Assembly: GCA_949358305.1 (NCBI GenBank)
Contig: OX442314.1
Location: 27,776,001 to 27,840,000, forward strand
Length of the DNA stretch: 64,000 nucleotides
Source: Strigamia acuminata
Taxonomy: Eukaryota
Reading direction: 5' to 3'
In this document: piece after piece, positions 1 through 64,000 of the stretch
Position numbering within the stretch: the first letter of the stretch is position 1
How the letters are laid out: each line of letters opens with the position of its first letter
Made by a program: the position numbers and the translations under genes
Notes under the pieces: generated by a model
What the model was told of the DNA's origin: nothing
Databases searched by the model: none
Seen by the model: the letters and a program-made list of their open reading frames with translations, nothing else

Positions 1-59
1 GAAACTGCAGCAATTGTTTATTACCACAGGTAAAATTTTAATATTTCTTTAAAATATTC

Positions 60-660
60 TACATCATTATGTTTTTCAACTTTATGATGACTTTGATTGA
101 ACTTTTGATAGATTTGATAGAATTTTTGATAAATTTGATAGAATTTTTGATAAATTTGATAGAATTTTTGGTAAATTTAATGGATTTTTTGATGGATTTA
201 ATGGAGTTTTTGATAGATTTAATAGAATTTTTGATAAATTTAATTAAAATTTCTGAAAGATTTCTTTCTGTTTTAACAAAAGAAATTAACATAAATTAAC
301 AATTTTGATGAATTTTTGCGATTTCTGAAAAGATTTAGTGATTTCCAATGAACTTTAGTGATTTTCGATAAACTTTAGTGATTTCCGATGAACGTTAGTG
401 ATTTCCGATGAACGTTAATGATTTCAATAAAATTTAGTGATGATTTCCGATGAGGTTCAGCGATTTCCAATGAGATTTAGCGATTTCCGATAAGATTTAG
501 CAATTCCCGAATGAATTTTTATGAAAATCGCTAAATTTTATCAGAAATCACTTAAGCTCATCAAAAATCACCAAAGCTGATAGAAAATCACAAAAGTTCA
601 TTGGAAATCACTAAATTTTTTCATAAATTACTAAATTTCATCGGAAATTGTTACATTTCT
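60..660. repeat. Degenerate ~21-bp AT-rich minisatellites, partly inverted
   Basis: Tandem gatagaatttttgataaattt units (~100-250) and ttagtgatttccgatgaac-like units (~335-500), with inverted gaaatcactaaa-like copies at ~525-650. The short ORFs here reflect this periodicity. Confidence 0.75.
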
Positions 661-1270
661 ATGAATTGCCTTCCAAAATTTTTCTTAATAAATTCGATAT
701 TTGTATACTTTTTTAACTATACTGTTTCAGAAAAGTTATTAATTGGTAAACACCGGATATTTATGCAAAAAAATTTGCTTTATGCACATACAATTTGCAA
801 AAAAAAACCTATTTTATGCAGTAAAAAATATAAAAATATTCTAAAGCTTCAAATAAATGCCTAGATTGAATTAGAACTTTCTAGAATGTGTTGGAGGGAA
901 TGCCCACTGCACGTCACTGATTATGAGGGGGAAATAGTGTGGGGAATGACCTGCACACCTCTAGCCTAAGGCATCCAATGGAATGCTAATCTGTTTCCAT
1001 ATTCATCAATGTGTACTGTGTTTGTTTACACTGGACAGCCTCATTTTGAATCAAGGGTGACGTCATTGGTAAACACTGCCATTCCAGCTCAATTATTTTG
1101 CTAATTAGACATCTGCCATTATTTTAAAATATGTTTACATTTTTTGTATAGTATTTCTTATTTTTTAAAATTTAATTTAATATTAAAAAAAATTTATTAT
1201 TTATCTCCAAAGATCCAGTTGTTTCATTCTCAGAATGTCATCATGTCATTACCAATTGAAGGAAAGTGAA

Positions 1271-2420
1271 ATGAGCGAAATTTTACATAACAGTAAACAT
1301 GACGACTCATTTGTAAGTAAAATATACACCTCAAAGGTATTACAATCTAACTAATCTTCTTTTTGAATAATTTTCAGGAAAGTTCAATGAATATTAATGC
1401 AGAATCATCAGGATTTGGTAAGAAAGGTATTAAAAAGATTAGTAATAAAAATTATTTACAGGGATCAAAGAGACCACCTGTAACTGATGACAACAATCCA
1501 TTATTGCGGTCATCTTTAAGTGAAAGAGAGGCTAAAAAAGTTGCAAAATATTTAAAGGTAGACAATTCAGACAGAAGATGGAAGAATTAAAATATGTCAA
1601 TTATTCTTTATTTATAATTTGTTTAGAACCAACCATTTGCAAGAAAACACTTGGAATTTAATAATGCAGAAGAACAAGGAACCAGTATGCCTTCAGTATG
1701 TATGCCTTCAGTTCAATAACAAAAAACATCATTTAAACATTCTTAAATTCAATATTGTTTCAGCTTATCATTGCTTTTGTTCAAGAGAACAAATCAGCAA
1801 TGAAGATCCTCCAAAAAAAATACGTAGCCTAAAAAAGAAGCAACCTAAGGAAAGCAGACAGCAGCAGGAAATAATTAGTAGGCCACCAAATAAAACAGTT
1901 GCACCAGAAATTAGTGTAAATCAACTTGTCATTAATTTAATATACTTTAAAGCATAAATCTAATATATATATATTTTTTGCTTTTATTTTTTAGGAATGT
2001 GTGAGAATGGCATACAGAGTACAAGTGATCAGGAAAAGATTGGAATATTGGTTCACAATTTAAGTTAGTCTACAGTCAAAGTTATTATACCATAGTAATA
2101 TTTTTAAAGAAATAATTAAATATTTATAATTTTTTTCAGTATTTTTAAACCTGAAAATCAAGCATTGACGAAGTACATTAAGGATTACGTCTAAGCGGAT
2201 AAACCAAATGTCACAGAATTAGAAATTGACTGTAAGCATAATAGTCTTTTTGATTTTGTTTGTGTAATAACATATAATTTTAATCCTAGTGGCAATGAAG
2301 TGTTCTTATTTATCCCAGAAGGAAAAAGCATGTCGGCAAAACGAACGGATGGAGCAATTCATTTATAGCAATTCATGTCCTCCTAAAAATGCACCTGCGT
2401 GGACAGTTGAATTAAATCAT
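1271..2420 (+). pseudogene. Possible small multi-exon gene remnant of unknown function
   Basis: Short exon-like blocks separated by ~60-nt GT..AG segments (e.g. 1313-1377). I could not splice it fully in frame. Confidence 0.25.
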
Positions 2421-2966
2421 ATAAGTTAGGTTTTGATGTGGTTTTCCTAAATGATTAAAAACAGTTGGCCACATTAATATATTTTCATTCTCCCAACTAT
2501 GTTTTAAAAAAAATGTAAAAAAATTTTTCAATTAAAAGAATATTTTCAATTATTTATGACTGATGGTGGTTATTTATTTCACATTTTTTAAAAACATTTT
2601 CAAGCCTGAATCAAAATTAAAATCTTTTTTTTCACATTTAATGTTGTAAATATGCAGAAAAGGTTAAAAAGTTCACTTAAATTTCTTGGAATGTTTGTGT
2701 AAATTTACAGAAATTTTCTGGAATTCATTAGCAAATGTACTGTAAATCCAATTTAAATTTACTGTAAATATCATGACAAACTTAATTAAACTTGTTGTAA
2801 ATATGCAGTAAAATCTGTTTGTAAAGTGTCTGTTTACAAGATGATAAATCCTTGTTAAATTCCGTATTTAACAATCATTGTAAACGCAGTTAAACGTATG
2901 TAAAGTTGATGTTTACAATATGTTTACAAGAATTTTACAATTTGTAAATATTAATTTTCAAGCAGT

Positions 2967-5900
2967 GTTAGACAGTCAGCAACCCACGTGAATCTTGTGC
3001 AGTATGAAGACCGACTCGACCACCTTCTTCAACGTTTTTGGGAGTTGGAGGCAGTAGGCATTCCCCACGAAACTCTCACCAGCGCCCAGGACGAAGATGA
3101 TCAAGCAGTAGCAAAGTTTAAAGAGTCCATCAACTGGACGGGAGAACGGTACGAGGTACGACTGCCTTGGTTGCTGGACAAATCAGAGTTGGACAGCAAC
3201 TATCAAATTGCACTTAAGAGACTGTGGAATCTTGTTCGCAAGTTTAAACAAAATCCGGACTTGTACCATCGCTATAAGAAGGTTCTGGACGACCAGAAAA
3301 TTGCTGGAATAATCGAAACGGCCCCAGAAGTCGCCAACCAGAGTGGGTGTTACTACCTCCCGCATCGACCAGTAATTCGAGAGCGGCGAAGCACCACAAA
3401 ATTGAGAATAGTCTACGACGCTTCGTCACACGCGCAGAAGAGTCGCTCTCTCAATGACTGCCTGTTTACAGGACCCAATCTCCTACCAGAATTAATCAAC
3501 GCCCTTTTATTTTTCAGACAATATATTGTGGCAATGATTGGCGACATCAAACAGGCATTCCATCAAATTTTGCTGGCTTTGGCTGACCGAGACGCGGTGA
3601 GGTTTCTGTGGATCGCAGACGGATGGGACGTTGAAGGACCAATCGTGTTGGAGATTCTCCGACAAACCAGAGTCCTGTTTGGGGCATCTCCAAGTCCCTA
3701 CCTGTTGAATGGAACAATACAACACCATCTCGAACAATATTCAGATCGTTTTCCCAAATTAATTGTCAAATTGCTAAAGAGATTTTATGTGGATGACTTT
3801 TTAAACAGCGAAAAAACGACAACAGAAGCCATTGACGTCTACAAGAAGACATCAACCATCATGCTCGAGGCCAACATGGAGCTGGTGAAATGGTACAGCA
3901 ATTCCCCAGTGCTACGAGAGCAATTTGCTGTTGACCACCCAACTGCAACGTTCGAAAGTGAGCAAAAGGTGTTGGGCCTGAAGTGGAATGGCGAGAGAGA
4001 CGACTTGTCACTAGAACTCGAGGATGTGAAAGCAACTTTGGAACGTGAATCGAACACTAAACGGCAGGTTATTCAATTGGTTGCGCAGATCTTCGATCCG
4101 TTAGGATTTGCGTCGCCGTTTACAGTTTCAGGAAAGCTGTTTTTCCAGCAGTTGTGGAAATTGCAGATTGGATGGGACAGTCGTCTTCCCCTCGAACTTC
4201 TCGAACAGTGGGAGAAATGGAAAAAGCAGTTGCCATTGTTGGAAAATATTTGCGTGCCACGACATTTTGGCTTGGATGCAGACTTGAATAATCACGAAAT
4301 CCATCTGTTTTGTGATGCGAGCCCCTTAGCGTACGGGGTGGTGGCGTACAATCGTGTGCGTCACCCAAATGGAAGTTGTAATGTATTTTTTATTCTTTCC
4401 AAATGCAGGATCGCGCCAATTAAGACGATTACATTGCCCAGACTCGAGTTGATGGGAGCTTTGCTGCTAGCCAGAATTGCACACAGACTGAAACAATTCA
4501 CGACCGCGAAGGTCACAGCTTGGACAGATTCGACAATTGTTTTGTGTTGGCTAAACGAGAAAAGGAAAGCCATTCCATTCGTAGCCAGGAGAGTGGAAGA
4601 AATCCAAACGCACGTACCTTTTTCGAATTGGCGACACTGTCCAGAAGTCCAAAATCCAGCAGATCTCCTAACACGTGGAATAGATGCAGAGGCGTTGATT
4701 CAAGCGAGTGCGTGGTGGAGTGGCCCCGAGTGGCTCACGAAGGACGAGAATGAATGGCCAAGCAGTAAAATAGACGAGAATAGCGACGAGATCGATTCAG
4801 AGGACTATTTGGCAGCAACAGTCGTGATTCCAGAGCCACCATTGATGGACAAGCCATCAAAATACGGCAGCTGGAGGCGATTAATACGAATAACCGGATG
4901 GGTGAAAAGATTTATCCAAAATAGCAGAGACAAAGTTCGAAATGGCGCACCGTTGACAGTGGATGAATTGTTAGCAGCTGAACTTTATTGGTTTCGTGCA
5001 ATTCAACAATCAAACTTTGCAACAGAACTCACAACTCTCAGCCATCGTCAGGAGTTCGCTCCTAACTCTTTTTTGAACAAAGTGACATGTTATATAGACG
5101 AAAATGGTTTAATGCGATTGAATACCAGATTGCGATGGGCAGCAGTCAACAGCGACTTGAAAAACCCATATGTTTTGCCCTCAAATCACATTTTAACCAC
5201 TCTTATCGTTTCAGAAGCACATCAAAGAATTTTCCACGGTGGACTTGGAGAAACTTTGGCAGAAATTCGTCAAAGGTTCTGGATGCCAAAGTTGAGAAGG
5301 ACAGTAAAAAGCGTGTTGCACAAATGTTTCGTGTGCAAGCGAGTGCAAGGACGTTTCGTGCGCCAGACAGAATCATCATTGCCACCAGATCGTGTCACTC
5401 AAGCAGAGCCATTTCAAGTCGTTGGAATCGATTTCGCTGGCCCCCTGTACCAACGTAGTGGAGAAAAATGCTACATCGTCGTGTTCACGTGTGCGGTTGT
5501 TCGAGCCGTGCACTTGGAATTAGTTTCAAACATGAATACGGAGCAATTCATTCAGGCATTGAAACGATTTTTTGCACGTCGAGGAGTTCCGAGCACGATT
5601 TACTCCGACAATGCGTTGACTTTCAAGCGAACGGAGAAAGAACTTTGCGTTTTGTTGAATGCAGTGAGAGGCGAACAAATGCAGGGATTTCTGACCGAAC
5701 GAGGCGTGAGATGGCAGTATATCGTCGAACGTGCGCCATGGTGGGGTGGCTTTTGGGAGCGTATGGTGAAGTCAACAAAGTCCAGTTTAAAGAAAGTTTT
5801 GGGGAAATCGTCTCTTGACTTTGAAGAGTTAACCACTGTTCTTGCAGAAGTTGAGTCATGCATAAACTCACGCCCCCTCTCTTACGTGTATACAGAAGAC

Positions 5901-6619
5901 GAAAATAATTACCCATTAACTCCAGCTCATTTTTTAGTCGGAAAACGAAGCTGTACATTGCCAGACCCCAGCCAAAAAACCATTCAACAGTTGCCATCGA
6001 CATCAGTCACGATTTTGAAGCGTTGGAAACTCCGTCAACTGAAGTTAGGACATTGGTGGACGCGATGGCAAAAGGAATATCTCACCGAATTGAGAGTTCA
6101 CCGTAAGAATGACAAGAATTCACGAGAAGTTCAACAAGGAGATGTTGTTCTCGTAGAAGAGTTAAACCAGCCCAGGATGACCTGGAAAATAGGAAGAGTC
6201 GTCGAAATATTCCGAGGACGAGACGGTCGTGTTCGTGCATGCGAGATAAAATTATCAGTCGGGAAGAACTTGCGGCGACCCGTACAGCGATTGTGCGTTC
6301 TGGAAACTCACGACATGGAAGAGTTGAGTGGTGATACCACTCTGGCCCCAGTGTAAAAACTGGCGTTGTTAGAAGCAGCAAGGTCGCACGTACTCGAGGG
6401 GAAAAGCACAGCGCAGCGCAGAGAAGCCAACCTGCAGGAGGTGTTTTTGAGTGATATTGGATGACGCGTGACCGGAAGTGCTGTAAAAGTGTCATAAATT
6501 ATCTTGTTTCACCTTTTGTTCCCCTGATTTTGTATTTGCGACCCCCAGAAATTACAATAAACTTGTTCTTAACCCAAAAAAGACATGCTTTATTTCGAGA
6601 ATTCATAAAAGTTAGAACA
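2967..6619 (+). mobile_element. BEL/Pao LTR retrotransposon, 5'-truncated
   Basis: Pao-type pol ORF followed by a purine tract (caggagg) and a candidate 3' LTR (TGT...ACA, 6442-6619) containing AATAAA. Confidence 0.9.
2988..6356 (+). CDS. pol: BEL/Pao polyprotein C-terminal part (RT, RNase H, integrase)
   Basis: YYLPHRPV, KLRIVYDAS, VLFGASPSP, FYVDD (RT); HLFCDAS, NPADLLTRG (RNase H/A17 region); H..H..CFVC, GIDFAGP, YSDNA, GGFWER (integrase). Confidence 0.95.
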   Translation: MNLVQYEDRLDHLLQRFWELEAVGIPHETLTSAQDEDDQAVAKFKESINWTGERYEVRLPWLLDKSELDSNYQIALKRLWNLVRKFKQNPDLYHRYKKVLDDQKIAGIIETAPEVANQSGCYYLPHRPVIRERRSTTKLRIVYDASSHAQKSRSLNDCLFTGPNLLPELINALLFFRQYIVAMIGDIKQAFHQILLALADRDAVRFLWIADGWDVEGPIVLEILRQTRVLFGASPSPYLLNGTIQHHLEQYSDRFPKLIVKLLKRFYVDDFLNSEKTTTEAIDVYKKTSTIMLEANMELVKWYSNSPVLREQFAVDHPTATFESEQKVLGLKWNGERDDLSLELEDVKATLERESNTKRQVIQLVAQIFDPLGFASPFTVSGKLFFQQLWKLQIGWDSRLPLELLEQWEKWKKQLPLLENICVPRHFGLDADLNNHEIHLFCDASPLAYGVVAYNRVRHPNGSCNVFFILSKCRIAPIKTITLPRLELMGALLLARIAHRLKQFTTAKVTAWTDSTIVLCWLNEKRKAIPFVARRVEEIQTHVPFSNWRHCPEVQNPADLLTRGIDAEALIQASAWWSGPEWLTKDENEWPSSKIDENSDEIDSEDYLAATVVIPEPPLMDKPSKYGSWRRLIRITGWVKRFIQNSRDKVRNGAPLTVDELLAAELYWFRAIQQSNFATELTTLSHRQEFAPNSFLNKVTCYIDENGLMRLNTRLRWAAVNSDLKNPYVLPSNHILTTLIVSEAHQRIFHGGLGETLAEIRQRFWMPKLRRTVKSVLHKCFVCKRVQGRFVRQTESSLPPDRVTQAEPFQVVGIDFAGPLYQRSGEKCYIVVFTCAVVRAVHLELVSNMNTEQFIQALKRFFARRGVPSTIYSDNALTFKRTEKELCVLLNAVRGEQMQGFLTERGVRWQYIVERAPWWGGFWERMVKSTKSSLKKVLGKSSLDFEELTTVLAEVESCINSRPLSYVYTEDENNYPLTPAHFLVGKRSCTLPDPSQKTIQQLPSTSVTILKRWKLRQLKLGHWWTRWQKEYLTELRVHRKNDKNSREVQQGDVVLVEELNQPRMTWKIGRVVEIFRGRDGRVRACEIKLSVGKNLRRPVQRLCVLETHDMEELSGDTTLAPV

Positions 6620-6652
6620 GTAGTAAATTTACACAGTTTTAGTCAAAATTAG

Positions 6653-7149
6653 TTACAAATCGACTTTACGAATCTTCAAAACTGCTTCACTAATCAACAA
6701 ATGATGAAATGTGTTGCAGTCAGTGTTCCGGTTCAACTCCAACATTCTGTAAACGGTTTCGTCGTCCAAATGTTGCAGTTTAATCATCTGCAATAACCGG
6801 ACGGCAGCACGCTCTCTATTACGATCGCCGTTGCATTTCCACTTGAAAATGCACCGAGCAATCGCATTGCAGCGAGAAACGTCGTTGCCACATTCAATTA
6901 AATAACGCATTTCGGGTTCACTCAACAATTGAATGCTTTCATTCCCTGCTAGTGCTCAATGTTACTCAGAAATTGTAATAATTTACAATCTCGTCGGCAG
7001 AGATCGTATTGAGTGGCCAAACTCCAAACTTTGGGGAACGTTTCCACACTGACGTCATCAGCTAATCGGTCCCAGCAATGGCGAAGCAAATCATGAATTC
7101 GCATCAAATGACAGGTGGAAATTAACTCTGTCAGCAGACGGTAAGTCAC
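6653..7149 (-). pseudogene. BTB/BACK-domain-like fragment, copy 1 (frameshifted)
   Basis: Two ORFs join by a 1-nt shift. The pattern L..C...L...V......VW.LA.QY...L.FL....L....L.W...D..R....LL..I.L resembles a BACK domain. A paralogous copy lies at 50496-51005. Confidence 0.5.
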
Positions 7150-7689
7150 GAACCACTCATTACAATTCTCAGAAATCTCATGAATTATTTAAAATACACA
7201 GTAGTAATTACTTGTCAACTTTCACAAAACATCAATATAGCTGCAATGCGGTGTTTTTGAGTGGATCGAGTGCCACGTTTTCACCTCAGTGGAGTTTAAA
7301 ACCGTATGTATTTTTTCATGTCTATATTCAATTGATTATGAGCTTATGAGAGAGATATTCAATCATATTCGAGTTTTGCAAATCTGGATCAAATCATAAT
7401 AAAAAAAAAGCACTGGATTTGCAAAATAACATTCAAATTTATGTGAATCCCACTCTCTCAATACTATCAATAGTCAGTATATCAACAAGAATGTAATTAT
7501 CACACGGCTTTAAGTTCTGTTATTTTTTTAATGAAAGACGTCAGTTGCATTATTTTCGGATTGCTGTGACAACCGAAGCTACGACATTTGCCCGAATGCA
7601 CCGTAACGTGTTTTGAAAGGTTCCTGAATAAACCAATCAGAACGAGCGGTGTAGCATGGGTTGCCATCAAGCAGAGCAAAACTGGTATT

Positions 7690-8400
7690 GTGCTCCCCTA
7701 CCCAGGTAGTATTCCCTTCCACCTTGGCACAAGAGGTGCCCCCTTAGGACTCTGAATTTCATGGGCCCCTAATTCCAAAAATAAAATATTTTGACGGTAT
7801 GGTCTTACCCATGGTAACCTGGGGTGGAACGCATTCTCACGTAAAATAAGACAAGGACTCCAGATTGTTGGGTTGTTGTCCTTTAATCGTTGTCTAGGGA
7901 TTGGAGTCTCCAGTCTACCCACTTGTTGGCGAAGGCACGCCACACCAGCAACTGACCTGTAACACACAGGGAGGGATCCCCATGAATGACGTGGCCGGTT
8001 GGACATAACTATTCTGCTGTACTCACCTGTACAGCCCATGCAACTGCTTATGGAGGCTGTAGTGGTATTGACGTCTCACCACTAAGCGTCGCAGTGGTGA
8101 ATAGGGAGGAAAGCTGAGTCAGCACAGAGCACAACTGCTTTTGCTGGTTTCAGGACTTCACTTCACATGTCTGTCTCAGTTGAGACCCAGCGCTCTTTTC
8201 TCTCCCTGCACCATTCAGCTCCCTCCTTCTCCGTACTGGGTAATCCAACTCCGCGAGGAGGGGTGACCTTGGGGCTGTTGGGCAGAGTGTGGTAGTGCCG
8301 CAAGTCACACTCGGGTGACCAAGCGGCCACAAAATTAAGCAATTGCAAAGGGACACAGTCTATACTGTGCCGAAACTTAGAACTACGGGTGCATCCGGAG
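7690..8400 (-). repeat. GC-rich interspersed repeat (LINE 5'UTR/SINE-like)
   Basis: Near-identical copy at ~51545-52260. A diverged, oppositely oriented relative lies at ~10800-11186 plus ~34380-34610, split by the Gypsy insertion. Confidence 0.6.
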
Positions 8401-9250
8401 TAAGATAAAAGAATGTTTGGTTTGTTTATTTAGATGAGGTAGTGTGAGTTGAGAGTGAGGTATTGTTGTTGTTTGTATTTGCTGTGAGTATTGGTTTGTG
8501 ATCCCAGAATTATGAGATACTCTATGATGTAGGAACATAGATTCTAACTGCCAAAAAGTTTACTAAAATAATGAAATATGGATATACAAGTACTGCTATT
8601 GCTTCTATGTTGCTGTTGCTGTTTTTATAACTTAATATTAATATTTTATGTGTTTACACTTTCAAACCAAAATTATAAATTGATTTGGAAGAAACCTGTG
8701 AGGCATCATTTTGACAAGCTAGAATTAAAAAACACAAAGTCTTGGAGTTGTTATTCAGATTTTAGTTGGATTTTACGAGAATCATACACTGCAAAAAATT
8801 TTGGATTTCCAAAAATAAAGTTATTGGAAATTTAATGGTGAAATTGGATAAATTCCAGTTTGGAAATATAATAGAAAGGAAATGAGAAATATTTCATGGA
8901 AAGTTGAATTTCTGTAAATTTACAACACTGAAAGATGATGTTGTAAGTTTTTGTTAAATGTATGGAAAGCTAATGTAAATTAGGTTTGGAAATTTAAATT
9001 TATGTAAATTTTCAACACTGAAAGATGGTGTTGCAAATTATTGTAATTGTATGGAAAATTAAGTTGGAAACAAATTAATTTTTGAAGTTTTACAACCATA
9101 AACATTTATGGGAAAAACAAATTAAATTAAATAAAAATTTTAATCCAAAAAAACAAGTTTATTAATTTTTCTGATCATTTATGTACCATCGATTGTTAAA
9201 CTACATACAAGTTACGTACTTTTATCTTTTAACCTTGATTTGTAGACAAA

Positions 9251-12200
9251 ATGCCCGCTCCTAAAGCTTTGCGCATCCGTTGGATCCGTATCCGTACTCG
9301 CCAATTTGTGCGACAAGAATTGCAAACTTCACTGTCGGGCAAAGATAGTTTGCAATATATAAACAAAGTTGTCGAGAACACTGGAATAGTTCGTGCACTT
9401 TGGTTGGTTGGTTGGTTGGTTTGTTTCGGCATTTGCGGTTATCAAACATGGGAAAGATTACAATTCTACATGTCTGGACCCTACAAAGTTGAAATTGATT
9501 TTGTTCCAATTCAAGAAAGTAGATTCGCTGAAATTAGACTCATGGCGCTTGATACTCCTCTGATGTCGGAGTACTGGGACAAAATACCAGAAGGTAATTC
9601 AATTGATGATGTAAAAGAAAGAATGAGAGCTTGCAGCATCCCAGTGAGAGGAATCATTTCGAAGAAAGTCAAAGTTAAAAATTACACACACTTGTGGGAG
9701 CATTCCAATATTTCAGAAAATATGCAGCACTCTAAGTTGAGACAAGTAAGTAACCTTGGATAAATAAAAGAGCTATATGAAAAAAATTAGACTTTGACCG
9801 ATACCGGTATCGGTATTGGCTATCGGCCGATATTTCGGTATTCACCGATATCGGATCCGATATTTTTTGGCCTGGCCGACACCGATATTGCCACGTTACT
9901 AAAACGTTTTAGACTAAACGATACGTTTTAGAAACGCTTTTGAAGCAGTATAAATTATATACTGTTTCTAAAACATAAAATAAATTAATAAACGCAATTT
10001 TAATTTAATTTTTTTTTATTTTGGGGGGTGGTGGAGGGGGTCGGACATTTTAATTTTAATATCGGCGCAGGTATCGGTATCGGCCGATATTCGGTTGCCG
10101 ATTATCGGTATAGGCGATACTGCAAAAGATCAATATGGGTCAAAGTCTAAGAAAAATATTGTTGCCAGTATTTTGTTAATTACTACTTTTTCAGGGCAAA
10201 ACTGTATTACTTGAGACCAAGATGAGAAATGGCAATTACACAAACCAAGAGACAACAGTTGAAATAAAATACAAGAATTCTGTTTTCGGCAGTACACTGA
10301 TTGGGAAAACAGGTAAAATTAATATAATCATATTTTCCATTTATTATATAATCTTTTTTGGCTGTATTTTTTTCTTTTTTATTTTTTTTTAGATTTACTA
10401 CCGGTTCAAAAGAGAAAATTGCATATCCTTTTTAAAAAAAATGGAACCTGTGACGTACCAATGGTTGCAGTAAGTTCACTTTGTCAAATTGGGAATTCGT
10501 AATATGTGCAATATTCTTAAGCGCAATTATACCAATCACACTTAAGAATGGTGTTGCATAGTGCAAATATTCGTACCTGTGACGCGTACAAATTACGTAG
10601 GCATGCGTTTGCTCAATTAGCGGATGCCTAAATCGGCCGAAAATGTCGGCGCCGACTCGAAGTCGCTTTGCTTGCAATGTTGGCACTGACTTCTCCCAAT
10701 CATGCATTGACCGCTCCACACTGCAACGATCCGGGTCTTTCTATTTAATATTCGGAAGGAATAATAAATAATCACCTTTGAGATGCCGTATTGAACTTTG
10801 TTACCGCTTGGCCACCCAGGGTCACCTGCGTCACTGCCACACACCACCTTACAGCCCCAAAGTCATCCCCTTTATGGGTGGACTGACCTAGCCTAGGAGA
10901 GGAGGGAGCTGAGTGGTGTGGTGGAGACTCAAGTGTGAGAGGTGAGAGAGAGAGGTTGGTTTGTCTCTCTGTCTGTGACCGGTCGTGCTAGAGAGAGGTG
11001 AGTCTCTCTCCGACTGTGAGGGAGAGAGGAGCTGTGATCATCGAGGGGACAAGAAGTGTCCCGGGCTATCGTGGACTCTGCACTCCTTGCCATTCACCAC
11101 AGCAAAGCTCAGTACTATGGCGGTCTCCTTAGTGCACCCTCCATGAGTGGCTGCATGGGTCATGAGTGAGTACGACATGAATGTTATGTTTGTCGCGCCC
11201 CTACTTCGCTCTTGCAGACTCGTGGGTTGATTACTTAATTCGACTAACTCACTACCGCTTTGTTCGAGCGGTTTACCCAAAGAAATGATTACACAGATAT
11301 AAAAGGTAAAATATAATATAGATTTATTCTGTGGGACAATGTACAGATATATCTTATATATATATATGAAAGGTAAGTAAAAGGTAAATCGGAATGGGTG
11401 ATGGGAATGGAAAGGTAAAGGTAAGATGAAAGCTGGCTGGAATCGGCGAGGTCGTCTGTTGTCTCGTTCGTGTTTAAGATGGCGTCCTCGTTGTGGCAAC
11501 GTGATGTCGTCTTGGGCCGGCGTGGCAATATGGCGTCCTCGACTCGTCTCTGGCTGGTCCTTCGGGCTCACGCTGGTCAGGCGCGAGTGAATGCTTAGTT
11601 AAAAGGCTTACTTCGGTCTGTTGTCTAGGTTTTTGTGTGGTGTCCGGCGATCACACAGCGGCGGACTCTTCTGGCTCCCGGCGGTCACACAGCGGCGGGA
11701 ACGCTCGTCGTTGTTTTACTGCAGTTTAGGCTTGTGCGACCGTTTGTCTGCACAACTCGCTAAACTGGAGTGGTTTTTACTATTTCTAGCTGGTGTGCTA
11801 AAATAGTGTGGTAATCTTATCTCGCAGGTTACTCTGCGGAGTTTGACACTGACCAAACGTACTCACGGTAAATTGTCCTTTGTCCTTGGTCAATCCCAGT
11901 ATATTTACTTGGGCCTGATCTTGTAGGACGACGGGTTTTACGTGTGTTTCTCGTTTGATGGTTGTGTTGGTTCTGCCCGCTCAGTGCAAGGCACATTCCT
12001 TTGCACAAAGCGGGGTTGACAGGTGACCGGAATCACCCAATGGTGGGGTGGACGAGCCATCCCCACTCCCTCAGGGCAGACGCCTGTCCATTGACTAGAT
12101 GTCAATGCACTGAGGGAAGGGAGACGCGCTTGCGGCTCCCCTTACACTCGAAACGAGGTCACGAGAGAAACTCTTCGTTGACCCCGGTCCAGTCGGGTCA

Positions 12201-15200
12201 CAACACTTCCCCCTCCGAGCTCAGACCGTGGGGCTGAGCGATCACTTCTTTTTTGGGGGACCCGACACTGAGTCCGTCACCTGGGCGTAACTCACTCCAG
12301 GGACAGGCGGTTGAGTGCCGGGTGGCGCGGATAGATCGCCTACTAGCGCCGAGGACCGATCGCGGGGGTCCTCATGCTCCGTAATGAAACATAGTGCATG
12401 GCCGTCAACTGGCTCATGCGGGGCACGCGTCCTCTCGTGCAACCAAACGCTCGGGATGTAGGCGGAGAAGCCGGTGTTCGTATGCCGGATGGCATTGGCT
12501 TCCGCTGGCGTCACTGGCGCACGGTGGGCTCTCAGCAACCTCTGGTGGAAGATGAGGTCTTTAGTCTTCCGTATCTGGTTGTGAAGCCAGATGAAGACCG
12601 ATTTGCCTTTGTCCCGCTGTGCGAGGATAAACCTCCTGGTCGCCGTTGTCATCGAAAGATGGGGAAACTCGTTGATGATTCGCCCATAATAGTCTGGTGG
12701 AGGCGGTGCCGGCTTCGGCTTCTGGGTGGCCGCGGGAATCACGGCTTGCGTCGTTGTCGCCGCTCGGGCCGGTGGGGTCCCGGGCGGTGTCGGCTTCGTT
12801 TGCTCGACGGACCTGACGGGTGGCGTTCGGCACAGTAAGCGCTTTGGTTTACCCGCCACTTCGAACAGGGCGGGTCCTTGCGGGGACATCTTCGCAGGCA
12901 TCGGTGGCGGAATCGGAACTCCGCTCGTCGGCGAGATCATCATTTCCACTTCCTCTGCCGGTTCTTCCGTCTGGACGGTCAAGGCGCGCAGTTGTTGGGT
13001 GGGCGCCGCTGTCCAGGTGGCGGAGGTGTAACGAAACGCCGTGCTTCGTAACTTGTACCCTTCAAATTCTGGGTTTACCACATCCCTGGTTAGCTCGTAG
13101 CGAGTCAACACAGGGTCGGGCAGAATGGAGCTCCACTCTGCGAGGAGTGCACGGGGAACCTGTACACCCTCTCTGTCCACGGCAGACCATGCGGCCATCG
13201 ACTGACGCCCTTCTCCGAAGAGTGCTGGGGTTAGCAGCTGCATCATGACCTTGGTCAATGATAACTGTAGGCTGCGACGATTCACTGGATTCGATCGCTC
13301 TGAATCCTCAGTGAAGGCACGCGAGAGCTTACTCATCATCGTGATTGCCCATTCGATAAAATATCGCTGTGTTTGATCCACACCTCGCAAGGCAGGTGCG
13401 GAGACTCTTGGGTCTTCCATCACGAAACGAAACGCTGAGAGCTCGGAGATAGTCGGGTTGGCGGCTTCTCTCGCGAGTCGCGCTTCTTCGTCTCGCCTCT
13501 CGAAGAACAGGGCAGAGGAACCGGGTCGGGGTCGGCTCGGCCTGTAAATGTCGGTCAAATTGTTTCGACATTCCTGCAAAATGCTCTGTCCGACGGGGAG
13601 AAGGACTGAGCGGTCGGTGGGTAAATCCGGCGGATCGCTCGAATTCAGCAACGACGGCGGCGGCAGGTTCGGAGGCGGCTGCGTCTTGGTCGGCAGCGTT
13701 GGCGTCGGCAGCGGTGGTGGTGGCTGCGTCGGCGGTGGTGGCGTCTCCGTCGTCTGCACCCCAGTCATTGCGACTTGGGGCGCCGGGAGATGTTGTTCGG
13801 AGCTTGAGGGCTGTACGATGGCGGTTGGCATGCCATCGGGTCGCGGTCGCGAATTTATGTAGTCTGCGAGCCACCTTGCCACCTCGTGTGGGGTCACCAT
13901 CCCGTCGGTGACAACACCCATCTTCCTGGCGTGTTTCATAGTTGGATCGAAACGTGTCAGTTTTGTCCGCTTCATCTGGGTCAGAATCTCGCGAAGGTCC
14001 CGCGTATCTGCCGCTGGGACGCTTCGCTCACCTGACTGGCTACCACTTCGTCGACCCGCTCTTTTGGAGATGTAGGCGGGTTCGGGGATGGGACGGCCCC
14101 GAGCTTCGCACCTCGCGAAGTATCGCTCCTTGCGATCTCTTCTCCGCTGCTCGCGATGAGTCAGCGGACGTCTAGAAGTGCTGGGACGGGAGACTCGCTC
14201 TTCGTCGCCAGACATCCAAACCTCCTTGCACTCCTTACCGTCTTTAATCTGACGGTTTACGAAAATTCGCGGTCGGGAATACTGCGAAGGGTCACGCACC
14301 GTACTAGTGGATGGCCCAGCTTCGTTGCCTTCAGTCGTGTTTTGAATGACACGCTGCTTCTTGGTTGTCACCGGGGAACGCGACTGGCTGTTCCCGGCGC
14401 CTTTGGAGCGCTTGCGCTTCCGCGGGTAGCTGCTTTTGGGCCCCAAAATCCCCAGGTGGTGGAGCTGCCACATCTCGGCTTGGGACGTTAAAACTCCCAT
14501 CCGAGGTCTCCACTGGGGCGTACTCTCCCCCAATCGCAGCCTCTCAAACCACAGATGAATATCATCCGCGGTCATCCCCTCGTTTTGGAGGATGCGCTCG
14601 GCCACTGCCGTAGCGGTATCCACCAGCTGTTGCCTATACTGCTGATAGATGGCCTCACGGGCCTCTTCTGTCTCGGCTGCTTGCCACGCATACAGCACGT
14701 GTTCCTCCGCCGGATTGCCAGTGTACTGACTTGACAATCCGGGGTGGAAAATTGGCGATTTCGGGTCATCGTCACGAGCTAACTCTGTGGCGATGCCTTC
14801 GCGCATCCCCTCCGGGAACGTGTCCAGGAGCGTGCAGTCTCGTACCCAACGTCGGGCGATGCATCGGGAATGTAGTATTCGCAGGCGCCAAGGGTCGGCG
14901 TCCTCGCCGAAACATCGTCGGTAAAATTCGGGCAGCGCGCCTCGAAATATCCCGCCACGAGCGATGCAAGCGGGGTCTAATGGTCCCCATGTTCTACGTA
15001 ATGCCATCTGGAAGGATGGAGAAATAAACAATTAATAAAAAGTTAATATTAAATACGTAGATAAATGGTTGGTTTCGAGGGACGTTGCCGATACGTGCAG
15101 CCGTCCGTCGAGACCGATTCCTGTCTATCGGTGCAAACGTAGGACGAATTGTCCCTCGTCGGATAGAAAAAGAGAAGTCATCACGTAAAAAATCTGTCTC

Positions 15201-18200
15201 ATGTCCAAAACGCACAGCGAGACGGAATCGAGCCTTTAATCCGGATTTTTATCATCAGATTTTACTTCACATTAATTCTAACGTTAATTAGAACATTACT
15301 AATAATTAAATTAATAATTATCAGTCATTCGTAAAAAGAATTCGTCGGGTGTAAATTATTACTAAAAATGCACAATGAAAGTGCTTGTCGAAATTGTATT
15401 AAATAAATAAATCCAATAAAGAATTATTCCGAAGTCGGACTTTGTCTAATTTTTTTTTTACAAAAGTTAAAGTCAAATTAAATTTATCCAACACACCAAA
15501 AAATTCATCGTACGAATGTTAAGTTGCATCAATTCGATGCGTCAAATTACTTGTGGAGAAAATATTCTTTTTACAGAATATTCTCCCCTTGTCATAAAAT
15601 TATTTATGGCTCGAGCCCATTGTCTCGCTCGTGACTCATGTCATGAGGAATTTTCGAGACGCGAGGCGACGTGAAGTCTGCGATCGCATCCCGAAAACAA
15701 ATTAACAAGGAAAAAATACGATCGTGTGAGCGATCGCGGTTAATAATCAGTTATACGCTATTGCGAGTGCAAAGCACTCATGTCAGGTATTAGTCAAACA
15801 AAATTTCTTCTTCAGCAGCACGGAAATAATTCTCGTGCGCCAATGCCGACTTCTACCTGATCGGGTGGAACTTGGTTTACATCGTGGTCCCAATTTGCCT
15901 CATCCTCGTGCTCGATGGCAAGCACGTCGTTCTCTTCCTCGTCCATGGCGAGGAGCGCGCACAAAAAGCTCAATCACGATTAAAAAGGATGATAAAACTA
16001 TCTCAAAAACTCGGTAAAAAACTCGGTAAAAATGTTAAAAACGAGGATCACGCACGGACGCAGCGATCAGCTGTGAAAAGCGGAAGTCCGTGTGAACACG
16101 AGGTAATCGCGATGGATTCTGGGTAATATACTCCAGAACCCGGGTGTTTGAGACTAGTGCGCACTTACCCGTGCGCATGTTACGCTACGGGTCTCCTTGG
16201 TTTTCACTCCCGTGCGCGATTGCTGCTACGGTGTCTTTTGCACGCGGTTTCCGACCCGTGGCGACGATTTTCCTACGGGTCCCGCATTTCACGCCATCTC
16301 GTGACGTGAATTCGACCGATATCCGCTTTGTTGGACTTAGCGAAATTTTTGTAGAGTCTCGGATTTTGATGGCTAGCGCTGTCGATCGATCAATTTTTTT
16401 TTTTTTTTTTTTTTTTGTTTTTCAGCGTCGCCATCGACTCGTAACGTTTTTTACTCCTTTCCTACGACCTTTCCGTCTTTTATAAATGGATTACTTCTAC
16501 GGGGCCGCAGGTGATGAGTCGAGACAGGTACGACGTTTTTTGTTTTTAGTGTCTGTACCTCCTCATTATTGTTTTCTTTTTTATCCGTGTTTTTTGTGTT
16601 TGTTTCAGGAGTTTCTCCTGTTTCCCCCCCGACCAAAATTTGATCCGGAACGGATTCAACGATCTCGTTGACCGGAGGTGAAGGGGCGTCGAAATACTCC
16701 TCGTTGTCACTTGGCGGTGCTTTTTCCGACTCGCCAGCGAACATATCGACGATTTGGCCGTCAGTTTTTGACTTGACTTGGCCCTTGGCCCACATTTCTT
16801 GCGGGAATTCCGGAATGTACGGAGTTAACTCTCGTACTTGTATCGATTTATGCTCGGTATTGTCCTCGAGCTTACGTAATTTATACGCGTTACCGCTGTG
16901 ACGGTGACGACCACAACTCCCATTTAACAATGGTACCGGGAAGAGATCGCAATAAATAAACAGTGAATACAATACGAGATAAATACAAGACAGTTTATTG
17001 TTGGCAAACAATATGGATGAGCTAAATTATACATAGGACTAATGCCGACATTTGGCAAGTTAAATCAGCTATTAAACTATACAAAGAATTGGCCAACTGG
17101 CCCTAGAATAATATCACTACGGGTCTGGAATATGGGAGCGGTTTCCCCATCGCTCGACCTGATTATAGATGTCATCTTAAGCCGGATGGCTGTGTCCTGG
17201 AGTCCGATACGGCTTCGCTGGTTTCCTTGGTTCGCTGTGTAAACTATCGCACGTCGATAAATCGAATGATCTGAGCATTGCGGTTGACTTTGTCTGCACC
17301 GCCACAACTTTGGGAGGATATTGGTGTAAGTAAATGTATTCATTTACTTATCAATATTCCACTTATGAATTATATTTAATTCATATCGTTGTGAATTCTT
17401 ATTTAGATATTTCGGGAATAAGTTGTCGTCAACTTATCGGTTATATTGAGTTCAATATGAGATTAAGTCTTCTGACTTGATTTTGGTCCAACTGGTTGTC
17501 GAGTTTAAGTTTTGCTGTTATAAATAAAATGAAGATTAAGCTTCCCGTCGCAACACACAATTGCCATCGATTAGAATATACGCCTTGCCATGCAGAACGG
17601 TATCAAGCGTCCCCGGCGTCGCAGCACGGTCGTCCATCGAGTGGTTGACGGTACCACGTACACAGGGGTCGATAGCTCGCGGCTCCGCACAGCAGTTTTA
17701 TCTCTCGCGGTACTAATAATAGACCGACTGCTTTGGCATCGAATACCATGAGAATCAGCTTGCCAAACACTTGGTGCTACTCGTGGTTACTGTAAAACAG
17801 ACTGCTTTGGCACCATCAGGTGAAGGAACCGATTCTCAACAATACCGATGCTACTCGTGGTAACGGAATACGTTCATACCGAAAAAGACAACTTGGTCCT
17901 GTCCGGAGGATACTGAATTGCACAACGGCGGGTTCTCCTTCGGCGTCGCAACCGTAGACTGTAACATTTATGCAACATAATAATCCCAGCACTTCGACTT
18001 CAATTGCCGGCGGTGGCATGATTCTGTAGAATCATGCAACGGTTCTTTGCGAATAAATCAACAAAGAACCAAAAGGTTTTTTTACGTGAACAACGAATCA
18101 TATTTCTTAAGTAACAATACCAAACAGAAAATAATCAAACAGAGCTGCGGAATGGCCGATTGTTTGGGTTTATATAACCTGACTGGATTTAAGGATTAAT

Positions 18201-21200
18201 CCAGTCATCCAATTGGAACATGGGTTCCACGAATCCCTCCAATCCCGTATCACCGGAAGTGGATACGGAGGAGCATTTATGCAAATTATGCTAATCCTTG
18301 TTACAACCGGAACTGGATACCCAGGACCGGAAATGGGTTCCACCAATCAGATTGATCGGTTGACCGATTGATCGCTAAACATTCTGTCCCGCAGAAATGG
18401 AAGTTACATTGTATTTAACAATGTCAGATACTTAATATATATTTATATTAATATTTAACACAATTTATTCACTTGATTAAATATACGTTTATATTTAATC
18501 ATGAGGTTTTCAAGTTCGTATTCGAATTTATCGCTAATTGCGATCGCGCCATCTAGTGGCAATATGGAGCATTGACAAATGCGGGTTTTAGCAGACGAAT
18601 CTTCGTAATTATGCCGTGATACTTTAGTATCATGTGGAAATTAGTGTTTATTCTTAATAAACGAACATCTTTGTATTTGAAACATCATAAATGACTTTAT
18701 TCTAGACATTTATCAGTTTTACACAGAATATTGTAAAAATACCATCATATTGGCGCAACAGCGCTTTCTTGATAGAAAATAGGCATTTATAGCCATTGTA
18801 AACCGTCATACATCCCCCTTAATAACACAACTATATAATATTTTATAGAGTTTTCGTTATTCTCCTAATTAGCATAAATGCTATTTTCGGACTTGATGTA
18901 TCTTGGAGATACCGTGACTTCCAATTTCGAATTTGAGTTTACATAAACTAACTTGAATTATCTAAGTTCTGATTTTCTGCCGAAATAATCTTTTCTAATA
19001 GCCTAAATTCAAGTCCAGAATTTATTTCCAAGTCTTCTTTTTGAAGAAACTTTCGTCATACATAAAATCATCATTTGTGTTATCACAAAATATTTATTTC
19101 ATATGCCTAGTCAGATGTATCGCTATAAATATACAATAAATAGCTTTTAGATGATAAGAGTTGACAATTTAAGAATCAAAATGTCCCCCTTAATTGTCAT
19201 GACCGGAGTCACTTGGTATTCTTTGTACAATTGACTAATTTTAATTTAAACTAGTTGTCTTTTAATACTGTAATATTACTTTTCGAGAATTGTTAATTTT
19301 AACTTTATATTTTGTCCCCCTTTTCTTTAGAAGAGAGGTCATGATTTTTAGAAGAGGATTTTCTGTTTACACTATAATCGGGGAATCTTTGTGTATCATA
19401 TCATGTTAATCAACATGATTCTTTGCTAAATATTGAGCTCGCATATTTGCGAATTTCCGAGATCTCTCAGCCTGCTGTACTGATTTCTTTCGACGTTTTT
19501 CCTTTGGGCAGTTACATACAGTGTACTGACTTGGCAGTGTAAATGACCGTGACGACCCAACTTTTTGTTTTAGGTCATCTCTGGAAAACCATACATGAAT
19601 GGGACCCTCATTGGAAAACCATACGTGGAAAGGACCCATATTTGGAATTGTGAAATCCCGCAACAAACGAGGGGATCTATATTTGACTCTAAGTCGTGGA
19701 ACTGATGATTGGAAACCTGGGTTTTCAGTCAGTTTTTGAACATGTTGGTTTGTACTTGAAGTTTCTTCATCACCAGCTGGACTTGGTGACCGAAAACGCT
19801 TTTTTGAAGTTCTTAATTCCTCTCGTTGAGATGAATTATTCTGGATATTGCAGGGTTGCTTTCCAGACGCAAATTGTTGTATCTCCGTCAGATTGACGAC
19901 TGGGACGGGTTTTAGTCGTTGGTTACGGTATTGATTTCGAAATACGAATTGTTGCGCTTCGTTTATATTTTTAAATTCAGCTGAATTTAACTGGTATTGT
20001 TTACAATACTGTTCGAATTGATACCGGATCTCCCGTGGGTTAGTCAAAAAACTTTCTTTTTTAGGTTTAAAATCATTCTCATTATCGTGTTGGTAATACT
20101 TTTTCAAGGGAAAAGTTTGCTTGACTTTTTTTCGATTTGAAATGGGCGTTAGGTAGAATTGTCTTGGCTGGGGACTCTTCTTGGTAGACAAATCATACGT
20201 CCGCAAACATGAGTTTGTGATCGGCGATCGGGCACGTTGTTGTACGTTATTTGACTGCAAATGTTTGTTTGGAGTCCGAATATCTTTCCTTTGCGTTGAT
20301 ATTGGTGGCCCAAAACTTTTGTTTACGGTTCCCAATTCTTTTGATAGCGGTAGGTTAATCGACAGATTAAGGCTAGCCACATATCGTTGTGCTTCAGCTG
20401 GATTAGCATATCGAACTGAAATTAGCTGATCTCGATTGTAAACGAGTTTTAATTTGTTCTGAACAACCGACTGGTTAGTTAACGAACTCTCTGGATGAGA
20501 ATTATTAGGTTTATAATTCTCTTCCCCCTTATCTACCGAATTAGGTGGTTTAAACTTTTCTAACTTAGATCCCCTACTGGATGTTTGAAACATAGTATGA
20601 GAATCTTGATTCACTAAGTTTCGGCTGTATGTTTGTGGATTCCGTACTGGATCTTGATGTGAAGATTGAGATTGGGTACGATCTCGCCAGTTCCTAGCTT
20701 TTACATAGTCTGAAGCTTCGATTATATTTTTAAACTTGGTTTTATCCAGTCCATGACGATTACAATACAGAGTAAAATGATCGGGAATCTTTTCTGTTTG
20801 ATCGCCAAGTGGTACAGAACTTAAATTTAAGTTTGTCTGCTTATTATTTCCTTTTGGATCGATCATATTCAATGGTTTTTGAGCCATAAAAAAATTCAAA
20901 ATCTGACGATTTTAATTCTTTAATTTATAAAGAAGACGAATATAATACACTTTTCAACAAGAAACACTTCTAAACTTTACTTTTGACAAAATAAAATTAA
21001 ACTTCGCGTTTGTTTGACACGTGTTAGCTTTTGCAGGTTACACGGCACACAAAATTCGAATCGTGACTGAAATCGGGACGGCGTGGTCAAGATGACTCTG
21101 GAACACGTCTTCTGGTCTGGTCTGGATGCGAATGATCAGTATCTGATCTGGTCCTCCTTTAATAGCAGGGGGCTGGGGATCCCTAGATCTCCCAACTTCT

Positions 21201-24200
21201 GATTGGCGGATGTTAGTGTCGGCCAATGGTATAAAGGACGTTACATCTATTTAGTAGTTCTCTACTAAGTCCGTTCCCTTCGAGATTCAATTTTACCGAT
21301 AAAATAAAATTCCTTCGGGAAGACATTCGTAAAATATTGTATTTTTCAAATGAAAATAAAATAAACTTACTTCAATCTTCTTGAACTTTGGGATTTTTAC
21401 CAATCCAAATAATTAAATAACTTTTCTTCAAAAAATATTTTTCTTTGATTATTCCGTTTAGTGTGTAATATCATTACAACCACAGTTTTAATAAAGTTTT
21501 CTCAAACTCTCAATTTTTCTTATTCTTATTCAATTATCGTTCAAATAATCATTCCTTTGTAATTGAAATCTATTTTCGATTCCCAACATTGTGTATTCAT
21601 TTCCAATAGGAAGAATAATTTGACCAAGTCTTTACTTTTTCGGGTTTAAATTCCATTTTTCGAGTGTGAAAAAATAAATTTTCACCATCCATCTCCCCCT
21701 TTTTAACAAATTTTTTTAACAAATAAAAATTCGTTAAAATTCTTTAAATTTGTTTTGCGAGAAAAATTATCTAATTCTCTAATCTTCCAAAAGAAAATAT
21801 TCGAAATTTTACTTTAAACGATAAAGTTATTGGTACAAATGTGTACTTGTTTTTCGGGAGAAAACTATTCGACAATCCTTTAGACTTTTGGGTAAAAATT
21901 ATTCATCAAATCTTTCTTTTTTGATGACAATTGCTTTGATTTTTCGAAAGAAAATATCTAGCTAAATTCCACTTTTCCTGAGCGGACAATTGTTTTCACA
22001 ATTAGTTATTCCTTTGCGATATTTACGAAGGACGTGTCTTTGATTATTCGTTTTAATAATTTTCGTCCCCCTTATCTCTAATAACGAGATGTTTTTGCAG
22101 AGATCTTTTATCTTTTGAATGAAAGAATATTTAAATCTCAATTGTCGTAAATACCTTCATCTGCTGCAGCATTTCCTCAATTTGAACTTTTCAAATGAAA
22201 AGACAAATCTGGAGAACTTTCACTGTCAAACTTCTATTCCTATCGCGCCAAAATTCGTAATTCACTGGTTTGGAATTCCGTATAACACGTGACACAATAA
22301 CAGTATCGATGTCACAATTAAGCAGTTTACTACTCGGTCCGCGCGAGGACATGTAAATTACTTTTTTCCGATAAAAATAATTTTTCTTTGAAAAATATTT
22401 GAAATTGATTTTTCACAACTACTTTTGAATGAAATAAAATGAAGTTATTCCAACTTTTCGTTAATTGCTCACACATAACATTCCCTTTACTGTGGGATTT
22501 GCATCGAAATTCCATTTTTAAAGAACCTTTCTTTTACTTATCGCAAATAAAACATATTCAATCGTTTTTCTGATTAAACTTTAACACGTAAATTACGAAC
22601 GAAATATATGATGACATTCCATTAACCTTTAGGAAAATTGACTAAATTCTTAATTTTTAGAGAAAAATAATGTATCTAGAATCTTTCCTTTTCCGAATAA
22701 AATCTATGTTCAAAATAGAAGATAAATCTTGTGCAATTCTTAGTTTTTTCGAATGGAAAAATACAACTTTTCATCAGCGGTGATTTATTTGATTTTTCCG
22801 AAAGAAAAATAATTACTTTGAAACTTATTTTCTTCGTTTAAATCAGCTATCTGATTTTAAAGCTTCAATCCAATCAAAAAATATTCGCTCCGTAAATATT
22901 TCATGTGGCAAAGTTCATAGCCACAAATGGATTTGTTATTCCGGTTTTAAGAAATCATGTGGGAAAATGTCCGATTAGATTACTAAAAATATTCGTTGTT
23001 TTTCAAACAGCTAAATTTCATTTAGAAATTCTCAAAATTTGGGAGACCCAAATATCGTTGGAAACTTAAAACACTTGTTAAATTTCCGAAAGGAAAGATT
23101 GAATGAAATCCTTTTACTTTTCCGAGGGAAAGCGTTTATCGTGATTCGTAACTTTCAATGTAAAAAATACTATTCTATGTGGTCGGCAACTTCATTCGCC
23201 GCCATTTTATATTTTCTTAATTTCCATTGTCCCGAAGGAAAAAATGTACTTTTTGTGAAAATAGTTAATTCCTTCAAATAAAGGTAATATTCATTTCGAT
23301 TTGCAAATCTTTTCTGCGAAATGGAGTGTGTTGTTTTTCTCCAACAACTAAATTATCTTTGGTACCGATGGCAGTGGAAAAATTAGTTCGCGACACTTAA
23401 ATAAATCTCTACGAACCTTCTGTAACATTTCTCCGCTGTCTTTTATCTGTTGTCCGCCATAATTTCCAAGCATTCGTTCGCACCTTGCGTTGAAGGTTTG
23501 AGTAGCTTCCCTGCTGCGTTTGATACGGAGATCGACGCGTATTGCTATGGCGCGTGGTCGCTGGCTATCGGTGTCGACGTACAGTTACAAGAAACTTAAT
23601 TTCTTGTAAATATTTCCAAATAGTTGCGGTGTTTTCTTCGTTTTAACTTTTCAGGTGGAAAGATAAATTCGTAAGAAGTCCGCCTTCTAAACTTGTATGT
23701 TTTTAGCTTTTCGAAATAAAACAAACTTCGAAAAAAATATCTGTATTCTTATTTCACTCGAAACTTTTTTTTGATTTCTTATTTAAAATACTTCGTATTC
23801 CTTAAATTGTCGAACGAAAATAGTAAAGAGAGTTCACTAAACGTTTCCATTTCGTCAGTTTAACTTTTCACATGAAAATATAAACTGAAAATCTATTTGT
23901 CTGTTTTAACTAAAATTTTTTTGTTAATATCGGATTCAAGATTCGCTTTTGCAATTCGATCGAATTAATTTGCAACCTATTTCAGTGATCGTGTGATAGG
24001 TCTATAACTTCCGAAATTCCTAGTTAAAGGACAGTTTTGGTGTTTCTCAAGAAAATAAACATGGTTTGAAACTGGTCTGTTTTTTAACTAAATCTTTTAG
24101 TTAAATATTTATCTCAAAATTCACTTTTACAATTCTATCGAATTTAATTGCAACCTAATCTCGGTGGGACCTCCACGTGTGAGATTAGGTGGTAGTCTTT

Positions 24201-27200
24201 GAAATCCCTAAAATCTTCAAACGAAAATAATGAAGGAAAATCTACTACGTATTTCTATTTCATCAGTTTAACTTCTTCACATGGAAATATAAACTGAGAA
24301 TTTAATCTGTCTATTTTTAACTTAAATCTTTTAGTTAAATATTTATCTCCAATATTCACTGTTGCAATTCAATCGAATTTAATTGCAACCTAATCTCGGT
24401 GGGACCTCCACGTGTGAGATTAGGTGGTAGTCTTTGAAATCCCTAAAATCTTCAAACGAAAATAATGAAGGAAAATCTACTACGTATTTCTATTTCATCA
24501 GTTTAACTTCTTCACATGGAAATATAAACTGAGAATTTAATCTGTCTATTTTTAACTTAAATCTTTTAGTTAAATATTTATCTCCAATATTCACTGTTGC
24601 AATTCAATCGAATTTAATTGCAACCTAATCTCGGTGGGACCTCCACGTGTGACGGTGACGACCACAACTCCCATTTAACAATGGTACCGGGAAGAGATCG
24701 CAATAAATAAACAGTGAATACAATACGAGATAAATACAAGACAGTTTATTGTTGGCAAACAATATGGATGAGCTAAATTATACATAGGACTAATGCCGAC
24801 ATTTGGCAAGTTAAATCAGCTATTAAACTATACAAAGAATTGGCCAACTGGCCCTAGAATAATATCACTACGGGTCTGGAATATGGGAGCGGTTTCCCCA
24901 TCGCTCGACCTGATTATAGATGTCATCTTAAGCCGGATGGCTGTGTCCTGGAGTCCGATACGGCTTCGCTGGTTTCCTTGGTTCGCTGTGTAAACTATCG
25001 CACGTCGATAAATCGAATGATCTGAGCATTGCGGTTGACTTTGTCTGCACCGCCACAACTTTGGGAGGATATTGGTGTAAGTAAATGTATTCATTTACTT
25101 ATCAATATTCCACTTATGAATTATATTTAATTCATATCGTTGTGAATTCTTATTTAGATATTTCGGGAATAAGTTGTCGTCAACTTATCGGTTATATTGA
25201 GTTCAATATGAGATTAAGTCTTCTGACTTGATTTTGGTCCAACTGGTTGTCGAGTTTAAGTTTTGCTGTTATAAATAAAATGAAGATTAAGCTTCCCGTC
25301 GCAACACACAATTGCCATCGATTAGAATATACGCCTTGCCATGCAGAACGGTATCAAGCGTCCCCGGCGTCGCAGCACGGTCGTCCATCGAGTGGTTGAC
25401 GGTACCACGTACACAGGGGTCGATAGCTCGCGGCTCCGCACAGCAGTTTTATCTCTCGCGGTACTAATAATAGACCGACTGCTTTGGCATCGAATACCAT
25501 GAGAATCAGCTTGCCAAACACTTGGTGCTACTCGTGGTTACTGTAAAACAGACTGCTTTGGCACCATCAGGTGAAGGAACCGATTCTCAACAATACCGAT
25601 GCTACTCGTGGTAACGGAATACGTTCATACCGAAAAAGACAACTTGGTCCTGTCCGGAGGATACTGAATTGCACAACGGCGGGTTCTCCTTCGGCGTCGC
25701 AACCGTAGACTGTAACATTTATGCAACATAATAATCCCAGCACTTCGACTTCAATTGCCGGCGGTGGCATGATTCTGTAGAATCATGCAACGGTTCTTTG
25801 CGAATAAATCAACAAAGAACCAAAAGGTTTTTTTACGTGAACAACGAATCATATTTCTTAAGTAACAATACCAAACAGAAAATAATCAAACAGAGCTGCG
25901 GAATGGCCGATTGTTTGGGTTTATATAACCTGACTGGATTTAAGGATTAATCCAGTCATCCAATTGGAACATGGGTTCCACGAATCCCTCCAATCCCGTA
26001 TCACCGGAAGTGGATACGGAGGAGCATTTATGCAAATTATGCTAATCCTTGTTACAACCGGAACTGGATACCCAGGACCGGAAATGGGTTCCACCAATCA
26101 GATTGATCGGTTGACCGATTGATCGCTAAACATTCTGTCCCGCAGAAATGGAAGTTACATTGTATTTAACAATGTCAGATACTTAATATATATTTATATT
26201 AATATTTAACACAATTTATTCACTTGATTAAATATACGTTTATATTTAATCATGAGGTTTTCAAGTTCGTATTCGAATTTATCGCTAATTGCGATCGCGC
26301 CATCTAGTGGCAATATGGAGCATTGACAAATGCGGGTTTTAGCAGACGAATCTTCGTAATTATGCCGTGATACTTTAGTATCATGTGGAAATTAGTGTTT
26401 ATTCTTAATAAACGAACATCTTTGTATTTGAAACATCATAAATGACTTTATTCTAGACATTTATCAGTTTTACACAGAATATTGTAAAAATACCATCATA
26501 TTGGCGCAACAGCGCTTTCTTGATAGAAAATAGGCATTTATAGCCATTGTAAACCGTCATACCGCCATGCTTGCCGATGATCACATACGGACCATCTCTC
26601 TTGTCGGCCAAGCTGGCGGTGATTCCTCTCGCTGCATTTGAGAGGGTGTGTGCATCTTTCCACACCAAATCATTGATCTCGAAATTCACGAATTTTCCAC
26701 CGCTTTTATCTTGTAAAATGCGGTCGCGCATGTTAAAAATGTGCGCCATCATATGTTTGTATGTGCTCGAAATTGTTTGCTCCAATTTATACACATACTC
26801 ATGTGGTTTCTCTGGGTCCACCACATTTACCGACTCTGCCACTCGCGGGTCCCAAGGCACTCGTAGCTCTCGGGCGAAGTTGAGGTAGGCCGGAGAAAAA
26901 TCTCTCGTCCTCGAGACTGTTGTTCGTATGCTGAACGCGATCTCCCTCAAGTATTCATCCCACCGATTGTGGATGTCAGTGAATATACTTAATGCATATT
27001 TGATATCCCTGTTGAGTCGCTCAACGGGATTTGTTCTGGGGTTGTAGGTCGAAGTATGTGACGCCACAATCCCGAACTTCTCACAAAATTTACCCCAAAT
27101 TTTCGAGATAAATTGGGGTCCGTTATCGGATATTATTTTACGTGGAAATCCGTAACGTAACGCCGCGTCGTAGATACATTCAACGATTTTCTCTGCTGAA

Positions 27201-30200
27201 GGTCTAGCGACGGCGTACAACTCGGGCCAACGAGTCGCCACGTCCATTATAACGATAATGTACGCATTTTTATTTCCCGTAACGGGTTTTGGGCCCATCA
27301 CATCGACAGTTAAACAATCAAAAGGCGCGTAAGGCCCTAAGAAAATAGTTTCGAATGGTGATTTACTCCTCGGCTTGCACGCTTGACATCGCTGACATTG
27401 GTGGACAAAAAGAGCAATATCTTTTTTCATCCCTGTCCAGTGAAAAAGCTGTGTAGCACGATAGAGTGTTCTGCTTACTCCCGCATGGCTTGCAAGCGGG
27501 TGCCCGTGTAACAACCACAGCACGCGACCGATTAAGGAAGCAGGTATTACTACCTTTACTGCGGTGTCCGATTCACTCAAGTCATCTTGGTGATTTGGGT
27601 GATGTTTCACCAAAAGGCCGTCATCCAATAGATAATCTATGGATTCGTGTGCATAACGACGCTTCTGCCTTCTGGTTAAGTTGGGCGGATATTTTCCTGT
27701 CAGTACGAATCTAGCTCTGTCCTGACATTTTTTGTTTAATTTTTGTTGCACAATTATTTCCTCCCTTGTTGGGGGATTGCTTTTCATTTGCTTGCCGACA
27801 CGAGCGTGGAAGGCGCTTAGAAGCGAGTCATTTATTCTCTGCTCTAGCTTAAATTCCTTCTTTGCATTTGGGTAATTGTCAGCAGCTGGTTGGTATAACC
27901 GCGTCCAGAATCCACAGAATTTTACGTCTGCCGGAGACGCGGTGGGAATTTCATTCATCTTCCTTAAATCCCAACGGTGACAACTCGTAGGGCAATAAAT
28001 GATGCGGGAGTCATCCTCGCCATCATCGTCAGCGTCGATTGGATCTGACACTGGTGCCCGTGACAGAGCGTCAGCCACGACGTTATATTTGCCGGGCTTG
28101 TATTGAATGGTCAAGTCGCATGCCATCAGTTCTAACTGCCATCTGGCTAGTCGACCGGCTGGCTCCTTTAATTTCATCAGCCATTGTAACGCTTGATGAT
28201 CTGTGTGGACCACAAATTTGGTATATTCGAGATAATCTCTGAATTTCCTTATGGCCCACACAACGGCCAAACACTCCAACTCGGTGGCATTGTAATTTTT
28301 TTCAGCGCCTTGGAGTTTGCGACTTATAAACATGCACGGCAGGTCTTGTTCGACTCCGTCGCGCACGTGTGTTTGAAGCAACGCGGCTCCCAACCCAACT
28401 CTGCTGGCGTCCGTATGTAATATGAACGGCCGGTTTAGGTCGGGTAGAGGCATTACGCCGACTTTCGTCAGCATCCTCTTTATCGCATTAAATGCGATGT
28501 TGCACTCATTTGACCATACAAATTCGTTTTCATTCTTCAGGAGGTCGGTAACTGGGGCTGCCACTTCAGCTAGACCCGGTAGCAACCTGCCGAAGAAGTT
28601 TATCATTCCCATAAACCGTTGGACACCTTTAACGTCCTCGGGTGGTGGGAAACGATTAATCGCATCGATTTTTTCGGGGCCAATAGCTAAACCATTGAAT
28701 CCAATGCGATAACCCAGGAAGGCAAGCTCCTTTCGACAGAACTTGCTCTTGCCCGGGTGAACGTGTAACCCAGCTTTTGCCAGCCGGGTGAGCACTTGGT
28801 CGATGTGCTCAATGTGCTCTTTGAATGTTTTGGAGGCAATAACTATGTCATCTAGGTATGCCCACACAAACTGATGCAGGATATCACCCAATACGCTTTC
28901 GATTAGTCTCTGAAAGGTACTGGGAGCGTTCACTAAACCAAATGGCATGACGTTGAACATCAACCGTCCAATTGGCGAGTAAAATGCTGTTTTTATCTTA
29001 TCCTCTGGCCTCATCTCAACTTGCCAGTATCCCTTCGACAGATCCATCGTTGTAACCCAAGAAAAGGGGCTAAGCTCTCTCAAAATGGATTCGATAGACG
29101 GCATCTGTATGGGATCTATCTCTGTCACCGCGTTTAATGGGCGGTAATCAATGCATAGGCGTGGGTCCGAGCCCGGGCGCATCACGAGCACAACTCGCGT
29201 CGCGTATTCTCCCTGGGCCTCGGAGACAATGCCACTGTCTAGCATTTCTTGGCACATTTTTTGCACTATTTCACGTTTTTGCGGGTTCATTCCCTTATAC
29301 GCAACTCGTATAGGTTTATTATCCGTCAATTTAATTTCGTGAATAGCCCTATTCGTTCGGCCCGGTTTTTTCGACAGGATCCCCTCATATTTAAGTAGGA
29401 CCCTTCGTAGAGCTGCCGCTTCGTTTAATTCTAAAGCGGCGTCGGCGACAAGCGTTTCCACTACATTGTCCCGTTGCAATTCTGTTACGAATGCTTTAAA
29501 ATCGTAGTCTTGAACGAATTTCTTTAGGCCTTTCTCCCACTGTGTCTTGTCGGCCGCTTCTTTTACAAGAGCTGGTGGCACGACAATTGCGGGTCTTTCC
29601 TTGTCATTTCTGATATAATTCCAAGATTTCGTTATTGGATTTGGTTGTATTTCCATTGACGCCATGAGGTCTAAGCCCAACAGAAAAATTCTGTCGCATG
29701 TGGGCAGGACCAGGAAAGGGTGCTGTTCTACCCCTCCGAGCCACTCCATGGTCAATAATATAAATCCTTTTGGACGCGCCATTCCGTTGGCGGTTTTTAG
29801 ACGTATATTTTTATTAACGCCTTTTATCTTATCGGCGAGACCCAATGATGCTACTATGTCTTCGGAAACGAACGAGCGATCTGCTCCCGAGTCTAATAGT
29901 CCCATAATTTTTTCGCGTTCTATTGTCATGGGCAGCATACATAGGCGGCTGGTGTATTCGACCGCCACGTTGCACATGAAAACACGAAATTCTTCTGTCT
30001 CTTCGACTACTTGAGGTAATTCTTCAAGCAGTAGGTTCGGTTCTTCCGCCTCAGCGTTTGCGGTGATTACCTGCAAAGCGTTGTTGGCCCTGTCTTGAAT
30101 TTGGGCGTTGGCTATGTCACTACCCATTTCTTTGACTGGTGGCGGCTTATCGAACCCTTTGTTAAACCCCTTCTTCTTCATGAATGGCGCAGACGGTCGA

Positions 30201-33200
30201 GAAGTTATTTCTTCGCCGCCTGCGCTGACTCGTTTTTTGACTCGTTTTTTGCCATGGCGAGTTTAATCTCTGCCATCTGCTTCATTATCGCGTCAAACTT
30301 CGCGTCTTCTTTCGCTGTTCTTGGGCACTCTTTGGAGTAGTGGCCCGGTTGGTTACACTTGAAACAGCGAATATTTGATTTGTCTCTTGGGGCTTCAGTC
30401 GATTTTTTCTTTTCAGGGTCTGCTTTCGACGGTGGCGTGTAATTTTTTCGAAAATACTTCGGAATTCGGCCGGCATTTGGTTTTAACCTGGCGCGAAATT
30501 CTTCTACCGCTCTATCTCGATGGATGAGATGTACTAGCGGTCCTTCCTCATCGCAACCCGTTGATAAGGTATCGCGATAGCTTCGTATTTCTTCGTCCGT
30601 CGAATAATCGTCTTTTTCTTCTTTTTCGTCTGATTTTCCGGCATCTTGTCCGGCTTCCTCCCCCTCCTTGACCTCCTCCAGTGTCGCTTGCATGGCTGAC
30701 GCTGTCGGTGCCTTTTTAGGGGCGGCCAAAGGGTTGGAAGGCAGCGTGAATGTCAGTTTATTTTTTATTTGCAAACCAACGCTAGCTTCTGCCAGCTCCA
30801 TTATACCGCTAAGATATTCAGTAGGGCGCATAATCTTATCTGTCCCCCCATATCTTTCCGCACTCAACTTGAGACGGTTTGCGGTTGCTGCTTTCTCCGC
30901 TTCTGGTAAAGCGGAATAATACCTCTTCTCGATATCTATCGTGTTCTCGAACAGGAAGGCGCTCATCTCCTCGTAGCTGCCTCCTGTCGGTGCCCTTTCT
31001 TCAAGTAACACCCGTTGCGAGTACTCCGACAAACCGCCGAGGAAGAAAAGGTTGAATCCCGTGGCATGAAATTCCATCGGGGCCTTTTCAAACAACAATC
31101 TGGCGCGAATGTCGTAATCCATTATGGTTTCACCAGGCATCTGGCGAAAACCTCGCATCTTTCGGCTCACCTCTTCGGGTGTCTCGCCGTAGCGCAGGTC
31201 GAATCTCATTAAAAAGTCGTCCCAATTGACGCCTTTCAATCCTTGGTACCACTCACGTGCCGAGCCTGTCATTAGCTCGACAATACCGTGGGTGAGCATG
31301 TCTCCTACGGTGGCTTTAGTGGCAGTCTTAATTCGAATTACTTCGTCAAGGAAGCGATCTCCCGCTTTCCATGACCCGTCGAAACGGTTCTGAATATAAA
31401 ACTGCCACCTAATATTCCCGGTAATACTCATGGTGTCACGTCGGGAGACAGCGTATTTTTTCTTTACGCGGTCGCCAGTGCTACGATTACGATCGTTTCG
31501 TTTGCTCAGATCGATTCCCTCGGCTTTTAACGAGCCAAGTAGTGCTCTTCCAAGCTCTCCCATCGTATACTGCCGACCCGTCGAATCGGTAAACGCGCTT
31601 TGTCGGGGAAGGTCCTGAAACTCCTCCCGTCGGTGGTCGCTATTTTCCGATCGACGTCGTTTCTCTCTATCACGCGGAGAGTTGGATCTCTTCCGGCGAT
31701 TACTTGATTTATCCTTTCGTCTGTCGTCGTTGGATGAGGGGTCGGAGCTGGGGTCGGGGGACGGTGAGCGGCGTGGCGGGTTGCGCCGTGAAGAGTTTGA
31801 CTCTTTCCGGCCCCTACGACGGTCGTCACGTTCCTTTTCCCTGCGTTCATCGCGTTCTCTTTCCCTTCGTCTTTCTCCGGAACCTCTCTCCGAATCGTGA
31901 TGACTGGGTGCATTTGACTCCAGTCCATCTGACGACGAATCACTATTTCCGTAGTGATAATATTTCGGTCTTTCATCGCGTTTGCCTTCTTCTCGCGAAA
32001 AGGTGCGATCATGCGATTGTCTCCTTGACGACTCGTCGTCTTCAAGGATGGGCACTGGTTGTTGCCACTCAGTCCCTTGCGGATTATCATGCTGTTGGCT
32101 TGTGAGAGCTTGCTCTTCATTTCGCTTAGCATTATTAGCGTTGATTAACCGCGTTATCGCATTATTTGTGGCTGAATCGAGAGCTTGCATGCGGGGCCGA
32201 GTTTGTTGTTCTCTGGCCGACGCATCTCTTTTGCGCGGAGTAGCTGGCGTTGCCCTCTCCGGCTGGGGTTTGGGTTTGGCCTTCGGCGTGCGCTTTGGGT
32301 CTCCCTCTAGGCTCTCGTCGGACAGCTCGGATGAACTGACCTCTGGTTTGCGAACGGATTTCGGGTCATCTCGTCGCAATCTGGCCATAAATGCTCGCTC
32401 TGCTTCTTGTTGCGAGTGGAAAGCATATCGATGTGCTCTCAGGGCTCGGTCAACTATTTCTACCTCCTCGGGAGTAGTCGGATTGGGCTGGGTTCTGCCG
32501 TACTCGAGAGCTTGCGCTTCTCTTTCCGCCAGCTTCCTCCGTCTCTCGCGAATGGCTTGTCGAGCCTCATTCTCTGCATCCGCTTCAAATTGAGCGGAAT
32601 CAACCAATTGTTGAGCGTATGCACCTTCAACAATGGTGATTTGTGGGGATACACTGTGCGCTTTTAAAGCTGCACGTACGATCTGTAACGTTTCGTACAC
32701 GGTAATCTTCCCCGTCGGAAGGGTGTATCTCACTCCCTCCGCTTGTGCCAATTGCATCGCATCAATCAAGGTGCCCGAGACGCTGTAAGGCTGGCTTGAA
32801 ACACGCTTGACAGAGGACGAGTTGGACTTGTGCCCTTCAGACATTACCGAGGCTGGTCGACTGTGCGTAATTGGCGTGTTTAGTGCTGAATTCGCTGTCG
32901 TGTCGGACGCCATCCTTTGTATCGAAGACGTCGCTCTCGGATCGCTCACCTCGGTATCGTGCGTTAGGCGAGGCGATTGGTTACGGGATAAAACCTCGTT
33001 TCCGCTCGTCTCGCCGTCACGATTGGGACGCGGCGGTTTGGGGTGGGACGGATCCTCACTCCGCTCCGTCTCGTCTAATCGCTGCCTCGTTTCGGCGTGA
33101 GACGGGTGCGATGCCTCCGAAGCGCTTCGTCGGTCTGGCTTGGCCTTGCGGCGTTTTTGCCTAGACTCGTGCGCTGAGGCTTTGGGCAAAGGACCTCCCG

Positions 33201-36200
33201 ACCTCAAATGATAGTCGGTTCCTTTGCGACTACCGGCTCGTTTGTTAACGTCTGAGTCGGAGTCCGTTACTCGAGTATTATCTGCCATTTCTTGCTTTGG
33301 GTATGATGTAATCACAGGTTAGAATCAGTTATTCAACTTGATCCCGGACAGGCCCCCACGTGTCGCGCCCCTACTTCGCTCTTGCAGACTCGTGGGTTGA
33401 TTACTTAATTCGACTAACTCACTACCGCTTTGTTCGAGCGGTTTACCCAAAGAAATGATTACACAGATATAAAAGGTAAAATATAATATAGATTTATTCT
33501 GTGGGACAATGTACAGATATATCTTATATATATATATGAAAGGTAAGTAAAAGGTAAATCGGAATGGGTGATGGGAATGGAAAGGTAAAGGTAAGATGAA
33601 AGCTGGCTGGAATCGGCGAGGTCGTCTGTTGTCTCGTTCGTGTCCAAGATGGCGTCCTCGTTGTGGCAACGTGATGTCGTCTTGGGCCAACGTGGCAATA
33701 TGGCGTCCTCGACTCGTCTCTGGCTGGTCCTTCGGGCTCACGCTGGTCAGGCGCGAGTGAATGCTTAGTTAAAAGGCTTACTTCGGTCTGTTGTCTAGGT
33801 TTTTGTGTGGTGTCCGGCGATCACACAGCGGCGGACTCTTCTGGCTCCCGGCGGTCACACAGCGGCGGGAACGCTCGTCGTTGTTTTACTGCAGTTTAGG
33901 CTTGTGCGACCGTTTGTCTGCACAACTCGCTAAACTGGAGTGGTTTTTACTATTTCTAGCTGGTGTGCTAAAATAGTGTGGTAATCTTATCTCGCAGGTT
34001 ACTCTGCGGAGTTTGACACTGACCAAACGTACTCACGGTAAATTGTCCTTTGTCCTTGGTCAATCCCAGTATATTTACTTGGGCCTGATCTTGTAGGACG
34101 ACGGGTTTTACGTGTGTTTCTCGTTTGATGGTTGTGTTGGTTCTGCCCGCTCAGTGCAAGGCACATTCCTTTGCACAAAGCGGGGTTGACAGGTGACCGG
34201 AATCACCCAATGGTGGGGTGGACGAGCCATCCCCACTCCCTCAGGGCAGACGCCTGTCCATTGACTAGATGTCAATGCACTGAGGGAAGGGAGACGCGCT
34301 TGCGGCTCCCCTTACACTCGAAACGAGGTCACGAGAGAAACTCTTCGTTGACCCCGGTCCAGTCGGGTCACAACATGTTGAACCGACCACATCACCCATG
34401 GGGCTCACACCCTGTGTGTGACGGGTAGGTTACCGGTGCGGTGTGCCTATTGGCATCCCTGCAACGGGTGACAGGATTCCCCATACCCCTTGACAACACA
34501 TATTAAAGGCCAACAACCAATAATAGGGATTCTTTGTCATTTATTCGTGAGTATGCGTCCCACACCAGGATAACCAGTTCCTGAGTTACCTTGGCAAAGG
34601 CCATATCAGTCACAATACTTACAATGTGCACATGTGCGACGTCGCACAAAACTTGTCGTCGCGGTGTATGCATGCAAACATTATCGTAATGTAAACTATC
34701 TCAAACTGAGACTAGCTGACCCGAAAGTAACATGACACACACACCGCCAGTTAAATTCAAAAGTAACTTTGTTCAACAATAACCCTATTTAAATATCACA
34801 CTGGTCGGTTCCCATTGGTTAATTACCACGGAACAGCCCCGATTGGCTGTTTACACTTAAAACGTTTATCGGACGTATTTGTGTACGTCCGCCCGCCCCC
34901 TGGCGACACGTTGTCGCCCGTCAAAACCCGAAAAACTCCACAGTAACATCGCGAGTAAGAATATCGCATGTATGATGGAAGCCCGTCAAATTGTTTTTCC
35001 TTCAAGGGGGTGGCATATTTCGTTCAATCCTGATCATATAAATTGTTCACACTAACCTGATTTAGCGTGGCTAGCCGAATATATCATGAACAGTTTATGC
35101 AACTGGGATTGTATGTACAATTGCGGCCATAAAAATTGTTCATTACACTTCCACCGTTTAATACTAGGTATCTCTGAAGGATGGTGTCATGCCCTATCGA
35201 TACACTTTGCCCGTGCAGATGGGAATTGAAGCTGAATTTCAATTTATTTTGCGCAAAGTGAGTTAATTGCTTGTTTCTTTAGTTCTTGCAATTTGTTCAG
35301 TGATGCAGCAACATTACAGATATCTTGTGACAGTTATTATTGTGGATACATTCAACAAAAATAGTGATATAGTATTTCTTTTCTGCAAGTATCAATTTTT
35401 ACCTTCAAGAAACCCCTACTGTGAACCCAGCCTTATAAAGCAAACCCAATGTTATGAAGACTGTGTGTCAAAACAAACTCTAAAAAAATATCCACAATGC
35501 AGGTCTGTAAACTTAGTTCACTGAAACGATTGATAATGCTGATACTGTAGATTGTTTACTTAGATTGCCTTACATGGCTGACAAAAATCTGCCAGACTGC
35601 AGTTTAGAAGCAAACAAATCAATTGTGCTTAAAGTGTATGACGACTCCTACCATCCCGAAACATCCACGCTGGCAACAATTGAATGTGGTTGCCTAAGAC
35701 CTTGTCAAACGAGTGTTTATCACCTAATAGTGCAGACTGATACTTGTTAAGTCAAACAATTTTATTTTTACGCGTAATTATAACAAAATTAATCATCTTT
35801 TACTGTTAGATTTTGAAGATGAACCCAGTAGTAAAGATTTAGTAAGTTTGAATGTTAAAGTGATGGAAGAAACATTTGTCAGAATGACAGAAATCTACAT
35901 TTACAAAATTTCTAATTTGGTCATCGATTTTGGCGGTAATCTAGGATTTTCTTTGGGATATTCGCTCCTCTCTATAATCGAAATTGTACAATTTGTTTCG
36001 CTTTTGTGCTACAATAAGTATATTAGACCTGTTCGACTACAAACTCACATTAAAACAAAAGTCATTTATCAAATTAAAATGTCAAATTTGAAGAAAAAGG
36101 CAAAGAAGACTTTGACTCAAACCTCGCCCATGCTACAACACACGTTTTTCATTCTCATTTTGATTTGTGCTTTCTTAGCAGTTTATGTGAGCAAAGAAAG

Positions 36201-39200
36201 AATTACATTATATCTGAGTGAACCAACAAGATATGTGGTAAATATTCAAGAAAATGACACATTATATATGCCCAACATTATTGCATGTATGGACGGACCC
36301 TTAACAACACGATACAGGAACCGATATGCCAAAATTACAGGCATTCCAGAATGCAAAATTCACTTTGTTGATTTAATGAATACAACTATCAACAGAAAAA
36401 AGCCATCAATGGAAGATGTATGGCGCTATCAAACACCTATAATGGACACTGTTTCCATGGAGACTGCAGCAAGTGTAAGTGTATGGTCTGATGTCCAAAA
36501 GTGTAAAAGAACAGTAATCGTTGTCTTTATGACATGAAATCCTGGTTCTTAACCTTTGTAGCAGTTGGCAACCCTTGACTTTTGCAGTCTCTGCTCACAG
36601 CTGACCAAAGGAAAATATTTTTGAACTAAGTTTTTACTGGTGTTACTTAACCACTTCTGAAGTAGCTTTGTACCCCCAGAATATCTATCTTGCACCCCCA
36701 GGTGGTTGTGACGATTGTACTTTTGGCTGAATATACAGTATTAGCTTTTAAAGATAAACCTAACCTACAGAGATAGACTAAAACTGTGTGCTAACAAGGG
36801 GAGTGCACCAATATGACTCTTCAGTCATGACCAAAATTTTTGAGGAATTTATTTACCTTAAACAGGTCCCCAAATGTTTTTATGCCATAAACAAGCAGAA
36901 CAAGCATGAACAAGCAGTTATTTTAATGTTTGTAATTTTATATTTGTTAAAAAAGTAAAATTAATTAAATTAAAATTTTCTGATAAATATAAATATAAAT
37001 ATAAATATAAAATTACAAACATTAAAATTACTGCTAAAAATAAATAAAAAAATTAAGTAAAAATTTTCACACACATCAGGATTTGAATCTGTGTGGAAAG
37101 ATACCTAGTCCATTGCTTTAACCACTGGACCACCACTACAAACTATTGTTGTCTTCATGAAAACAGTCATGTTGGTGAACAAAGTTCTGATGTCATGACA
37201 TCATTGAATCTCAAATGATGAAATGACATCATTGAATATCAAATGATAAAATTCAACCTGGATCTTGGAACTATTTTTTACCTAGCAACAGTTGTTTACA
37301 ATATTCCTCCACAAGCCTAATTACTCCCAAAAGTGCACTATCACCATAGAAAGAGTCCGAATTTAATGTTTGATTTATTTCATTCTGCCTGTTCATGGCA
37401 TAAAAACATTTGGGCAGCTTATTTACCTGTTTGAGCTAAATAAATTCCTCAAAAATTTTGGTCATGACTCATGACCAAAGAGTCTTATTGGTGCACTCCC
37501 CTTGTAAGTGAATAACAGAATAATACGAACAAACAATGTACAGGTAACGTGATTATGTTTATTATAGAGTACGACTGGGTTCTCGGTTCTGGGCACGTGT
37601 AAACAGGCAGCATCGTCTAGTTGAGGATCTGGACGGGCCAAGGGATAGGGCTGGATTCGCGGCATCGTCACAATAACATTACATGGCCGTATTCGGCCAC
37701 GTGGCTAAAATGCACAAAGATGCGGAGAATCCTCTGCATTTACCGAGATTTATAACATCGATTATTCAATTGACGGAATCGTGATTCGAACAATACTAAA
37801 CTATAAAAATATAACAAATAAACGTTAGATATTATTCCATATTAATATTATTAGCGGGGTCAGTCACGATGGTTTTAAGGCCATCGCGGGAGGTTATTAC
37901 ACCCCCATCCGCCACATAGTCATAACAACTAAGAGCCATGACGGTCGTAGAATCATGAATGATCCATGGCTGGGAGGATTTATTGTCCGGGTATTCCTTC
38001 CCGCATGATAACAGTATAACACTTTATAAATACAACAGCAATTCAATTACTCGGGCGAGCTATTGCCGGAACACACAGACTATCCAGTATGCTAGTGCTA
38101 GATCAAACTAGTCCTTTCTACTAAATTCAATCATTTACAGGATAATTGTGCATAAAATGTATTTTCTTAACAGAACATGGGAATAAAAGCAAATGCATCT
38201 TGGAGCAAAATAGCTATGCACACAGGAACATGCTATCAATCTCGAATAGGTAATTAAAAATTTTTACAAAAATTATAATTGTATAACAATTACTACCGTC
38301 TTTCCCCGAATATAACACCATGGTGATGTATTCGAATATAACACCACCCTAGTGTTGTATTCGTATACAACACCATGGTGTTGTATTCGTCAAATAACAT
38401 GTAAGTTTGTAAAAAAAAATTGTTTCCCAAATTGATTTATAAACATGATAGCCTCTCTCTCATTGGCATCAGCATACACATATGAAACAGGTCGCGAGTT
38501 CACTGTAGCTTCCACTTCGCACAAAGTGTGGTTAGTTCTTCAAAGGTTAACACACGACGCCCCAAAATTTTCTTTAGTGATACTTTAACCGTTCTCACCA
38601 TCCTCTCCCAAAAACCCCCCCACCATGCTGCCCGCTCAACAATAAACTTCCACGTGATATGTTGTTGATCGAATGGCCCCCGTCAAGACTCTCAACTCAG
38701 CATCGGCCCTCTTAAACGTTTTGGCGTTGTCTGAATATATTATTTCTGGTACACAGCGACGAGCAAAAAATCTTCTCAACGCCATCATAAAATCTTCGGT
38801 ATTCATCGAGGACACTAATTTTAAATGAATGGCTCTTGTCACTGCGCAAGTTTTGAGAGCAATATAACACTTGTTTCTGGTACGCTGGTAAAGAGGGCCG
38901 GCAAAGTCTATCCCTACTATTTGAAAAGGGTCAGCTTTCTTGACTTGATCGATTGGCAAAGGTGCTTCTATTTGTCGCATCAAGCGTCCCTGAACCTTCC
39001 TACAAATAAAGCAATTTCGAATTATCTTTTTCACGTACAATCTCGCACGTGGAACCCAAAAACACGTTTGAACTTCCGCGAGAGTGTCGCCGAGACCCCC
39101 GTGAAAAACTCTTCGGTGTGAATCTAACACGTTCGGTCACTCGCTGTCCCCCTGGTAACACCCACGGTCCTTTGGCTTCTTTCCTAACCTCGCCCCATTC

Positions 39201-42200
39201 GACTCTCGTTCGCACGTGCAGCAGATGGTGGTCGTCAAACGCGCAGTCAACTTGGCTCAATATGGAATCTGTCTCGACTCGTCGTCCCACTTTTATCGAA
39301 TTAATTACACTCGGGAAATAACGTTGTTGTACAGCTCCAATCCAGTAACGTTCGGCGTGGAGCAGCTCGTCTAATGACAATGGTGAACCATTGCATTCGT
39401 TTTGTTTCAAATTGTCTGTGAATCGTCGCACCCACCCGGTTATGCGCAACAACCTCGTCCACGAACTGCACGTGTTTAAATCAATCAAAAGTTCCTTCAA
39501 TGGTGGTTCTTTATCAACTACGACATTGATTTGTTAGTCGGCTTTGTCTTCGAATTCGTATTCAATGTCTATTTGTGGCCAAGTGTTCTCGTTTTGTGAT
39601 AACCATTTTGGCCCCTTCAACCAAATTTGACTATCCACCATCTTTTGAGCGTCTATTCCCCGAGTGAGCAAATCAGCCGGATTTTCTCGGCCTGGCACGT
39701 GTCTCCATTCCACATCTGGAGCATTGTTGCGGATTTCTTCGATTCGTCGTGTCACGAATAAGTCTGTATGTCCGTTTATCTGCACTATCCAAGCCAAAAC
39801 AATTGTAGAGTCAGTCCAACAAACCACTCGTGATGCTGGCAATTGACTCAACCAGACCACCAGACGTGACGTCAACAAGGCACCCATCAATTCCAGACGC
39901 GGAAGCGTTATTGTCTTGACGGGGGCAATCCTGGACTTGGACAAAATAAACGAAATATGATTATTACACTCGTCTCTTGTTTTTGAATATGCGACGACTC
40001 CGTAGGCCAACGGACTTGCGTCACAAAACAAATGAATTTCCGCATTAGAATTGTCCAATCCAAATCCAATCCATCTTGGTAAATTAACATGTTGCAAATC
40101 TGGTATTTGACGTTTCCAATCGTTCCATTTCTTTTCTTCTGTTGTCGACAGTTTGTCATTCCAACCCAATCCTAATTTCCACAAACTTTAGAAAATCATT
40201 TTGCCTGTTCTAGAGAATGGGGCACAGAATCCGAGTGGATCGAAAATGCTGGCAACGAGTCGGATTACCTGACGTTTCGTTTCGCCCTCTAGTAATTGTA
40301 ACTTCATTATTTTGCTCATTTCCAAACTTAAGCAGTTTTTTTTAACGTCCCAAATTTGCCCAAAAACTTTTGTGTATTTTTTTGGGTCCTCCACACTTCC
40401 ATTCATTGCCGTCTGAACTTGGTCTGAATTTGAAATCCACTTGGTGAGTTTCAATGTGTGCCTCGCTCAAAATGGTGGTGATCTCTTGGCAGGTTCTTTG
40501 CAATTTATTCTTATCAGGTTGGCTATCAATGAAGTCATCAACGTAAAATTTATCATCTACCTGTTCCACCGTGTCTTTGAATTAATCCTCAAACTTTTTT
40601 ATACGCTCGTCAATGGTGGCGTTCAGCAGGAAAGGGCTCGGCGTCGCTCCGAACAGCACACGTGTGTATCGCAGTATTCGTAGTCGTATGGACCCCTTTC
40701 CGTCCCACTCCACGTGCAACCAAAAAATCCTCAAACAGTCCCTGTCTTCGACATGCACTTCAATCTGGTGAAACGCCTTTTCCACATCTCGGGTGGCTGC
40801 AAATATGTAAGCTCGAAAATTAATTAAAACGTTGATCAGTTCGGACAACAAATTGGGTCCCGTAAAAAGACAGTCATTTAGCGATTTATTGTGTGCCCCG
40901 TGAGATGAAGCGTCGCAAACCACACGCAACTTAGTAGTTTCACGATTTTCTTTTATGACGGGGAGTGAGGTAAATAATAACAGTTTTTTCCTTTTTCAGC
41001 TTCAAATGGCATTTTTTCTAAGATTCCCTCGGCGAGTTGAGCTTCGATCACTGCTTTATACTGTTCGTACATTTTTAAATCTTGTTTGAATTTCCTTACT
41101 AAATTCCAAAATCGTCGTAACGCTACTGTATAATTATCGGCTAACTCAGATTTATTTATGAGCCAAGGCAGCTTCACTTCGTAACGCGTCCCGTTCCAAC
41201 TTAATGAATTGCGAAAACTTGCCAGCGCCTGCATCTCCTCATCACACTTACTACTGTTGGACTCGTGTTTCATCCCGATGGCATCTAATTCCCAAAACAA
41301 TTGCAATTGTCTATCTAGTTTTTCCTCATAATTAACCAAATTGACCGGAACTATTAAACATTTGTTGTTGCCGCTCGAAATCCGTTCGACCCGTGGATCG
41401 TCCACCCGAACAATGTGTCCAAACCCACCAAACCGGACCCCAGTCTTTCAATTCGTCCACTAACTATCTGCCAAAAATAGTCCGTGCCCACCAAAATTGA
41501 TATTGCACCGCACCGTCACTGAACCAAATTTTCCTCAATTTGTATCCCGCGTTCGTTCAGCATGGCACGCACATCCTCGTGAACGGGTTTCGCTACGGAG
41601 CTCGTTATCCACGGCACGACGATGGCGTTGACCTCGATCCGTCCCTCCTTCCCGTTCCTCGCTCGAAGTGTGATTTGCACCTGCCTACGAATTGTTGATT
41701 TTGAGCTTTGTTCTCCGAATGGTGTGATGGTCATTTTTTGCTGGCTGGTCTCGGGCGCGTCCAATTCGTCGGCCAACTTCTCGGTGATGAAGGTTCGGTG
41801 GCTGCCACCATCAAAAAAACACTGTACCGTCTTTTGTCTCGTCTCTGACTCAACATCCACCATCAGCACCTGGAAATATAATTCATTTTTGTTAACTTCC
41901 AGCACGGCTGTTGACTTGGCTTTCTCCGTGTCGTTGTCCTCGCAGATCTGTGTGTGATGACGCCGATTGCACCTCTCGCATCTTTTTTTTGCTGCGCATT
42001 TGGTCACTCAATGCCCTTTGTCGAAGCATAAAAAGCACCGCCCCGCTCTCATCAAATTTCTCCGTTTTTTGTGGGACAGCAGTGGGCAGGCTTCGGTTGC
42101 TTGCTCGATGACCTCGCAATAAATACATTCGTTTGTGTTGATGGCGAGTGCACCCACCGATGGCAAAGTTGTTTTCTTTTTGCTCCATTCAGTGTTTTTA

Positions 42201-45200
42201 GTGAACGGAGGTCGACTCGATTTCCTTTCCTCTTGGTTCAATTCTTTGCCATAATTGTTGGCGGCTGCTGTTCGTTCCCTCAACCCGATTTGTTTATTTA
42301 AATACGCGAGGAAGGCTTTGATATCCGTTTTGACGTCATTATCGTGGCGATCTGGGCGGTAATGGCCTGCTGGTTTAACAACATCTGGGCGACAATTGCG
42401 TCCTCAAGCTTTTTTGGTTGGCTGCCGCTGTTGCCTCGTTTGCTTGACCCATCTCGGCTCTTCGTATTTCCTCTGCATGCTGAGTCAAATCCTCCGTTTG
42501 ATCGATTAATCGTTTTTGATAAATATCCGCCGTTTCTCGGTCGGCCATGTAAGGTTTAAAGCGATAAATATGGAAACACATTTTGTAAAACTTTGTAAAA
42601 TTTAATTGAATTAATTGATAGCAAGCATGCGCTAACGACAAAACGATGTAACGTGATATACATAACAATGTACAATATAAAAAGGAACAGAATGTAAATA
42701 ACAGAAATCAGAACTCTAAATCATATAACGAGATGAATGAAAACATGTTACAAAATTGATGTTAAATGTATGTGAGCGAATCATCGTGGCTACTGAAATA
42801 AAAACCACAACTGCAATGAAGTTAATCGATTGAAGTTCATCCAAAATACATAACATGCTGGCGACGAGCGTAAACGGATCGAATCCACTGTTTATCGCGG
42901 TAACCCTAATGCTTACAACATAAAAATTCGAGAGTTTACATAAAGAATTACGTCTGAAATGGGCCATTGGTTATGTCGTTGTGAATGGAGAGACGAATCA
43001 AATTTCGAATGAGGAAAAACGATGGCCACGATTGAACAGACCCGCGACGAACTCAATTCGTCCATGGACTCCAAGCGTAAAAAACTGGACGACATGCTAA
43101 AACGTAAGCGCAACGAACTCGTCCTGCAAATCCAATTAGAACGGGACCAACTGCTCGCGGAAATCGTGCAAGTTTGCACCGAACAACCGAATGGTGCAAC
43201 TCGAACGAGCGAATTTACTCGTGGCGCTTGAGGAAGGATTCAAAAACGACAACACGAATCGCCTGGCGCAACTGAAGAAGAGTTTGAAACGTAAGCAGGA
43301 CGTGGACTCGAGCAACGAGAAGAACTTTGAGAAGTGGTTCACCAAATTGGCCAAAAACAAGAAATCGATTAATTACGTGGATTACTGGCGAGCTAATGTA
43401 GACAGACGTCAAACTGACGAGATTGAAAACCTCAACATGAACAGATTGCGTGTGCAAATTGCTCTAGATAGCTTAAATTTGTACACGGATATTGTGAATC
43501 AATGTCTGACATTGAGAGGCCAACAAGAGGAAATCAACCTTGTGCACGATGGAGTTCAAGAAAATCTGCTAAATGAACGAGATGACATCGTGGGAGTCAA
43601 AGGGATGTTTCAGCATGACAAAGAGAAATTATTCGAGCAAATTCGATTCAACTGTTGCGCCCATTACTTCCTTGAAAACAATTTAGGCGACAATATGATT
43701 GCAATCCGAGCGGACAACTTCGCTGTCAACATGACCTTGTACGGAAAAGGTTTACTCGACAACTCCTGTGTGAATCGCGAGCCGTATTTAGCTCCTGCCA
43801 AGCAGCCCGCCATGAATCTGGGCCAAGAACAAGAGTTTTCCATGCATGATTGGCAAAAAGTGATTTCAGCCGTCCTTAACAAAGCGTAACTAGAATTGAA
43901 CCAATCGCCGCAACTGCTTGGTGTAATAGACTGGTTTTGGAGTCATGCCGCCGAAGACTTGTACTACGAACTAAACGCCACGGAACAGGTGTTTTATAGT
44001 CGCATCGGTGAAAAGAAGGTTGTCGTCAGTCATCTAAAGTTCGAGCACCAAGTCAAAGCTATACAATTCAACATAGAAAACCTGCTCAAAACGATCGCGA
44101 AAATTGTGCGACCGCTAATTTGTGAGCAAGGTTACACAGTGCTGCAAACGAAACGACCCAACATTGAGTTTTGCATTGCTGGACTTCAAGTGGGTCACAA
44201 CTCGGATGTTGAGCAGTTAACGTACTCACTAAATAGCTTGAAGAAAAAACCGCAAGAGACTGAACACATGCTGCATAAATTAATTTGCAACAAATTGGAT
44301 GTGGTGGGTGACATAAAAGTGAAGAAAAAATTGATTTGCATCGACCAACGTGCGACCGAGGCAAAACATGTCAGCCAGAGAATCGAATTCGGCGTCGCAA
44401 CTGCGGTCGACGAACCCCAGAACCATAGGATCGAAATAGGCGAACGTTTTAGTGAGATAATCGAAATGACCAAACGCACGAGCGTCGAATTGAAGCTCGG
44501 CACAAATACGAGCTGTACAGGCGTGCGAGCATCGAGCATCCACATCGGGATTGCACAAACAACGAGATCAACGAGCAACGAAGCAACGACAACAACAACA
44601 ATAACAACAGCAACAACAACAGCAACAACAATAACAACAGCAACAACAACAGCAACAACAATAACAACAGCAACAGAAAATGTAAAGGAAATTAGCAAGC
44701 TAGATTTCCGGGGAGATGTAAGGTTTAAAGCGATAAATATGGAAACACATTTTGTAAAACTTTGTAAAATTTAATTGAATTAATTGATAGCAAGCATGCG
44801 CTAACGACAAAACGATGTAACGTGATATACATAACAATGTACAATATAAAAAGGAACAGAATGTAAATAACAGAAATCAGAACTCTAAATCATATAACGA
44901 GATGAATGAAAACATGTTACAAAATTGATGTTAAATGTATGTGAGCGAATCATCGTGGCTACTGAAATAAAAACCACAACTGCAATGAAGTTAATCGATT
45001 GAAGTTCATCCAAAATACATAACAGGCCACAGCTTCGTCATCATCGGCGATTAAATTGCTTATTCTTTCGTCTAATCCTGCCAAAATTTCCTTCTTGGCT
45101 AGGAGTTGGGCCTTGTGTCGAGCCAATTTTTTCAAATCGACCGGCACCTCAGCGAGTAGGCCGCCTGTCGCGTTAGTCAGTCGGGTGCACGCCGTTCTCG

Positions 45201-48200
45201 CGGTCGTGCGATTTTGCTTCAACTTGTCTATTTCCGAAATTTCGGCCATTTTACACGCAAAATACATTTAACACTCACGTTTAACACAATTTTTCAGGCC
45301 GGTTTAAATTAATGTTTCCGGGTTTCGGCACCATGTGAAATCCAGTAGCGCAAATGTTGTAAAGTTCTCCTTTTTGGTGAAGTAATGTTTCAGGTTTAAA
45401 AAATGTTCGGTTTTTTTCAGTGTTTGAGTTTTTCAGTGGTTGAATACAATAAATTTCTAGGTGCTCAGCAAGAGCAGCTCTCCTCGTTTAAGGTGAAATG
45501 TGTACTACTTTATTCATGTTAAGAAACGAAGTTATATGCAAAAAATAATTGGTTGTTCTCAGAAATGTGAACAAAAGACAAAAAAAAAAGTCAAAAACCC
45601 TAATACAATACAAACGTCACCACATCTGGTGAAAATTATAAATTATCAGAAAACATAACAAAGACTCACTTTTTCCCTTCAAAATTTCACAGAAAGCAAT
45701 TAAATCCCAAAATACCATCACCAATTTAATTAAAATCAAATTCATTAAAACCCTAGTTTTCACAAGCATATACACGAACGCTCACGTCCTAAAAACATTA
45801 TTTTTATTTCATCAGCAAAAAAAAAATTGGATTATATGGATCGATTTCAGTTTTTTCAAACATCCCAATCCGAAATGTACGGATAAAAATTTGGAATATC
45901 CAATCCGATTAAAAAAAACGGATTGCTTTGAGGCCATCTGAAACCGATTCAATCCAATCCGAATTCGGTTTGAATCAGATTGCATTCGATCCGACCCCAC
46001 CCTTAAATAACACTAACTTGAATTCACACATTTCTAAACAACCCTGTTTGCACCACTGCACAACACACCTTCAATAAACAAATTTGTTAAATGTGTATGT
46101 TTAATATGTAAAATCCAGTGCACGTTTCGGTAGCGTTTTGGAAGCGTGCACTGTACGTCTTTCATACTTTTCTAAAAATTCGAATATAACACCATGGTGT
46201 TATAGCTGAAGTGGTGATATATTCGAATTTTTGCTCAATGTTTACAAACTTGCCATTTTGAGCAAAACTCGAATACAACACAATGGTGTTATTTTCGGGG
46301 GAAGACGGTAGTGTAATGACATTATTTTCTTAGAACCACTAACGTATGCAGGAGTTGCTTCAGCAATATTTTTTAGTTTTCGACCGAACAAAGATCAAAT
46401 CTGTCAGCAAAATGAGTACGAGGTAATGAACACATTCCATTTGTCATCAACTCTTGAATTTTGCACGGGACTCGAATAAATACACAAGTTGCACAATACT
46501 TATCCACTGGGCGGACAAGAATCGCCGTCAAGAGTCATAGTAATTCATCATTTTGATAAATTACTAAAGACATTTGCAGTAAGCACTGAGATGAAATGTA
46601 CTGTCACGTGCATAGTTTTCATCCCTTTTCTAATTTATTAGATTTTCTCATTTTATTATTTTTCTAATTTAACCTATTTTTATTTCTATTATTTCTGCAA
46701 GTGATCTTTTATAATGTATGCGCAGATACTTCTTTGCGCATCACATTATTTTCTGATTCATCTTTAGTTCTGCCCCACCCCTGATCACAATTAACATTAC
46801 CTGCCAATCATGTGATCAGAGCTGATTTCTGGGCTAACAGGCATGTAAAATTCACTTTCTGGCTTGATTGTCGACAGAATACATCTCTCTGGAATTTCAG
46901 TTAGTTAGTCACTTTTCTTTTAAACCCTGGCACAACACAGAACCTTGGTTAAAACCCAAGTCATCTGCTAGTGCATTTAAAGGTGGATTTCACAACTGAA
47001 TAAGCCATTTCTTTGTGCCTTAAACAAGCGCACTCCATCCAATTTCTAACAGTATCGTGCCTATTTCCCCACTATGTTAAGCCATGCTTACTGATCATTC
47101 TCCATCCCTAATGAAGTTTGAGACCCGAGTCAAACCCTTTCTTTTCGGTTAGTCAACACTAACAAAACACTCAAATCTTGCATGTACAAAATAGTGTTGT
47201 AAACTTCAGCGAATTGGGATTTCTCGACCGCCTGACGTCCTTATTAAATGGCGGCCATCTTTGGGACTACCCACAAACCTGGACCCACGCGCGAACTTCC
47301 ACTTGCGCGTAGTAAAGTTATTTAAATCCACCACCAACCGGATTGAACGTGACAGTACTTACACCAGCTTGTATTTTTGTTAATTGTAGGGGTGTTTGAT
47401 CAGAATTGACTTCATGCTAAATATCAAGAATACGATAACTGTAGTTTTCTTTCTGTAGGTGTACTTTAAACAAAGCGAAGCAACAATTCCATCAATTCCC
47501 TCAATACTAAGAAGCAGAAGAAGTATTAAAAGAGACACCTTTACCATTCTCACATTCAAAATGTTTAAAGTATGTGTGCAGACAATTATTTAAACAAAAC
47601 TGCTAAATCAATTGTTTTAATTTAGACCATTCGATTAAATCTGAAATCTCAACCTTGCCTTGACCATGACAAATACATGAGATGCCAAGATGATTGCTAC
47701 GAACAAAAGATTTATAATATAATTCAGTGCAAGTGAGTATTTCTTTTTCTTTTTATATGTATGTGACATTTAGGGAGTTACTGTACGAGTGCTGTCATCA
47801 CTTTTCACACTTGTAAAAATCTGTGTTTTGGACATTAAGAAAACCAACAGATGAAATTTTTAAACTTTACGTGATGTAGTTTGCAATACATGTTATTTAA
47901 ACATTTTTAGGTTACCATTTTTGGTCAACATCAATAAGAATAATTGCACCAACTTTCAAGACATTAAAACTTCATTGGCATCGTTCATAAACAGTTCATT
48001 AACTACCGATACAATGATTGACTGCGGTTGCCATCCCCCTTGTGAAGAGCCAGTGTTTGACACATTCGTTTTCTTTCAAGACACAAATGCATGGCCACTC
48101 AACATTCTCGCTATAATTCCAATGAACAACATAATTGAAAAGTTTAAGCAAATATTATCTTACACTGAAGTTGCATTGTGCTGCGACATTGGAAATTGTT

Positions 48201-48292
48201 TTTCACTAATGCTTGGCCTTTCAATTCTTGCAATTCCACAGCTATCGCAAAAAATGTTCTTGCAATTTATGCGACTAACCAGAAAAAACTGA
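9251..48292 (+). CDS. DEG/ENaC (pickpocket/ASIC-like) channel gene with two tandem subunit repeats, 12 coding exons, 834 aa
   Basis: Predicted exons 9251-9745, 10195-10312, 10393-10469, 35168-35257, 35390-35502, 35564-35745, 35810-36474, 38174-38249, 46334-46422, 47459-47569, 47626-47732 and 47911-48292 total 2505 nt, in frame, with GT-AG introns. Motifs: TM1 RALWLVGWLVCFGICGYQTWER, Cys-rich thumb C..DC / CGCLRPC, TM2 FGGNLGFSLGYSLLSIIE; second repeat TM1 HTFFILILICAFLAVYVSKER, GTCY, CGCHPPC, IGNCFSLMLGLSIL. Confidence 0.85.
9788..10149. mobile_element. hAT-like MITE in intron 1
   Basis: TIR tagactttgacc/ggtcaaagtcta and a near-perfect 8-bp TSD (aaaaaaat/agaaaaat). Absent from the duplicated intron at ~58020. 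Confidence 0.8.
11191..12205 (-). repeat. 3' LTR of Gypsy element 1
   Basis: Direct repeat of 33361-34375; I found only two dinucleotide differences. Confidence 0.95.
12242..15007 (-). CDS. ORF3: ~921-aa Pro/Arg-rich non-envelope accessory protein, with probable upstream exon 15857-15946
   Basis: Long intact ORF in the env position ending just before the PPT. A polypyrimidine acceptor (tttctccatccttccag) directly precedes the ATG at 15007. NLS-like PRKRKRSK and C-terminal PPKKK; no obvious signal peptide or TM segment. Confidence 0.8.
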   Translation of the reverse strand: MALRRTWGPLDPACIARGGIFRGALPEFYRRCFGEDADPWRLRILHSRCIARRWVRDCTLLDTFPEGMREGIATELARDDDPKSPIFHPGLSSQYTGNPAEEHVLYAWQAAETEEAREAIYQQYRQQLVDTATAVAERILQNEGMTADDIHLWFERLRLGESTPQWRPRMGVLTSQAEMWQLHHLGILGPKSSYPRKRKRSKGAGNSQSRSPVTTKKQRVIQNTTEGNEAGPSTSTVRDPSQYSRPRIFVNRQIKDGKECKEVWMSGDEERVSRPSTSRRPLTHREQRRRDRKERYFARCEARGRPIPEPAYISKRAGRRSGSQSGERSVPAADTRDLREILTQMKRTKLTRFDPTMKHARKMGVVTDGMVTPHEVARWLADYINSRPRPDGMPTAIVQPSSSEQHLPAPQVAMTGVQTTETPPPPTQPPPPLPTPTLPTKTQPPPNLPPPSLLNSSDPPDLPTDRSVLLPVGQSILQECRNNLTDIYRPSRPRPGSSALFFERRDEEARLAREAANPTISELSAFRFVMEDPRVSAPALRGVDQTQRYFIEWAITMMSKLSRAFTEDSERSNPVNRRSLQLSLTKVMMQLLTPALFGEGRQSMAAWSAVDREGVQVPRALLAEWSSILPDPVLTRYELTRDVVNPEFEGYKLRSTAFRYTSATWTAAPTQQLRALTVQTEEPAEEVEMMISPTSGVPIPPPMPAKMSPQGPALFEVAGKPKRLLCRTPPVRSVEQTKPTPPGTPPARAATTTQAVIPAATQKPKPAPPPPDYYGRIINEFPHLSMTTATRRFILAQRDKGKSVFIWLHNQIRKTKDLIFHQRLLRAHRAPVTPAEANAIRHTNTGFSAYIPSVWLHERTRAPHEPVDGHALCFITEHEDPRDRSSALVGDLSAPPGTQPPVPGVSYAQVTDSVSGPPKKK
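16451..16896 (-). CDS. pol: Displaced C-terminal end of the integrase
   Basis: Removing the nested element and one ccgc TSD restores ..DGPYVIIGKHGGNAYKLRKLED..IQVRELTPY in frame. Confidence 0.9.
19406..20887 (-). CDS. Orphan ~493-aa basic, N/Q-rich protein carried by the LARD-like element
   Basis: Only long ORF in the element, with first ATG at 20887. Internal repeats F..YC....L....FKNI.EA..(Y/F)V and GP(F/I)HVWFS each occur twice. Confidence 0.7.
   Translation of the reverse strand: MAQKPLNMIDPKGNNKQTNLNLSSVPLGDQTEKIPDHFTLYCNRHGLDKTKFKNIIEASDYVKARNWRDRTQSQSSHQDPVRNPQTYSRNLVNQDSHTMFQTSSRGSKLEKFKPPNSVDKGEENYKPNNSHPESSLTNQSVVQNKLKLVYNRDQLISVRYANPAEAQRYVASLNLSINLPLSKELGTVNKSFGPPISTQRKDIRTPNKHLQSNNVQQRARSPITNSCLRTYDLSTKKSPQPRQFYLTPISNRKKVKQTFPLKKYYQHDNENDFKPKKESFLTNPREIRYQFEQYCKQYQLNSAEFKNINEAQQFVFRNQYRNQRLKPVPVVNLTEIQQFASGKQPCNIQNNSSQREELRTSKKRFRSPSPAGDEETSSTNQHVQKLTENPGFQSSVPRLRVKYRSPRLLRDFTIPNMGPFHVWFSNEGPIHVWFSRDDLKQKVGSSRSFTLPSQYTVCNCPKEKRRKKSVQQAERSRKFANMRAQYLAKNHVD
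23820..24647 (-). repeat. 235-bp tandem leader repeats, each with a tRNA-Gln PBS
   Basis: TGGAGGTCCCACCGAGAT at 24158-24175, 24393-24410 and 24628-24645 (235-bp period), plus more degenerate units towards 23820. Confidence 0.92.
26562..30250 (-). CDS. pol: Pol (protease, RT, RNase H, integrase), expressed by -1 frameshift and interrupted at 26561
   Basis: LLDSGA, LCIDYR, MPFGL, YLDD, TDAS, TDH, HHCC, VDVMGP, SDNGPQF, GPY motifs. The -1 frame is open from the A_AAA_AAC sites. Confidence 0.95.
30205..33315 (-). CDS. gag: Gag with long R/S/E-rich N-terminal extension and CCHC knuckle
   Basis: CFKCNQPGHYSKEC knuckle, capsid-like block (AREWYQ..WDDFLMRF..FRQMPGETIMDY), and position after the PBS. 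Confidence 0.92.
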   Translation of the reverse strand: MITSYPKQEMADNTRVTDSDSDVNKRAGSRKGTDYHLRSGGPLPKASAHESRQKRRKAKPDRRSASEASHPSHAETRQRLDETERSEDPSHPKPPRPNRDGETSGNEVLSRNQSPRLTHDTEVSDPRATSSIQRMASDTTANSALNTPITHSRPASVMSEGHKSNSSSVKRVSSQPYSVSGTLIDAMQLAQAEGVRYTLPTGKITVYETLQIVRAALKAHSVSPQITIVEGAYAQQLVDSAQFEADAENEARQAIRERRRKLAEREAQALEYGRTQPNPTTPEEVEIVDRALRAHRYAFHSQQEAERAFMARLRRDDPKSVRKPEVSSSELSDESLEGDPKRTPKAKPKPQPERATPATPRKRDASAREQQTRPRMQALDSATNNAITRLINANNAKRNEEQALTSQQHDNPQGTEWQQPVPILEDDESSRRQSHDRTFSREEGKRDERPKYYHYGNSDSSSDGLESNAPSHHDSERGSGERRRERERDERREKERDDRRRGRKESNSSRRNPPRRSPSPDPSSDPSSNDDRRKDKSSNRRKRSNSPRDREKRRRSENSDHRREEFQDLPRQSAFTDSTGRQYTMGELGRALLGSLKAEGIDLSKRNDRNRSTGDRVKKKYAVSRRDTMSITGNIRWQFYIQNRFDGSWKAGDRFLDEVIRIKTATKATVGDMLTHGIVELMTGSAREWYQGLKGVNWDDFLMRFDLRYGETPEEVSRKMRGFRQMPGETIMDYDIRARLLFEKAPMEFHATGFNLFFLGGLSEYSQRVLLEERAPTGGSYEEMSAFLFENTIDIEKRYYSALPEAEKAATANRLKLSAERYGGTDKIMRPTEYLSGIMELAEASVGLQIKNKLTFTLPSNPLAAPKKAPTASAMQATLEEVKEGEEAGQDAGKSDEKEEKDDYSTDEEIRSYRDTLSTGCDEEGPLVHLIHRDRAVEEFRARLKPNAGRIPKYFRKNYTPPSKADPEKKKSTEAPRDKSNIRCFKCNQPGHYSKECPRTAKEDAKFDAIMKQMAEIKLAMAKNESKNESAQAAKK
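33341..33358 (-). promoter_or_regulatory. Primer binding site, tRNA-Pro
   Basis: TGGGGGCCTGTCCGGGAT matches 16/18 of the canonical Pro PBS TGGGGGCTCGTCCGGGAT and lies 2 nt from the LTR. Confidence 0.9.
33361..34375 (-). repeat. 5' LTR of Gypsy element 1
   Basis: Direct repeat of 11191-12205, followed on the minus strand by the PBS. Confidence 0.95.
35810..36474 (+). CDS. Channel gene exon 7: TM2 of repeat 1 fused to TM1 of repeat 2
   Basis: Single open frame (ORF track 35848-36537), with acceptor ttag at 35809 and donor gtaagt at 36475. Confidence 0.85.
36794..37505. mobile_element. MITE with long TIRs
   Basis: acaaggggagtgcaccaata...aaaattttt(g)aggaatttattt is inverted at 37438-37505. Confidence 0.75.
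37075..37136 (-). pseudogene. tRNA-derived fragment (SINE head or tRNA pseudogene)
   Basis: Minus strand has A-box-like tggtccagtggttaa and B-box-like gattcaaatcc. The cloverleaf is incomplete. Confidence 0.4.
42548..45024 (+). mobile_element. Small non-autonomous LTR element with cargo ORF, inserted in the BEL gag
   Basis: Apparently identical 308-bp LTRs (42548-42855, 44717-45024) with TG..CA ends, 5-bp TSD ggcca, PBS TGGCGACGAG (tRNA-Ser(GCT)-like) at 42859, and PPT ggggaga. Confidence 0.93.
43022..44774 (+). pseudogene. Cargo ORF (~580 codons; one frameshift, one in-frame TAA), coiled-coil and possibly STAT-like
   Basis: ORFs 43191-43889 and 43896-44774 share a frame; 43022-43231 is shifted. 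No gag/pol motifs. The STAT resemblance is by eye only. Confidence 0.5.
46602..47354. mobile_element. Solo LTR in intron 9
   Basis: tgtcacgt...acgtgaca termini with 4-bp TSD gtac. Confidence 0.75.
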
Positions 48293-50495
48293 AATCTGCC
48301 ATCACATTTCCCAAAGAATATACACTAATATAAATCAGAAATTAAACAACAATTAAATCTAAAGCACACCCTAATAAATAATACGAACGTAAATAAATAA
48401 GTAAATAAATATAACAAAAAATCAACACACAGACGATGGTACAAAGAAGCATGGCTAACGGTCACTAATCCACACAATGCAGCTAAACTTTTCTATAAAT
48501 CAAACTCAGTTTCACTTAAGAAACAACTTTAAATATTATCTTTTAATTTGACATAAACTCGGACGACTTTTGTCAGCATAACGTACTGTTGTCTGTTGTT
48601 TCACAAACGTTTAGTTGTTATAGAGTGGGAAAAGATCTTAAAGATGTTTAAAAACTAAAAAAAAGTGTCATTTTAGAAGAATTTAGCCTTTCGGTTTGTA
48701 TTTTAAGACATTAATTTTTCAGCTACTACTACTGTAATATAATATTCTATCTATTGCATCATGCGATTATGGACTTTACCATATTATATATTTTTAATCT
48801 TAAAAATTGATCCTCCGATAGTGGGCTACGCTAACTAGTTACGCTATCCTATTACACTGTGCTATTATACTATACTACACTGTATTATTAAATATACTAT
48901 TACAGCACTGTTTATTATTCCGTAGTATTTATATTTATTAATCAACTCTGTTTTTACTTTCCATTTAATCGTTTCTGCAGCAATTTAATCCATCATAGTT
49001 GCATACATTTTTTAAAATTGCTTTTCCCAGTCAGTCCACCTCTTAAAATTAACTTCACAATCAAATAACAAACTTATTGTTAGAACTACCATCTTTTACT
49101 TTCATTAGTTTGAAAATTTTTAAATTTTTTTATACTGTCGACGTGGGATAATTTGATCCCTCATTTGCCTCTGTCATTGAGTTGACTACATCAACTCGAC
49201 TGCGTCAACGGTAAAACTATAAGATACAACTAAATTTCACAATAGTTGATAAGAATTATCGTTTCTTACGTAAATGATAATGTTGATTGACGTTGTTGCT
49301 GAATCAGATGTATTAGCTACGGAGCACCATCTATTTTTTTCATTTTTCACGTCGTTACAATGTCTGTTAAAATGAAAACATGTTTTATTATATATGGTAT
49401 ATTCTATTTGATTGTTAAATTATTATTACTCCTTTGATTTGCGTCGCATTGAGTTAAACCGGCAGCCGCCATTAAAAGTTGTCGTGACGTAATAGTCAAA
49501 ATGTTTTATGCGCATGCTCGATAGCGCATTTTTTTTTCCTGTAAAATAAAATAATAAAATAAAATACCGAACATAATAAACACAGCCTTTGGTGTATTAT
49601 ATTTTCAAGCATTTTCGGTCTATCCATTATCGGTTTTTGATTTTTCTTACCAGAAAAGAAAAATGGCGGCAGTTTCAAATAAATGCTGCACAAATTCATG
49701 TGTGAAAAAGCTAAAGCAAAGAAAGGTTTGCATCTTAGCAGGGTCGGCTCAGACATCGGTTTTTCGGACCCCAGAACGAGGCCCCGCGCTCATAGGGGCC
49801 CCGCACTTTCGAAAATAAAAAATTGAAAAATAAAAGGTTAAAATAAATTCTTTTTTTTACAAATACACTTTGGGATCCACTAATATCTTTTTACCGAGGC
49901 GCTGCAAAACCTGCAGCCAGTCTTGTATCTTAGCAAGATAAAATGAAGATACAGTGCATACATTTTTATTTCTTCTTGCATTTTCTCTTTTCTTACGACA
50001 ACTGCCACCTCATTGGTCACAAAGAAATTTGAAAAAATTGAAATTACTAGATATATTTCTTCCATTTTTTAAACTTGAAGAAATTCAGATGACCAAAACG
50101 AGACAATAATCCAAAATAAATTTTATCTATTTATTTATTATTATTTTTATTAATACGAATAGAAGTATTGTTGGGTAAATAATGATACTCCGATATAAAA
50201 CAAACGAGTGAAATGTTTATTCTTGGATGAAAATTAAAATGGCGCATCTACACGACCGTGACTTGCGATCGATATACATTTCTATAGAATAACGAACAAA
50301 AACGCATGTTTCGCGTGGATGATTAAATACGTCGTAATGACGTCATACGAAATTATAAAGTCACATCGTACACGTACAGTGATAAAAGAAAATACATCAT
50401 AAACACTAGTACCACGACACTAAATAATATAAACTGTTCCGTATAAATTACATGCATAAGACAAATATCGTTTTTGGTTTAATATACCACAAGAA

Positions 50496-51005
50496 TTACT
50501 GCCCATTTCTTTCGGCATCCCAAGGAGCAAAACTCATGAAAGAGTACAATCGTGCGGGAGAACGTGCAACTGCTTCACTAATCAACAAATGTTGAAATGT
50601 GTTGCACTCAGTGTTCCGGTTCAACTCCAACAAATCGTAAACGGTTTCGTCGTCCAAATGTTGCAGTTTAATCTTCTGCAATAATCGAACGGCAGCACGC
50701 TCTCTATTACGATCGCCGTTGCATTTCCACTTGAAAATGCACCGAGCAATCGCATTGCAGCGCATTTCAGATTCACTCAACAATTGAATGCTTTCATTCC
50801 CTGCTAGTGCCTCAATGTTACTCAGAAATTGTAATAATTTACAATCTCGTCGGCAGAGATCGTATTGAGTGGCCAAACTCCAAACTTTCGGGAACGTTTC
50901 CACACTGACGTCATCAGCTAATCGGTCCCAGCAATGGCAAAGCAAATCATGAATTCGCATTAAATGACAGGTGGAAATTAACTCTGTCAGCAGACGGTAA
51001 GTCAC
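50496..51005 (-). pseudogene. BTB/BACK-domain-like fragment, copy 2
   Basis: Paralog of 6653-7149, open frame but with a ~13-aa internal deletion. Confidence 0.5.
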
Positions 51006-53514
51006 GAACCACTCATTACAATTCTCAGAAATCTCATGAATTATTTAAAATACAGAGTAGTAATTACTTGTCAACTTTCACAAAACATCAATATAGCTGC
51101 AATGCGGTGTTTTTGAGTGGATCGAGTGCCACGTTTTCACCTCAGTGGACTTTAAAACCGTATGTATTTTTTCATATCTATATTCAATTCATTATGAGCT
51201 TATGAGAGAGATATTCAATCATATTCGAGTTTTGCAAATCTGGATCAAATCATAGTAAAAAAAAGCACTGGATTTGCAAAATAACATTCAAATTTATGTG
51301 AATCCCATTCTCTCAATACTATCAATAGTCAGTATTTCAACAAGAATGTAATTATCACACGATTTTAAGTTCTGTTTTTTTTTAATGAAAAACGTCAGTT
51401 GCATTATTTTCGGATTGCTGTGACAACCGAAGCTACGACATTTGCCCGAATGCACAGTAACGTGTTTTGAAAGGTTCCTGAATAGACCAATCAGAACGAG
51501 CAGTGTAGCATGGGTTGCCATCAAGCAGAGCAAAACTGGTATTGTGCTCCCCTACCCAGGTAGTATTCCCTTCCACCTTGGCACAAGAGGTGCCCCCTTA
51601 AGACTCTGAATTTCATGGGCCCCTAATTCCAAAAATAAAATATTGTGACGGTATCGTCTTACCCCTGGTAACCTGGGGTGGAACGCATTCTCACGTAAAA
51701 TAAGACAAGGACTCCAGATTGTTGGGTTGTTGTCCTTTAATCGTTGTCTAGGGATTTGAGTCTCCAGTCTACCCACGTGTTGGCGAAGGCACGCCACACC
51801 AGCAACCGACTTGTCACACAGAGAGGGATCCCCATGAATGACGTGGCCGGTTGGACATAACTATTCTGCTGTACTCACCTGTACAGCCCATGCCCATGCA
51901 ACTGCTTATGGAGGCTGTGGTGCTATTGACGTCTCACCACTGAGCGTCGCAGTGGTGAATAGGGAGGAAAGCTGAGTCAGCACAGAGCACAACTGCTTTT
52001 GCTAGCTTCAGGACTTCACTTCACATGTCTGTCTCAGTTGAGACCCAGCGCTCTTTTCTCTCCCTGCACCACTCAGCTCCCTCCTTCTCCGTACTGGGTA
52101 ATCCAACTCCGCGAGGAAGGTTGACCTTGGGGCTATTGGGCGGAGTGTGGTAGTGCCGCAAGTCATAGTCGGGTGGCCAAGCGGCCACAAAATTAAGCAA
52201 TTGCAAAGGGACACAGTCTATACTGTGCTAAAACTTAGAACTATGGGTGCATCCGGAGTAAGATAACAGAATGTTTGGTTTGTTTATTTAGATGAGGTAG
52301 TGTGAGTTGAGAGTGAGGTTGTTGTTGTTGTTTGTATTTGCTGTGAGTATTGATTTGTGATCCCAGAATTATGAGATACTCTATGATGTAGGAACATATA
52401 TTCCAACTGCCAAAAAGTTTACTGAAATAATGAAATATGGATATACAAGTACTGCTGTTGCTTCTACATTGCTGTTGCAGTTTTTATAACTTAATATTAA
52501 TATTTTATGGTGTTTACACTTTCAAACCAAAATTATAAATTCGATTTGGAAGAAACCTGTCAGGAGAAAATAATAACACGGGAAATGAGGCATCATTTTG
52601 ACAAGCTAGAATTAAAAAACACAAAGTCTTGGAGTTGTTTTTGAGATTTTAGTTGGATTTTACGAGAATCGTACACTGCAAAAAAATTTGGATTTTCAAA
52701 AAAAAAGTCATTGGAAATTTAATGGTGAAATTGGATAAATTCCAGTTTGGAAATATAATAGAAAGGAAATGGGAAATATTTTATAGAAAGTTGAATTTCC
52801 GCAAATTTACAACACTGAAAGATGATGTAAGTTTTTGTTAAATGTATGGAAAGCTAATGTAAATTAGGTTTTCTAATTAAAATTTATCTAAATTTTCAAC
52901 ACTGAATGATGATGTTGCAAATTATTGTAATTGTATGGAATGTTAATGTAAATTAGATTTGGAAATTTGTATTTCCATTTATTTCACAAGCCTAAAAATT
53001 AATGACTAAAGATCCTAAGTTTCCAGCTTGTAAAATTTATGGGTTTATCACTAGGTGGCGAACATAATTCAAAACTAATTCAAAATTTATATTTATTAAA
53101 TATGGGATTGGTTTTATCATTTCTACTTCAACAAATAATTAGATAATTATTGTTAGAGTTAGATAAATTAAAAAGTTGACACAAATTTTGTAGTGTAACA
53201 TTTTAATTTAATTCTAGAATTTGTTACACCATCATATCAATGGGAGTTTTTATCACTACCTTCAGTTGATTTTGCTCATTTTTTGCATTAGGCTATGATT
53301 ATAGCCTTGGTTTATGAATTCAGGATTCAAGATTATTGGATTCAAGATTATTGGATTCAAGATTCAAGAATGAATTCAGGATTTAGGATTCAGAAACAAA
53401 TTCAGGATTCAGGATTCAGAATTTTTATTAAAAAAGAAATAATCAAATTTTATATTTGGAAACTTGTTATTTACTGATGGGAAACTCATATTTTACATTT
53501 GGAAATCTTAACTT

Positions 53515-55848
53515 TGTGACGATTGACTTTACGAGATACAAATTGCTAGAAATTAGAGCAAGAACTCGTGTAAAAGTGTAAAAATACGGAGGCTTGTGAT
53601 TTTTCAAATCATATGACAGTTTATTACAAATGGGAATTATATAAAAACTATGCCTACAAATGGCTAAGTTAACTTCAAGTTAAACTATACAATCGGTCGG
53701 CAAAAGCCCTAAAATAATATCACTTGCGGTTTTCAGTCGGACAAATAAGAATATGTAACGGTCTTATTGTCGGGACGTAAAAGATGTCATCTTAGTATGG
53801 ATTTTCGTGGTTCCTGGGCTAATTCTGAAAGGGGTGTAATGGTTAGACTTGTGTGAATTATATCCGAGAGGTGCGGTTGACTTTTCTGCAGTCGTCACAC
53901 ATGTAATTATTATACGGTTAATAATTACAAAGCGTGGTCATAAATATGACGAAATAAGTTGAATAAATATTCATGTAAATTCGATAGAATTCCACATGAT
54001 ATTGTATTCACGAAGCGAGATAAAATAACTGTAAAAATAAAGAATAAATTAAAATAGCGCCAAGCTATTTTTGCCCCAAGTGCAATCAACATCAAAATAA
54101 TAATTAAGATGTTCCATCGTCCAACAACGAATTGAATCAGAAGTTTCTCGCAGGAAGGGTTATCCATTGCCGGGAAATTACTCCACTCGGTTCTGGCTGG
54201 CGGGAGAATAACCGGGAAATTACTCCGCTCGGTTACCCTGATAATGTGTCTGTGAAATAATAAATACTCCACTCTAGATACTACATTACCAATGCGTCTG
54301 TGAATTTCACTCCACTCTAGATTCTGCATTCTACAACGGGATGTTGGCATGAAGCGGAGGGAGTGCGTCTGTGGGTTGTACCCCACTCTAGATACTACAC
54401 TTAAATGCAAGTAAACTTACGATTTCTACAACGGGATGTTGGCATGAAGAGGCGGGCAGTGCGTCTGTGAGTCTTCTACTCACTCTAGATTCTTACACTA
54501 AATAACTGGTATTTCTACAACGGACTGTTGGATCGACGAGAAGTATAATAAGCGCTCAAGTAACAAGTAACAAAACAGAAAACAGGACAAGAGCATGATA
54601 TATCCGGTTTACACGGAATATACAGGGTGGAACAAAAGTCTGGATCCCTACTAAATATTTCTGAAAGTGGTAACAATGCATCTAATTCAATGATGGCAAA
54701 GTATTAAAGTTGGGTGGGGCAATCTTTTGGTGACCCGAAATTTGACCTTGAGATGTTCCTTCAAGGTCATTTGAAAATTATCTCGGAAACCGTTAGAGAT
54801 AGACAGAAATTTCCAATTGTAAACTTGTAGACCATCATTTGTTTAGTCTAAAAATGACTAATTCTCAAATCTTTTGTACTAAAAGATTTTAAGAAAATCG
54901 CAATTGAAAAAGTAGTTTTGAAAAGAAAAAGTCATAAAAAAATTTGGTTTTCTATCCATATCTCTGCAACGGTGCCAGATATGCAAATTCCAACCAGGAG
55001 AATCGATTTTTTTGGGTCATTTTACATCTAATCAGCACATTTTTGGCACTTTTCCAAATTTTGGCCATGTTATTCTTGGACTTGTGTCTACTTTTTCAAT
55101 TGCGATTTTCTTAAAATCTTTTAGTACAAAAGATTTGAGAATTAGTCATTTTTAGACTAAACAAATGATGGTCTACAAGTTTACAATTGGAAATTTCTGT
55201 CTATCTCTAACGGTTTCCGAGATAATTTTCAAATGACCTTGAAGGAACATCTCAAAGTCAAATTTCGGGTCACCAAAAGATTGCTCCACCCAACTTTAAT
55301 ACTTTGCCATCATTGAATTAGATGCATTGTTACCACTTTCAGAAATATTTAGTAGGGATCCAGACTTTTGTTCCACCCTGTATACTCGTACTGGACAATA
55401 GGCTGATCATTGATCCAATGGGATCACTGGTCACCTAAATCCTTCCAATCCTAGGCTCTAGAAGTGGATAGCCAGGACATAGTCTTCTCTTAGGTCCGTT
55501 CTAAGAACTGGATACGCAGGACACATTTCGGATTAAGTCTCTGATTATAATCCGTAATGGAATTCTATTCACGGTGGGTGGTGAGGGACATCTACATCTA
55601 CACCAGGTGTGAAGTTTATACATAATTCAATAGAATTATGTAGTAAACTAAATAAAACAACATTAAAACATATTCAACATGTTTAAGAACTGTCTGAGAT
55701 AAAGTGGATTAATATATAAATGATAATTTATATATTAAATCACTTAGAATGATCGAAATTCAAAATTAACGCTACAACACGAGAACGCCATCTATTGACG
55801 AAATAATCCTCCTTAACCAGCAAAGTGTATGACAGTGTAACCGTCACA
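53515..55848. mobile_element. Solo LTR related to the LARD LTR
   Basis: tgtgacg...cgtcaca termini, TSD actt, and internal ~80-90-bp tandem repeats (cactctagat...). Confidence 0.8.
54623..55380. mobile_element. Tc1/mariner-like foldback MITE
   Basis: TA|CAGGGTG...CACCCTG|TA, with ~290-bp near-perfect inverted arms. Confidence 0.9.
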
Positions 55849-56090
55849 ACTTTACTGGTTGAGAAATATGTGTTTAACTGTTTGGAAATTTAATATACGA
55901 GTATCATGCTACGAAAAGTCGTTTGGAAACGGTTGCATTCAGTGTTGGAAAGTCATTGGAAATTTGATGTTTGTACAATTTGGAATATATAACTTTCAGG
56001 TTTGGAAATTTCGCATTTCAGTTATATTTCCAAAATATTTTATGGACAAAAATCTAATTTTTTTTGCAGTAATACAGACTGTATCGATAT

Positions 56091-56268
56091 CAGGGCTGGT
56101 GCACATATTTCCACCTGAGGCGAGCAAGGCATATACCGCCCTTTTGAACAGTAAAATATTTGTTTTTCTTGATGTAAAGAAATCGGATTGTGCGCCCAAA
56201 GACGCCGCCCCTGGAAATATGCTACCTGAGGCGACCGCCTCACCGCCTCACCCTATGCACCGGCCCTG
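56091..56268. mobile_element. Small hAT-like MITE
   Basis: cagggctggtgca / tgcaccggccctg termini. Confidence 0.55.
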
Positions 56269-56445
56269 CGTGCGCTGACTGTAGTGGTAAAAAATACAAG
56301 CTTCGGGACAACAATGGCAACATAACGTTGTTTTGACAATGCTGCGAAGCCAGCCCTATCCCTCGGCCCGCCCGGACACTCATCCAGACGATGCCACCCG
56401 TTTACACGTGTACAGAACCCAGAACCCCGGTTTCTTTATAATAAA

Positions 56446-57006
56446 TAGACCCCGGATAATTGCATAAATGCATACAATATGTTTATATGCAATAAAAAGC
56501 CGAAATTGGCTTTTATTGCATATTTTGCAAAAATTTTTTTTTTTTGCATAAATCGCCATTTTTCCAGGAAAAAACCGCGATTTATGTCTTTTTTTAACGA
56601 TACGTAACATGTACGTATTAATTTTTGTTAAGACACATATAGTGTACGTATGCTTGCGTTCGGAAAACTGAGGATTTTGCCAAAAACAGACACCAGGGGA
56701 AGTCACTAAATTAGTGTCTGGAAAAAGTTTTAAAAAATAAACAAATAAACAAATAAAAAACTAAAAAAAAATGAATTGTAATTACCAATTATAATTCATT
56801 TACATCAAGAACACTTTGAAATGGCATTAAGTTGTAATTTAACATCTGATTTCACTCGAATAATTTTTTTTATTTTGCATATTTGTATTTTTATTTTGCA
56901 TAAAATGGAATTTTTGGTGCATATTTTATGCGCATAAAATGGAATTTTTGGTGCATATTTTATGCGCATAAAACGAATTTTATTTTGCATAAATATCCGG
57001 GGTCTA
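56446..57006. mobile_element. hAT-like MITE
   Basis: TIR tagaccccgga/tccggggtcta and perfect 8-bp TSD ataataaa. Confidence 0.85.
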
Positions 57007-57494
57007 ATAATAAACATAGTCATGTCCGTTGTATCGTAAGTTCGTATTATTCAGTAGTTATAATTCACTTAGCACACAATAGTTTAGCTCGGTTAGATTT
57101 GTATTATTTACCTACCAAAAAGTAGAATCGTCACACTCACTCAAAAACAACCATGATAAATCATACTTTTGAAATATCAATATTTCATTATAATTTTATG
57201 ACTTTAGTTCCTCTTTTACTGTTGCTCACAAATTGAAAACAAACATTATTTTTGAAAATTACATTTCTATATTTTGGTATAAAATTTTTTTTTCATGGAA
57301 AATTCAGTTGGAAACAAATTAATTTTTGAAGTTTTACAACCATAAATATTTATGGGAAAAACAAATTAAATTAAATAAAAATTTTAATCCAAAAAGACAA
57401 GTTTATTAATTTTTTTGATCATTTATGTACCATCGATTGTTAAACTACATACAAGTTACGTACTTTTATCTTTTATCCTTGATTTGTAGACAAA

Positions 57495-58132
57495 ATGCCC
57501 GTTCCTAAAGCTTTGCGCATTCGCCGGATCCGCATTCGTACTCGCCAATTTGTGCGACAAGAATTGCAAACTTCATTGTCGGGCAAAGACAGTTTGCAAT
57601 ATATAAACAAGGTTGTCGAGAACACTGGAATAGTTCGTGCAGTTTGGTTGGTTGGTTGGTTTGTTTGTTTCGGCATTTGCGGTTATCAAACATGGGAAAG
57701 ATTACAATTCTACATGTCTGGACCCTTCAAAGTTGAAATTGATTTTGTTCCAATTCAAGAAAGTAGACTCAATGAAGCTAGATTTATGGCTCTTGATACT
57801 CCTCTGATGTCGGAGTACTGGGACAAAATACCAGAAGGTAATTCAATTGATGATGTAAAAGAGAGAATGAGAGCTTGCAGAAACCCAGTGAGAGGAATCA
57901 TTTCGAAGAAAGTCAAAGTTAAAAATTACACACACTTGTGGGAGAATTCCAACATTTCAGAAAATATGCAGCACTTTAAGTTCAGACAAGTAAGTAACCT
58001 TGGATAAATAAAAGAGCTATATGAAAAAATATTGTTGCCAGTATTTTGCTAATTACTACTTTATCAGGGCAAAACTATATTACTTGAAACCAAGATGAGA
58101 AGTGGCAATTACACAAACCAGGAGACAACAGT
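57495..58132 (+). pseudogene. Second DEG/ENaC gene copy: exon 1 and start of exon 2, disrupted by an LTR
   Basis: Close paralog of 9251-10260. The exon 2 sequence breaks off at gagacaacagt|tgttgcg. Confidence 0.85.
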
Positions 58133-59387
58133 TGTTGCGATCTCAAATGTTCACTTCATTTGTGGAGAAGTTTTTCTACCACGTTTTTAACATATTATTT
58201 ATATTTTAACCGTAATCATTAGAATTGTGTTTTTTGCCATGCACCTGTTGCGCTTTTGGGCAATTGGCCCAGAAGCTGTAACGGCTGCCCTGGCATTTTG
58301 AGCCCTGGATTGGGGCGTTGCTAAGTCAATCCCCAAATTTTGCACCGTTGCTAGGGCTGAAGCGTGCCTTGGCACACGCCACGCCTGCGCACTGGCCGTT
58401 TTCCGGCCATATTCCGAGTAATAATTCGAATTATTACTCACTCTTTGCATCACACTCATACCGTTCACACCGACACAGCTTTGTTCACTAACCAGAAACA
58501 CTGTTTTGTCCGTGACTCGTGAGTTTGCCAAGTTTCAACCCGATTTGTTTGAACCAACGTTCAAACGAATCACTTTCCGAGCCGCGAAGACGACGCACGA
58601 CGGCCCAAACCACCGTCGTTCCCGCCGCCGCCCGAAGACCAACGCGCCCACGCCGTTGAAGATCGACGCCAGCCAGCCGCCGAGGATTGCAGAGCCATCG
58701 TCGCCGCTCCTCGACCTGTTGACGACGATTCCGATTCAGATTGCAGGTTTTAACGATCGGCGGTACCCGCCGTTTGACTACTTGTCTCCAACGGAAATCT
58801 CCCGTTGCAATCTAGGGTTTAACCCAAGATTTCCCGTCTTGTCAGGCTTAACAGCCGACACTCTTTGTGAAGTCTTTCGGCTTCACGCTTCCTTTCTCAC
58901 TTCGCAGAATTTGCGCGGCGACGTGTCGCCATTTCTGCACTGCTTTTTCCCGCCCGAAGGAGTCCCGCGCTGCTTCGAGCACGTCGCCTTCCACGCCGAC
59001 GACATCATTCTCGTAGAACCCATTTTATTAACATTCTCTTCAATTGAACCTGTAATTAACGCTCAATAAATTGATTAACTGTTTGATTTAAAATAACTAA
59101 ACTAGCCTTTATTCGAGATCAAATCCCTAGACACCGACTTAACGGCTAACCCACCCGATAGAAGACCTATAAACGGCATTCAACTGCTTCCACAGGTGAA
59201 CGCCGGGATCTCTCGCAATTGGAAAAATCCCATAGTGACTAAATATAAATTTAGTGTTGTTGTGAAAATTCAATTGGAACCATCAGGAACGCAACACTTG
59301 GGGGCCCGTCCGGGATAACCAATTGTTTAAAATTAGAATTTATTCCTACTTTCCTATCATCTTTCTCTCTTATCTGTCTAACCCAGT

Positions 59388-61991
59388 ATGTCTAACTCAG
59401 AAGGAGAAATTCCTATTGATGATGAAGGAGTACAGACTCGTACAAAAACGGGCGCTAAGCGCCGTAGATCGGGTCGTCCTCGAACGGCACGTAATAGTCT
59501 AACGGCTCAACATTTAGCCGAAACTATTGACGCTGTTGCCACCGAGGGTGCCACGACTAAGGAAGTTGGAACAGGCGGTGAAGAACGCGAAGAAGCAATT
59601 TCCGCTGGACCAACGAACTGGGGCGATTCTTCCATGGATTTGGACAACATCGAGATTTCTGAGACGCAACCGGAGGGTTACAAGGAACTTCTGGATCGAG
59701 CAATTCTCCAGGGAGCTCAAGTGACTGACCAAATGACAATTATGGAAATTTACGAAGCTATGTCTAATCATGAAAGAAAACGCCTGGTCGACCACATGAA
59801 CGAGCAGATGGCTGCTGTTACTCGGAAAATGAACTTAGAGTCTCAAGCCAAAGAAGCTGCTGAAAAATCGAATCAAGCTTTGCGAGAAATAAATGCTCAG
59901 TACCGTCACAGTGAAGAAAAACTGAAAAAACAATCGGACGAACTGGAGCGCCAACGCATGGAATTCGATGCTCGAAAGAAACATTTGTCTAAAAAAGAGA
60001 ATGAAGTCTTTAATAGAGAACAGAAGATTGCTTGGGATTCCATAAAGCAACAGGAATCATCTAATGAAGAACTCCGTAGGCAAATGGCAGCCGCCGACAA
60101 AAAAGCTCAAGAAACTGAAGATGAGCTACGGCGAGCCAAATTGCTGAAAGAACAAGAGGAATTTGAGGAGGAACAAGAACGAATACGTGTTGCTGAATTC
60201 GCCTCACAACAGAAAGGTCCTGCCGCCAAGGTGAAAAAGAAAATCGTGCGGCTAGGAGACTCTGCAAACGATGAATCGTCTCAATCATCAAGTGAAGATG
60301 AGCGACAGTCGCGCAAAAGAAGATGTTCCAATGCTGAGGGGCCTACATCAAAAAAGAACGGCGCTTCAGATGCCGAAATTTTCACTAATAGCGACAAACT
60401 CATGACCATGATGGATGAGAGAAATCGTTTGAAGATACAAAACGATTCGCGTCGGTCCAATGATAATTATGACCAATCTGGAAGTCGAAGTGCATCTCCA
60501 GACCCCGAAGATCGTGATAAGGGGGATGAGCGTCAGAAATACGACGATGTACCTCCGCCACGAGGGTCGAAGGACGAATCCCTTTCGGAAGGCGAACAAT
60601 CTACTCGATCTGAGACGCGGAAAGAGCGAAAGAGTCGTTCAAGGATGAAATCAAGAAAATCTCAGTCAAGCGACGAACGTTATTACACTGCTGAACAGAT
60701 CGACGCGATGTTTCAAAAACAAGCGCAGTCAGCAAGTCGAACCACGCGGCTAGCAGAGTTACGTAAATTCGACTTGAAGCGCAAAATTGCAAAATACACC
60801 ACTGATAAGTGGCGGCATAAAATTGCCGATGTAAAAACAATTCGATGGGATCGATTAGTCCCTGATCGTTTTAATGGAGAATTCCAAATGGGATCAACCT
60901 TTTTGGAAGAAATTACAAGAATGGCTCGATTAAATGGTATAACACCTCAAGATACTTTGGAGAAATTAGTCCCAAAATCGTTGGTGGCACGCGCCGAAAA
61001 TTGGTTCGTTGAGCGTGAATTCGTGCATTGGAATCAATTTGTAGAAGCATTCATGCGAGAGTACGCTGAACCTACTGAAGACATTTATCAGTTATGGGAC
61101 AATCTAGCTCAATCAGCGGGAGAAGACATTCGTTCCTATCTTCGCCGAACCGAAGATTTGTTGTCATCATTACCAACACCATCTACTGACCATGATGTGG
61201 ACAGAAAATTTCGAAAGGCGATGACACCATATTCCCGAAGTATTCTGCAAAATGTTGATGCACCGCCGGTCGGATCATTCAAAGAACTCTCACAATTTTT
61301 AAGGGACAATGACCTGAGAATTGAAGAAAAGTATAATGAATATTTGACTCCGGAGGAGACTGCAGCTATTAAAAAACGGCAGTTACGCATTAAAGAATAT
61401 GTGAAAGAAGCTAGGCTTGGACAAGCTCCTTTAATGCAACCCCGAGATCGAGGGGATTACTTTGCGGAGAAGACGGATAAAACTTCAAGTGCCGGACCTC
61501 CGAACCCCCACAAACTACCCAAAAATTCTCGAGCTTACGCGAACCTTGCCTTGTCAGGAGACAACGCAGATGCAGTTGAAGAAGACAGCGCAGGGCTAGA
61601 CCCTTTAGTTGAGAATGCTATTGTATTACTCGCGAAGCATGTCACTGAGAATAAATTCAGACCAAAAATGGTTGGTAAAAACGTTACTTTTAATACAGCA
61701 AACCTTAATACAGATGCTCGATCAAAATCACCTTTGCCGCTACCCATCAAGCCCGAAGTGATTCCGGATACTGAAAAGGAATCGGCTACAGATAAAAAAG
61801 CCGTAGAACCTCGTTCAAAGTCGCCCACTTCAGGAAACAGTCCTAGGCGCAAGTCACCGGAAACCGATCCGTGCCATAGATGTGGAAAGTTGGGGCATTG
61901 GTCAAATCAGTGTCCTGATAGAAGTCCAGCAGCCGCCGAGATAGAAAGTCTTGTCAGCAAGTTGGGCGAAATGATTCGAAAAAACTTGTGA
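59388..61991 (+). CDS. gag: Gag with coiled-coil and RS-rich N-terminus, CCHC knuckle
   Basis: CHRCGKLGHWSNQC knuckle; capsid block homologous to gag of element 1 (RW....RF.G....FL.E..R). Confidence 0.92.
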   Translation: MSNSEGEIPIDDEGVQTRTKTGAKRRRSGRPRTARNSLTAQHLAETIDAVATEGATTKEVGTGGEEREEAISAGPTNWGDSSMDLDNIEISETQPEGYKELLDRAILQGAQVTDQMTIMEIYEAMSNHERKRLVDHMNEQMAAVTRKMNLESQAKEAAEKSNQALREINAQYRHSEEKLKKQSDELERQRMEFDARKKHLSKKENEVFNREQKIAWDSIKQQESSNEELRRQMAAADKKAQETEDELRRAKLLKEQEEFEEEQERIRVAEFASQQKGPAAKVKKKIVRLGDSANDESSQSSSEDERQSRKRRCSNAEGPTSKKNGASDAEIFTNSDKLMTMMDERNRLKIQNDSRRSNDNYDQSGSRSASPDPEDRDKGDERQKYDDVPPPRGSKDESLSEGEQSTRSETRKERKSRSRMKSRKSQSSDERYYTAEQIDAMFQKQAQSASRTTRLAELRKFDLKRKIAKYTTDKWRHKIADVKTIRWDRLVPDRFNGEFQMGSTFLEEITRMARLNGITPQDTLEKLVPKSLVARAENWFVEREFVHWNQFVEAFMREYAEPTEDIYQLWDNLAQSAGEDIRSYLRRTEDLLSSLPTPSTDHDVDRKFRKAMTPYSRSILQNVDAPPVGSFKELSQFLRDNDLRIEEKYNEYLTPEETAAIKKRQLRIKEYVKEARLGQAPLMQPRDRGDYFAEKTDKTSSAGPPNPHKLPKNSRAYANLALSGDNADAVEEDSAGLDPLVENAIVLLAKHVTENKFRPKMVGKNVTFNTANLNTDARSKSPLPLPIKPEVIPDTEKESATDKKAVEPRSKSPTSGNSPRRKSPETDPCHRCGKLGHWSNQCPDRSPAAAEIESLVSKLGEMIRKNL

Positions 61992-64000
61992 GCGCGGGTT
62001 TGGCAGCGAATACGCTGAAACTCGCGCCCGTTGCCTCGGAAACAATTAAGGAGATGGACGTCGACGTTTGTCCCAAGATTGAAGTAACCCATGATTACCA
62101 TGAACCATTGGATAAGAACTATTCAGACTACTGGGATTCAGTAGATAAAAAACATTTGATGGTAGCTCAGTTTAAACCATGTGACCTGAGATTTCCTAAA
62201 GTTGACCTTACAAAACTTAACGAAGTCTTGGCCGAAAAAACGGCCGACAAACGATACTTTCAATATCACGTTAGGAAAGCGCTACAGTGCTATCCCAAAC
62301 CAAGTAAAAATTGGATGGATCGACTTTGGAAAAAATTCCGTCCCAGGTCGAAAGAGGTCGATGAAATCGAAGAAATGACTAGAGCTATGGAAAAAGTCGT
62401 TCTATCATATAACGATGAAATGGACGAACTACCTATTGACTATCCTGCATTAGAACATCGGATACGTAGAGTCACCTGCAATTTGAACATGGAAGATTTT
62501 ACGGGAATTCCGAAAATACAACTACAAACCATGAAAGGACCAATTACTGGATTGTTGGATTCTGGAGCCAATAGAAGCTTTATGGCGGCTTCAGTAATGC
62601 AAAATCTGAAATTGGAAAAAGAATTACAGTACATCTCACCAGGTCTCTGTATTGGAACGGCTGGCAAGGATATTCAACCAGTCGGAACCCTGTTGCTGTC
62701 ATTTCGATGGACACATGGAGTCCTTGTGCATCCTTTCATAGTTATTGAACACCGTTTCCCGATGATTTTATTGGGAAATGATTTCATGAAGCGGCTAAGT
62801 ATACAGCCGAATCCAAAAACAATGTCATGGAACTTTATTACTCCATTGACCGAAACTTTACCATATATACCGCAGTCAGTTTTGGACAGATATAAAACCA
62901 AAATTGAAGAATTACCGCCAGACAATGCTACATTTGTATGTCATGAAGGAATTTTGGCTGGCGCAGCTACTCTGAAAATGGGAGATGATATCACCAAAAT
63001 GGTGAATGATGCCAATCTGACATTGGAGCAAGGACTCTCATTGGCGGAAGTATTGAAGAGACGACAGAGAATTCTATCGAGAGTTCCTGGACGTACACAC
63101 ATAGTGCAGCACGATATCAAGCTGACAACTGATAAACCTATAAGGGTACCATTTAAAAGTTATAACCCTCAGAAAAGGGAAATAATTCGGCAAATCTGTC
63201 AGGATATGGTAGACAAGGGAATTGCTGTGCCTGCCACTGGAGATTATGCCATGCGAATTGTTTTAGTGGTCAAACCGGGGGCCGAACCACGCCTCTGTGT
63301 AGATTATCGGCCATTAAACGAACATACAGAATATGATCCTCCTCAGATGCCGACGATCGAGGAAATTTTGAGAGAAATCGGTTCATTTGAGTGGGTTACC
63401 ACAATCGACTTGACAAAAGGCTATTGGCAGATAGGTTTAACCTCGTCTGCACAGCCGAAAACGGCTTTTTGGAGCCCTATAGGCCGATTAATGTTTTTAG
63501 TTATGGCATTTGGACTGAAAAATGCGCCGACTAGTTTCCAACGTTTAATTGAGAAAGTCCTCGACGAAATGTATAGGCGACAAGCTTGGGCGTACCTGGA
63601 CGATATCATAACTGTTTCAAAGACATATGAAGAACATTTAATCAATGTCGACAAAATTTTAGGAAAATTAGAACAAGCTAATTTGTGTGTCAACCCGGAT
63701 AAGTCGAAATTCTGTAGAAAAGAATTGATTTTTCTTGGGTACAAATTAGGAACCGGCGGACTCGCCGTTGACCCCAAGAAGTTGGATGCAATTACGAAAT
63801 TTCCAACCCCAACCAATCTAAAAGAACTTCAGCGTTTTTTGGGGATGGTTAACTTTTTCCATCGACTTCTAAAAAATTTATCAGTCATGGCAGAACCATT
63901 GAGGCCTTTATTGAAAAAGGATATGGATTTCAATTGGCAACCCAGTCATCAAGAGGCTTTTGAAAAAATTAAAAAAGCCCTCACTGATTCAGGAACAATG
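61979..64000 (+). CDS. pol: Pol (protease, RT), partial and not in the ORF track
   Basis: -1 frame after A_AAA_AAC; GLLDSGA at ~62549, LCVDYR, AFGLKNAP and YLDD at 63593 all lie in that frame. Confidence 0.92.

What the first reader, a model, noticed from the sequence alone, without database searches (positions are those of the whole stretch)
9251..48292. Natural two-subunit concatemer of a DEG/ENaC channel
Seen: 12 GT-AG exons splice to an intact 834-aa ORF containing two complete TM1-ectodomain-TM2 units. The TM2(1)-linker-TM1(2) junction sits inside one uninterrupted exon (35810-36474), so this is not a gene-prediction merge of neighbouring genes. Intron phases repeat between the halves (0,1,0,0,2), which suggests ancient duplication and fusion. 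Known: DEG/ENaC channels are trimers of 2-TM subunits. Inference: a dimeric chain would need a third subunit from another gene (fixed 2+1 stoichiometry) or an unusual assembly.
Basis: partly seen in the sequence, partly recalled or inferred. Interest (0 to 1): 0.85.

Follow-up and report, generated by a model that had tools for sequence, protein, structure and literature searches.

The report
Two DEG/ENaC subunits in one chain
This arthropod gene, whose nearest relatives are centipede genes, encodes two complete DEG/ENaC channel subunits joined head to tail in one protein, which would likely fill two of the three places in a channel family known only as trimers of separate subunits.

Summary
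I rebuilt the same 12 GT-AG exons (9251-48292, + strand). They give an intact 834-aa frame with four hydrophobic segments and two full DEG/ENaC units (aa 5-432 and 434-833). TM2 of unit 1, a 37-aa linker and TM1 of unit 2 lie in one exon (35810-36474) with no stop.

The fusion is conserved. An exhaustive search with exon 7 gave 53 hits. In 22 of them one alignment runs across TM2, linker and TM1, and 20 of those 22 are proteins of the centipede Strigamia maritima. The Strigamia orthologue (63% identical) keeps the linker in frame and has Leu where the window has the only candidate internal Met. In two trees, first units group with first units and second units with second units, so the fusion predates the spread of this subfamily. 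Four of five intron positions match between the halves.

The nearest solved relatives are the single-unit centipede channels BRTNaC1 and PDPNaC1; PDPNaC1 is described as a homotrimer. No RNA data were available, so expression and assembly (2+1 or otherwise) remain inferred. Eight literature searches found no description of natural DEG/ENaC concatemers. Some Strigamia and shrimp proteins look like three-unit chains.

The parts
9251..9745 (+). Exon 1: start codon, N-terminal cytosolic tail, TM1 of unit 1 (about 9380-9448) and the start of ectodomain 1. The donor is CAA|gtaagt, phase 0.
   Evidence: An in-frame stop lies at 9236-9238. Pfam ASC scores 20.4 bits, profile 11-67. tblastn hits come from 8 family proteins.
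10195..10312 (+). Exon 2 (118 nt, ends in phase 1).
   Evidence: It aligns to first units of Strigamia paralogues.
10393..10469 (+). Exon 3 (77 nt, ends in phase 0).
10470..35167 (+). Intron 3, 24.7 kb. It is swollen by an LTR retroelement (LTRs 11191-12205 and 33361-34375, 99.6% identical) that carries a nested element (LTRs 16897-18811 and 24648-26562, 100% identical).
35168..35257 (+). Exon 4 (90 nt, phase 0 at both ends).
35390..35502 (+). Exon 5 (113 nt, ends in phase 2), a Cys-rich part of ectodomain 1.
   Evidence: It aligns with exon 11 of unit 2 (blastp, E 3e-11).
35564..35745 (+). Exon 6 (182 nt, ends in phase 1).
   Evidence: It is 69% identical to residues 1-45 of the Strigamia orthologue P0001.
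35810..36474 (+). Exon 7, the junction exon. It holds the end of ectodomain 1, TM2 of unit 1 (about 35941-36009), the cytosolic linker (about 36010-36120), TM1 of unit 2 (about 36121-36204) and the start of ectodomain 2.
   Evidence: Pfam ASC E 7.1e-13 with two stretches. It is 63% identical over 99% of its length to P0001.
38174..38249 (+). Exon 8 (76 nt, ends in phase 1). It carries the G-x-C-Y-type motif of ectodomain 2.
   Evidence: It aligns to P0001 and to second units of paralogues.
46334..46422 (+). Exon 9 (89 nt, ends in phase 0).
   Evidence: Its end aligns to P0001.
47459..47569 (+). Exon 10 (111 nt, phase 0 at both ends).
47626..47732 (+). Exon 11 (107 nt, ends in phase 2).
47911..48292 (+). 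Exon 12: end of ectodomain 2, TM2 of unit 2 (about 48170-48247), a short C-tail and the TGA stop at 48290-48292.
   Evidence: Pfam ASC scores 21.9 bits, profile 332-449. Many tblastn hits.
48373..48378 (+). AATAAA, 81 nt after the stop: a candidate polyadenylation signal.
   Evidence: Read directly. Its function is inferred.
57495..57989 (+). Intact paralogous copy of exon 1, which also shares 2.6 kb of upstream DNA. The match to exon 2 stops in mid-exon at 58134, with retroelement gag-pol frames from 59382 downstream.

Best explanation
The locus is an intact 12-exon gene whose single 834-aa product holds two complete DEG/ENaC subunit units joined by a short linker predicted to be cytosolic. 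The chain would likely supply two neighbouring positions of a three-position pore, with the third position coming from another chain.

Shown directly: the reading frame, the splice sites and the four hydrophobic segments; the junction inside one exon; conservation of the junction in a centipede orthologue and in many paralogues; and positional orthology of first and second units.

Inferred: the topology (N-in, TM1a, ectodomain a, TM2a, about 37 aa in the cytosol, TM1b, ectodomain b, TM2b, C-in). The trimeric frame is also inferred: PDPNaC1 is described as a homotrimer, and three chains are deposited per entry for some BRTNaC1 entries.

First units keep the usual pore-helix pattern (D-x-G-G-N-L-G ... 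G-x-S ... followed by an acidic residue). Second units share a different pattern (D-I-G-N/S ... G-x-S/C/T, no acidic residue). The two positions therefore look specialised and the pore would be built asymmetric.

By analogy with antennal BRTNaC1 and PDPNaC1, and given the large expansion in Strigamia, a sensory role is likely but untested.
For: - Gene model: 2505 nt, 834 aa, one stop, 11 GT-AG introns, four hydrophobic segments.
- Junction exon: it is open through TM2, linker and TM1.
- Database hits: an exhaustive phmmer search with exon 7 gave 53 hits, and 22 have one stretch spanning both TM segments. Of those 22, 20 are Strigamia maritima proteins, one is a Halocaridina rubra protein and one is an unnamed 1154-bp contig.
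- Junction count: my unit HMM finds a unit-end to unit-start junction in 26 of 54 sequences, the model included.
- Orthologue: P0001 is 63% identical over exon 7. The linker is conserved in frame, Leu replaces the window's Met 449, and exons 6, 8 and 9 also align.
- Trees: 9 first units and 8 second units are each monophyletic. In FastTree the supports are 0.23 and 0.978. In IQ-TREE the SH-aLRT values are 66.3 and 96.5. One label change is needed on either tree, and 0 of 2000 label shuffles reach that.
- Introns: 4 of 5 positions are identical between the halves.
- Pore helices: they differ by position across paralogues.
- Structure: an AF2 model of the full two-unit paralogue P0013 has pLDDT 75.8 and pTM 0.71. 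Its unit 2 matches BRTNaC1 (8ymr_A, Z 21.1, rmsd 3.5, 319 aligned). Its unit 1 matches PDPNaC1 (9jf7_A, Z 20.0, rmsd 3.5, 316 aligned).
- Literature: PDPNaC1 is described as a homotrimer (PMC12714832, abstract and passages). Engineered ASIC concatemers form functional trimers (PMC10329638, passages).
- Gene end: AATAAA lies 81 nt after the final stop, and there is no stop after unit 1.
Against: - No transcript evidence exists. No RNA run holds the stretch, and the two runs laid are DNA contigs that cover the introns too.
- The Strigamia comparators are predicted proteins, not cDNAs, and many are fragments.
- Pfam scores for exon 1 and exon 12 alone are below the curated cutoff. Whole-unit Pfam scores for the window's protein could not be measured.
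- My unit HMM was trained partly on the model's own units, so its E-values for the model are circular.
- The window's unit 1 has a degenerate post-TM1 motif (F-A-E-I-R-L-M-A-L), where other first units have F/L-P-x-x-x-x-C.
- Introns 3 and 8 carry very young retroelements, and the neighbouring gene copy loses its match in mid-exon 2 next to retroelement sequence. The region is therefore in flux.
- Support for the first-unit clade is low (0.23 and 66.3).
- The first-unit and second-unit lists for the shuffle test were chosen after seeing the tree. Two post-junction units from fragmentary proteins (P0018_u2, P0022_u2) fall outside the second-unit clade.
- The assembly mode was not tested at all.
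Confidence: 0.7

Rival explanations
1. The family of two-unit genes is real, but this particular copy is silent or on its way to becoming a pseudogene, and its frame simply has not broken yet.
For: Very young retroelements sit in introns 3 and 8, with LTR pairs 99.6-100% identical. The tandem neighbour loses its match in mid-exon 2 next to retroelement sequence. Unit 1 has an unusual post-TM1 motif. No RNA holder is listed, which is no evidence either way.
Against: The 834 codons and 22 splice sites are all intact. Exon 1 compared with its paralogous copy gives dN/dS 0.36 (11 synonymous and 16 non-synonymous changes). All retroelement insertions lie in introns. Exon 7 is 63% identical to the orthologue, with gaps of whole codons only.
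Confidence: 0.13
2. The locus makes two separate single-unit proteins: unit 1 through an alternative 3' end, and unit 2 from an internal promoter or acceptor using Met 449. The chain would then never exist as one piece.
For: A Met (MSNLKKK) sits 24 codons after the hydrophobic core of TM2(1) ends. An ATTAAA lies just before it, and AG dinucleotides occur in the linker. All of these are common by chance in AT-rich DNA.
Against: No stop codon follows unit 1 in frame anywhere in exon 7. The Met is Leu in the Strigamia orthologue, which has no Met between the two TM segments. It is also absent at that place in P0007, P0008 and P0016. The linker is conserved as coding sequence. No 2A-like N-P-G-P motif (motif recalled) is seen in the linker as read.
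Confidence: 0.05
3. The two-unit chain does not sit in a 2+1 trimer. One option is that three chains build two linked trimers. Another is that one unit of a chain is left outside the pore. A third is that the family has changed its subunit number.
For: No single-unit partner was identified here. Three-unit chains seem to exist in a sister clade (P0005 and P0007, two junctions each) and in Halocaridina (P0046, three full units). This suggests that whole pores can be built from linked units.
Against: Nothing was tested. PDPNaC1 is described as a homotrimer, and three chains are deposited per entry for some BRTNaC1 entries. Complete single-unit relatives exist in the hit list (P0043 at 404 aa and P0050 at 394 aa, both with an initial Met) and could serve as third subunits.
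Confidence: 0.1
4. The junction is an assembly or annotation artefact that joined two neighbouring genes.
For: Multi-ASC predicted proteins in other animals (for example Polypedilum, 1460 aa, and Callosobruchus, 901 aa) may include such merges.
Against: The junction is read straight from raw DNA, not from an annotation. DNA contigs of two runs cover every bin across it, though they may be the window's own source. The same junction recurs in an orthologue and in more than 20 paralogues.
Confidence: 0.02

Closest known systems
[quoted passage not shown]
   Same: It has the same small-ectodomain DEG/ENaC fold. Unit 2 of the modelled paralogue P0013 matches 8ymr_A at Z 21.1, rmsd 3.5, 319 aligned. 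The family profile hits it at E 7e-44. It has 431 aa, seven exons and two TM segments (passages), like unit 1 here, whose coding sequence also spans seven exons (exons 1-7) and has two TM segments.
   Different: BRTNaC1 is one unit per chain, and several of its PDB entries hold three chains. The window's product is two units in one chain, with a short linker in place of free termini. Sequence identity is about 19-21%.
PDPNaC1, a proton-gated channel of the centipede antenna; PDB 9jf7; PMC12714832
   Same: It is the best sequence match among solved structures (E 7e-45). Unit 1 of P0013 matches 9jf7_A at Z 20.0. The TM2 pattern G-G-x-L-G ... G-x-S is shared with first units.
   Different: It is a 421-aa single unit with nine exons, described as a homotrimer (abstract and passages). 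It has no fused partner.
Uncharacterised Strigamia maritima proteins (for example T1ITA9, T1ITL7, T1JD34, T1IPM9)
   Same: They have the same two-unit architecture. T1ITA9 (P0001) is the fragmentary orthologue (63% identity over exon 7). T1ITL7 (805 aa) and T1JD34 (791 aa) are full two-unit chains that end just after the second TM2, as the window's protein does.
   Different: They are database predictions without names or study. Paralogues are only 21-24% identical per unit to the window's protein.
Engineered ASIC concatemers
   Same: Subunits are linked head to tail through the cytosolic termini, and the linked chains form working trimeric channels (PMC10329638, passages; PMC8871370, abstract only).
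   Different: These are laboratory constructs with artificial Gly/Ser/Ala linkers, usually of three units. Here the link is natural, is conserved between species, and joins two units that are about 17% identical.
Natural tandem-subunit channels of other families (two-pore-domain K+ channels, two-pore channels); recalled, not tested here
   Same: The principle is the same: two pore-forming units in one chain.
   Different: Those families have four-fold pores, so two chains of two units fit evenly. A two-unit chain does not divide evenly into a three-fold pore.

Membership tests
DEG/ENaC (Pfam ASC, PF00858) | Significant match to the ASC profile | tested here: met
   The exon-7 frame scores E 7.1e-13, 48.8 bits (cutoff 23.6), with two stretches. 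The exon-1 frame (20.4 bits) and exon-12 frame (21.9 bits) are below the cutoff on their own. The spliced protein could not be handed to Pfam. Full two-unit paralogues score E 1e-32 to 1e-49 with 3 or more stretches.
DEG/ENaC (Pfam ASC, PF00858) | Two TM segments flanking a large ectodomain, per unit | tested here: met
   Four hydrophobic segments lie at aa 44-66, 403-425, 463-490 and 795-820, which is two per unit. The sidedness of the segments is inferred.
DEG/ENaC (Pfam ASC, PF00858) | TM2 pore motif G-x-S preceded by D-x-G-G/N (motif recalled, and seen in solved relatives) | tested here: met
   Unit 1 reads D-F-G-G-N-L-G-F-S-L-G-Y-S. Unit 2 reads D-I-G-N-C-F-S-L-M-L-G-L-S, a divergent form shared by the second units of paralogues.
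DEG/ENaC (Pfam ASC, PF00858) | Post-TM1 F-P-x-x-T-x-C motif (recalled) | tested here: inconclusive
   Unit 2 keeps it (M-P-N-I-I-A-C). Unit 1 does not (F-A-E-I-R-L-M-A-L), although other first units do.
DEG/ENaC (Pfam ASC, PF00858) | ASIC-type ectodomain fold | tested here: met
   This was tested on the paralogue P0013, not on the window's own protein. Both units match centipede ENaC structures at Z 20-21 and ASIC1 at Z about 15.
DEG/ENaC (Pfam ASC, PF00858) | Assembly as a trimer around one pore | not testable with these tools
   A two-unit chain plus a third unit exceeds the 1000-residue limit of the complex predictor, so no job was sent.
Centipede two-unit ENaC subfamily (defined here) | TM2-short linker-TM1 in one reading frame, with first and second units orthologous by position | tested here: met

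The most novel reading that the evidence does not exclude
Mandibulate arthropods have naturally concatenated DEG/ENaC channels as a rule-breaking design class. One form is the two-unit chain, as in this window and in at least 20 Strigamia genes, which hard-wires subunit order and a 2+1 make-up or ties two pores together. The other form is the three-unit chain (Strigamia P0005/P0007/P0041; Halocaridina P0046/P0023, with units orthologous by position). Three-unit chains would be complete single-polypeptide heterotrimeric channels, the first natural ones in any trimeric channel family.
Probability: 0.35. Interest if true: 0.85.

Novelty: new variant of a known kind. Interest (0 to 1): 0.72.

Why it matters
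DEG/ENaC channels (ENaC, ASICs, degenerins, pickpockets, FaNaCs) are described as trimers of separate two-TM subunits. In heteromers the subunit ratio and order are hard to control or even to know, which is why laboratories build artificial concatemers.

A natural, conserved two-unit chain would show that evolution has fixed subunit order and ratio in one gene. It raises a clear structural question, because two units do not divide evenly into three positions. It also offers ready-made material for asking how asymmetric pores work, since the first and second units carry different pore helices.

The family is large in a centipede that lacks insect-type odorant receptors (as stated in PMC5203786, passages). 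Its solved relatives are antennal heat and acid sensors. These chains may therefore be part of the sensory toolkit of myriapods. The sequences have sat in databases as 'uncharacterized protein', and the searches run here found no mention of them in print.

Tried and rejected
- RNA evidence: the look-up of sequencing runs listed no RNA holder. The two runs of unknown kind proved to be DNA: short contigs cover introns and exons alike and show no intron-skipping joints. They say nothing about expression.
- Word-indexed protein searches: exon 7 with 'longer' gave 0 hits. With 'near' it gave only P0001. A profile of 9 two-unit proteins returned only its own first member. The taxonomic spread beyond the exhaustive search therefore could not be widened.
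- Own genome: none is held, so I could not count paralogues or look for a single-unit partner in this species.
- Earlier findings of the scan: nothing by sequence or by place.
- Complex prediction: not sent, because a two-unit chain plus a third unit exceeds 1000 residues.
- Literature: searches found no paper on natural DEG/ENaC concatemers. One search was swamped by 'autologous stem cell' hits. The Vizueta 2020 paper on arthropod PPKs (cited in PMC8438182) is not in the library and was not seen. Supplements were not opened.
- Separate start at Met 449: considered and set aside (see rival explanations).
- Third unit next door: none found. tblastn with 53 family proteins plus the model found no ASC exon in the window outside the 12 exons and the exon-1/exon-2 copy at 57495-58133.
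Full report
**What is there.** The window is eukaryotic DNA rich in retroelements. Joined in a script, they give 2505 nt, or 834 aa, with a single terminal TGA, and all 11 introns are GT-AG. An in-frame stop sits just upstream of the ATG. AATAAA lies 81 nt after the final stop. Hydrophobicity shows four membrane-length segments, at aa 44-66, 403-425, 463-490 and 795-820. The second and third of these, and the 37 residues between them, lie inside exon 7 (35810-36474). Exon 7 is part of a 268-codon stop-free frame.

**Family assignment.** Pfam ASC was run on single-exon frames only. Exon 7 scored E 7.1e-13 with two stretches. Exons 1 and 12 scored 20.4 and 21.9 bits, just under the 23.6-bit cutoff. 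A spliced protein could not be handed to the family tools, so whole-unit Pfam scores for this protein are missing.

**Two units.** I built a 399-column HMM of one unit from 11 units of this family, two of them the model's own, so its E-values for the model are circular. It covers the model twice, at aa 5-432 (columns 3-397) and aa 434-833 (columns 10-399). The halves are about 17% identical (64 of 370 aligned columns). Their C-terminal thirds align at E 3e-11. Introns fall at HMM columns 150, 182, 204, 239, 274 and 332 in unit 1 and at 150, 175, 204, 239 and 274 in unit 2. The phases are 0,1,0,0,2(1) and 0,1,0,0,2. Four of five positions are therefore identical, and the remaining one lies in a poorly aligned stretch.

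**Is the junction real?** An exhaustive phmmer search of 1.84 billion representative proteins with exon 7 gave 53 hits. In 22 of them a single aligned stretch runs from before TM2 to beyond the next TM1. Name look-ups covered 30 proteins. Of the 22, 20 are uncharacterised proteins of the centipede Strigamia maritima, one is from the shrimp Halocaridina rubra, and one is a 241-aa frame called on an unnamed 1154-bp contig. By my unit HMM, 26 of 54 sequences (the model included) contain a unit end followed closely by a unit start. Full two-unit Strigamia proteins (P0008 at 805 aa, P0013 at 791 aa) start and stop where the window's protein does.

P0001 (T1ITA9, a 346-aa fragment) is the orthologue. 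It is 63% identical across exon 7 and also aligns to exons 6, 8 and the end of 9. In it the linker is conserved in frame with gaps of whole codons only. The window's Met 449, the only candidate for a separate start of unit 2, is Leu, and no other Met lies between the two TM segments. P0007, P0008 and P0016 also lack a Met there. So there is no stop after unit 1 and no conserved start for unit 2, which argues that the chain is read as one piece.

**Age of the fusion.** I built trees of all units covering at least 250 HMM columns (49 units; FastTree LG+gamma). I also built one on a subset of 35 units after dropping 14 units of nine non-centipede-type proteins (IQ-TREE -fast, LG+G4). Both show the 9 first units (the model's included) as one clade and the 8 second units as another. 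Supports are 0.23 and 0.978 and 66.3 and 96.5. One label change explains the pattern, and 0 of 2000 label shuffles reach that.

There are caveats. The two lists were drawn up after seeing the tree. The first-unit clade is weakly supported. Two post-junction units from fragmentary proteins (P0018_u2, P0022_u2) fall elsewhere. With those limits, the picture is one old fusion of two already different units, followed by duplication of the whole two-unit gene.

**Positional specialisation.** First units keep the usual pore-helix pattern, ending in an acidic residue in 6 of the 8 first units that cover TM2 in the alignment. Second units share a different pattern, with the second Gly replaced and no acidic residue in 4 of the 5 that cover TM2. 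First units have a Trp at the foot of TM1 (7 of 7 that cover it), while 1 of 6 second units has a Trp near there, and not in the same column. The window's own unit 1 has lost the Pro and Cys of the post-TM1 motif.

**Fold and nearest characterised relatives.** An AF2 model of P0013 (38-row alignment) reached pLDDT 75.8 and pTM 0.71, with both units confident and the linker (400-421) disordered. Unit 2 aligns to BRTNaC1 (8ymr_A, Z 21.1, rmsd 3.5, 319 residues). Unit 1 aligns to PDPNaC1 (9jf7_A, Z 20.0, rmsd 3.5, 316 residues). ASIC1 chains follow at Z about 15. The family profile hits PDPNaC1 at E 7e-45 and BRTNaC1 at E 4e-44.

Both are single-unit channels of centipede antennae. BRTNaC1 has 431 aa, seven exons and two TM segments, and is heat-activated (PMC9974506, passages). 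PDPNaC1 has 421 aa and is described as a homotrimer (PMC12714832, abstract and passages). I could not inspect the model's coordinates, so how the two units pack against each other is not known. The pTM of 0.71 is only a weak hint that their arrangement is defined.

**How it likely works.** The chain would thread the membrane four times with both ends and the linker in the cytosol, placing two different ectodomains side by side. In a three-position pore it would fill two neighbouring places in fixed order, and a third unit would come from another chain. Engineered ASIC concatemers joined the same way form working trimers (PMC10329638, passages). Complete single-unit relatives exist among the hits (P0043, P0050), but their organisms are unknown to me. 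Other assemblies, such as three chains forming two pores, or one unit left out, are not excluded.

**A wider lead.** Strigamia P0005 and P0007 each show two junctions. With P0041 and P0016 they form a clade of chains whose units are 48-57% identical. Halocaridina P0046 has three full units 15-17% identical to each other, and its first and second units pair with those of P0023. These may be three-unit chains, that is, whole channels in one polypeptide. All of them are predictions from draft genomes, and I could not read their DNA.

**Surroundings.**
- Intron 3 is 24.7 kb because of a nested pair of very young LTR elements.
- Intron 8 holds a retroelement pol and a Tektin-like retrocopy.
- A second copy of the gene's upstream 2.6 kb, exon 1 and the first half of exon 2 starts at 50568/57495. 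Its exon 1 is intact (dN/dS 0.36 against the first copy).
- Its exon 2 loses the match in mid-exon at 58134, with retroelement gag-pol frames downstream.

**Verdict.** Expression, chain integrity at the protein level, and assembly remain untested. I found no description of such chains in the eight literature searches run for this.

Noticed in passing
window 43140-44774 (+), with repeats 42547-42858 and 44716-45027: An intronless Tektin-family frame (Pfam PF03148, E 7e-19 and 2e-15) is broken by one in-frame stop at 43887-43889. It lies between 312-bp direct repeats that are 99.7% identical, inside intron 8 of the channel gene. It looks like a retrocopy or a gene fragment carried by a mobile element.
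   Followed up: partly
window 50568-52946 and 57295-58134: This is a tandem partial duplicate of the channel gene's upstream 2.6 kb, exon 1 (intact, 27 of 495 nt differ, dN/dS 0.36) and the first half of exon 2. The match stops in mid-exon 2 at 58134, with retroelement gag-pol frames from 59382 to 64000 downstream. The second copy is probably broken.
   Followed up: partly
window 11191-34375: A 23-kb LTR retroelement on the minus strand (LTRs 99.6% identical; gag 30205-33318, pol 26453-30262, and a further 929-aa frame at 12242-15031) carries a nested element with 100% identical 1915-bp LTRs (16897-18811 and 24648-26562). Both insertions are very recent and lie inside intron 3.
   Followed up: partly
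window 2955-6356 (+) and 38500-42400 (-): Long pol-type frames with reverse transcriptase and integrase-like sequence, from two more retroelements. One lies upstream of the gene and one in intron 8. They were not classified.
   Followed up: no
window 6653-6955 (-) and 50496-51044 (-): A conserved minus-strand frame (100 aa and 182 aa) lies inside the duplicated upstream block. It was not searched against any family, so it may be an exon of a neighbouring gene.
   Followed up: no
database proteins P0005, P0007, P0041 (Strigamia) and P0046, P0023 (Halocaridina rubra): These are predicted DEG/ENaC proteins with two junctions each or three full units, with units orthologous by position between paralogues. 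They may be natural three-unit, single-chain channels.
   Followed up: partly

Follow-up and report, generated by a model that had tools for sequence, protein, structure and literature searches.

It is largely open how LTR retrotransposons pass intron-containing genomic RNA through the splicing and export control of their hosts. The locus studied here, a 64,000-nucleotide stretch of Strigamia acuminata contig OX442314.1 (positions 27,776,001 to 27,840,000; hereafter the window), brings up this question through a long reading frame in the env slot of such an element: what kind of protein does it encode, and from what kind of message? The element lies on the minus strand of the window, as do all features described below. 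It is a Ty3/Gypsy LTR retrotransposon with LTRs of the form TG...CA, a target duplication (AACA on either side), a primer-binding site, a polypurine tract, and gag followed by pol in the order PR-RT-RH-IN (Pfam). The 5' LTR (33361..34375, 1015 bp) is 99.6% identical to the 3' LTR (11191..12205, with AATAAA at 11328), and the element is young, since the two differ at only 4 of 1015 nt, grouped as two adjacent pairs. The primer-binding site (33341..33358) lies two bases after the 5' LTR and probably resembles the 3' end of a tRNA-Pro; the polypurine tract (12206..12216) adjoins the 3' LTR. gag (30205..33288) codes for 1027 aa with matches to Pfam Retrotrans_gag (E 3e-5) and zf-CCHC (E 3e-6), and the closest relatives of pol, the main part of which lies at 26563..30262, are at most 44% identical. 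In this copy, pol is split in the integrase tail by a nested LTR element (16897..26562) with 100% identical LTRs of 1915 bp, and three contigs of run X2 depart from the window sequence at 16896, the boundary of the nested element. The pol tail (16451..16896) is open to its stop at 16451. A pol query gave no match among viral contigs and matched two distant loci (L001 and L002, 38-39% identity), neither of which has a large ORF downstream of pol within the sequence covering it.

The frame in the env slot, ORF3, has a main exon of 921 codons (12242..15007) with 59% GC. An earlier note, made from the sequence alone, had placed a mini-exon at 15946-15857, a phase-0 donor CAG|GTAGAA at its end, an AT-rich gap of 849 nt, and a TTCCAG|ATG acceptor leading into a 921-aa ORF. 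Every one of these coordinates was correct on re-check. The mini-exon is 90 nt long with the start context CTCGCCATGG and the claimed translation, the gap has 36.5% GC, the acceptor falls at 15008/15007, and a phase-0 junction gives 30 + 921 = 951 aa. The length of ORF3 exceeds chance, as no shuffle out of 300 exceeded 297 stop-free codons. Among family copies, the variants listed in ORF3 comprise 13 synonymous and 9 non-synonymous changes and no stops, and pN/pS is 0.23-0.29 (P 0.0007-0.003); these figures describe single-site differences from contigs rather than aligned genomic copies, and they come from two runs of a single study, 40 of 182 variants being listed for one of them. The coding parts were also free of indels among those listed (12 of 43 and 12 of 30; P 0.07). 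ORF3 is thus under purifying selection in family copies, which bears on the dN/dS check that the earlier note had suggested.

The mini-exon (15857..15946) codes for 30 residues, among which 12 are acidic, none is basic and Trp is present, and an in-frame stop lies 9 codons 5' of its ATG. All five variants in it are synonymous in the ORF3 frame (P 0.0001-0.0008), compared with 0/5 and 1/5 in the other frames, whereas just past the donor 3/4 variants are non-synonymous and only one is synonymous (Fisher P 0.048 against the mini-exon). The mini-exon is therefore coding, and selection ends at its donor. By a rough matrix, the ORF3 acceptor ranks 1/934 among the AG sites of the element minus strand, and the mini-exon donor is weak (39/653 in the same scoring). 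Splicing of the mini-exon to ORF3 is predicted from these signals. No joint at 15007/15857 or 16070/16169 was seen among the contig joints listed (1, and 15 of 30), and contigs lose rare forms, so that intron-less copies may still exist. Together, the purifying selection, the coding mini-exon and the lack of a transmembrane segment support the claim that the env slot holds a genuine accessory gene, one that is under selection and does not code for an envelope.

The predicted intron (15008..15856), which contigs of both runs cover, is strongly folded, with a global z of -9.4. In block shuffles its z of -7.9 was the best of nine stretches, the other eight ranging from -6.2 to +0.4; one flank stretch, at -6.2, also folds strongly. 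The intron folds better in the sense than in the antisense direction (-7.9 vs -4.5), and only 3/24 of its variants break pairs, compared with 7.4 expected (P 0.013). Windows of 120 nt within it are unexceptional (z -0.1 to -2.9). At its 5' end, a stem-loop (15783..15860) is predicted to hide the mini-exon donor by pairing it with 15795-15783. The two sides are complementary at 11/13 positions, a value matched by 2/636 GT sites, and the predicted pairing probability of the donor bases is near 1. The hairpin has a z of -3.65 and is equally foldable antisense (-4.2), and 0/6 variants break a pair in it, a count that alone gives P 0.055. Such a hairpin could keep the intron in the RNA without any help from the ORF3 protein.

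Upstream of the mini-exon, a 98-nt leader intron (16071..16168) is predicted, with a donor ranked 1/653 and an acceptor ranked 3/934. The earlier note had read a TATA-like and an ETS-like motif at about 16125 and 16081 as an internal promoter. Both motifs exist (16131-16124 and 16081-16087), but the first does not match TATAWA, a sequence missing from the whole pol-ORF3 spacer, and on the minus strand the second forms the pyrimidine tract that belongs to the acceptor at 16071. Because they lie between the donor at 16168 and the acceptor at 16071, the motifs are likely inside the leader intron, and the RNA would then begin either further 5' than 16169 or within the 5' LTR. The promoter proposal is weakened by this position; in its favor, 16027-16164 holds no substitution, compared with 3.9 expected at the intron rate (P ~0.02), a pattern that fits promoter or splice signals alike. 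No good acceptor lies in 16170-16896 (best score -0.6), which would make the exon that ends at 16169 a first exon; an ATG at 16178 would open a short upstream reading frame within the leader. Three dyad repeats, CCGTAG-N11/12-CACGGG (16168..16278), are candidate protein-binding sites or RNA hairpins. This pattern, chosen after the repeats had been seen, has three matches in the window, all of them here; a relaxed version still matches nowhere in the LTR, and the repeats contain 0 of the 37 substitutions listed from one contig run. The folded intron, the donor-hiding stem, the likely leader intron and the dyad repeats go beyond what the earlier note had described.

The ORF3 product is not Env. 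Hydropathy revealed no transmembrane anchor, in line with the earlier reading (highest 19-residue Kyte-Doolittle mean 1.07), and no signal-like segment, the N-terminus being acidic; there are 0 furin sites of the form R-x-K/R-R and no Pfam Env match. The protein consists of helical regions separated by Pro-rich linkers (~11% Pro), the linkers having been noted before. It has four K[KR]x[KR] motifs, compared with 0.67 in shuffles (P ~0.003), with NLS-like motifs at residues 197-202, 216 and 346. This excess agrees with the earlier suggestion that ORF3 is probably nuclear, at the level of motifs. Residues 279-302 are Arg-rich (8 Arg per 17 residues) and form one of two segments modelled near pLDDT 70, and a Leu-rich, NES-like motif lies at residues 150-159. 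NES-like patterns and Arg tracts are frequent by chance, and gag is likewise Arg-rich. The chain also contains two PxVx[LM] strings (410 and 852), one WG/GW, one PPxY (770) and nine scattered Cys. A putative SWIB-like stretch at residues 373-385 had no Pfam support.

A clear match to an env or host gene, which would have spoken against the accessory-gene reading, appeared in neither sequence nor fold searches. No significant match was obtained with Pfam (whole protein and four parts) or PHROGs, and none in a word search of 5.8 billion sequences, a phmmer search of 1.84 billion, the ESM Atlas (whole and residues 1-400), or viral and metagenome contigs. PDB sequences gave no real match; filamin-C, at E 0.21, was dismissed as chance. 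Nothing in the sequence or fold searches tied ORF3 to Rev, to CERV or to an RNA-binding family. Two single-sequence structure models were of low confidence (mean pLDDT 40 and 38), and Foldseek with them reached TM ~0.05 in the viral library and nothing at E 0.001 in the PDB. A search of Rfam returned one row, attributable to chance, and ORF3 has no similarity to gag, the ORF of the nested element or the remaining window. As a control, gag 580-1027 was likewise without a match, and thus the orphan status of ORF3 is partly a sampling effect.

The explanation that we favor, with a probability of roughly 35%, is that this non-envelope gene of ~951 codons, with its predicted mini-exon splicing, encodes a likely nuclear, Rev/CERV-like factor that frees intron-containing genomic RNA for export. 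The spliced mRNA would consist of a leader, the 98-nt intron removed, the exon 16070-15857, the 849-nt intron removed, the main exon and a poly(A) end in the LTR. NLS-like motifs may carry the protein into the nucleus, where the folded intron, which only unspliced RNA retains, is predicted to serve as its response element. The putative Arg-rich helix at 279-302 may bind this RNA, and the putative Leu-rich motif at 150-159 may drive export. The stem over the weak donor is predicted to keep some RNA unspliced, and we propose that gag-pol RNA is produced in this way and copied with the intron. The earlier note had suggested a transactivator or an anti-silencing factor and did not mention RNA export; an export role likely explains more of the element's layout, and Cer1 CERV is a published example of one.

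The main rival, which we hold to be possible though on balance unlikely, is that ORF3 is an internally promoted, Tas-like DNA-binding transactivator that binds the dyad repeats, activates through the acidic mini-exon and switches on the LTR. The Trp-containing, acidic mini-exon, the substitution-free dyad repeats and the likely first exon ending at 16169 are consistent with this, and internal promoters for an env-slot gene are known from Oikopleura Tor3b/4b (PMC4402516). However, the LTR has no copy of the repeat, neither Pfam searches with parts of the protein nor Foldseek gave a DNA-binding fold, the spacer lacks TATAWA, the ATG at 16178 would burden the leader with an upstream frame, and the folded intron would be left unexplained. 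More doubtful is an anti-silencing or chromatin/integration-targeting scaffold directed against host piRNA or heterochromatin control. Amino-acid change is not in excess (pN/pS <0.3), there is a single WG/GW, the motifs are short and common, and gag is equally without relatives, although a modular, Pro-rich chain with several NLS-like motifs and both PxVx[LM] strings would suit a scaffold, and a fast-evolving conflict protein would show no relative.

It is quite improbable that ORF3 acts in the cytoplasm or the particle, as a capsid adaptor or in trafficking or non-Env transmission, with a Gag-ORF3 splice fusion as a possible additional form. The env slot and the PPxY point in this direction, as does the phase 0 that three of the four best gag donors share with the ORF3 acceptor. 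Against it stand the missing transmembrane and signal-like segments, the NLS-like excess and the lack of similarity to gag, and the mini-exon gives ORF3 a selected start of its own. Descent from a captured host or viral enzyme of the kind seen in bdelloid GDSL or DEDDy ORF3s, here diverged past recognition, is a very unlikely origin. The GC content of 59% and a GC3 of 0.64 (gag 0.52, pol 0.50) suggest another source, and GDSL_2 (E 0.11) and an exonuclease (E 0.096) gave faint matches; yet both fall on one helical stretch, GDSL_2 reaches 13.5 bits where the cut-off is 32.9, there is no GDS motif and no DEDDy Pfam match, and low-complexity linker makes up much of the chain. Least likely of all is that the mini-exon stands apart from ORF3, as neutral sequence or as a small ORF of its own, with ORF3 starting at 15007. 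Its donor is weak, its frame extends to 44 aa if left unspliced, and an ATG directly follows the ORF3 acceptor. Against this, selection stops at the donor, the codon-position score drops from 16.3 bits in the exon to -1.1 in the in-frame tail, though another frame of the exon scores 13.5, and the peptide, unlike sORF2, has no transmembrane segment.

Returning to the export-factor reading, a complete cassette that arose independently of complex retroviruses and Cer1 seems rather unlikely as a whole. It would combine an internally promoted two-intron gene, a 951-aa nuclear protein, an intronic response element, a donor hairpin switch balancing regulator mRNA and genomic RNA, and exon skipping that gives forms with or without the acidic activation module. 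Like HIV Rev/RRE, ORF3 would work as a spliced regulatory gene 3' of pol, with Arg- and Leu-rich motifs and a structured intronic RNA. Foamy-virus Tas, a DNA-binding transactivator, is expressed from an internal promoter. ORF3 may have such a promoter too: the dyad repeats and a conserved stretch lie upstream, and the TATA-like and ETS-like motifs of the earlier note fall in a predicted intron. ORF3 is not homologous to Rev or Tas, is far larger, and belongs to an env-less retrotransposon. Its acidic, Trp-containing N-terminus and the dyad repeats suit a transactivator better than a Rev/CERV-like factor.

LTR elements of bdelloid rotifers carry family-specific, non-env ORF3s, typically from spliced messages (PMC5408684); these share the env slot with ORF3 but are recognizably GDSL, DEDDy, coiled-coil or transmembrane proteins, marks that ORF3 lacks. 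The Tor3b/4b env is a membrane glycoprotein made from an unspliced mRNA with an internal promoter (PMC4402516). ORF3 may similarly be transcribed from the pol/spacer region, but its protein is soluble and introns are predicted. Among additional ORFs of plants (Grande gene23, Retand, Bagy2), nuclear ones are antisense and sense ones are env-like with transmembrane segments (PMC7264820), whereas ORF3 is sense, has no such segment and lies in an animal element. The sORF2 fusogen of the MDG1 group is a short transmembrane protein (10.1101/2025.03.14.642691), in contrast to the acidic 44-aa frame here.

The closest system is Cer1 of C. elegans, the only LTR retrotransposon with an element-encoded export factor found in the literature searched. 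CERV is a spliced, nuclear env-slot protein required for gRNA export, with 517 aa, five exons, and N-terminal exons common to gag (PMC10309623). Like CERV, ORF3 is a non-Env ORF in the env slot with nuclear localization signals, in its case motifs; the export function is demonstrated for CERV and proposed for ORF3. The phmmer search gave no match that would link ORF3 to CERV, which was compared with it by description, and ORF3 has no visible counterpart to its cysteine-loop M domain. Phase-0 gag donors suitable for CERV-type sharing exist here, yet ORF3 has a separate ATG exon under selection in the pol-ORF3 spacer and a product of ~951 aa. If our reading is true, ORF3 would be the second example, unrelated to the first, and would come with a mapped donor, a hairpin and a candidate response element. 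This would point to the env slot as a recurrent home of Rev- or Tas-like regulators and to a mislabelling of "env-like" ORFs without transmembrane segments. Should ORF3 instead be a transactivator or a silencing antagonist, it would nevertheless represent a new family of proteins in the conflict between host and transposon. The published precedent is Cer1 CERV, and ORF3 would be a further variant of the env-slot regulator, not the first.

ORF3, a frame of 921 codons in the env slot of a minus-strand Gypsy element, occupies 15007-12242 (minus strand), opens at a TTCCAG|ATG acceptor and ends 36 nt upstream of the 3' LTR. Its length is beyond chance, the longest stop-free run in 300 shuffles being 297 codons. 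The 90-nt mini-exon (15946-15857, minus strand; ATG context CTCGCCATGG) codes for an acidic 30-mer and ends at a CAG|GTAGAA donor. These coordinates, re-read on the minus strand, are exactly those of the earlier note. The mini-exon ATG is the start, since its frame is closed by a stop 9 codons before it. The two exons are separated by 849 nt (36.5% GC), and the junction is in phase 0 on either side, giving by arithmetic a predicted product of 951 aa. With a rough splice-site matrix, the acceptor at 15008 ranked 1st of 934 and the mini-exon donor 39th of 653. GC3 values of 0.64 for ORF3 and 0.63 for the mini-exon, against 0.52 for gag and 0.50 for pol, tie the two exons together and hint at a different origin. 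That the mini-exon is not joined to ORF3 is very improbable in our estimate.

Family variants were taken from two public contig runs, both belonging to a single study; either run may be the source of the window, so they are not independent; sequence differences at partial share point to several family copies. ORF3 holds 21 substitutions among the variants listed (40 of 182), namely 12 synonymous, 9 non-synonymous and no stops. One more from a second listing brings the total to 13 synonymous and 9 non-synonymous, whereas 25-29% synonymous would be expected (pN/pS 0.23-0.29, P 0.0007-0.003); the dN/dS comparison proposed in the earlier note, here with single-site differences from contigs, gives a purifying signal. 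No indels were found in ORF3 or the mini-exon among those listed (12 of 43, and 12 of 30 in the second listing); the latter 12 comprise 8 in the predicted large intron (15856-15008) and 4 upstream (coding absence P 0.07). Over 14750-16480, where all 37 substitutions at a share of at least 2% were listed, the five in the mini-exon are all third-position and synonymous (P 0.0001-0.0008), compared with 0/5 and 1/5 in the other two frames. Past the donor, 3 of 4 substitutions in 14 codons of the unspliced frame are non-synonymous (Fisher P 0.048), so coding constraint stops at the proposed donor. This selection signal gives good support to ORF3 as a gene and to its mini-exon; the splicing, promoter position, localization and function of ORF3 are inferred. 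One contig of run X2 matches 15819-15916 and 16082-16191 with different sequence in between (15916-16082), which marks a diverged copy that retains the end of the exon as well as the region of the leader intron.

The reading in the earlier note is partly supported. Its motif-based call of an internal promoter is doubtful: the TATA-like string (~16125) does not match TATAWA, the ETS-like string (16081) is the pyrimidine tract of acceptor 16071, and both likely lie inside a 98-nt leader intron (16168-16071), because they are flanked by the top donor of the element, 16168, and its third-best acceptor, 16071. No good acceptor was found between 16170 and 16896, which speaks for an internal promoter in 16450-16170 that would supply a first exon. 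Splicing of the 5' LTR to 16070 is a possible alternative, and the stretch 16027-16164, with 0 listed substitutions against 3.9 expected, fits either reading. Upstream of the predicted leader intron lie three dyad repeats CCGTAG-N11/12-CACGGG (16278-16168, minus strand), a pattern picked after being seen, with no match in the rest of the window or in the LTR.

The host element is a Ty3/Gypsy retrotransposon with a PBS and a PPT, whose 5' LTR (34375-33361) and 3' LTR (12205-11191), both on the minus strand, differ at 4 of 1015 positions and have AACA at either outer flank. Its gag (1027 aa) has a capsid-like and a CCHC match, and its pol (PR-RT-RH-IN) has named relatives from animals, none of them more than 44% identical. 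In this copy the integrase tail is interrupted by a nested LTR element (26562-16897, minus strand) with identical 1915-bp LTRs, no gag or pol domain, and one orphan ORF (493 aa, 20887-19406) that has no Pfam match and repeats a 34-aa segment internally (35% identical, E 9e-8). It also carries TATA-like and CCAAT-like motifs near 21230-21150, noted by eye, and 235-bp tandem repeats (24115-24652) that are copies of its primer-binding site. Another Gypsy element (59382-64000, plus strand), whose long gag has a single knuckle, is 67% alike to the ORF3-bearing element over 322 nt of RT; its 3' part, where an ORF3 would lie, is beyond the window edge. Elsewhere in the window are a BEL/Pao pol (2955-6356, plus strand; Peptidase_A17 E 1e-47), a 2.4-kb repeat, 93% alike (6680-9062 and 50568-52946), and MITE-like 300-bp inverted arms, 99% complementary (54616-55387). 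Two consecutive tektin-like frames with a stop between (42547-45027, plus strand; Pfam E 7e-19 and 2e-15) are flanked by 312-bp direct repeats, 99.7% alike, and are likely a host retrocopy carried between LTR-like repeats. Taken with the BEL/Pao pol and the pol relatives, these frames point to an animal host, probably from a thinly sampled lineage.

The ORF3 protein has no TM segment (peak hydropathy 1.07) and carries NLS-like motifs, both as the earlier note held; four are monopartite, against 0.67 expected. It has no furin sites, 9 scattered Cys and 11% Pro, and is not an Env. Residues 279-295 form a bipartite-NLS-like Arg tract, and NES-like strings occur at 150, 179 and 847. Sequence searches (Pfam, PHROGs, phmmer, ESM Atlas, PDB, viral and metagenome contigs) found no relative, hence no clear match to a known env or host gene, which the earlier note had set against its own reading. 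The gag core of the same element, as a control, was likewise blank, so this result owes as much to sampling as to novelty. Single-sequence structure models were poor (pLDDT 40 and 38), with moderate confidence only for helices near 100-160 and 284-302, and fold searches with these low-confidence models gave nothing usable.

The large intron folds better than its global shuffles (z -9.4) and its block shuffles (z -7.9 sense, -4.5 antisense), but the latter control itself tends to negative values, since eight other stretches gave -6.2 to +0.4. One of these (46000-46848, 849 nt, within 45993-46848) is far better folded than its own shuffles (z -6.2). Folding of the intron in 120-nt windows was not exceptional, and an Rfam search gave no match. 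Of the 24 variants in the intron, 3 disrupt predicted pairs, where 7.4 would be expected (P 0.013). The mini-exon donor is complementary to 15795-15783 at 11 of 13 positions, and 2 of 636 GT sites reach this level. Its predicted pairing probability is near 1. The donor hairpin has z -3.65 (antisense -4.2), and its 6 variants leave all pairs intact (P 0.055).

ORF3 very probably functions as some kind of non-Env accessory gene. Even where its internal splice sites are strong, an LTR element has to get unspliced RNA exported and packaged. In cis, a weak donor buried in a stem and a folded intron present only in unspliced RNA might serve this; in trans, spliced RNA would yield a protein that is probably nuclear and carries both Arg-rich and Leu-rich motifs. 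We tentatively assign such a Rev/CERV-like role a probability of about 0.35. Its main rival, somewhat less probable, is a Tas-like transactivator, to which the acidic N-terminus and the dyad repeats point. An anti-silencing role appears unlikely, a particle or cytoplasmic role more so, and a captured enzyme less probable still. Given its size, the protein could fulfil more than one of these roles.

Extra ORFs in the env slot are already known, as described for bdelloid ORF3s (PMC5408684), Tor elements, which also have internal promoters (PMC4402516), plant additional ORFs (PMC7264820) and sORF2 (10.1101/2025.03.14.642691), and as treated in a review (PMC6431247). Searches of the open-access literature yielded no report of an animal Gypsy element whose spacer holds a multi-exon, self-contained nuclear gene as large as this one. 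The closest case is CERV of Cer1, a spliced nuclear protein of 517 aa that is required for gRNA export and whose C-terminal half is encoded by the env-slot ORF (PMC10309623). CERV shares exons with gag and has a cysteine loop; ORF3 as predicted here differs on both. Since sequence searches detected no homology, ORF3 may be said to work like CERV rather than to be a member of its family.

Follow-up and report, generated by a model that had tools for sequence, protein, structure and literature searches.

How does a long terminal repeat (LTR) retroelement that encodes neither Gag nor Pol come to be copied, and what is the gene that it carries instead? The question is raised by an LTR element of 9,665 bp at positions 16897-26561 of a 64,000-nucleotide stretch of Strigamia acuminata DNA (the window). 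The element, the Gypsy element that hosts it and a related solo LTR all lie on the minus strand. Two LTRs of 1,914 nt bound the element, a 5' LTR at 24648-26561 and a 3' LTR at 16897-18810 (5'-TATGACGG...CCGTCACA-3'), and pairwise comparison found 0 differences between them in 1,914 positions. Their termini are the non-canonical TA..CA, with 7 of 8 positions matching in the terminal inverted repeat. The 5' LTR contains TATATAAA at 25927, with CCAAT boxes upstream at 25964-26098, and the 3' LTR a candidate poly(A) signal (AATAAA, a motif match) at 16999. The primer-binding site (PBS), TGGAGGTCCCACCGAGAT, occupies 24628-24645, 2 nt internal to the 5' LTR, and a short polypurine tract (PPT), AAGGGGGA, occupies 18813-18820, 2 nt (TG) before the 3' LTR. 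The target-site duplication (TSD) is CCGC, at 16893-16896 and 26562-26565; a 5-bp duplication (ACCGC) is formally possible and was rejected, as 4 bp are duplicated in two further cases, TGTT at the host Gypsy and ACTT at the related solo LTR. These results bear out a first-pass annotation that had described a young element possessing all cis signals, including a 4-bp TSD and LTRs with no visible differences. That annotation did not mention the TA..CA ends, nor a PBS-bearing 235-bp tandem array and three protein repeats, both described below. An Rfam search over 16400-27000 returned no match.

The element lies within a host Gypsy element (11191-34375; LTRs of 1,015 nt with 4 differences) whose genes comprise gag (30205-33318), pol (26453-30262, interrupted after the integrase core, with its tail at 16451-16896) and an orphan ORF3 (12242-15007). 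As previously proposed, the insertion disrupts the integrase: its C-terminus is split at about codon 1233 of pol, past the rve core (978-1075) and right after the GPY motif. The uninterrupted host site (place 16896) is present in contigs of sequencing runs X1 and X3. Together with the TSD and the deep contigs that match the element, this site rules out an assembly artefact. The element is a freshly inserted, very young one, and the same site, with the TSD, the identical LTRs and the deep near-identical contigs, establishes that it has transposed in its present form. Its termini resemble those of the autonomous Gypsies of the window, with a PBS after a 2-nt spacer, GGGGGA plus 2 nt ahead of the 3' LTR (the host PPT is GGAGGGGGA plus 2 nt) and a 4-bp TSD. 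This end geometry differs from that of another element in the window, which has a 5-bp TSD and whose identical 309-nt LTRs flank Tektin-like sequence at 42547-45024. For an element without pol, the resemblance is circumstantial evidence that it may belong to the Ty3/Gypsy superfamily.

The interior contains no trace of gag or pol. A Pfam search of all 12 of 12 stop-read-through frames over 16897-19405 and 20920-24647 gave no match at E<=1, and tblastn with the window's own Gag and Pol proteins gave nothing better than E 0.4, save for the read-through of pol itself into the LTR. The absence of gag and pol noted in the first-pass annotation is therefore upheld, and the same empty searches rule out degenerate gag/pol in 21300-23800, which, in a single-copy element, would have indicated a simple deletion derivative; the matching contigs are also multi-copy. 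The region 21300-24050 is an AT-rich (30% GC) non-coding leader. With LTRs, PBS, PPT and TSD and without functional gag-pol, the element is a non-autonomous LTR retroelement.

The host Gypsy was rejected as the source of the missing proteins. Its LTR is unrelated to that of the element (global score -306 versus a shuffled mean of -301), as expected if the helper belongs to another family, and its primer differs: judged by tRNA 3' ends, the PBS of the element is probably complementary to tRNA-Gln and that of the host to tRNA-Pro. The second Gypsy of the window, at 59299, is Pro-primed too. A relative of the element LTR is found in a diverged solo LTR at 53515-55848 (score 527 versus 311 +/- 19), which has TG..CA ends, the same terminal repeat and a MITE inside.

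The PBS itself is repeated. Three exact copies occur in the window (0.02 expected), the one next to the LTR and two more at 24393-24410 and 24158-24175, and all three lie inside a tandem array at 24081-24652 (period 235, 2.4 copies, 98% match). Each unit of the array begins with TCACA, CG and the PBS, mimicking the LTR end, and a further, decayed unit is present at about 23800-24000. The PBS region folds with a z score of -2.5 into a low-probability structure, faintly suggesting that the inner copies may be masked by a hairpin. No match to these PBS patterns turned up among viral and metagenome contigs, and we found nothing on tandem PBS arrays in the open-access literature, which does not prove their absence.

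Contigs from sequencing runs give a view of the wider family. Near-identical copies would number about 100 in the runs of one study and 4-10 in those of another, these values being ratios of contig depth rather than true copy counts, with X1 and X2 possibly the source of the window itself. Deep near-identical contigs span the whole interior, with 0-1 differences in the main contigs of X1, and it is likely that about a hundred near-identical copies exist in one population. Run X6, which has the same species label, gave only short LTR-like pieces (85-95%), and run X4, from another organism, gave no match; neither result speaks for or against. In X1, a second LTR haplotype matches the element's own in depth (19,783/39,788 at 17831), and in X3, where contigs of the element's open reading frame (ORF) have a depth of 207-352, no haplotype but this second one occurs (6,059/6,059); LTR-sharing relatives without the interior of the element are therefore abundant. 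No contig has gag-pol behind the element LTR or PBS, and these relatives could belong to further non-autonomous families or be no more than solo LTRs.

The single intact ORF of the element (19406-20887, with the ATG at 20887 and the stop at 19406) comprises 493 codons. It is far longer than expected by chance, since the longest stop-free frame of the interior has 501 codons versus 150 in 300 shuffles. Its stop lies 596 nt from the 3' LTR (37 nt for host ORF3), and its start about 3.75 kb past the PBS; the two Gypsy gags of the window start about 70 and 90 nt past theirs. The predicted protein is basic (pI 10.1), with a basic patch (KRRKK) at residue 464, and no 19-residue segment exceeds a hydropathy of 0.75; lacking a signal peptide and a transmembrane segment, it was rejected as an Env-like ORF3. 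Three copies of a two-helix motif of ~25 residues (shuffle p 0.001-0.005) are found at residues 38-62 (20702-20776), 146-170 (20378-20452) and 291-315 (19943-20017), the last modeled with a helix-turn-helix core (pLDDT about 84). Helices are predicted as short pairs, with 80-120 mostly low-complexity residues between one pair and the next, and the full-length model is of low confidence (pLDDT 40.8).

No homolog of this protein was found. Searches of Pfam, PHROGs and NCBIfam gave no match, and there were no homologs among 2,734 word-sharing candidates of 271-863 residues, 1.84 billion protein representatives, the ESM Atlas, or metagenome and viral contigs. A profile of the three repeats matched nothing in the PDB, and fold searches with the repeat model gave nothing above noise (VIA Z of at most 3.4; Foldseek E values of 5.5 and 1.3), with generic two-helix matches that establish neither a new fold nor the lack of a known one. 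The repeat may resemble SAP/HeH-type or RNase H1 hybrid-binding modules; the Pfam profiles of these modules gave no match to the ORF protein at E<=10. The ORF is thus an orphan, as first annotated. This status is weak evidence that the gene is peculiar to the element because the reverse transcriptase of the lineage shares only 46% identity with its closest match and host ORF3 is equally orphan, in a poorly sampled lineage. The ORF has no similarity to host ORF3.

The reading frame of the ORF looks to be under selection, because diverged copies have far fewer gaps in the ORF than in the leader. Among the longest listed diverged pieces (at least 8 differences, cross-run duplicates dropped; 10 from the ORF and 12 from the leader), gaps per substitution were 10/236 for the ORF and 110/269 for the leader (p 1e-16 by Fisher's test), a contrast that is inflated by the AT-richness of the leader and for which likeness cut-offs differed (85 and 80). 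The indels listed within the ORF amount to an insertion of 3 nt, a +1/-1 pair, two skips (66 and 39 nt) and a 96-for-17 replacement that leaves an ATG in frame; two pieces, with 6 and 2 gaps, may break the frame. Pieces that are 12-19% diverged have no gap across 200-300 nt of the ORF, and 1-nt deletions at 20889 and 20891 fall just upstream of the ATG, with none within the ORF. The signal for amino-acid constraint is weak. The 40 of 137 listed differences that were classified comprise 14 silent changes, 26 replacements and no stop (2.3 expected, not significant), giving a dN/dS of about 0.5 (p 0.036, with no correction for transition bias; the first 15 differences gave about 0.76).

How the ORF would be expressed is suggested by motifs upstream. 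On the genomic RNA, 59 ATGs precede it, from which we infer a subgenomic RNA. A candidate internal promoter (21158-21227) contains two CCAAT boxes, at 21206 and, as the complement, at 21227, and TATTAAA at 21164, and a candidate 78-nt GT..AG intron (20903-20980) places its acceptor 15 nt ahead of the ATG; all of these, foreseen by the first-pass annotation, are motif matches. From 21140 to the ORF start there is no ATG, and the 253 nt past the TATA-like box contain none versus about 3 expected (a hand estimate, p about 0.05).

Our preferred reading, which we hold to be somewhat probable, is that of a young gag-pol-less element for which an unseen Gypsy family with the same LTR and Gln primer provides the copying proteins in trans, with the ORF as the retained third (accessory) gene of the lineage. 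The position and context of the ORF match those of host ORF3 and not those of gag. Host ORF3 is the last gene ahead of the PPT, has an acceptor-like CCAG directly before its ATG, is basic, lacks a membrane segment and is an orphan; the likely identification of the ORF as an ORF3 rests on this analogy of position and character. The 5' LTR would drive a full-length RNA that is packaged with the proteins of the partner; the LTR-adjacent PBS would prime its reverse transcription, and the same proteins would integrate the product, trimming 2 nt per end, generating a 4-bp duplication and tolerating the TA end. The ORF would be translated from a subgenomic RNA, either one started at the candidate internal promoter or one spliced to the acceptor at 20903. 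Its product is predicted to be a nuclear nucleic-acid-binding protein that likely favours the element's own expression or copying. That the three repeats bind DNA or chromatin, and so raise transcription or blunt silencing, is a tentative proposal; fold and family searches gave no match supporting DNA binding. It is rather unlikely that the element is a satellite-type retroelement that, without gag-pol, keeps a selected regulatory gene from a novel family of repeat-domain proteins, thereby boosts its own transcription or counters silencing, and has multiplied some 10- to 25-fold in a burst specific to one population.

The accessory-gene reading must be weighed against other origins of the ORF. 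It could be a captured host gene, a retrocopy of a fast-evolving gene acquired by template switching, whether useful to the element or not. LTR-mediated retrocopies are documented across animals (PMC5131818), and the Tektin-like sequence between the 309-nt LTRs, a likely example, suggests that the mechanism has acted in the window; such retrocopies, like the ORF, are intronless coding sequences flanked by LTRs. The ORF has a GC3 of 0.31, far under the 0.50-0.64 of the host element's genes, and one X1 contig (record 6, depth 168), 19% diverged without gaps, covers only part of the ORF and could be the parent gene. We nevertheless consider capture unlikely: no parent gene is identified among the 1.84 billion representatives, related ORF haplotypes in X1 are themselves deep (4,378, 1,526 and 672 versus about 77 for the shallowest contigs), as in a mobile family, and the leader and 3' UTR also occur in low-depth diverged pieces, as for old element copies. 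Less probable still is that the ORF is a neutral leftover, intact only through a very recent expansion of the family from a single copy; the near-identity of most copies makes intactness little informative, and replacements outnumber silent changes, but the gapless diverged pieces, the deletions that stop short of the ATG and the ATG-free stretch after the TATA-like box argue against it. Least probable is a Gag diverged past sequence detection in a Gag-only element, for although the 617-residue ORF of Bhikhari was recognised as Gag only by structure prediction (PMC12067270), the poor full-length model leaves room for a fold, and the ORF is in sense orientation with a basic C-terminus, it has no Gag Pfam match or zinc knuckle (both Gypsy Gags of the window match zf-CCHC), no blastp similarity to those Gags, a start far from the gag position and behind dozens of ATGs, and helix pairs whose spacing leaves too little room for a continuous capsid domain.

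LARDs, the class to which the element had been assigned, have a conserved internal RNA structure. They are defined as longer than 4 kb, with long LTRs, a PBS and a PPT, without gag/pol and dependent on a partner (PMC13570524), features that the element shares, with the dependence on a partner being probable; it differs in its animal host and in its intact, apparently frame-selected ORF, and because its interior is coding, with 493 codons beyond chance and gaps suppressed, it is not a LARD. The first-pass annotation placed LARD-type elements mainly in plants; animals also harbour non-autonomous LTR elements, with 38 families in Culex (PMC3286476) and the single-ORF Bhikhari in zebrafish (PMC12067270). 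The cqUNK families of Culex quinquefasciatus likewise have no traceable master and have internal tandem repeats, and one has a Gln PBS; as tabulated there, they differ in having no coding sequence and, among the rows listed, LTRs of 208-315 bp, in contrast to 1,914 bp and a PBS inside the tandem unit here (PMC3286476).

Non-autonomous LTR elements normally retain cis signals or gag only, and the ORF of mammalian MaLR is a Gag. Zebrafish Bhikhari/crestin, plant TR-GAG and MaLR are, like the present element, young, strain-variable and non-autonomous with a single long ORF; in Bhikhari/crestin and TR-GAG that ORF is Gag, whereas here there is no evidence of Gag and the ORF precedes the 3' LTR behind promoter-like signals (PMC12067270). 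The closest parallels are Gypsy accessory ORFs, such as rotifer ORF3s (PMC5408684) and plant aORFs including Retand TRP28 (PMC7264820, PMC11963269), extra and often homolog-less genes between pol and the 3' LTR for which a nuclear or DNA-binding role has been proposed in these sources; no sequence relation between them and the element ORF is apparent. TRP28 is retained in defective Retand clusters (PMC7264820, PMC11963269), which, as tabulated there, differ in keeping some gag or pol domains and an antisense TRP28, whereas here gag-pol is gone entirely and the ORF is sense. The open-access literature yielded no animal non-autonomous LTR element that retains only a non-Gag accessory ORF, which does not prove that none exists.

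Should the ORF prove to be a cryptic Gag or to have been captured from the host, the element would belong to known kinds. If the satellite-type reading is true, an animal non-autonomous element would be more than a pure passenger. If the accessory-gene reading is true, the contribution of that gene is isolated in this element, which would allow a clean test of the role of the extra ORFs of Gypsy elements, and the apparently different copy numbers in the two studies of this species would offer a natural contrast for gene-driven amplification.

The LTR retrotransposon at 16897-26561 (minus strand) is a real and well-formed element, delimited by LTRs and a flanking duplication, the tetranucleotide CCGC, which is present beside either end. 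Sequence comparison reveals two mutually identical LTRs of 1,914 nt each (16897-18810 and 24648-26561, minus strand), which in element orientation run from TATGACGG to CCGTCACA, with a non-canonical TA start and a terminal inverted repeat matching at 7 of 8 positions. The 5' LTR is followed by a CG spacer and an 18-nt primer binding site (PBS) that we take to be of the tRNA-Gln type, and the 3' LTR is directly preceded by AAGGGGGA and then TG. Exact copies of the PBS occur three times in the window, compared with 0.02 expected, because it sits inside a tandem array (period 235 bp, 2.4 copies, 98%) whose units start with TCACA-CG-PBS, resembling the LTR end; a decayed additional unit lies behind the array. 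From the identity of the LTRs, we infer that the outer PBS primed this copy.

The element is inserted in the pol gene of an autonomous-type Gypsy (the host Gypsy; 11191-34375, minus strand), at about codon 1233, past the integrase core and just beyond the GPY motif, and the uninterrupted site is visible in contigs of sequencing runs X1 and X3. The LTRs of the host Gypsy differ at 4 of 1,015 sites, and its end geometry is the same as that of the element, but with TG..CA ends; its TSD is 4 bp. The first-pass annotation had described the inserted element as devoid of gag and pol, and this is borne out: outside its single ORF (19406-20887), no Pfam match at E<=1 was obtained in 12 of 12 read-through frames, and tblastn with the Gag and Pol proteins of the window returned only noise. 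Its proposal of a helper from a family other than the host Gypsy is likewise supported. The host LTR is unrelated to that of the element, the PBSs of both Gypsies in the window are presumably Pro-type, and the element LTR is related to a diverged solo LTR (53515-55848; TSD ACTT) that shares its terminal repeat (score 527 versus 311 +/- 19 for 30 shuffles); the helper would therefore belong to a third family. The second Gypsy (59299-64000, plus strand, continuing past the window end) encodes an 869-aa Gag and a Pol with 46% identity to host Pol over 513 aa.

Several further features lie in the window. The solo LTR contains a MITE of about 770 bp with 297-bp inverted arms (54619-54915 and 55088-55384). 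It lies within a 4.3-kb stretch splitting the second of two segments (6680-10261 and 50568-58134) that share about 95% identity at a spacing of 43.9-48 kb; a BEL/Pao pol (2955-6356) lies upstream of them, and they are possibly very long LTRs. An ORF at 35731-36537 (plus strand), surrounded by transposons, has similarity to amiloride-sensitive sodium channels (PF00858). Together with Tektin and the BEL/Pao elements of the window, this channel fragment suggests that the DNA is of animal origin.

The interior of the element was found in three runs of one organism (X1, X2 and X3), from two studies, with main contigs at depths of about 9,150, 23,400 and 260, or 92-136, 81-194 and 4-10 times the depth of the 8-10 shallowest variant contigs, hand-picked per run. 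Since contig depth is not a copy count, as the tool warns, and X1 and X2 are possibly the window's own source, copy numbers are estimates. One study would have about 100 copies that are nearly identical, with 0-1 differences per piece, and the other fewer than about ten, with a divergence of roughly 1%. In X1 another LTR haplotype equals the element's own in depth, and in X3 it lies far above ORF depth; thus, LTR-sharing relatives without this interior are common. The helper may be among these relatives, although they could also prove to be solo LTRs. In all three runs a contig joins the LTR end (16916) to position 21488 in the leader, the AT-rich non-coding stretch between PBS array and ORF, with only 20 letters on one side, possibly a nested or rearranged copy. 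In each of these runs a promoter-like bin (20990-21244) exceeds the bin before it in depth, and X6, a run with the same species label, contains a short match to it, suggesting that it is common to related elements.

The ORF comprises 493 codons, far above chance, and encodes a basic protein (pI 10.1) with no membrane segment. Three segments (aa 38-62, 146-170 and 291-315) are related to each other (p 0.001-0.005 in 1,000 shuffles, for 3 of 6 segment pairs), and the repeat segment is modelled as a two-helix unit (pLDDT about 84). Neither homologs in family, protein, PDB, metagenome and viral collections nor a fold match were found. This orphan status says little, since the RT-RNase H of the host Gypsy reaches a best identity of 46% among 120 hits listed, and the third ORF of the host (921 aa, proline-rich, basic; 12242-15007, minus strand) has no family match, homolog or membrane segment. 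Repeat 1 has deep variant haplotypes (4,378 of 14,259 in X1), and contig loose ends occur at 20703 in X1, X2 and X3 alike, which suggests that related ORFs form a family sharing this repeat.

Diverged contig pieces provide evidence for selection, as the reading frame is conserved: gaps/substitutions are 10/236 in the ORF versus 110/269 in the leader, listed indels within the ORF preserve the frame, and 1-nt deletions sit just upstream of the ATG. Amino-acid constraint is weak; the 40 of 137 listed ORF changes that were classed comprise 14 silent, 26 replacement and no stop changes (dN/dS about 0.5). The ORF is preceded by 59 ATGs, counted from the LTR TATA box and all lying ahead of the last 253 nt, and expression is therefore likely to need a subgenomic RNA. 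Motif matches upstream (CCAAT boxes, TATTAAA and a GT..AG stretch) mark a candidate promoter and intron, and the host third ORF has an acceptor-like site directly before its ATG.

The earlier label of LARD-type does not hold: the element works like a LARD, but its interior is coding, and the intact 493-codon ORF departs from the non-coding criterion of that class. Recent work views LARD-like elements as a continuum (PMC13570524). Other reports describe animal non-coding LTR families with internal tandem repeats (PMC3286476) and homolog-less accessory ORFs in the Gypsy elements of plants and rotifers (PMC7264820, PMC11963269, PMC5408684), and place TACA LTR ends in a minority class already known in plants (PMC9804982). 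In the open-access literature searched, we found no element combining complete absence of gag-pol with one conserved non-Gag ORF; supplementary family tables could hold cases.

Capture of the ORF from the host genome is unlikely, and the route is open: a second non-autonomous element (42547-45024; identical 309-nt TG..CA LTRs, 5-bp TSD GGCCA) encloses a Tektin-like sequence (43140-44774), apparently intronless with one in-frame stop (43887-43889) and terminating in a CAA/AAC-rich tract, and resembles a very recent LTR-mediated host-gene retrocopy. A decayed BEL/Pao element adjoins it. A neutral passenger is improbable, and so is a cryptic Gag of the Bhikhari kind. Gag-only families are reported from animals (PMC12067270).

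Cis anatomy, nesting, absence of gag-pol, many copies and frame conservation are shown here. For the origin of the element we lean slightly towards a three-ORF ancestor that would have lost gag-pol, leaving its accessory gene in the pre-LTR position. The element would be mobilised in trans by a Gln-primed Gypsy, and, more tentatively, the ORF protein may be a nuclear, nucleic-acid-binding factor that aids it.

What the first reader, a model, noticed from the sequence alone, without database searches (positions are those of the whole stretch)
23820..24647. Array of three perfect tRNA-Gln primer binding sites in structured 235-bp repeats
Each unit carries the 18-nt PBS preceded by TCACA-CG, the same context as the true LTR end. 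The two internal PBS copies sit in a hairpin (acctaatctc/gagattaggt, 10 bp). Each unit also has other stems (tcagttta/taaactga; gttgcaatt/aattgcaac) that persist in the degenerate copy, where the PBS loop is lost but acctat/ataggt still pairs. Inference: amplified priming/packaging signals that let a parasite outcompete its helper, decoys for 3' tRNA fragments that target PBSs, or alternative priming sites that would extend the LTR.
Basis: partly seen in the sequence, partly recalled or inferred. Interest (0 to 1): 0.72.

Follow-up and report, generated by a model that had tools for sequence, protein, structure and literature searches.

The report
Self-masking repeated primer sites in retrotransposon
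A young, abundant jumping gene that lacks its own copying enzymes carries three tandem copies of the site where a host tRNA starts its copying; the inner copies are predicted to be folded shut and likely unused, and the repeated piece also carries a stretch predicted to pair with the element's own RNA end signal, which may be what the repeats are kept for.

Summary
Three exact 18-nt tRNA-Gln primer binding sites (PBS) lie 235 bp apart on the minus strand behind the 5' LTR of a 9.7-kb non-autonomous LTR retroelement (identical 1.9-kb LTRs, no gag/pol), with a fourth, decayed site behind them. Contigs of runs from two studies hold the internal PBS junction, so the layout is family-wide; depth suggests that two intact sites are usual and that the window's exact third copy is a recent, minority duplication. 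PBS1 sits in this stem; inner sites are closed by a junction-specific arm, cost more to open, and are lost in variants that keep the hairpin. Best reading: a self-masking leader module duplicated by reverse-transcription template jumps, primed at the outer site only, any benefit lying in RNA structure (possibly 5' poly(A) masking) and not in extra priming or tRF decoying. Function is untested. This scan noted the same tandem-PBS/anti-PBS layout in other genomes; my paper searches found only partial precedents. New variant of a known kind.

The parts
24648..26562 (-). 5' LTR, 1915 bp identical to the 3' LTR; lacks the first 1-3 nt of the TG end depending on how the TSD is read
25920..25927 (-). 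TATA-like TATATAAA, candidate LTR promoter (inference; would give a long R of about 1.2 kb)
24745..24750 (-). AATAAA, the only one in the LTR downstream of the candidate TATA; candidate poly(A) signal
24695..24736 (-). U/GU-rich LTR-end stretch behind the AATAAA; three arms (24727-24736, 24710-24720, 24695-24704) predicted to pair with the leader
24628..24645 (-). PBS1, exact 18-nt tRNA-Gln site, 2 nt (CG) behind the LTR end TCACA
24575..24626 (-). Leader side of the LTR-end/leader stem in unit 1 (24617-24626, 24588-24598, 24575-24584)
24413..24647 (-). Unit 1, 235 bp: CG-PBS-leader-anti-PBS arm-TCACA
24416..24425 (-). Anti-PBS arm at the end of unit 1, closes PBS2 (pairs with 24388-24397)
24393..24410 (-). 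PBS2, exact, predicted occluded
24178..24412 (-). Unit 2, 235 bp, 100% identical to unit 1
24181..24190 (-). Anti-PBS arm at the end of unit 2, closes PBS3 (pairs with 24153-24162)
24158..24175 (-). PBS3, exact, predicted occluded
23992..24177 (-). Unit 3, 186 bp, older diverged unit with intact PBS and a shorter arm at its end (23996-24002)
23797..23991 (-). Unit 4, oldest unit: PBS decayed (remnant 23979-23989, duplex with the primer end -8.6 against -37.3 kcal/mol), junction stem kept, no arm at its own end
19406..20887 (-). 493-aa ORF without Pfam family or homologue found; not gag or pol by these tests
18813..18820 (-). Polypurine tract AAGGGGGA
16897..18812 (-). 3' LTR, 1916 bp, TG...CA, ends at TCACA with no unit attached

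Best explanation
The array is a tandem series of one leader module (last 5 nt of the LTR, CG, tRNA-Gln PBS, a stretch complementary to the LTR end, local stems, and a terminal anti-PBS arm) in a young non-autonomous LTR retroelement, likely copied by template jumps during reverse transcription and likely primed only at the outermost site. Shown: the layout, its presence across the family, exact identity of units 1 and 2, decay of the innermost site with its stem kept. Predicted by folding: PBS1 sits inside a long LTR-end/leader stem, while the arm at each unit's end folds over the next PBS, so every new duplicate is masked as it is made. Inferred: minus-strand synthesis stops at the RNA 5' end, a few nt into U5, and re-lands one unit downstream (the long-range stem that joins a unit's two ends brings both points together), and the repeated LTR-end/PBS junction lets the second strand transfer slip by one unit, so the count goes up and down. 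Masking makes the extra sites harmless; if the repeats are selected, the likely payload is the structure, above all the arm that covers the 42 nt behind the 5' LTR's poly(A) signal.
For: Unit borders fall exactly on TCACA-CG-PBS four times. The arm ACCTAATCTC occurs only at the two internal junctions of the element and is missing behind the last unit. Single unit: its two ends pair. Opening energy PBS1 8.6/10.2, PBS2 12.7/13.8, PBS3 15.1/14.4 kcal/mol. In a 651-nt ensemble PBS1's flank pairs with the LTR end (0.98-1.0) and PBS2/3 with their arms (0.99). The 42 nt behind the AATAAA pair best with units 1, 2, 3 (-33.7, -33.1, -27.0 kcal/mol; mean -11.7 over 575 windows; 0 of 1000 shuffles); opening them costs 22.9 at the 5' LTR and 9.7 at the 3' LTR. 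Run X1: one contig holds the internal junction and unit body at depth 11,413 against 9,039-9,990 for five single-copy leader contigs (ratio 1.14-1.26). Run X3 (other study): a contig with 29 other letters and 12 gap letters in 242 runs from one PBS into the next; 2 contigs join the stem arm directly to CGTGTGA, i.e. lack 13 nt of the inner PBS; one has a change in the inner PBS's TGG. Units 1 and 2 share a G (24298/24533) where all X1 and X3 depth shows A, so their duplication is younger than that change. The 3' LTR ends at the true LTR end.
Against: All structure is predicted; no RNA data. Covariation is weak: of 25 X3 changes 17 fall on unpaired places (51% expected, p = 0.07), 6 keep and 2 break a pair, none is two-sided; between units only 1 two-sided change in 60 pairs, and many pairs of the 3' half are broken or gapped in units 3 and 4. 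A tRNA duplex (-37.3) would still outweigh the cost of opening any site, so with a nucleocapsid chaperone the inner sites could be used. The inner PBS of unit 3 is still exact although the unit body has diverged, which also fits selection for tRNA binding. The 42-nt arm was picked after seeing the fold, so its shuffle test is optimistic; transcription start and poly(A) site are inferred from motifs only. Contig depth is no copy number (tool's warning), k-mer contigs cannot phase LTR and units, and 37 and 94 loose-end rows were not shown. The jump mechanism is inferred from retroviral reverse transcription, not tested.
Confidence: 0.55

Rival explanations
1. The extra sites are selected tRNA-binding sites: more tRNA-Gln bound per RNA aids dimerisation, packaging or priming and lets the non-autonomous element outcompete its helper; the hairpins only gate access until a nucleocapsid opens them.
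For: Inner sites of units 2 and 3 are exact although unit 3 has diverged; the family is very abundant in X1 (depth near 9,500 against 45-100 for the rarest contigs); Drosophila gypsy binds its tRNA at two sites (PMC1635307, abstract); the tRNA duplex outweighs the opening cost.
Against: PBS core lost in unit 4 and in X3 variants while the stem stays; inner sites are the least accessible; in gypsy only the 5' site was needed for cDNA synthesis; exactness is also explained by recent re-copying from PBS1.
Confidence: 0.17
2. The inner sites are former or alternative LTR ends: priming there gives an LTR extended by one or more units, because each unit ends in the same TCACA plus 2 nt that an integrase needs.
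For: Each junction keeps TCACA-CG; an earlier AI note (e1-9523320, another genome, unchecked) describes such modules inside both LTRs; a title in a reference list reports frequent dual initiation in HIV vectors with two PBS (Voronin and Pathak 2004; title only).
Against: The 3' LTR here has no unit; flank junctions listed are at 24648, none at a unit end among the rows shown (12 of 49 rows; 18 of 112); only 5 nt of LTR end are repeated; inner sites are occluded.
Confidence: 0.12
3. A neutral DNA-level tandem repeat (slippage or unequal exchange), like the 5'-UTR repeats of many insect elements, with the hairpins as chance by-products; the exact third copy may even be an assembly error.
For: Tandem repeats are common in non-autonomous mosquito LTR elements (PMC3286476, section 14); units 1 and 2 are 100% identical; no raw or long reads were available; covariation is weak.
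Against: Borders coincide with the LTR end four times; the arm is junction-specific (chance about 2e-4 per unit length) and kept with matching 1-nt losses on both sides at the oldest junction; X1 depth of the unit exceeds single-copy leader by 14-26%, as expected if some copies hold two such units.
Confidence: 0.11
4. The inner sites are decoys for 3' tRNA fragments that would otherwise block PBS1.
For: They are exact complements of a tRNA 3' end; that 3' tRNA fragments target PBSs is recalled, and one search listed only general reviews.
Against: The sites are predicted shut, are lost in variants, and lie on the same RNA, where more sites would invite more silencing (inference).
Confidence: 0.05

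Closest known systems
Partial PBS duplication of HIV-1 MAL-type isolates (PMC3185550, section 3 read)
   Same: Natural duplication of PBS sequence just downstream of the true PBS, kept in a large share of isolates, changes the fold of the PBS domain.
   Different: There 23 nt and partial; here whole 186-235-nt modules with the full 18-mer and the LTR-end pentamer, repeated 3-4 times and closed by their own arm.
Two tRNA-Lys sites of Drosophila gypsy (PMC1635307, abstract); bipartite PBS of Ty1/Ty3 (recalled)
   Same: More than one tRNA-binding site per genome RNA; only the 5' site is needed for cDNA synthesis.
   Different: There the second site lies at the 3' end of the genome; here identical sites are tandem in the 5' leader and predicted masked.
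Retroviral U5-leader stem / extended PBS stem (PMC1865047, passages) and 5'-LTR poly(A) occlusion (PMC12789967, passages)
   Same: LTR end pairs with the leader around the PBS; elements with the poly(A) signal in R must suppress it at the 5' LTR.
   Different: Here about 32 bp of predicted pairing cover the stretch behind the AATAAA and need the leader, so they can form only at the 5' LTR; the passages read name a local hairpin and U1 snRNP for HIV-1, not leader pairing; the leader arm is present in several copies.
Culex non-autonomous LTR elements with internal tandem repeats, and cqgypsy_1 (PMC3286476, sections 13 and 14 read)
   Same: No coding capacity, near-identical LTRs, clear PBS/PPT, complex tandem repeats; cqgypsy_1 has a 26-nt LTR-end duplication around a tRNA dimer; Osvaldo-like elements have 1-2 kb LTRs and mostly 4-bp TSDs.
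   Different: The repeats there are not reported to contain the PBS; LTRs of the non-autonomous group are 125-931 bp; Osvaldo-like elements use tRNA-Lys.

Membership tests
Non-autonomous LTR retroelement | Two similar LTRs | tested here: met
   1915 bp, 100% identical
Non-autonomous LTR retroelement | PBS behind the 5' LTR and PPT before the 3' LTR | tested here: met
Non-autonomous LTR retroelement | TG...CA ends and target-site duplication | tested here: inconclusive
   3' LTR is TG...CA; the 5' LTR lacks its first 1-3 nt, giving a TSD of 3, 4 (CCGC) or 5 bp
Non-autonomous LTR retroelement | No gag/pol | tested here: met
   No Pfam hit for the one long ORF; no tblastn hit of 123 gag/pol queries in the internal region at E 0.01
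Osvaldo lineage of Ty3/gypsy | LTR of 1-2 kb | tested here: met
   1916 bp; range from PMC3286476
Osvaldo lineage of Ty3/gypsy | PBS complementary to tRNA-Lys | tested here: not met
   18-mer matches the tRNA-Gln3 PBS of PMC1592299
Osvaldo lineage of Ty3/gypsy | Placement by RT phylogeny | not testable with these tools
   Element has no RT; its helper was not found (the two autonomous gypsy neighbours have a different, tRNA-Pro-like PBS, name recalled)
Bipartite/two-site PBS (gypsy, Ty1, Ty3) | Second site at the 3' end or complementary to another part of the tRNA | tested here: not met
   All three sites are the same 18-mer within 490 bp of the 5' LTR; no further site with up to 3 mismatches in the window
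Retroviral U5-leader stem | LTR 3' end pairs with the leader on both sides of the PBS | tested here: met
   Predicted only: z -3.2 and -3.9, duplex test
Retroviral U5-leader stem | Needed for initiation of reverse transcription | not testable with these tools
   Needs probing and primer extension
Tandem-array TRIMs (recalled; only a search listing seen) | Repeat unit contains a whole LTR plus internal region | tested here: not met
   Units hold 5 nt of the LTR end only

The most novel reading that the evidence does not exclude
A recurrent, undescribed retrotransposon device: a self-masking leader cassette that reverse transcription itself expands and contracts, in which each copy shuts its own PBS and offers an antisense arm that covers the 5' LTR's poly(A) cleavage region, so that unit number tunes read-through (full-length RNA output) of a non-autonomous parasite.
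Probability: 0.22. Interest if true: 0.72.

Novelty: new variant of a known kind. Interest (0 to 1): 0.5.

Why it matters
A single PBS directly behind the 5' LTR is the textbook rule and the assumption of annotation tools. A family that multiplies the whole PBS module and masks the copies shows how extra primer sites can be tolerated, gives a natural series (0-3 inner sites, with and without the PBS core) for testing what picks the primer site and fixes the LTR end, and points to a leader-dependent way to silence the 5' poly(A) signal in elements with a long R. That AI notes of this scan describe the same tandem-PBS plus anti-PBS layout in other genomes suggests a repeated solution worth a systematic survey, though those notes are unchecked.

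Tried and rejected
No whole genome is held, so copies could not be counted or phased. No RNA holder listed; run X6 gave no contigs. The 493-aa ORF: no Pfam family, no homologue among 2734 candidates of 271-863 aa, no similarity to the neighbour's gag or extra ORF (best E 0.18 and 0.52); the Atlas gave no answer. Rfam: 0 matches at E up to 1 in the element. Helper: neither autonomous gypsy in the window shares the PBS or LTR sequence; their PBS occurs once each. The outer pol's best relatives are 44-49% identical generic Ty3/gypsy proteins, no clade assigned. The X3 joint 'goes back 193' is not read as a 193-bp unit: the same-depth contig lies in one piece on unit 1. Paper searches (ten in all, terms on multiple/second/tandem/duplicated PBS, dual initiation, micropia, tRF decoy, U5-leader stem, premature polyadenylation) found no description of a tandem masked PBS array; the library lacks most subscription papers, and Voronin and Pathak 2004 is not held. 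No supplements were read. A search with the tektin-like frame found nothing at E 1e-10.
Full report
Setting. The window is animal-like DNA rich in nested LTR retrotransposons. The finding lies in a 9.7-kb element on the minus strand: 3' LTR 16897-18812, 5' LTR 24648-26562, identical over 1915 bp, PPT at 18813-18820. It is inserted in the integrase end of a Ty3/gypsy element (gag 30205-33318, pol 26453-30262, LTRs 11191-12205 and 33361-34375, 99.6% identical), so it is very young. Its inside holds one 493-aa ORF without family or relative found and no gag/pol remnant (123 queries): it is non-autonomous. Its helper is unknown; both autonomous gypsy neighbours have another PBS, once each.

Observation. 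Three exact 18-mers at 24628, 24393 and 24158, chance 0.02. PMC1592299 uses this 18-mer as the tRNA-Gln3 PBS (passage); PMC3564811 calls it a tRNA-Thr site (passage). Cutting at TCACA|CG gives four units: 1 and 2 (235 bp, identical), 3 (186 bp, 77%, PBS intact), 4 (72%, PBS decayed). The 10-bp hairpins are there. The array is structured (z -3.5 per unit) but not uniquely so within the element.

Is it real and shared? No genome is held. Three runs of one organism from two studies hold 55-82% of the element's words, all as contigs. In X1 one 248-nt contig covers the internal junction and unit body with one difference, at depth 11,413, against 9,039-9,990 for five single-copy leader contigs and 24,700 for an LTR contig; the ratio 1.14-1.26 suggests that most copies have one unit of this type (two intact PBS plus the decayed one) and a minority two. 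Depth is not a copy number, so this is a hint. Units 1 and 2 share a G at 24298/24533 where all X1 and X3 depth shows A (X2: 35,517 of 45,477), and unit 4 has A too: the exact duplicate arose late in this copy's lineage, or is an assembly error that long reads must exclude. In X3 a contig with 29 other letters and 12 gap letters in 242 runs from one PBS into the next, so the layout is older than that divergence. Also in X3, 2 contigs join the stem arm directly to CGTGTGA, lacking 13 nt of the inner PBS, and one changes its TGG. With unit 4 these are separate losses of an inner PBS core with the stem kept. Flank junctions are listed at the true LTR end (24648, 5 contigs in X1), none at a unit end, but only 12 of 49 and 18 of 112 loose-end rows were shown.

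The 42 nt behind the LTR's last AATAAA (24745-24750) pair with the first 60 nt of the leader in three helices of 10, 11-12 and 10 bp that enclose PBS1 (z -3.9, 0 of 200 shuffles). Over 575 windows of the internal region the three best partners of this stretch are units 1, 2 and 3 (-33.7, -33.1, -27.0 kcal/mol; mean -11.7; 0 of 1000 shuffles; the stretch was chosen after seeing the fold). It can form only where the leader follows: opening the stretch costs 22.9 kcal/mol at the 5' LTR and 9.7 at the 3' LTR. With a TATA-like box at 25927 R would be about 1.2 kb, so the 5' poly(A) signal would need suppression, as PMC12789967 states for retroviruses with the signal in R (passages). That the stem does this is my inference. 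The unit's local hairpins are the alternative partners of the same arm when the LTR end is taken.

Which site primes? Opening costs 8.6-10.2 for PBS1 and 12.7-15.1 kcal/mol for PBS2 and 3; in the joint ensemble PBS1's flank pairs with the LTR end and the inner sites with their arms. The arm occurs only at the two internal junctions, in shorter form at the oldest junction with a matching loss on both sides, and not behind the last unit. The 3' LTR has no unit, as expected from priming at PBS1. Against: a full tRNA duplex (-37.3) outweighs all these costs, and covariation is weak: 17 of 25 X3 changes fall on unpaired places (p = 0.07), 6 keep and 2 break a pair (the 4 transitions at Watson-Crick pairs all give G-U on the RNA strand), and only 1 of 60 pairs changes on both sides between units.

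Mechanism (inferred from the steps of retroviral reverse transcription as listed in PMC12789967, and from recall). After strong-stop synthesis the RNA template ends at the PBS with a few U5 bases left; a minus strand that runs off this end and re-lands one unit downstream makes exactly TCACA-CG-PBS-leader twice. In a single unit both ends pair, which brings the two points together. Once repeated, the 25-nt junction lets the second strand transfer slip by a unit. As the arm travels with the unit, each new inner PBS is masked from the start, so it does not misprime and can decay. I put 0.55 on this, 0.17 on selected extra tRNA binding, 0.12 on alternative LTR ends, 0.11 on a neutral repeat or an error in the third copy, 0.05 on tRF decoys.

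Comparison. Closest: the 23-nt partial PBS duplication of HIV-1 MAL (PMC3185550, section read), the two tRNA sites of gypsy (PMC1635307, abstract), the retroviral U5-leader stem (PMC1865047, passages), and Culex non-autonomous elements with tandem repeats and cqgypsy_1 (PMC3286476, two sections). None is a tandem of whole masked PBS modules; ten searches found none, in a library without most subscription papers. Earlier AI notes of this scan report the tandem-PBS plus anti-PBS layout in other genomes; I could not check them, and none was found for this DNA or for the poly(A) idea.

Verdict. Real, family-wide, a new variant of an ordinary LTR-retroelement leader; the extra sites are likely masked passengers of a structural module, function untested. 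Interest 0.5.

Noticed in passing
window 26551-26566 and 16890-16897: The outer end of the 5' LTR lacks the terminal nucleotides that the 3' LTR has (TG...); with a 4-bp TSD (CCGC) exactly 2 nt are missing, as if the integrase had trimmed 2 nt from an end that began at the TG.
   Followed up: partly
window 19406-21180 (-): The 493-aa orphan ORF near the 3' LTR is intact and preceded by a GC-richer stretch with a TATA-like TATTAAA near 21160, suggesting an internal promoter; no family or homologue found.
   Followed up: partly
window 12242-15007 (-): The outer Ty3/gypsy element carries a 921-aa extra ORF behind pol, in sense, without Pfam family; not similar to the 493-aa ORF.
   Followed up: no
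window 42548-45025 (+): A 2.5-kb LTR element (about 310-bp LTRs, 99.7% identical, GGCCA on both flanks) carries an intron-less tektin-like frame broken by one stop, followed by a CAA-rich repeat: likely a host gene piece captured by an LTR element.
   Followed up: partly
window 33341-33360 (-) and 59297-59316 (+): Both autonomous gypsy elements have a near-identical PBS (tRNA-Pro-like, name recalled) behind ACA plus 2 nt, single copy each; the outer one also shows a moderate LTR-end/leader duplex (-22.6 kcal/mol).
   Followed up: partly
window 25053-25172 (-): Strongest local fold of the element (z -5.7) lies inside the LTR, in the putative R region.
   Followed up: no
window 54616-55387: 300-bp inverted repeat, 99% complementary, 172 nt apart: likely a MITE or foldback element.
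   Followed up: no
window 6680-9062 and 50568-52946: 2.4-kb repeat, 93% identical, next to BEL/Pao coding remnants; candidate long LTRs of a BEL/Pao family.
   Followed up: no

Follow-up and report, generated by a model that had tools for sequence, protein, structure and literature searches.

A recently inserted LTR mini-retrotransposon in Strigamia acuminata carries a broken tektin-1 segment, probably captured from mRNA

The window, a 64,000-nucleotide stretch of Strigamia acuminata DNA, contains a compact element on its + strand at positions 42548–45024. Its 5′ LTR (42548–42855, +) and 3′ LTR (44717–45024, +) are each 308 bp long, have TG..CA ends, and are identical to one another (0 mismatches over 308 bp, with a 95% upper bound of about 1% divergence). 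TATAAA lies at 42676 and AATAAA at 42797 in the 5′ LTR, a short polypurine tract of seven bases, GGGGAGA (44710–44716, +), directly precedes the 3′ LTR, and the whole is bounded by a direct repeat, GGCCA (42543–42547 and 45025–45029). With two TG..CA LTRs and a target-site duplication, it is an LTR retroelement, and an earlier note, made from the sequence by eye, had rightly described a complete mini-element with these LTRs, this duplication, and this purine run. The motif TGGCGACGAG (42859–42868, +) sits where a primer-binding site is expected, 3 nt past the 5′ LTR; its assignment as such, also proposed in that note, is by position. We take it to be a putative tRNA-Ser type, and the 64-kb window holds no tRNA gene with which it could be paired. 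The + strand ORFs of the interior gave no Pfam match to Gag or Pol, and the element does not appear from its sequence to carry the gag and pol of an autonomous LTR retrotransposon.

The insertion is recent, as the identical LTRs and the depth of short public contigs indicate. In the contigs of runs X1 and X2, from which the window itself may derive and which therefore give no independent evidence, LTR depth is roughly double that of the flanking sequence (500 versus 258–301 in X1 and 247 versus 121–123 in X2), and contigs of both runs span the left insertion junction without differences. The mini-element interrupts the gag-like front of a decayed element on the − strand (38636–45249; DUF1758 protease, E 2.1e-6) that we take, by its domains, to be BEL/Pao-like. 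Several other features share the window. A long BEL/Pao-like pol ORF lies at 2955–6356 (+), and at 59382–61991 (+) there is another Gypsy-like gag, which contains a zinc knuckle. A Gypsy-type element at 11191–34375 (−) has 1015-bp LTRs that are 99.6% alike, gag at 30205–33318, pol at 26453–30262, and an extra ORF of 929 aa downstream of pol (12242–15031) with no Pfam match at E ≤ 0.01. Nested within it at 16897–26562 (−) are two identical 1915-bp repeats with a PBS-like start resembling that of the host element, tandem repeats near 23800–24650, and a 501-aa ORF without a Pfam match (19406–20911), and there is no pol-sized ORF; this may be a further LTR element that is non-autonomous and carries unusual cargo. 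Pieces of a DEG/ENaC amiloride-sensitive sodium channel (PF00858) occur at 9239–9763, 35731–36537, and 57483–58007 (+). The segment 6680–9785 is 93–96% like 50568–52946 and 57295–58029, forming a local duplicated cluster that includes DEG/ENaC pieces, and a weak BACK-domain match at 50496–51044 (−; E 0.0097) marks a BTB-kelch-like fragment in the duplicated block. A 300-bp inverted repeat pair at 54616–55387, 99% alike, is MITE-like.

The interior of the mini-element is one non-retroviral coding region that begins with an ATG at 43022 and has a Thr-coding repeat near its end, as the earlier note had described, and it is broken by a frameshift near 43182–43190 and by a premature stop codon at 43887–43889 (+), where the presumed parent contig has a different letter. 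Its first 112 codons (43022–43358, +), in which the frameshift falls, are not tektin and have related sequence in other contigs. The captured tektin-1 follows on the sense strand (43359–44345, +), in frame with the parts on both sides, and corresponds to approximately residues 64–400 of a 416-aa protein of Strigamia maritima; the 5′ switch point into tektin is placed only to about 43359–43380. A non-tektin, in-frame tail (44346–44583, +), common to other copies up to about 44400, leads into an ACA-rich tandem repeat (44584–44675, +; period 30, 3.1 copies) that is read as poly-Thr. From 43191 to 44774 the frame is open except for the one stop, spanning both switch points. Lacking about 63 residues of its N terminus and 16 of its C terminus, and with a stop inside, the tektin cargo is not an intact full-length gene. 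Its coding sequence passes directly into the foreign tail and has no poly(A) tail, leaving a partial host mRNA between element sequences, and six shared bases, offset by one, are found just 3′ of the switch at 44345, a possible microsimilarity of the kind seen where templates switch. The non-tektin front matched nothing among 216 candidates of 197–2000 aa, which is weak evidence, and had no Pfam match; the tail had no usable Atlas match and no Pfam match; and neither has anything similar elsewhere in the window.

The cargo, judged from its sequence, is tektin-1, an axonemal coiled-coil filament protein. Both halves of the ORF match the Pfam family Tektin (PF03148; E 6.7e-19 and 2e-15), and when the stop is read through as X, the match reaches E 1.6e-39 with 136 bits against a cut-off of 34.3, covering 50–375 of the 383 profile positions. 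A tektin of S. maritima, the sole homologue returned among 6880 candidates, is identical in 206 of 337 columns (61%). Every one of the 21 PDB sequence matches at E ≤ 1 is a tektin; among those with a name, Tektin-1 (E 1e-20) ranks above Tektin-2 (8e-15), and the top named matches of the S. maritima protein itself are tektin-1, so that the ranking of matches points to tektin-1 as the closest paralogue. Against a representative set, the first tektin half gave 29 matches, among which only the S. maritima protein exceeded 42% identity and none was a copy of the family; a metagenome scan gave 22 pattern matches, 0 of them confirmed. An AlphaFold model of 43890–44579 has four helices and no strand at a mean pLDDT of 73; it was built on an alignment of tektins and is not independent of it, and its last 60 residues are mostly of low confidence. 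With this model, each of the 35 rows listed by Foldseek is a doublet-microtubule entry, the best at E 0.005 and none at E ≤ 0.001.

The earlier note had read the same region as a possible truncated STAT, a piece of an immune transcription factor that had been captured and could serve as a decoy. Its general idea of an intronless host coding sequence captured in an LTR mini-element stands, with tektin-1 in place of STAT as the gene. The four peptide blocks on which it relied are present in the translation, but blocks 1 and 2, together with the opening 7 residues of block 3, are in register with tektin (identities to the S. maritima protein of 4/6, 9/17, 5/13, 1/4, and 4/7), and the remainder of block 3 and block 4 fall in the non-tektin tail, which has no database match. 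Six contigs of X3 differ from the window at three bases that fall in the 'LQVG' block and the codon after it, and the motif is thus a change of this copy. The profile search that the note had itself proposed returned no STAT family in Pfam at E ≤ 10, whether with single pieces or with the X read-through, which is the outcome it had named as contradicting its reading. The model of the region that holds most of the blocks consists of helices without a strand and therefore offers no β-sandwich DNA-binding domain, and the structural comparison, also suggested there, listed doublet-microtubule entries throughout. A truncated STAT was rejected on the Pfam result together with the tektin match (E 1.6e-39) and the 61% identity to tektin. 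The front of STAT and tektin are both long helical coils, a likely source of the likeness seen by eye, for which no tool gave support. The decoy function finds no support either, and we assign a vanishingly small probability to a STAT decoy.

Public contigs hold what is likely the parent gene, about 84% like the element's cargo, which answers one part of the search for a parent and intact copies that the earlier note had recommended. Two contigs of X3, at depths of 12–15, match 43521–43645 and 43648–44258 with 100 differences from the window and an extra 15-base piece that falls where the S. maritima tektin has five more residues. At their ends at 43645, 43648, and 44258, these contigs continue for 177, 79, and 188 bases in sequence that does not resemble the window's, and a contig of X4 matches 44257–44345 and then reads like the native tektin C terminus of S. 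maritima. We infer two lost introns, one at 43645–43648 (+), where two contigs of single-copy depth leave the element sequence on either side, and one at 44257–44259 (+), where one contig leaves after 44258 and another starts at 44257; the second departure point comes after an AG at a codon boundary. Such a pattern would be expected if the gene were interrupted near 43646 and 44258 by introns that the element lacks, the splice letters not being displayed. Over 90 codons, a comparison that leaves out the stop codon and covers listed differences only, the presumed parent is identical to S. maritima tektin at 72 and the window at 58, counts that make a centipede related to S. maritima the likely host, and parent and window differ at 32 places, 12 of them synonymous and 20 not. 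Among the differences listed, S. maritima agrees with the parent contig at 15 of 18 codons with a changed amino acid, with the window at 1, and with neither at 2; because of the 15, the changes are placed on the element's branch. The parent contig thus behaves as a constrained gene would and the element copy as a drifting one.

Diverged relatives of the cargo are present as well. At 80% likeness, 206, 205, 97, and 3 contigs of X1 to X4 were placed on 4 kb including the flanks. In X3, several distinct contigs with depths of 18–105 lie over 44040–44401, six of them covering 44193–44197, and some cross the 3′ switch at 44345 into the tail found in the window. Deletion joints connect 43544 to 44040 or 44071 (about 500 bases) and 43412 to 44080 (667 bases). 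X1 and X2 contain another long copy, which has 59 differences in 464 and, like the window, is without the 15 bases, whereas the form deleted from 43544 keeps their counterpart, so that there must be two lineages or more. At 42851–42859, further contigs connect the leader of the mini-element to different upstream sequence. The common leader and common 3′ switch suggest that the relatives, too, sit between LTRs. No second whole LTR–tektin–LTR copy was seen among the short contigs of X1 to X4, and X3 has no contig on the LTRs or on the long non-parent copy; such contigs show presence, not absence, and we claim no polymorphism. Contig depth, even summed, gives no copy number.

Our favoured reading, which we hold to be likely, is an LTR mini-retrotransposon whose broken, intron-free copy of most of tektin-1 probably came from a spliced host mRNA through template switching, and which has probably been copied again since then as part of a non-autonomous family. 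The capture is likely old and probably took place in a centipede. A tektin-1 mRNA would have been packaged together with LTR-element RNA, plausibly in the male germ line. Tektins are present in sperm flagella. Reverse transcriptase would then have switched onto the mRNA near codon 64 and off it near codon 400, and the product would be of the kind found here, in which a PBS-like motif and a purine tract lie between two LTRs and nothing matches Gag or Pol. Mobilized in trans by enzymes of another element, it would have increased in number and given rise both to long lineages and to ones with internal deletions, as its cargo drifted by about 10% at amino-acid-changing sites. The copy described here inserted recently into the BEL/Pao-like element. 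No autonomous partner was found, front and tail matching nothing in the window or in the databases. The tektin is then best read as a putative passenger, and the frameshift and stop would bar a full fusion protein from this copy. The similar contigs could instead be unrelated tektin pseudogene pieces or local duplications beside a one-off, LTR-flanked retrocopy; the LTR type occurs about two times in all, which this element accounts for, and the contigs show no second full element. Against this stand the non-tektin leader, 3′ switch, and 15-base loss that relatives have in common. Moreover, identical LTRs around a cargo 15–16% diverged from its parent are incompatible with a single recent capture and require repeated re-copying after an old one, and we consider a one-off event very improbable.

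A harder question is whether a passenger is all that the tektin piece has been. Pairwise dN/dS against the presumed parent is 0.43 (90 codons; 32 differences among those listed), near the 0.5 cutoff for a neutral copy compared with a constrained parent that is given in the cited part of Tan et al. (2016, PMC5131818). The cargo has 1 stop where about 4.5 are expected (P ~0.06). In-frame indels make up 5 of 9 listed events (P 0.14), a tally in which a 10-base loss counts as out of frame and a 9-base gap is left out, an alternative tally giving 6 of 9 (P 0.04). These comparisons suggest no clear constraint on the cargo; they do not demonstrate selection, and they are compatible with an open frame having been selected in the past. 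The stop deficit, and the fact that the fusion is in frame on either side, hint that drift may not be the whole story. Selection could have kept the piece in frame through much of the family's history, with this copy only recently broken, either because an open frame shields the element's RNA from decay or because a coiled-coil fusion protein aids the element. The frame that stays open from 43191 to 44774 bar one stop would accord with this, as would a common large deletion that is a multiple of three (486), a synonymous share of 12/32 versus 21–27% expected (P 0.025–0.14, differences listed), and the functional capture by an LTR element reported for Strigamia in the cited part of PMC6673714. 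However, dN is about 0.11, nearly all of it on the element's branch, a constrained parent branch alone would give a synonymous excess, the in-frame indel share is not striking at P 0.14, the deletion derivatives lose about 160 tektin codons, and the piece is fused to no matched Gag or Pol. On balance, we regard such selection as unlikely. A bolder proposal, that a centipede LTR family domesticated the tektin coiled coil, joined in frame on either side, as a working ORF, for example for joining particles or for tracking along microtubules in sperm cells, and that such cargo is repeatedly favoured in capturing families of animals, is in our estimate a long shot.

As a putative passenger family, the tektin element offers a clear case, from a myriapod, of gene capture mediated by LTRs, and its chimera seemingly lived long as a mobile family after the capture. 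Most bilaterians surveyed have a single copy of tektin-1 (Bastin and Schneider 2019, PMC6357514); the family amplifies pieces of this normally single-copy cilia gene, and annotation risks recording false tektin paralogues. It is also a small natural test of selection on captured cargo, and its importance would be greater if the tektin frame had been kept under selection. In the literature searched, we found no published case of LTR capture of a tektin, and supplements could list one.

LTR-mediated retrocopies, including their secondary retroposition, are a published mechanism in animals (Tan et al. 2016, PMC5131818, in the part cited here). The tektin element resembles those retrocopies in that a sense-strand piece of host mRNA, cut at both ends, replaces the element's coding part between two LTRs, and perhaps in non-autonomous secondary retroposition, to which contigs crossing the common 3′ switch may point here. 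The Drosophila cases in that part of the paper are less than 1% from the parent and seemingly have at most a few insertion sites each, whereas the tektin cargo is 15–16% diverged within identical LTRs and has several lineages. Maize Bs1, as cited in the same source, is likewise an old, LTR-bounded chimera of host exons with several copies that have common switch points, but it combines three host genes and has a reported protein, whereas the tektin element has one identified gene, with an unassigned part on each side of it, and a broken copy. Compared with tektin-1 itself (PF03148; PMC6357514, part cited), the cargo is alike in sequence, motif order, and helical model, with the S. maritima tektin as its nearest protein, and differs in its stop, its foreign ends, and the missing residues (about 63 N-terminal and 16 C-terminal). 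In S. maritima, the LTR family CopiaMBD carries a host-derived domain for which binding to methylated DNA has been demonstrated (de Mendoza et al. 2019, PMC6673714). The tektin element is unlike CopiaMBD in having no Pol match and a putative passenger as its cargo, and like it in being a centipede LTR family that took up host coding sequence.
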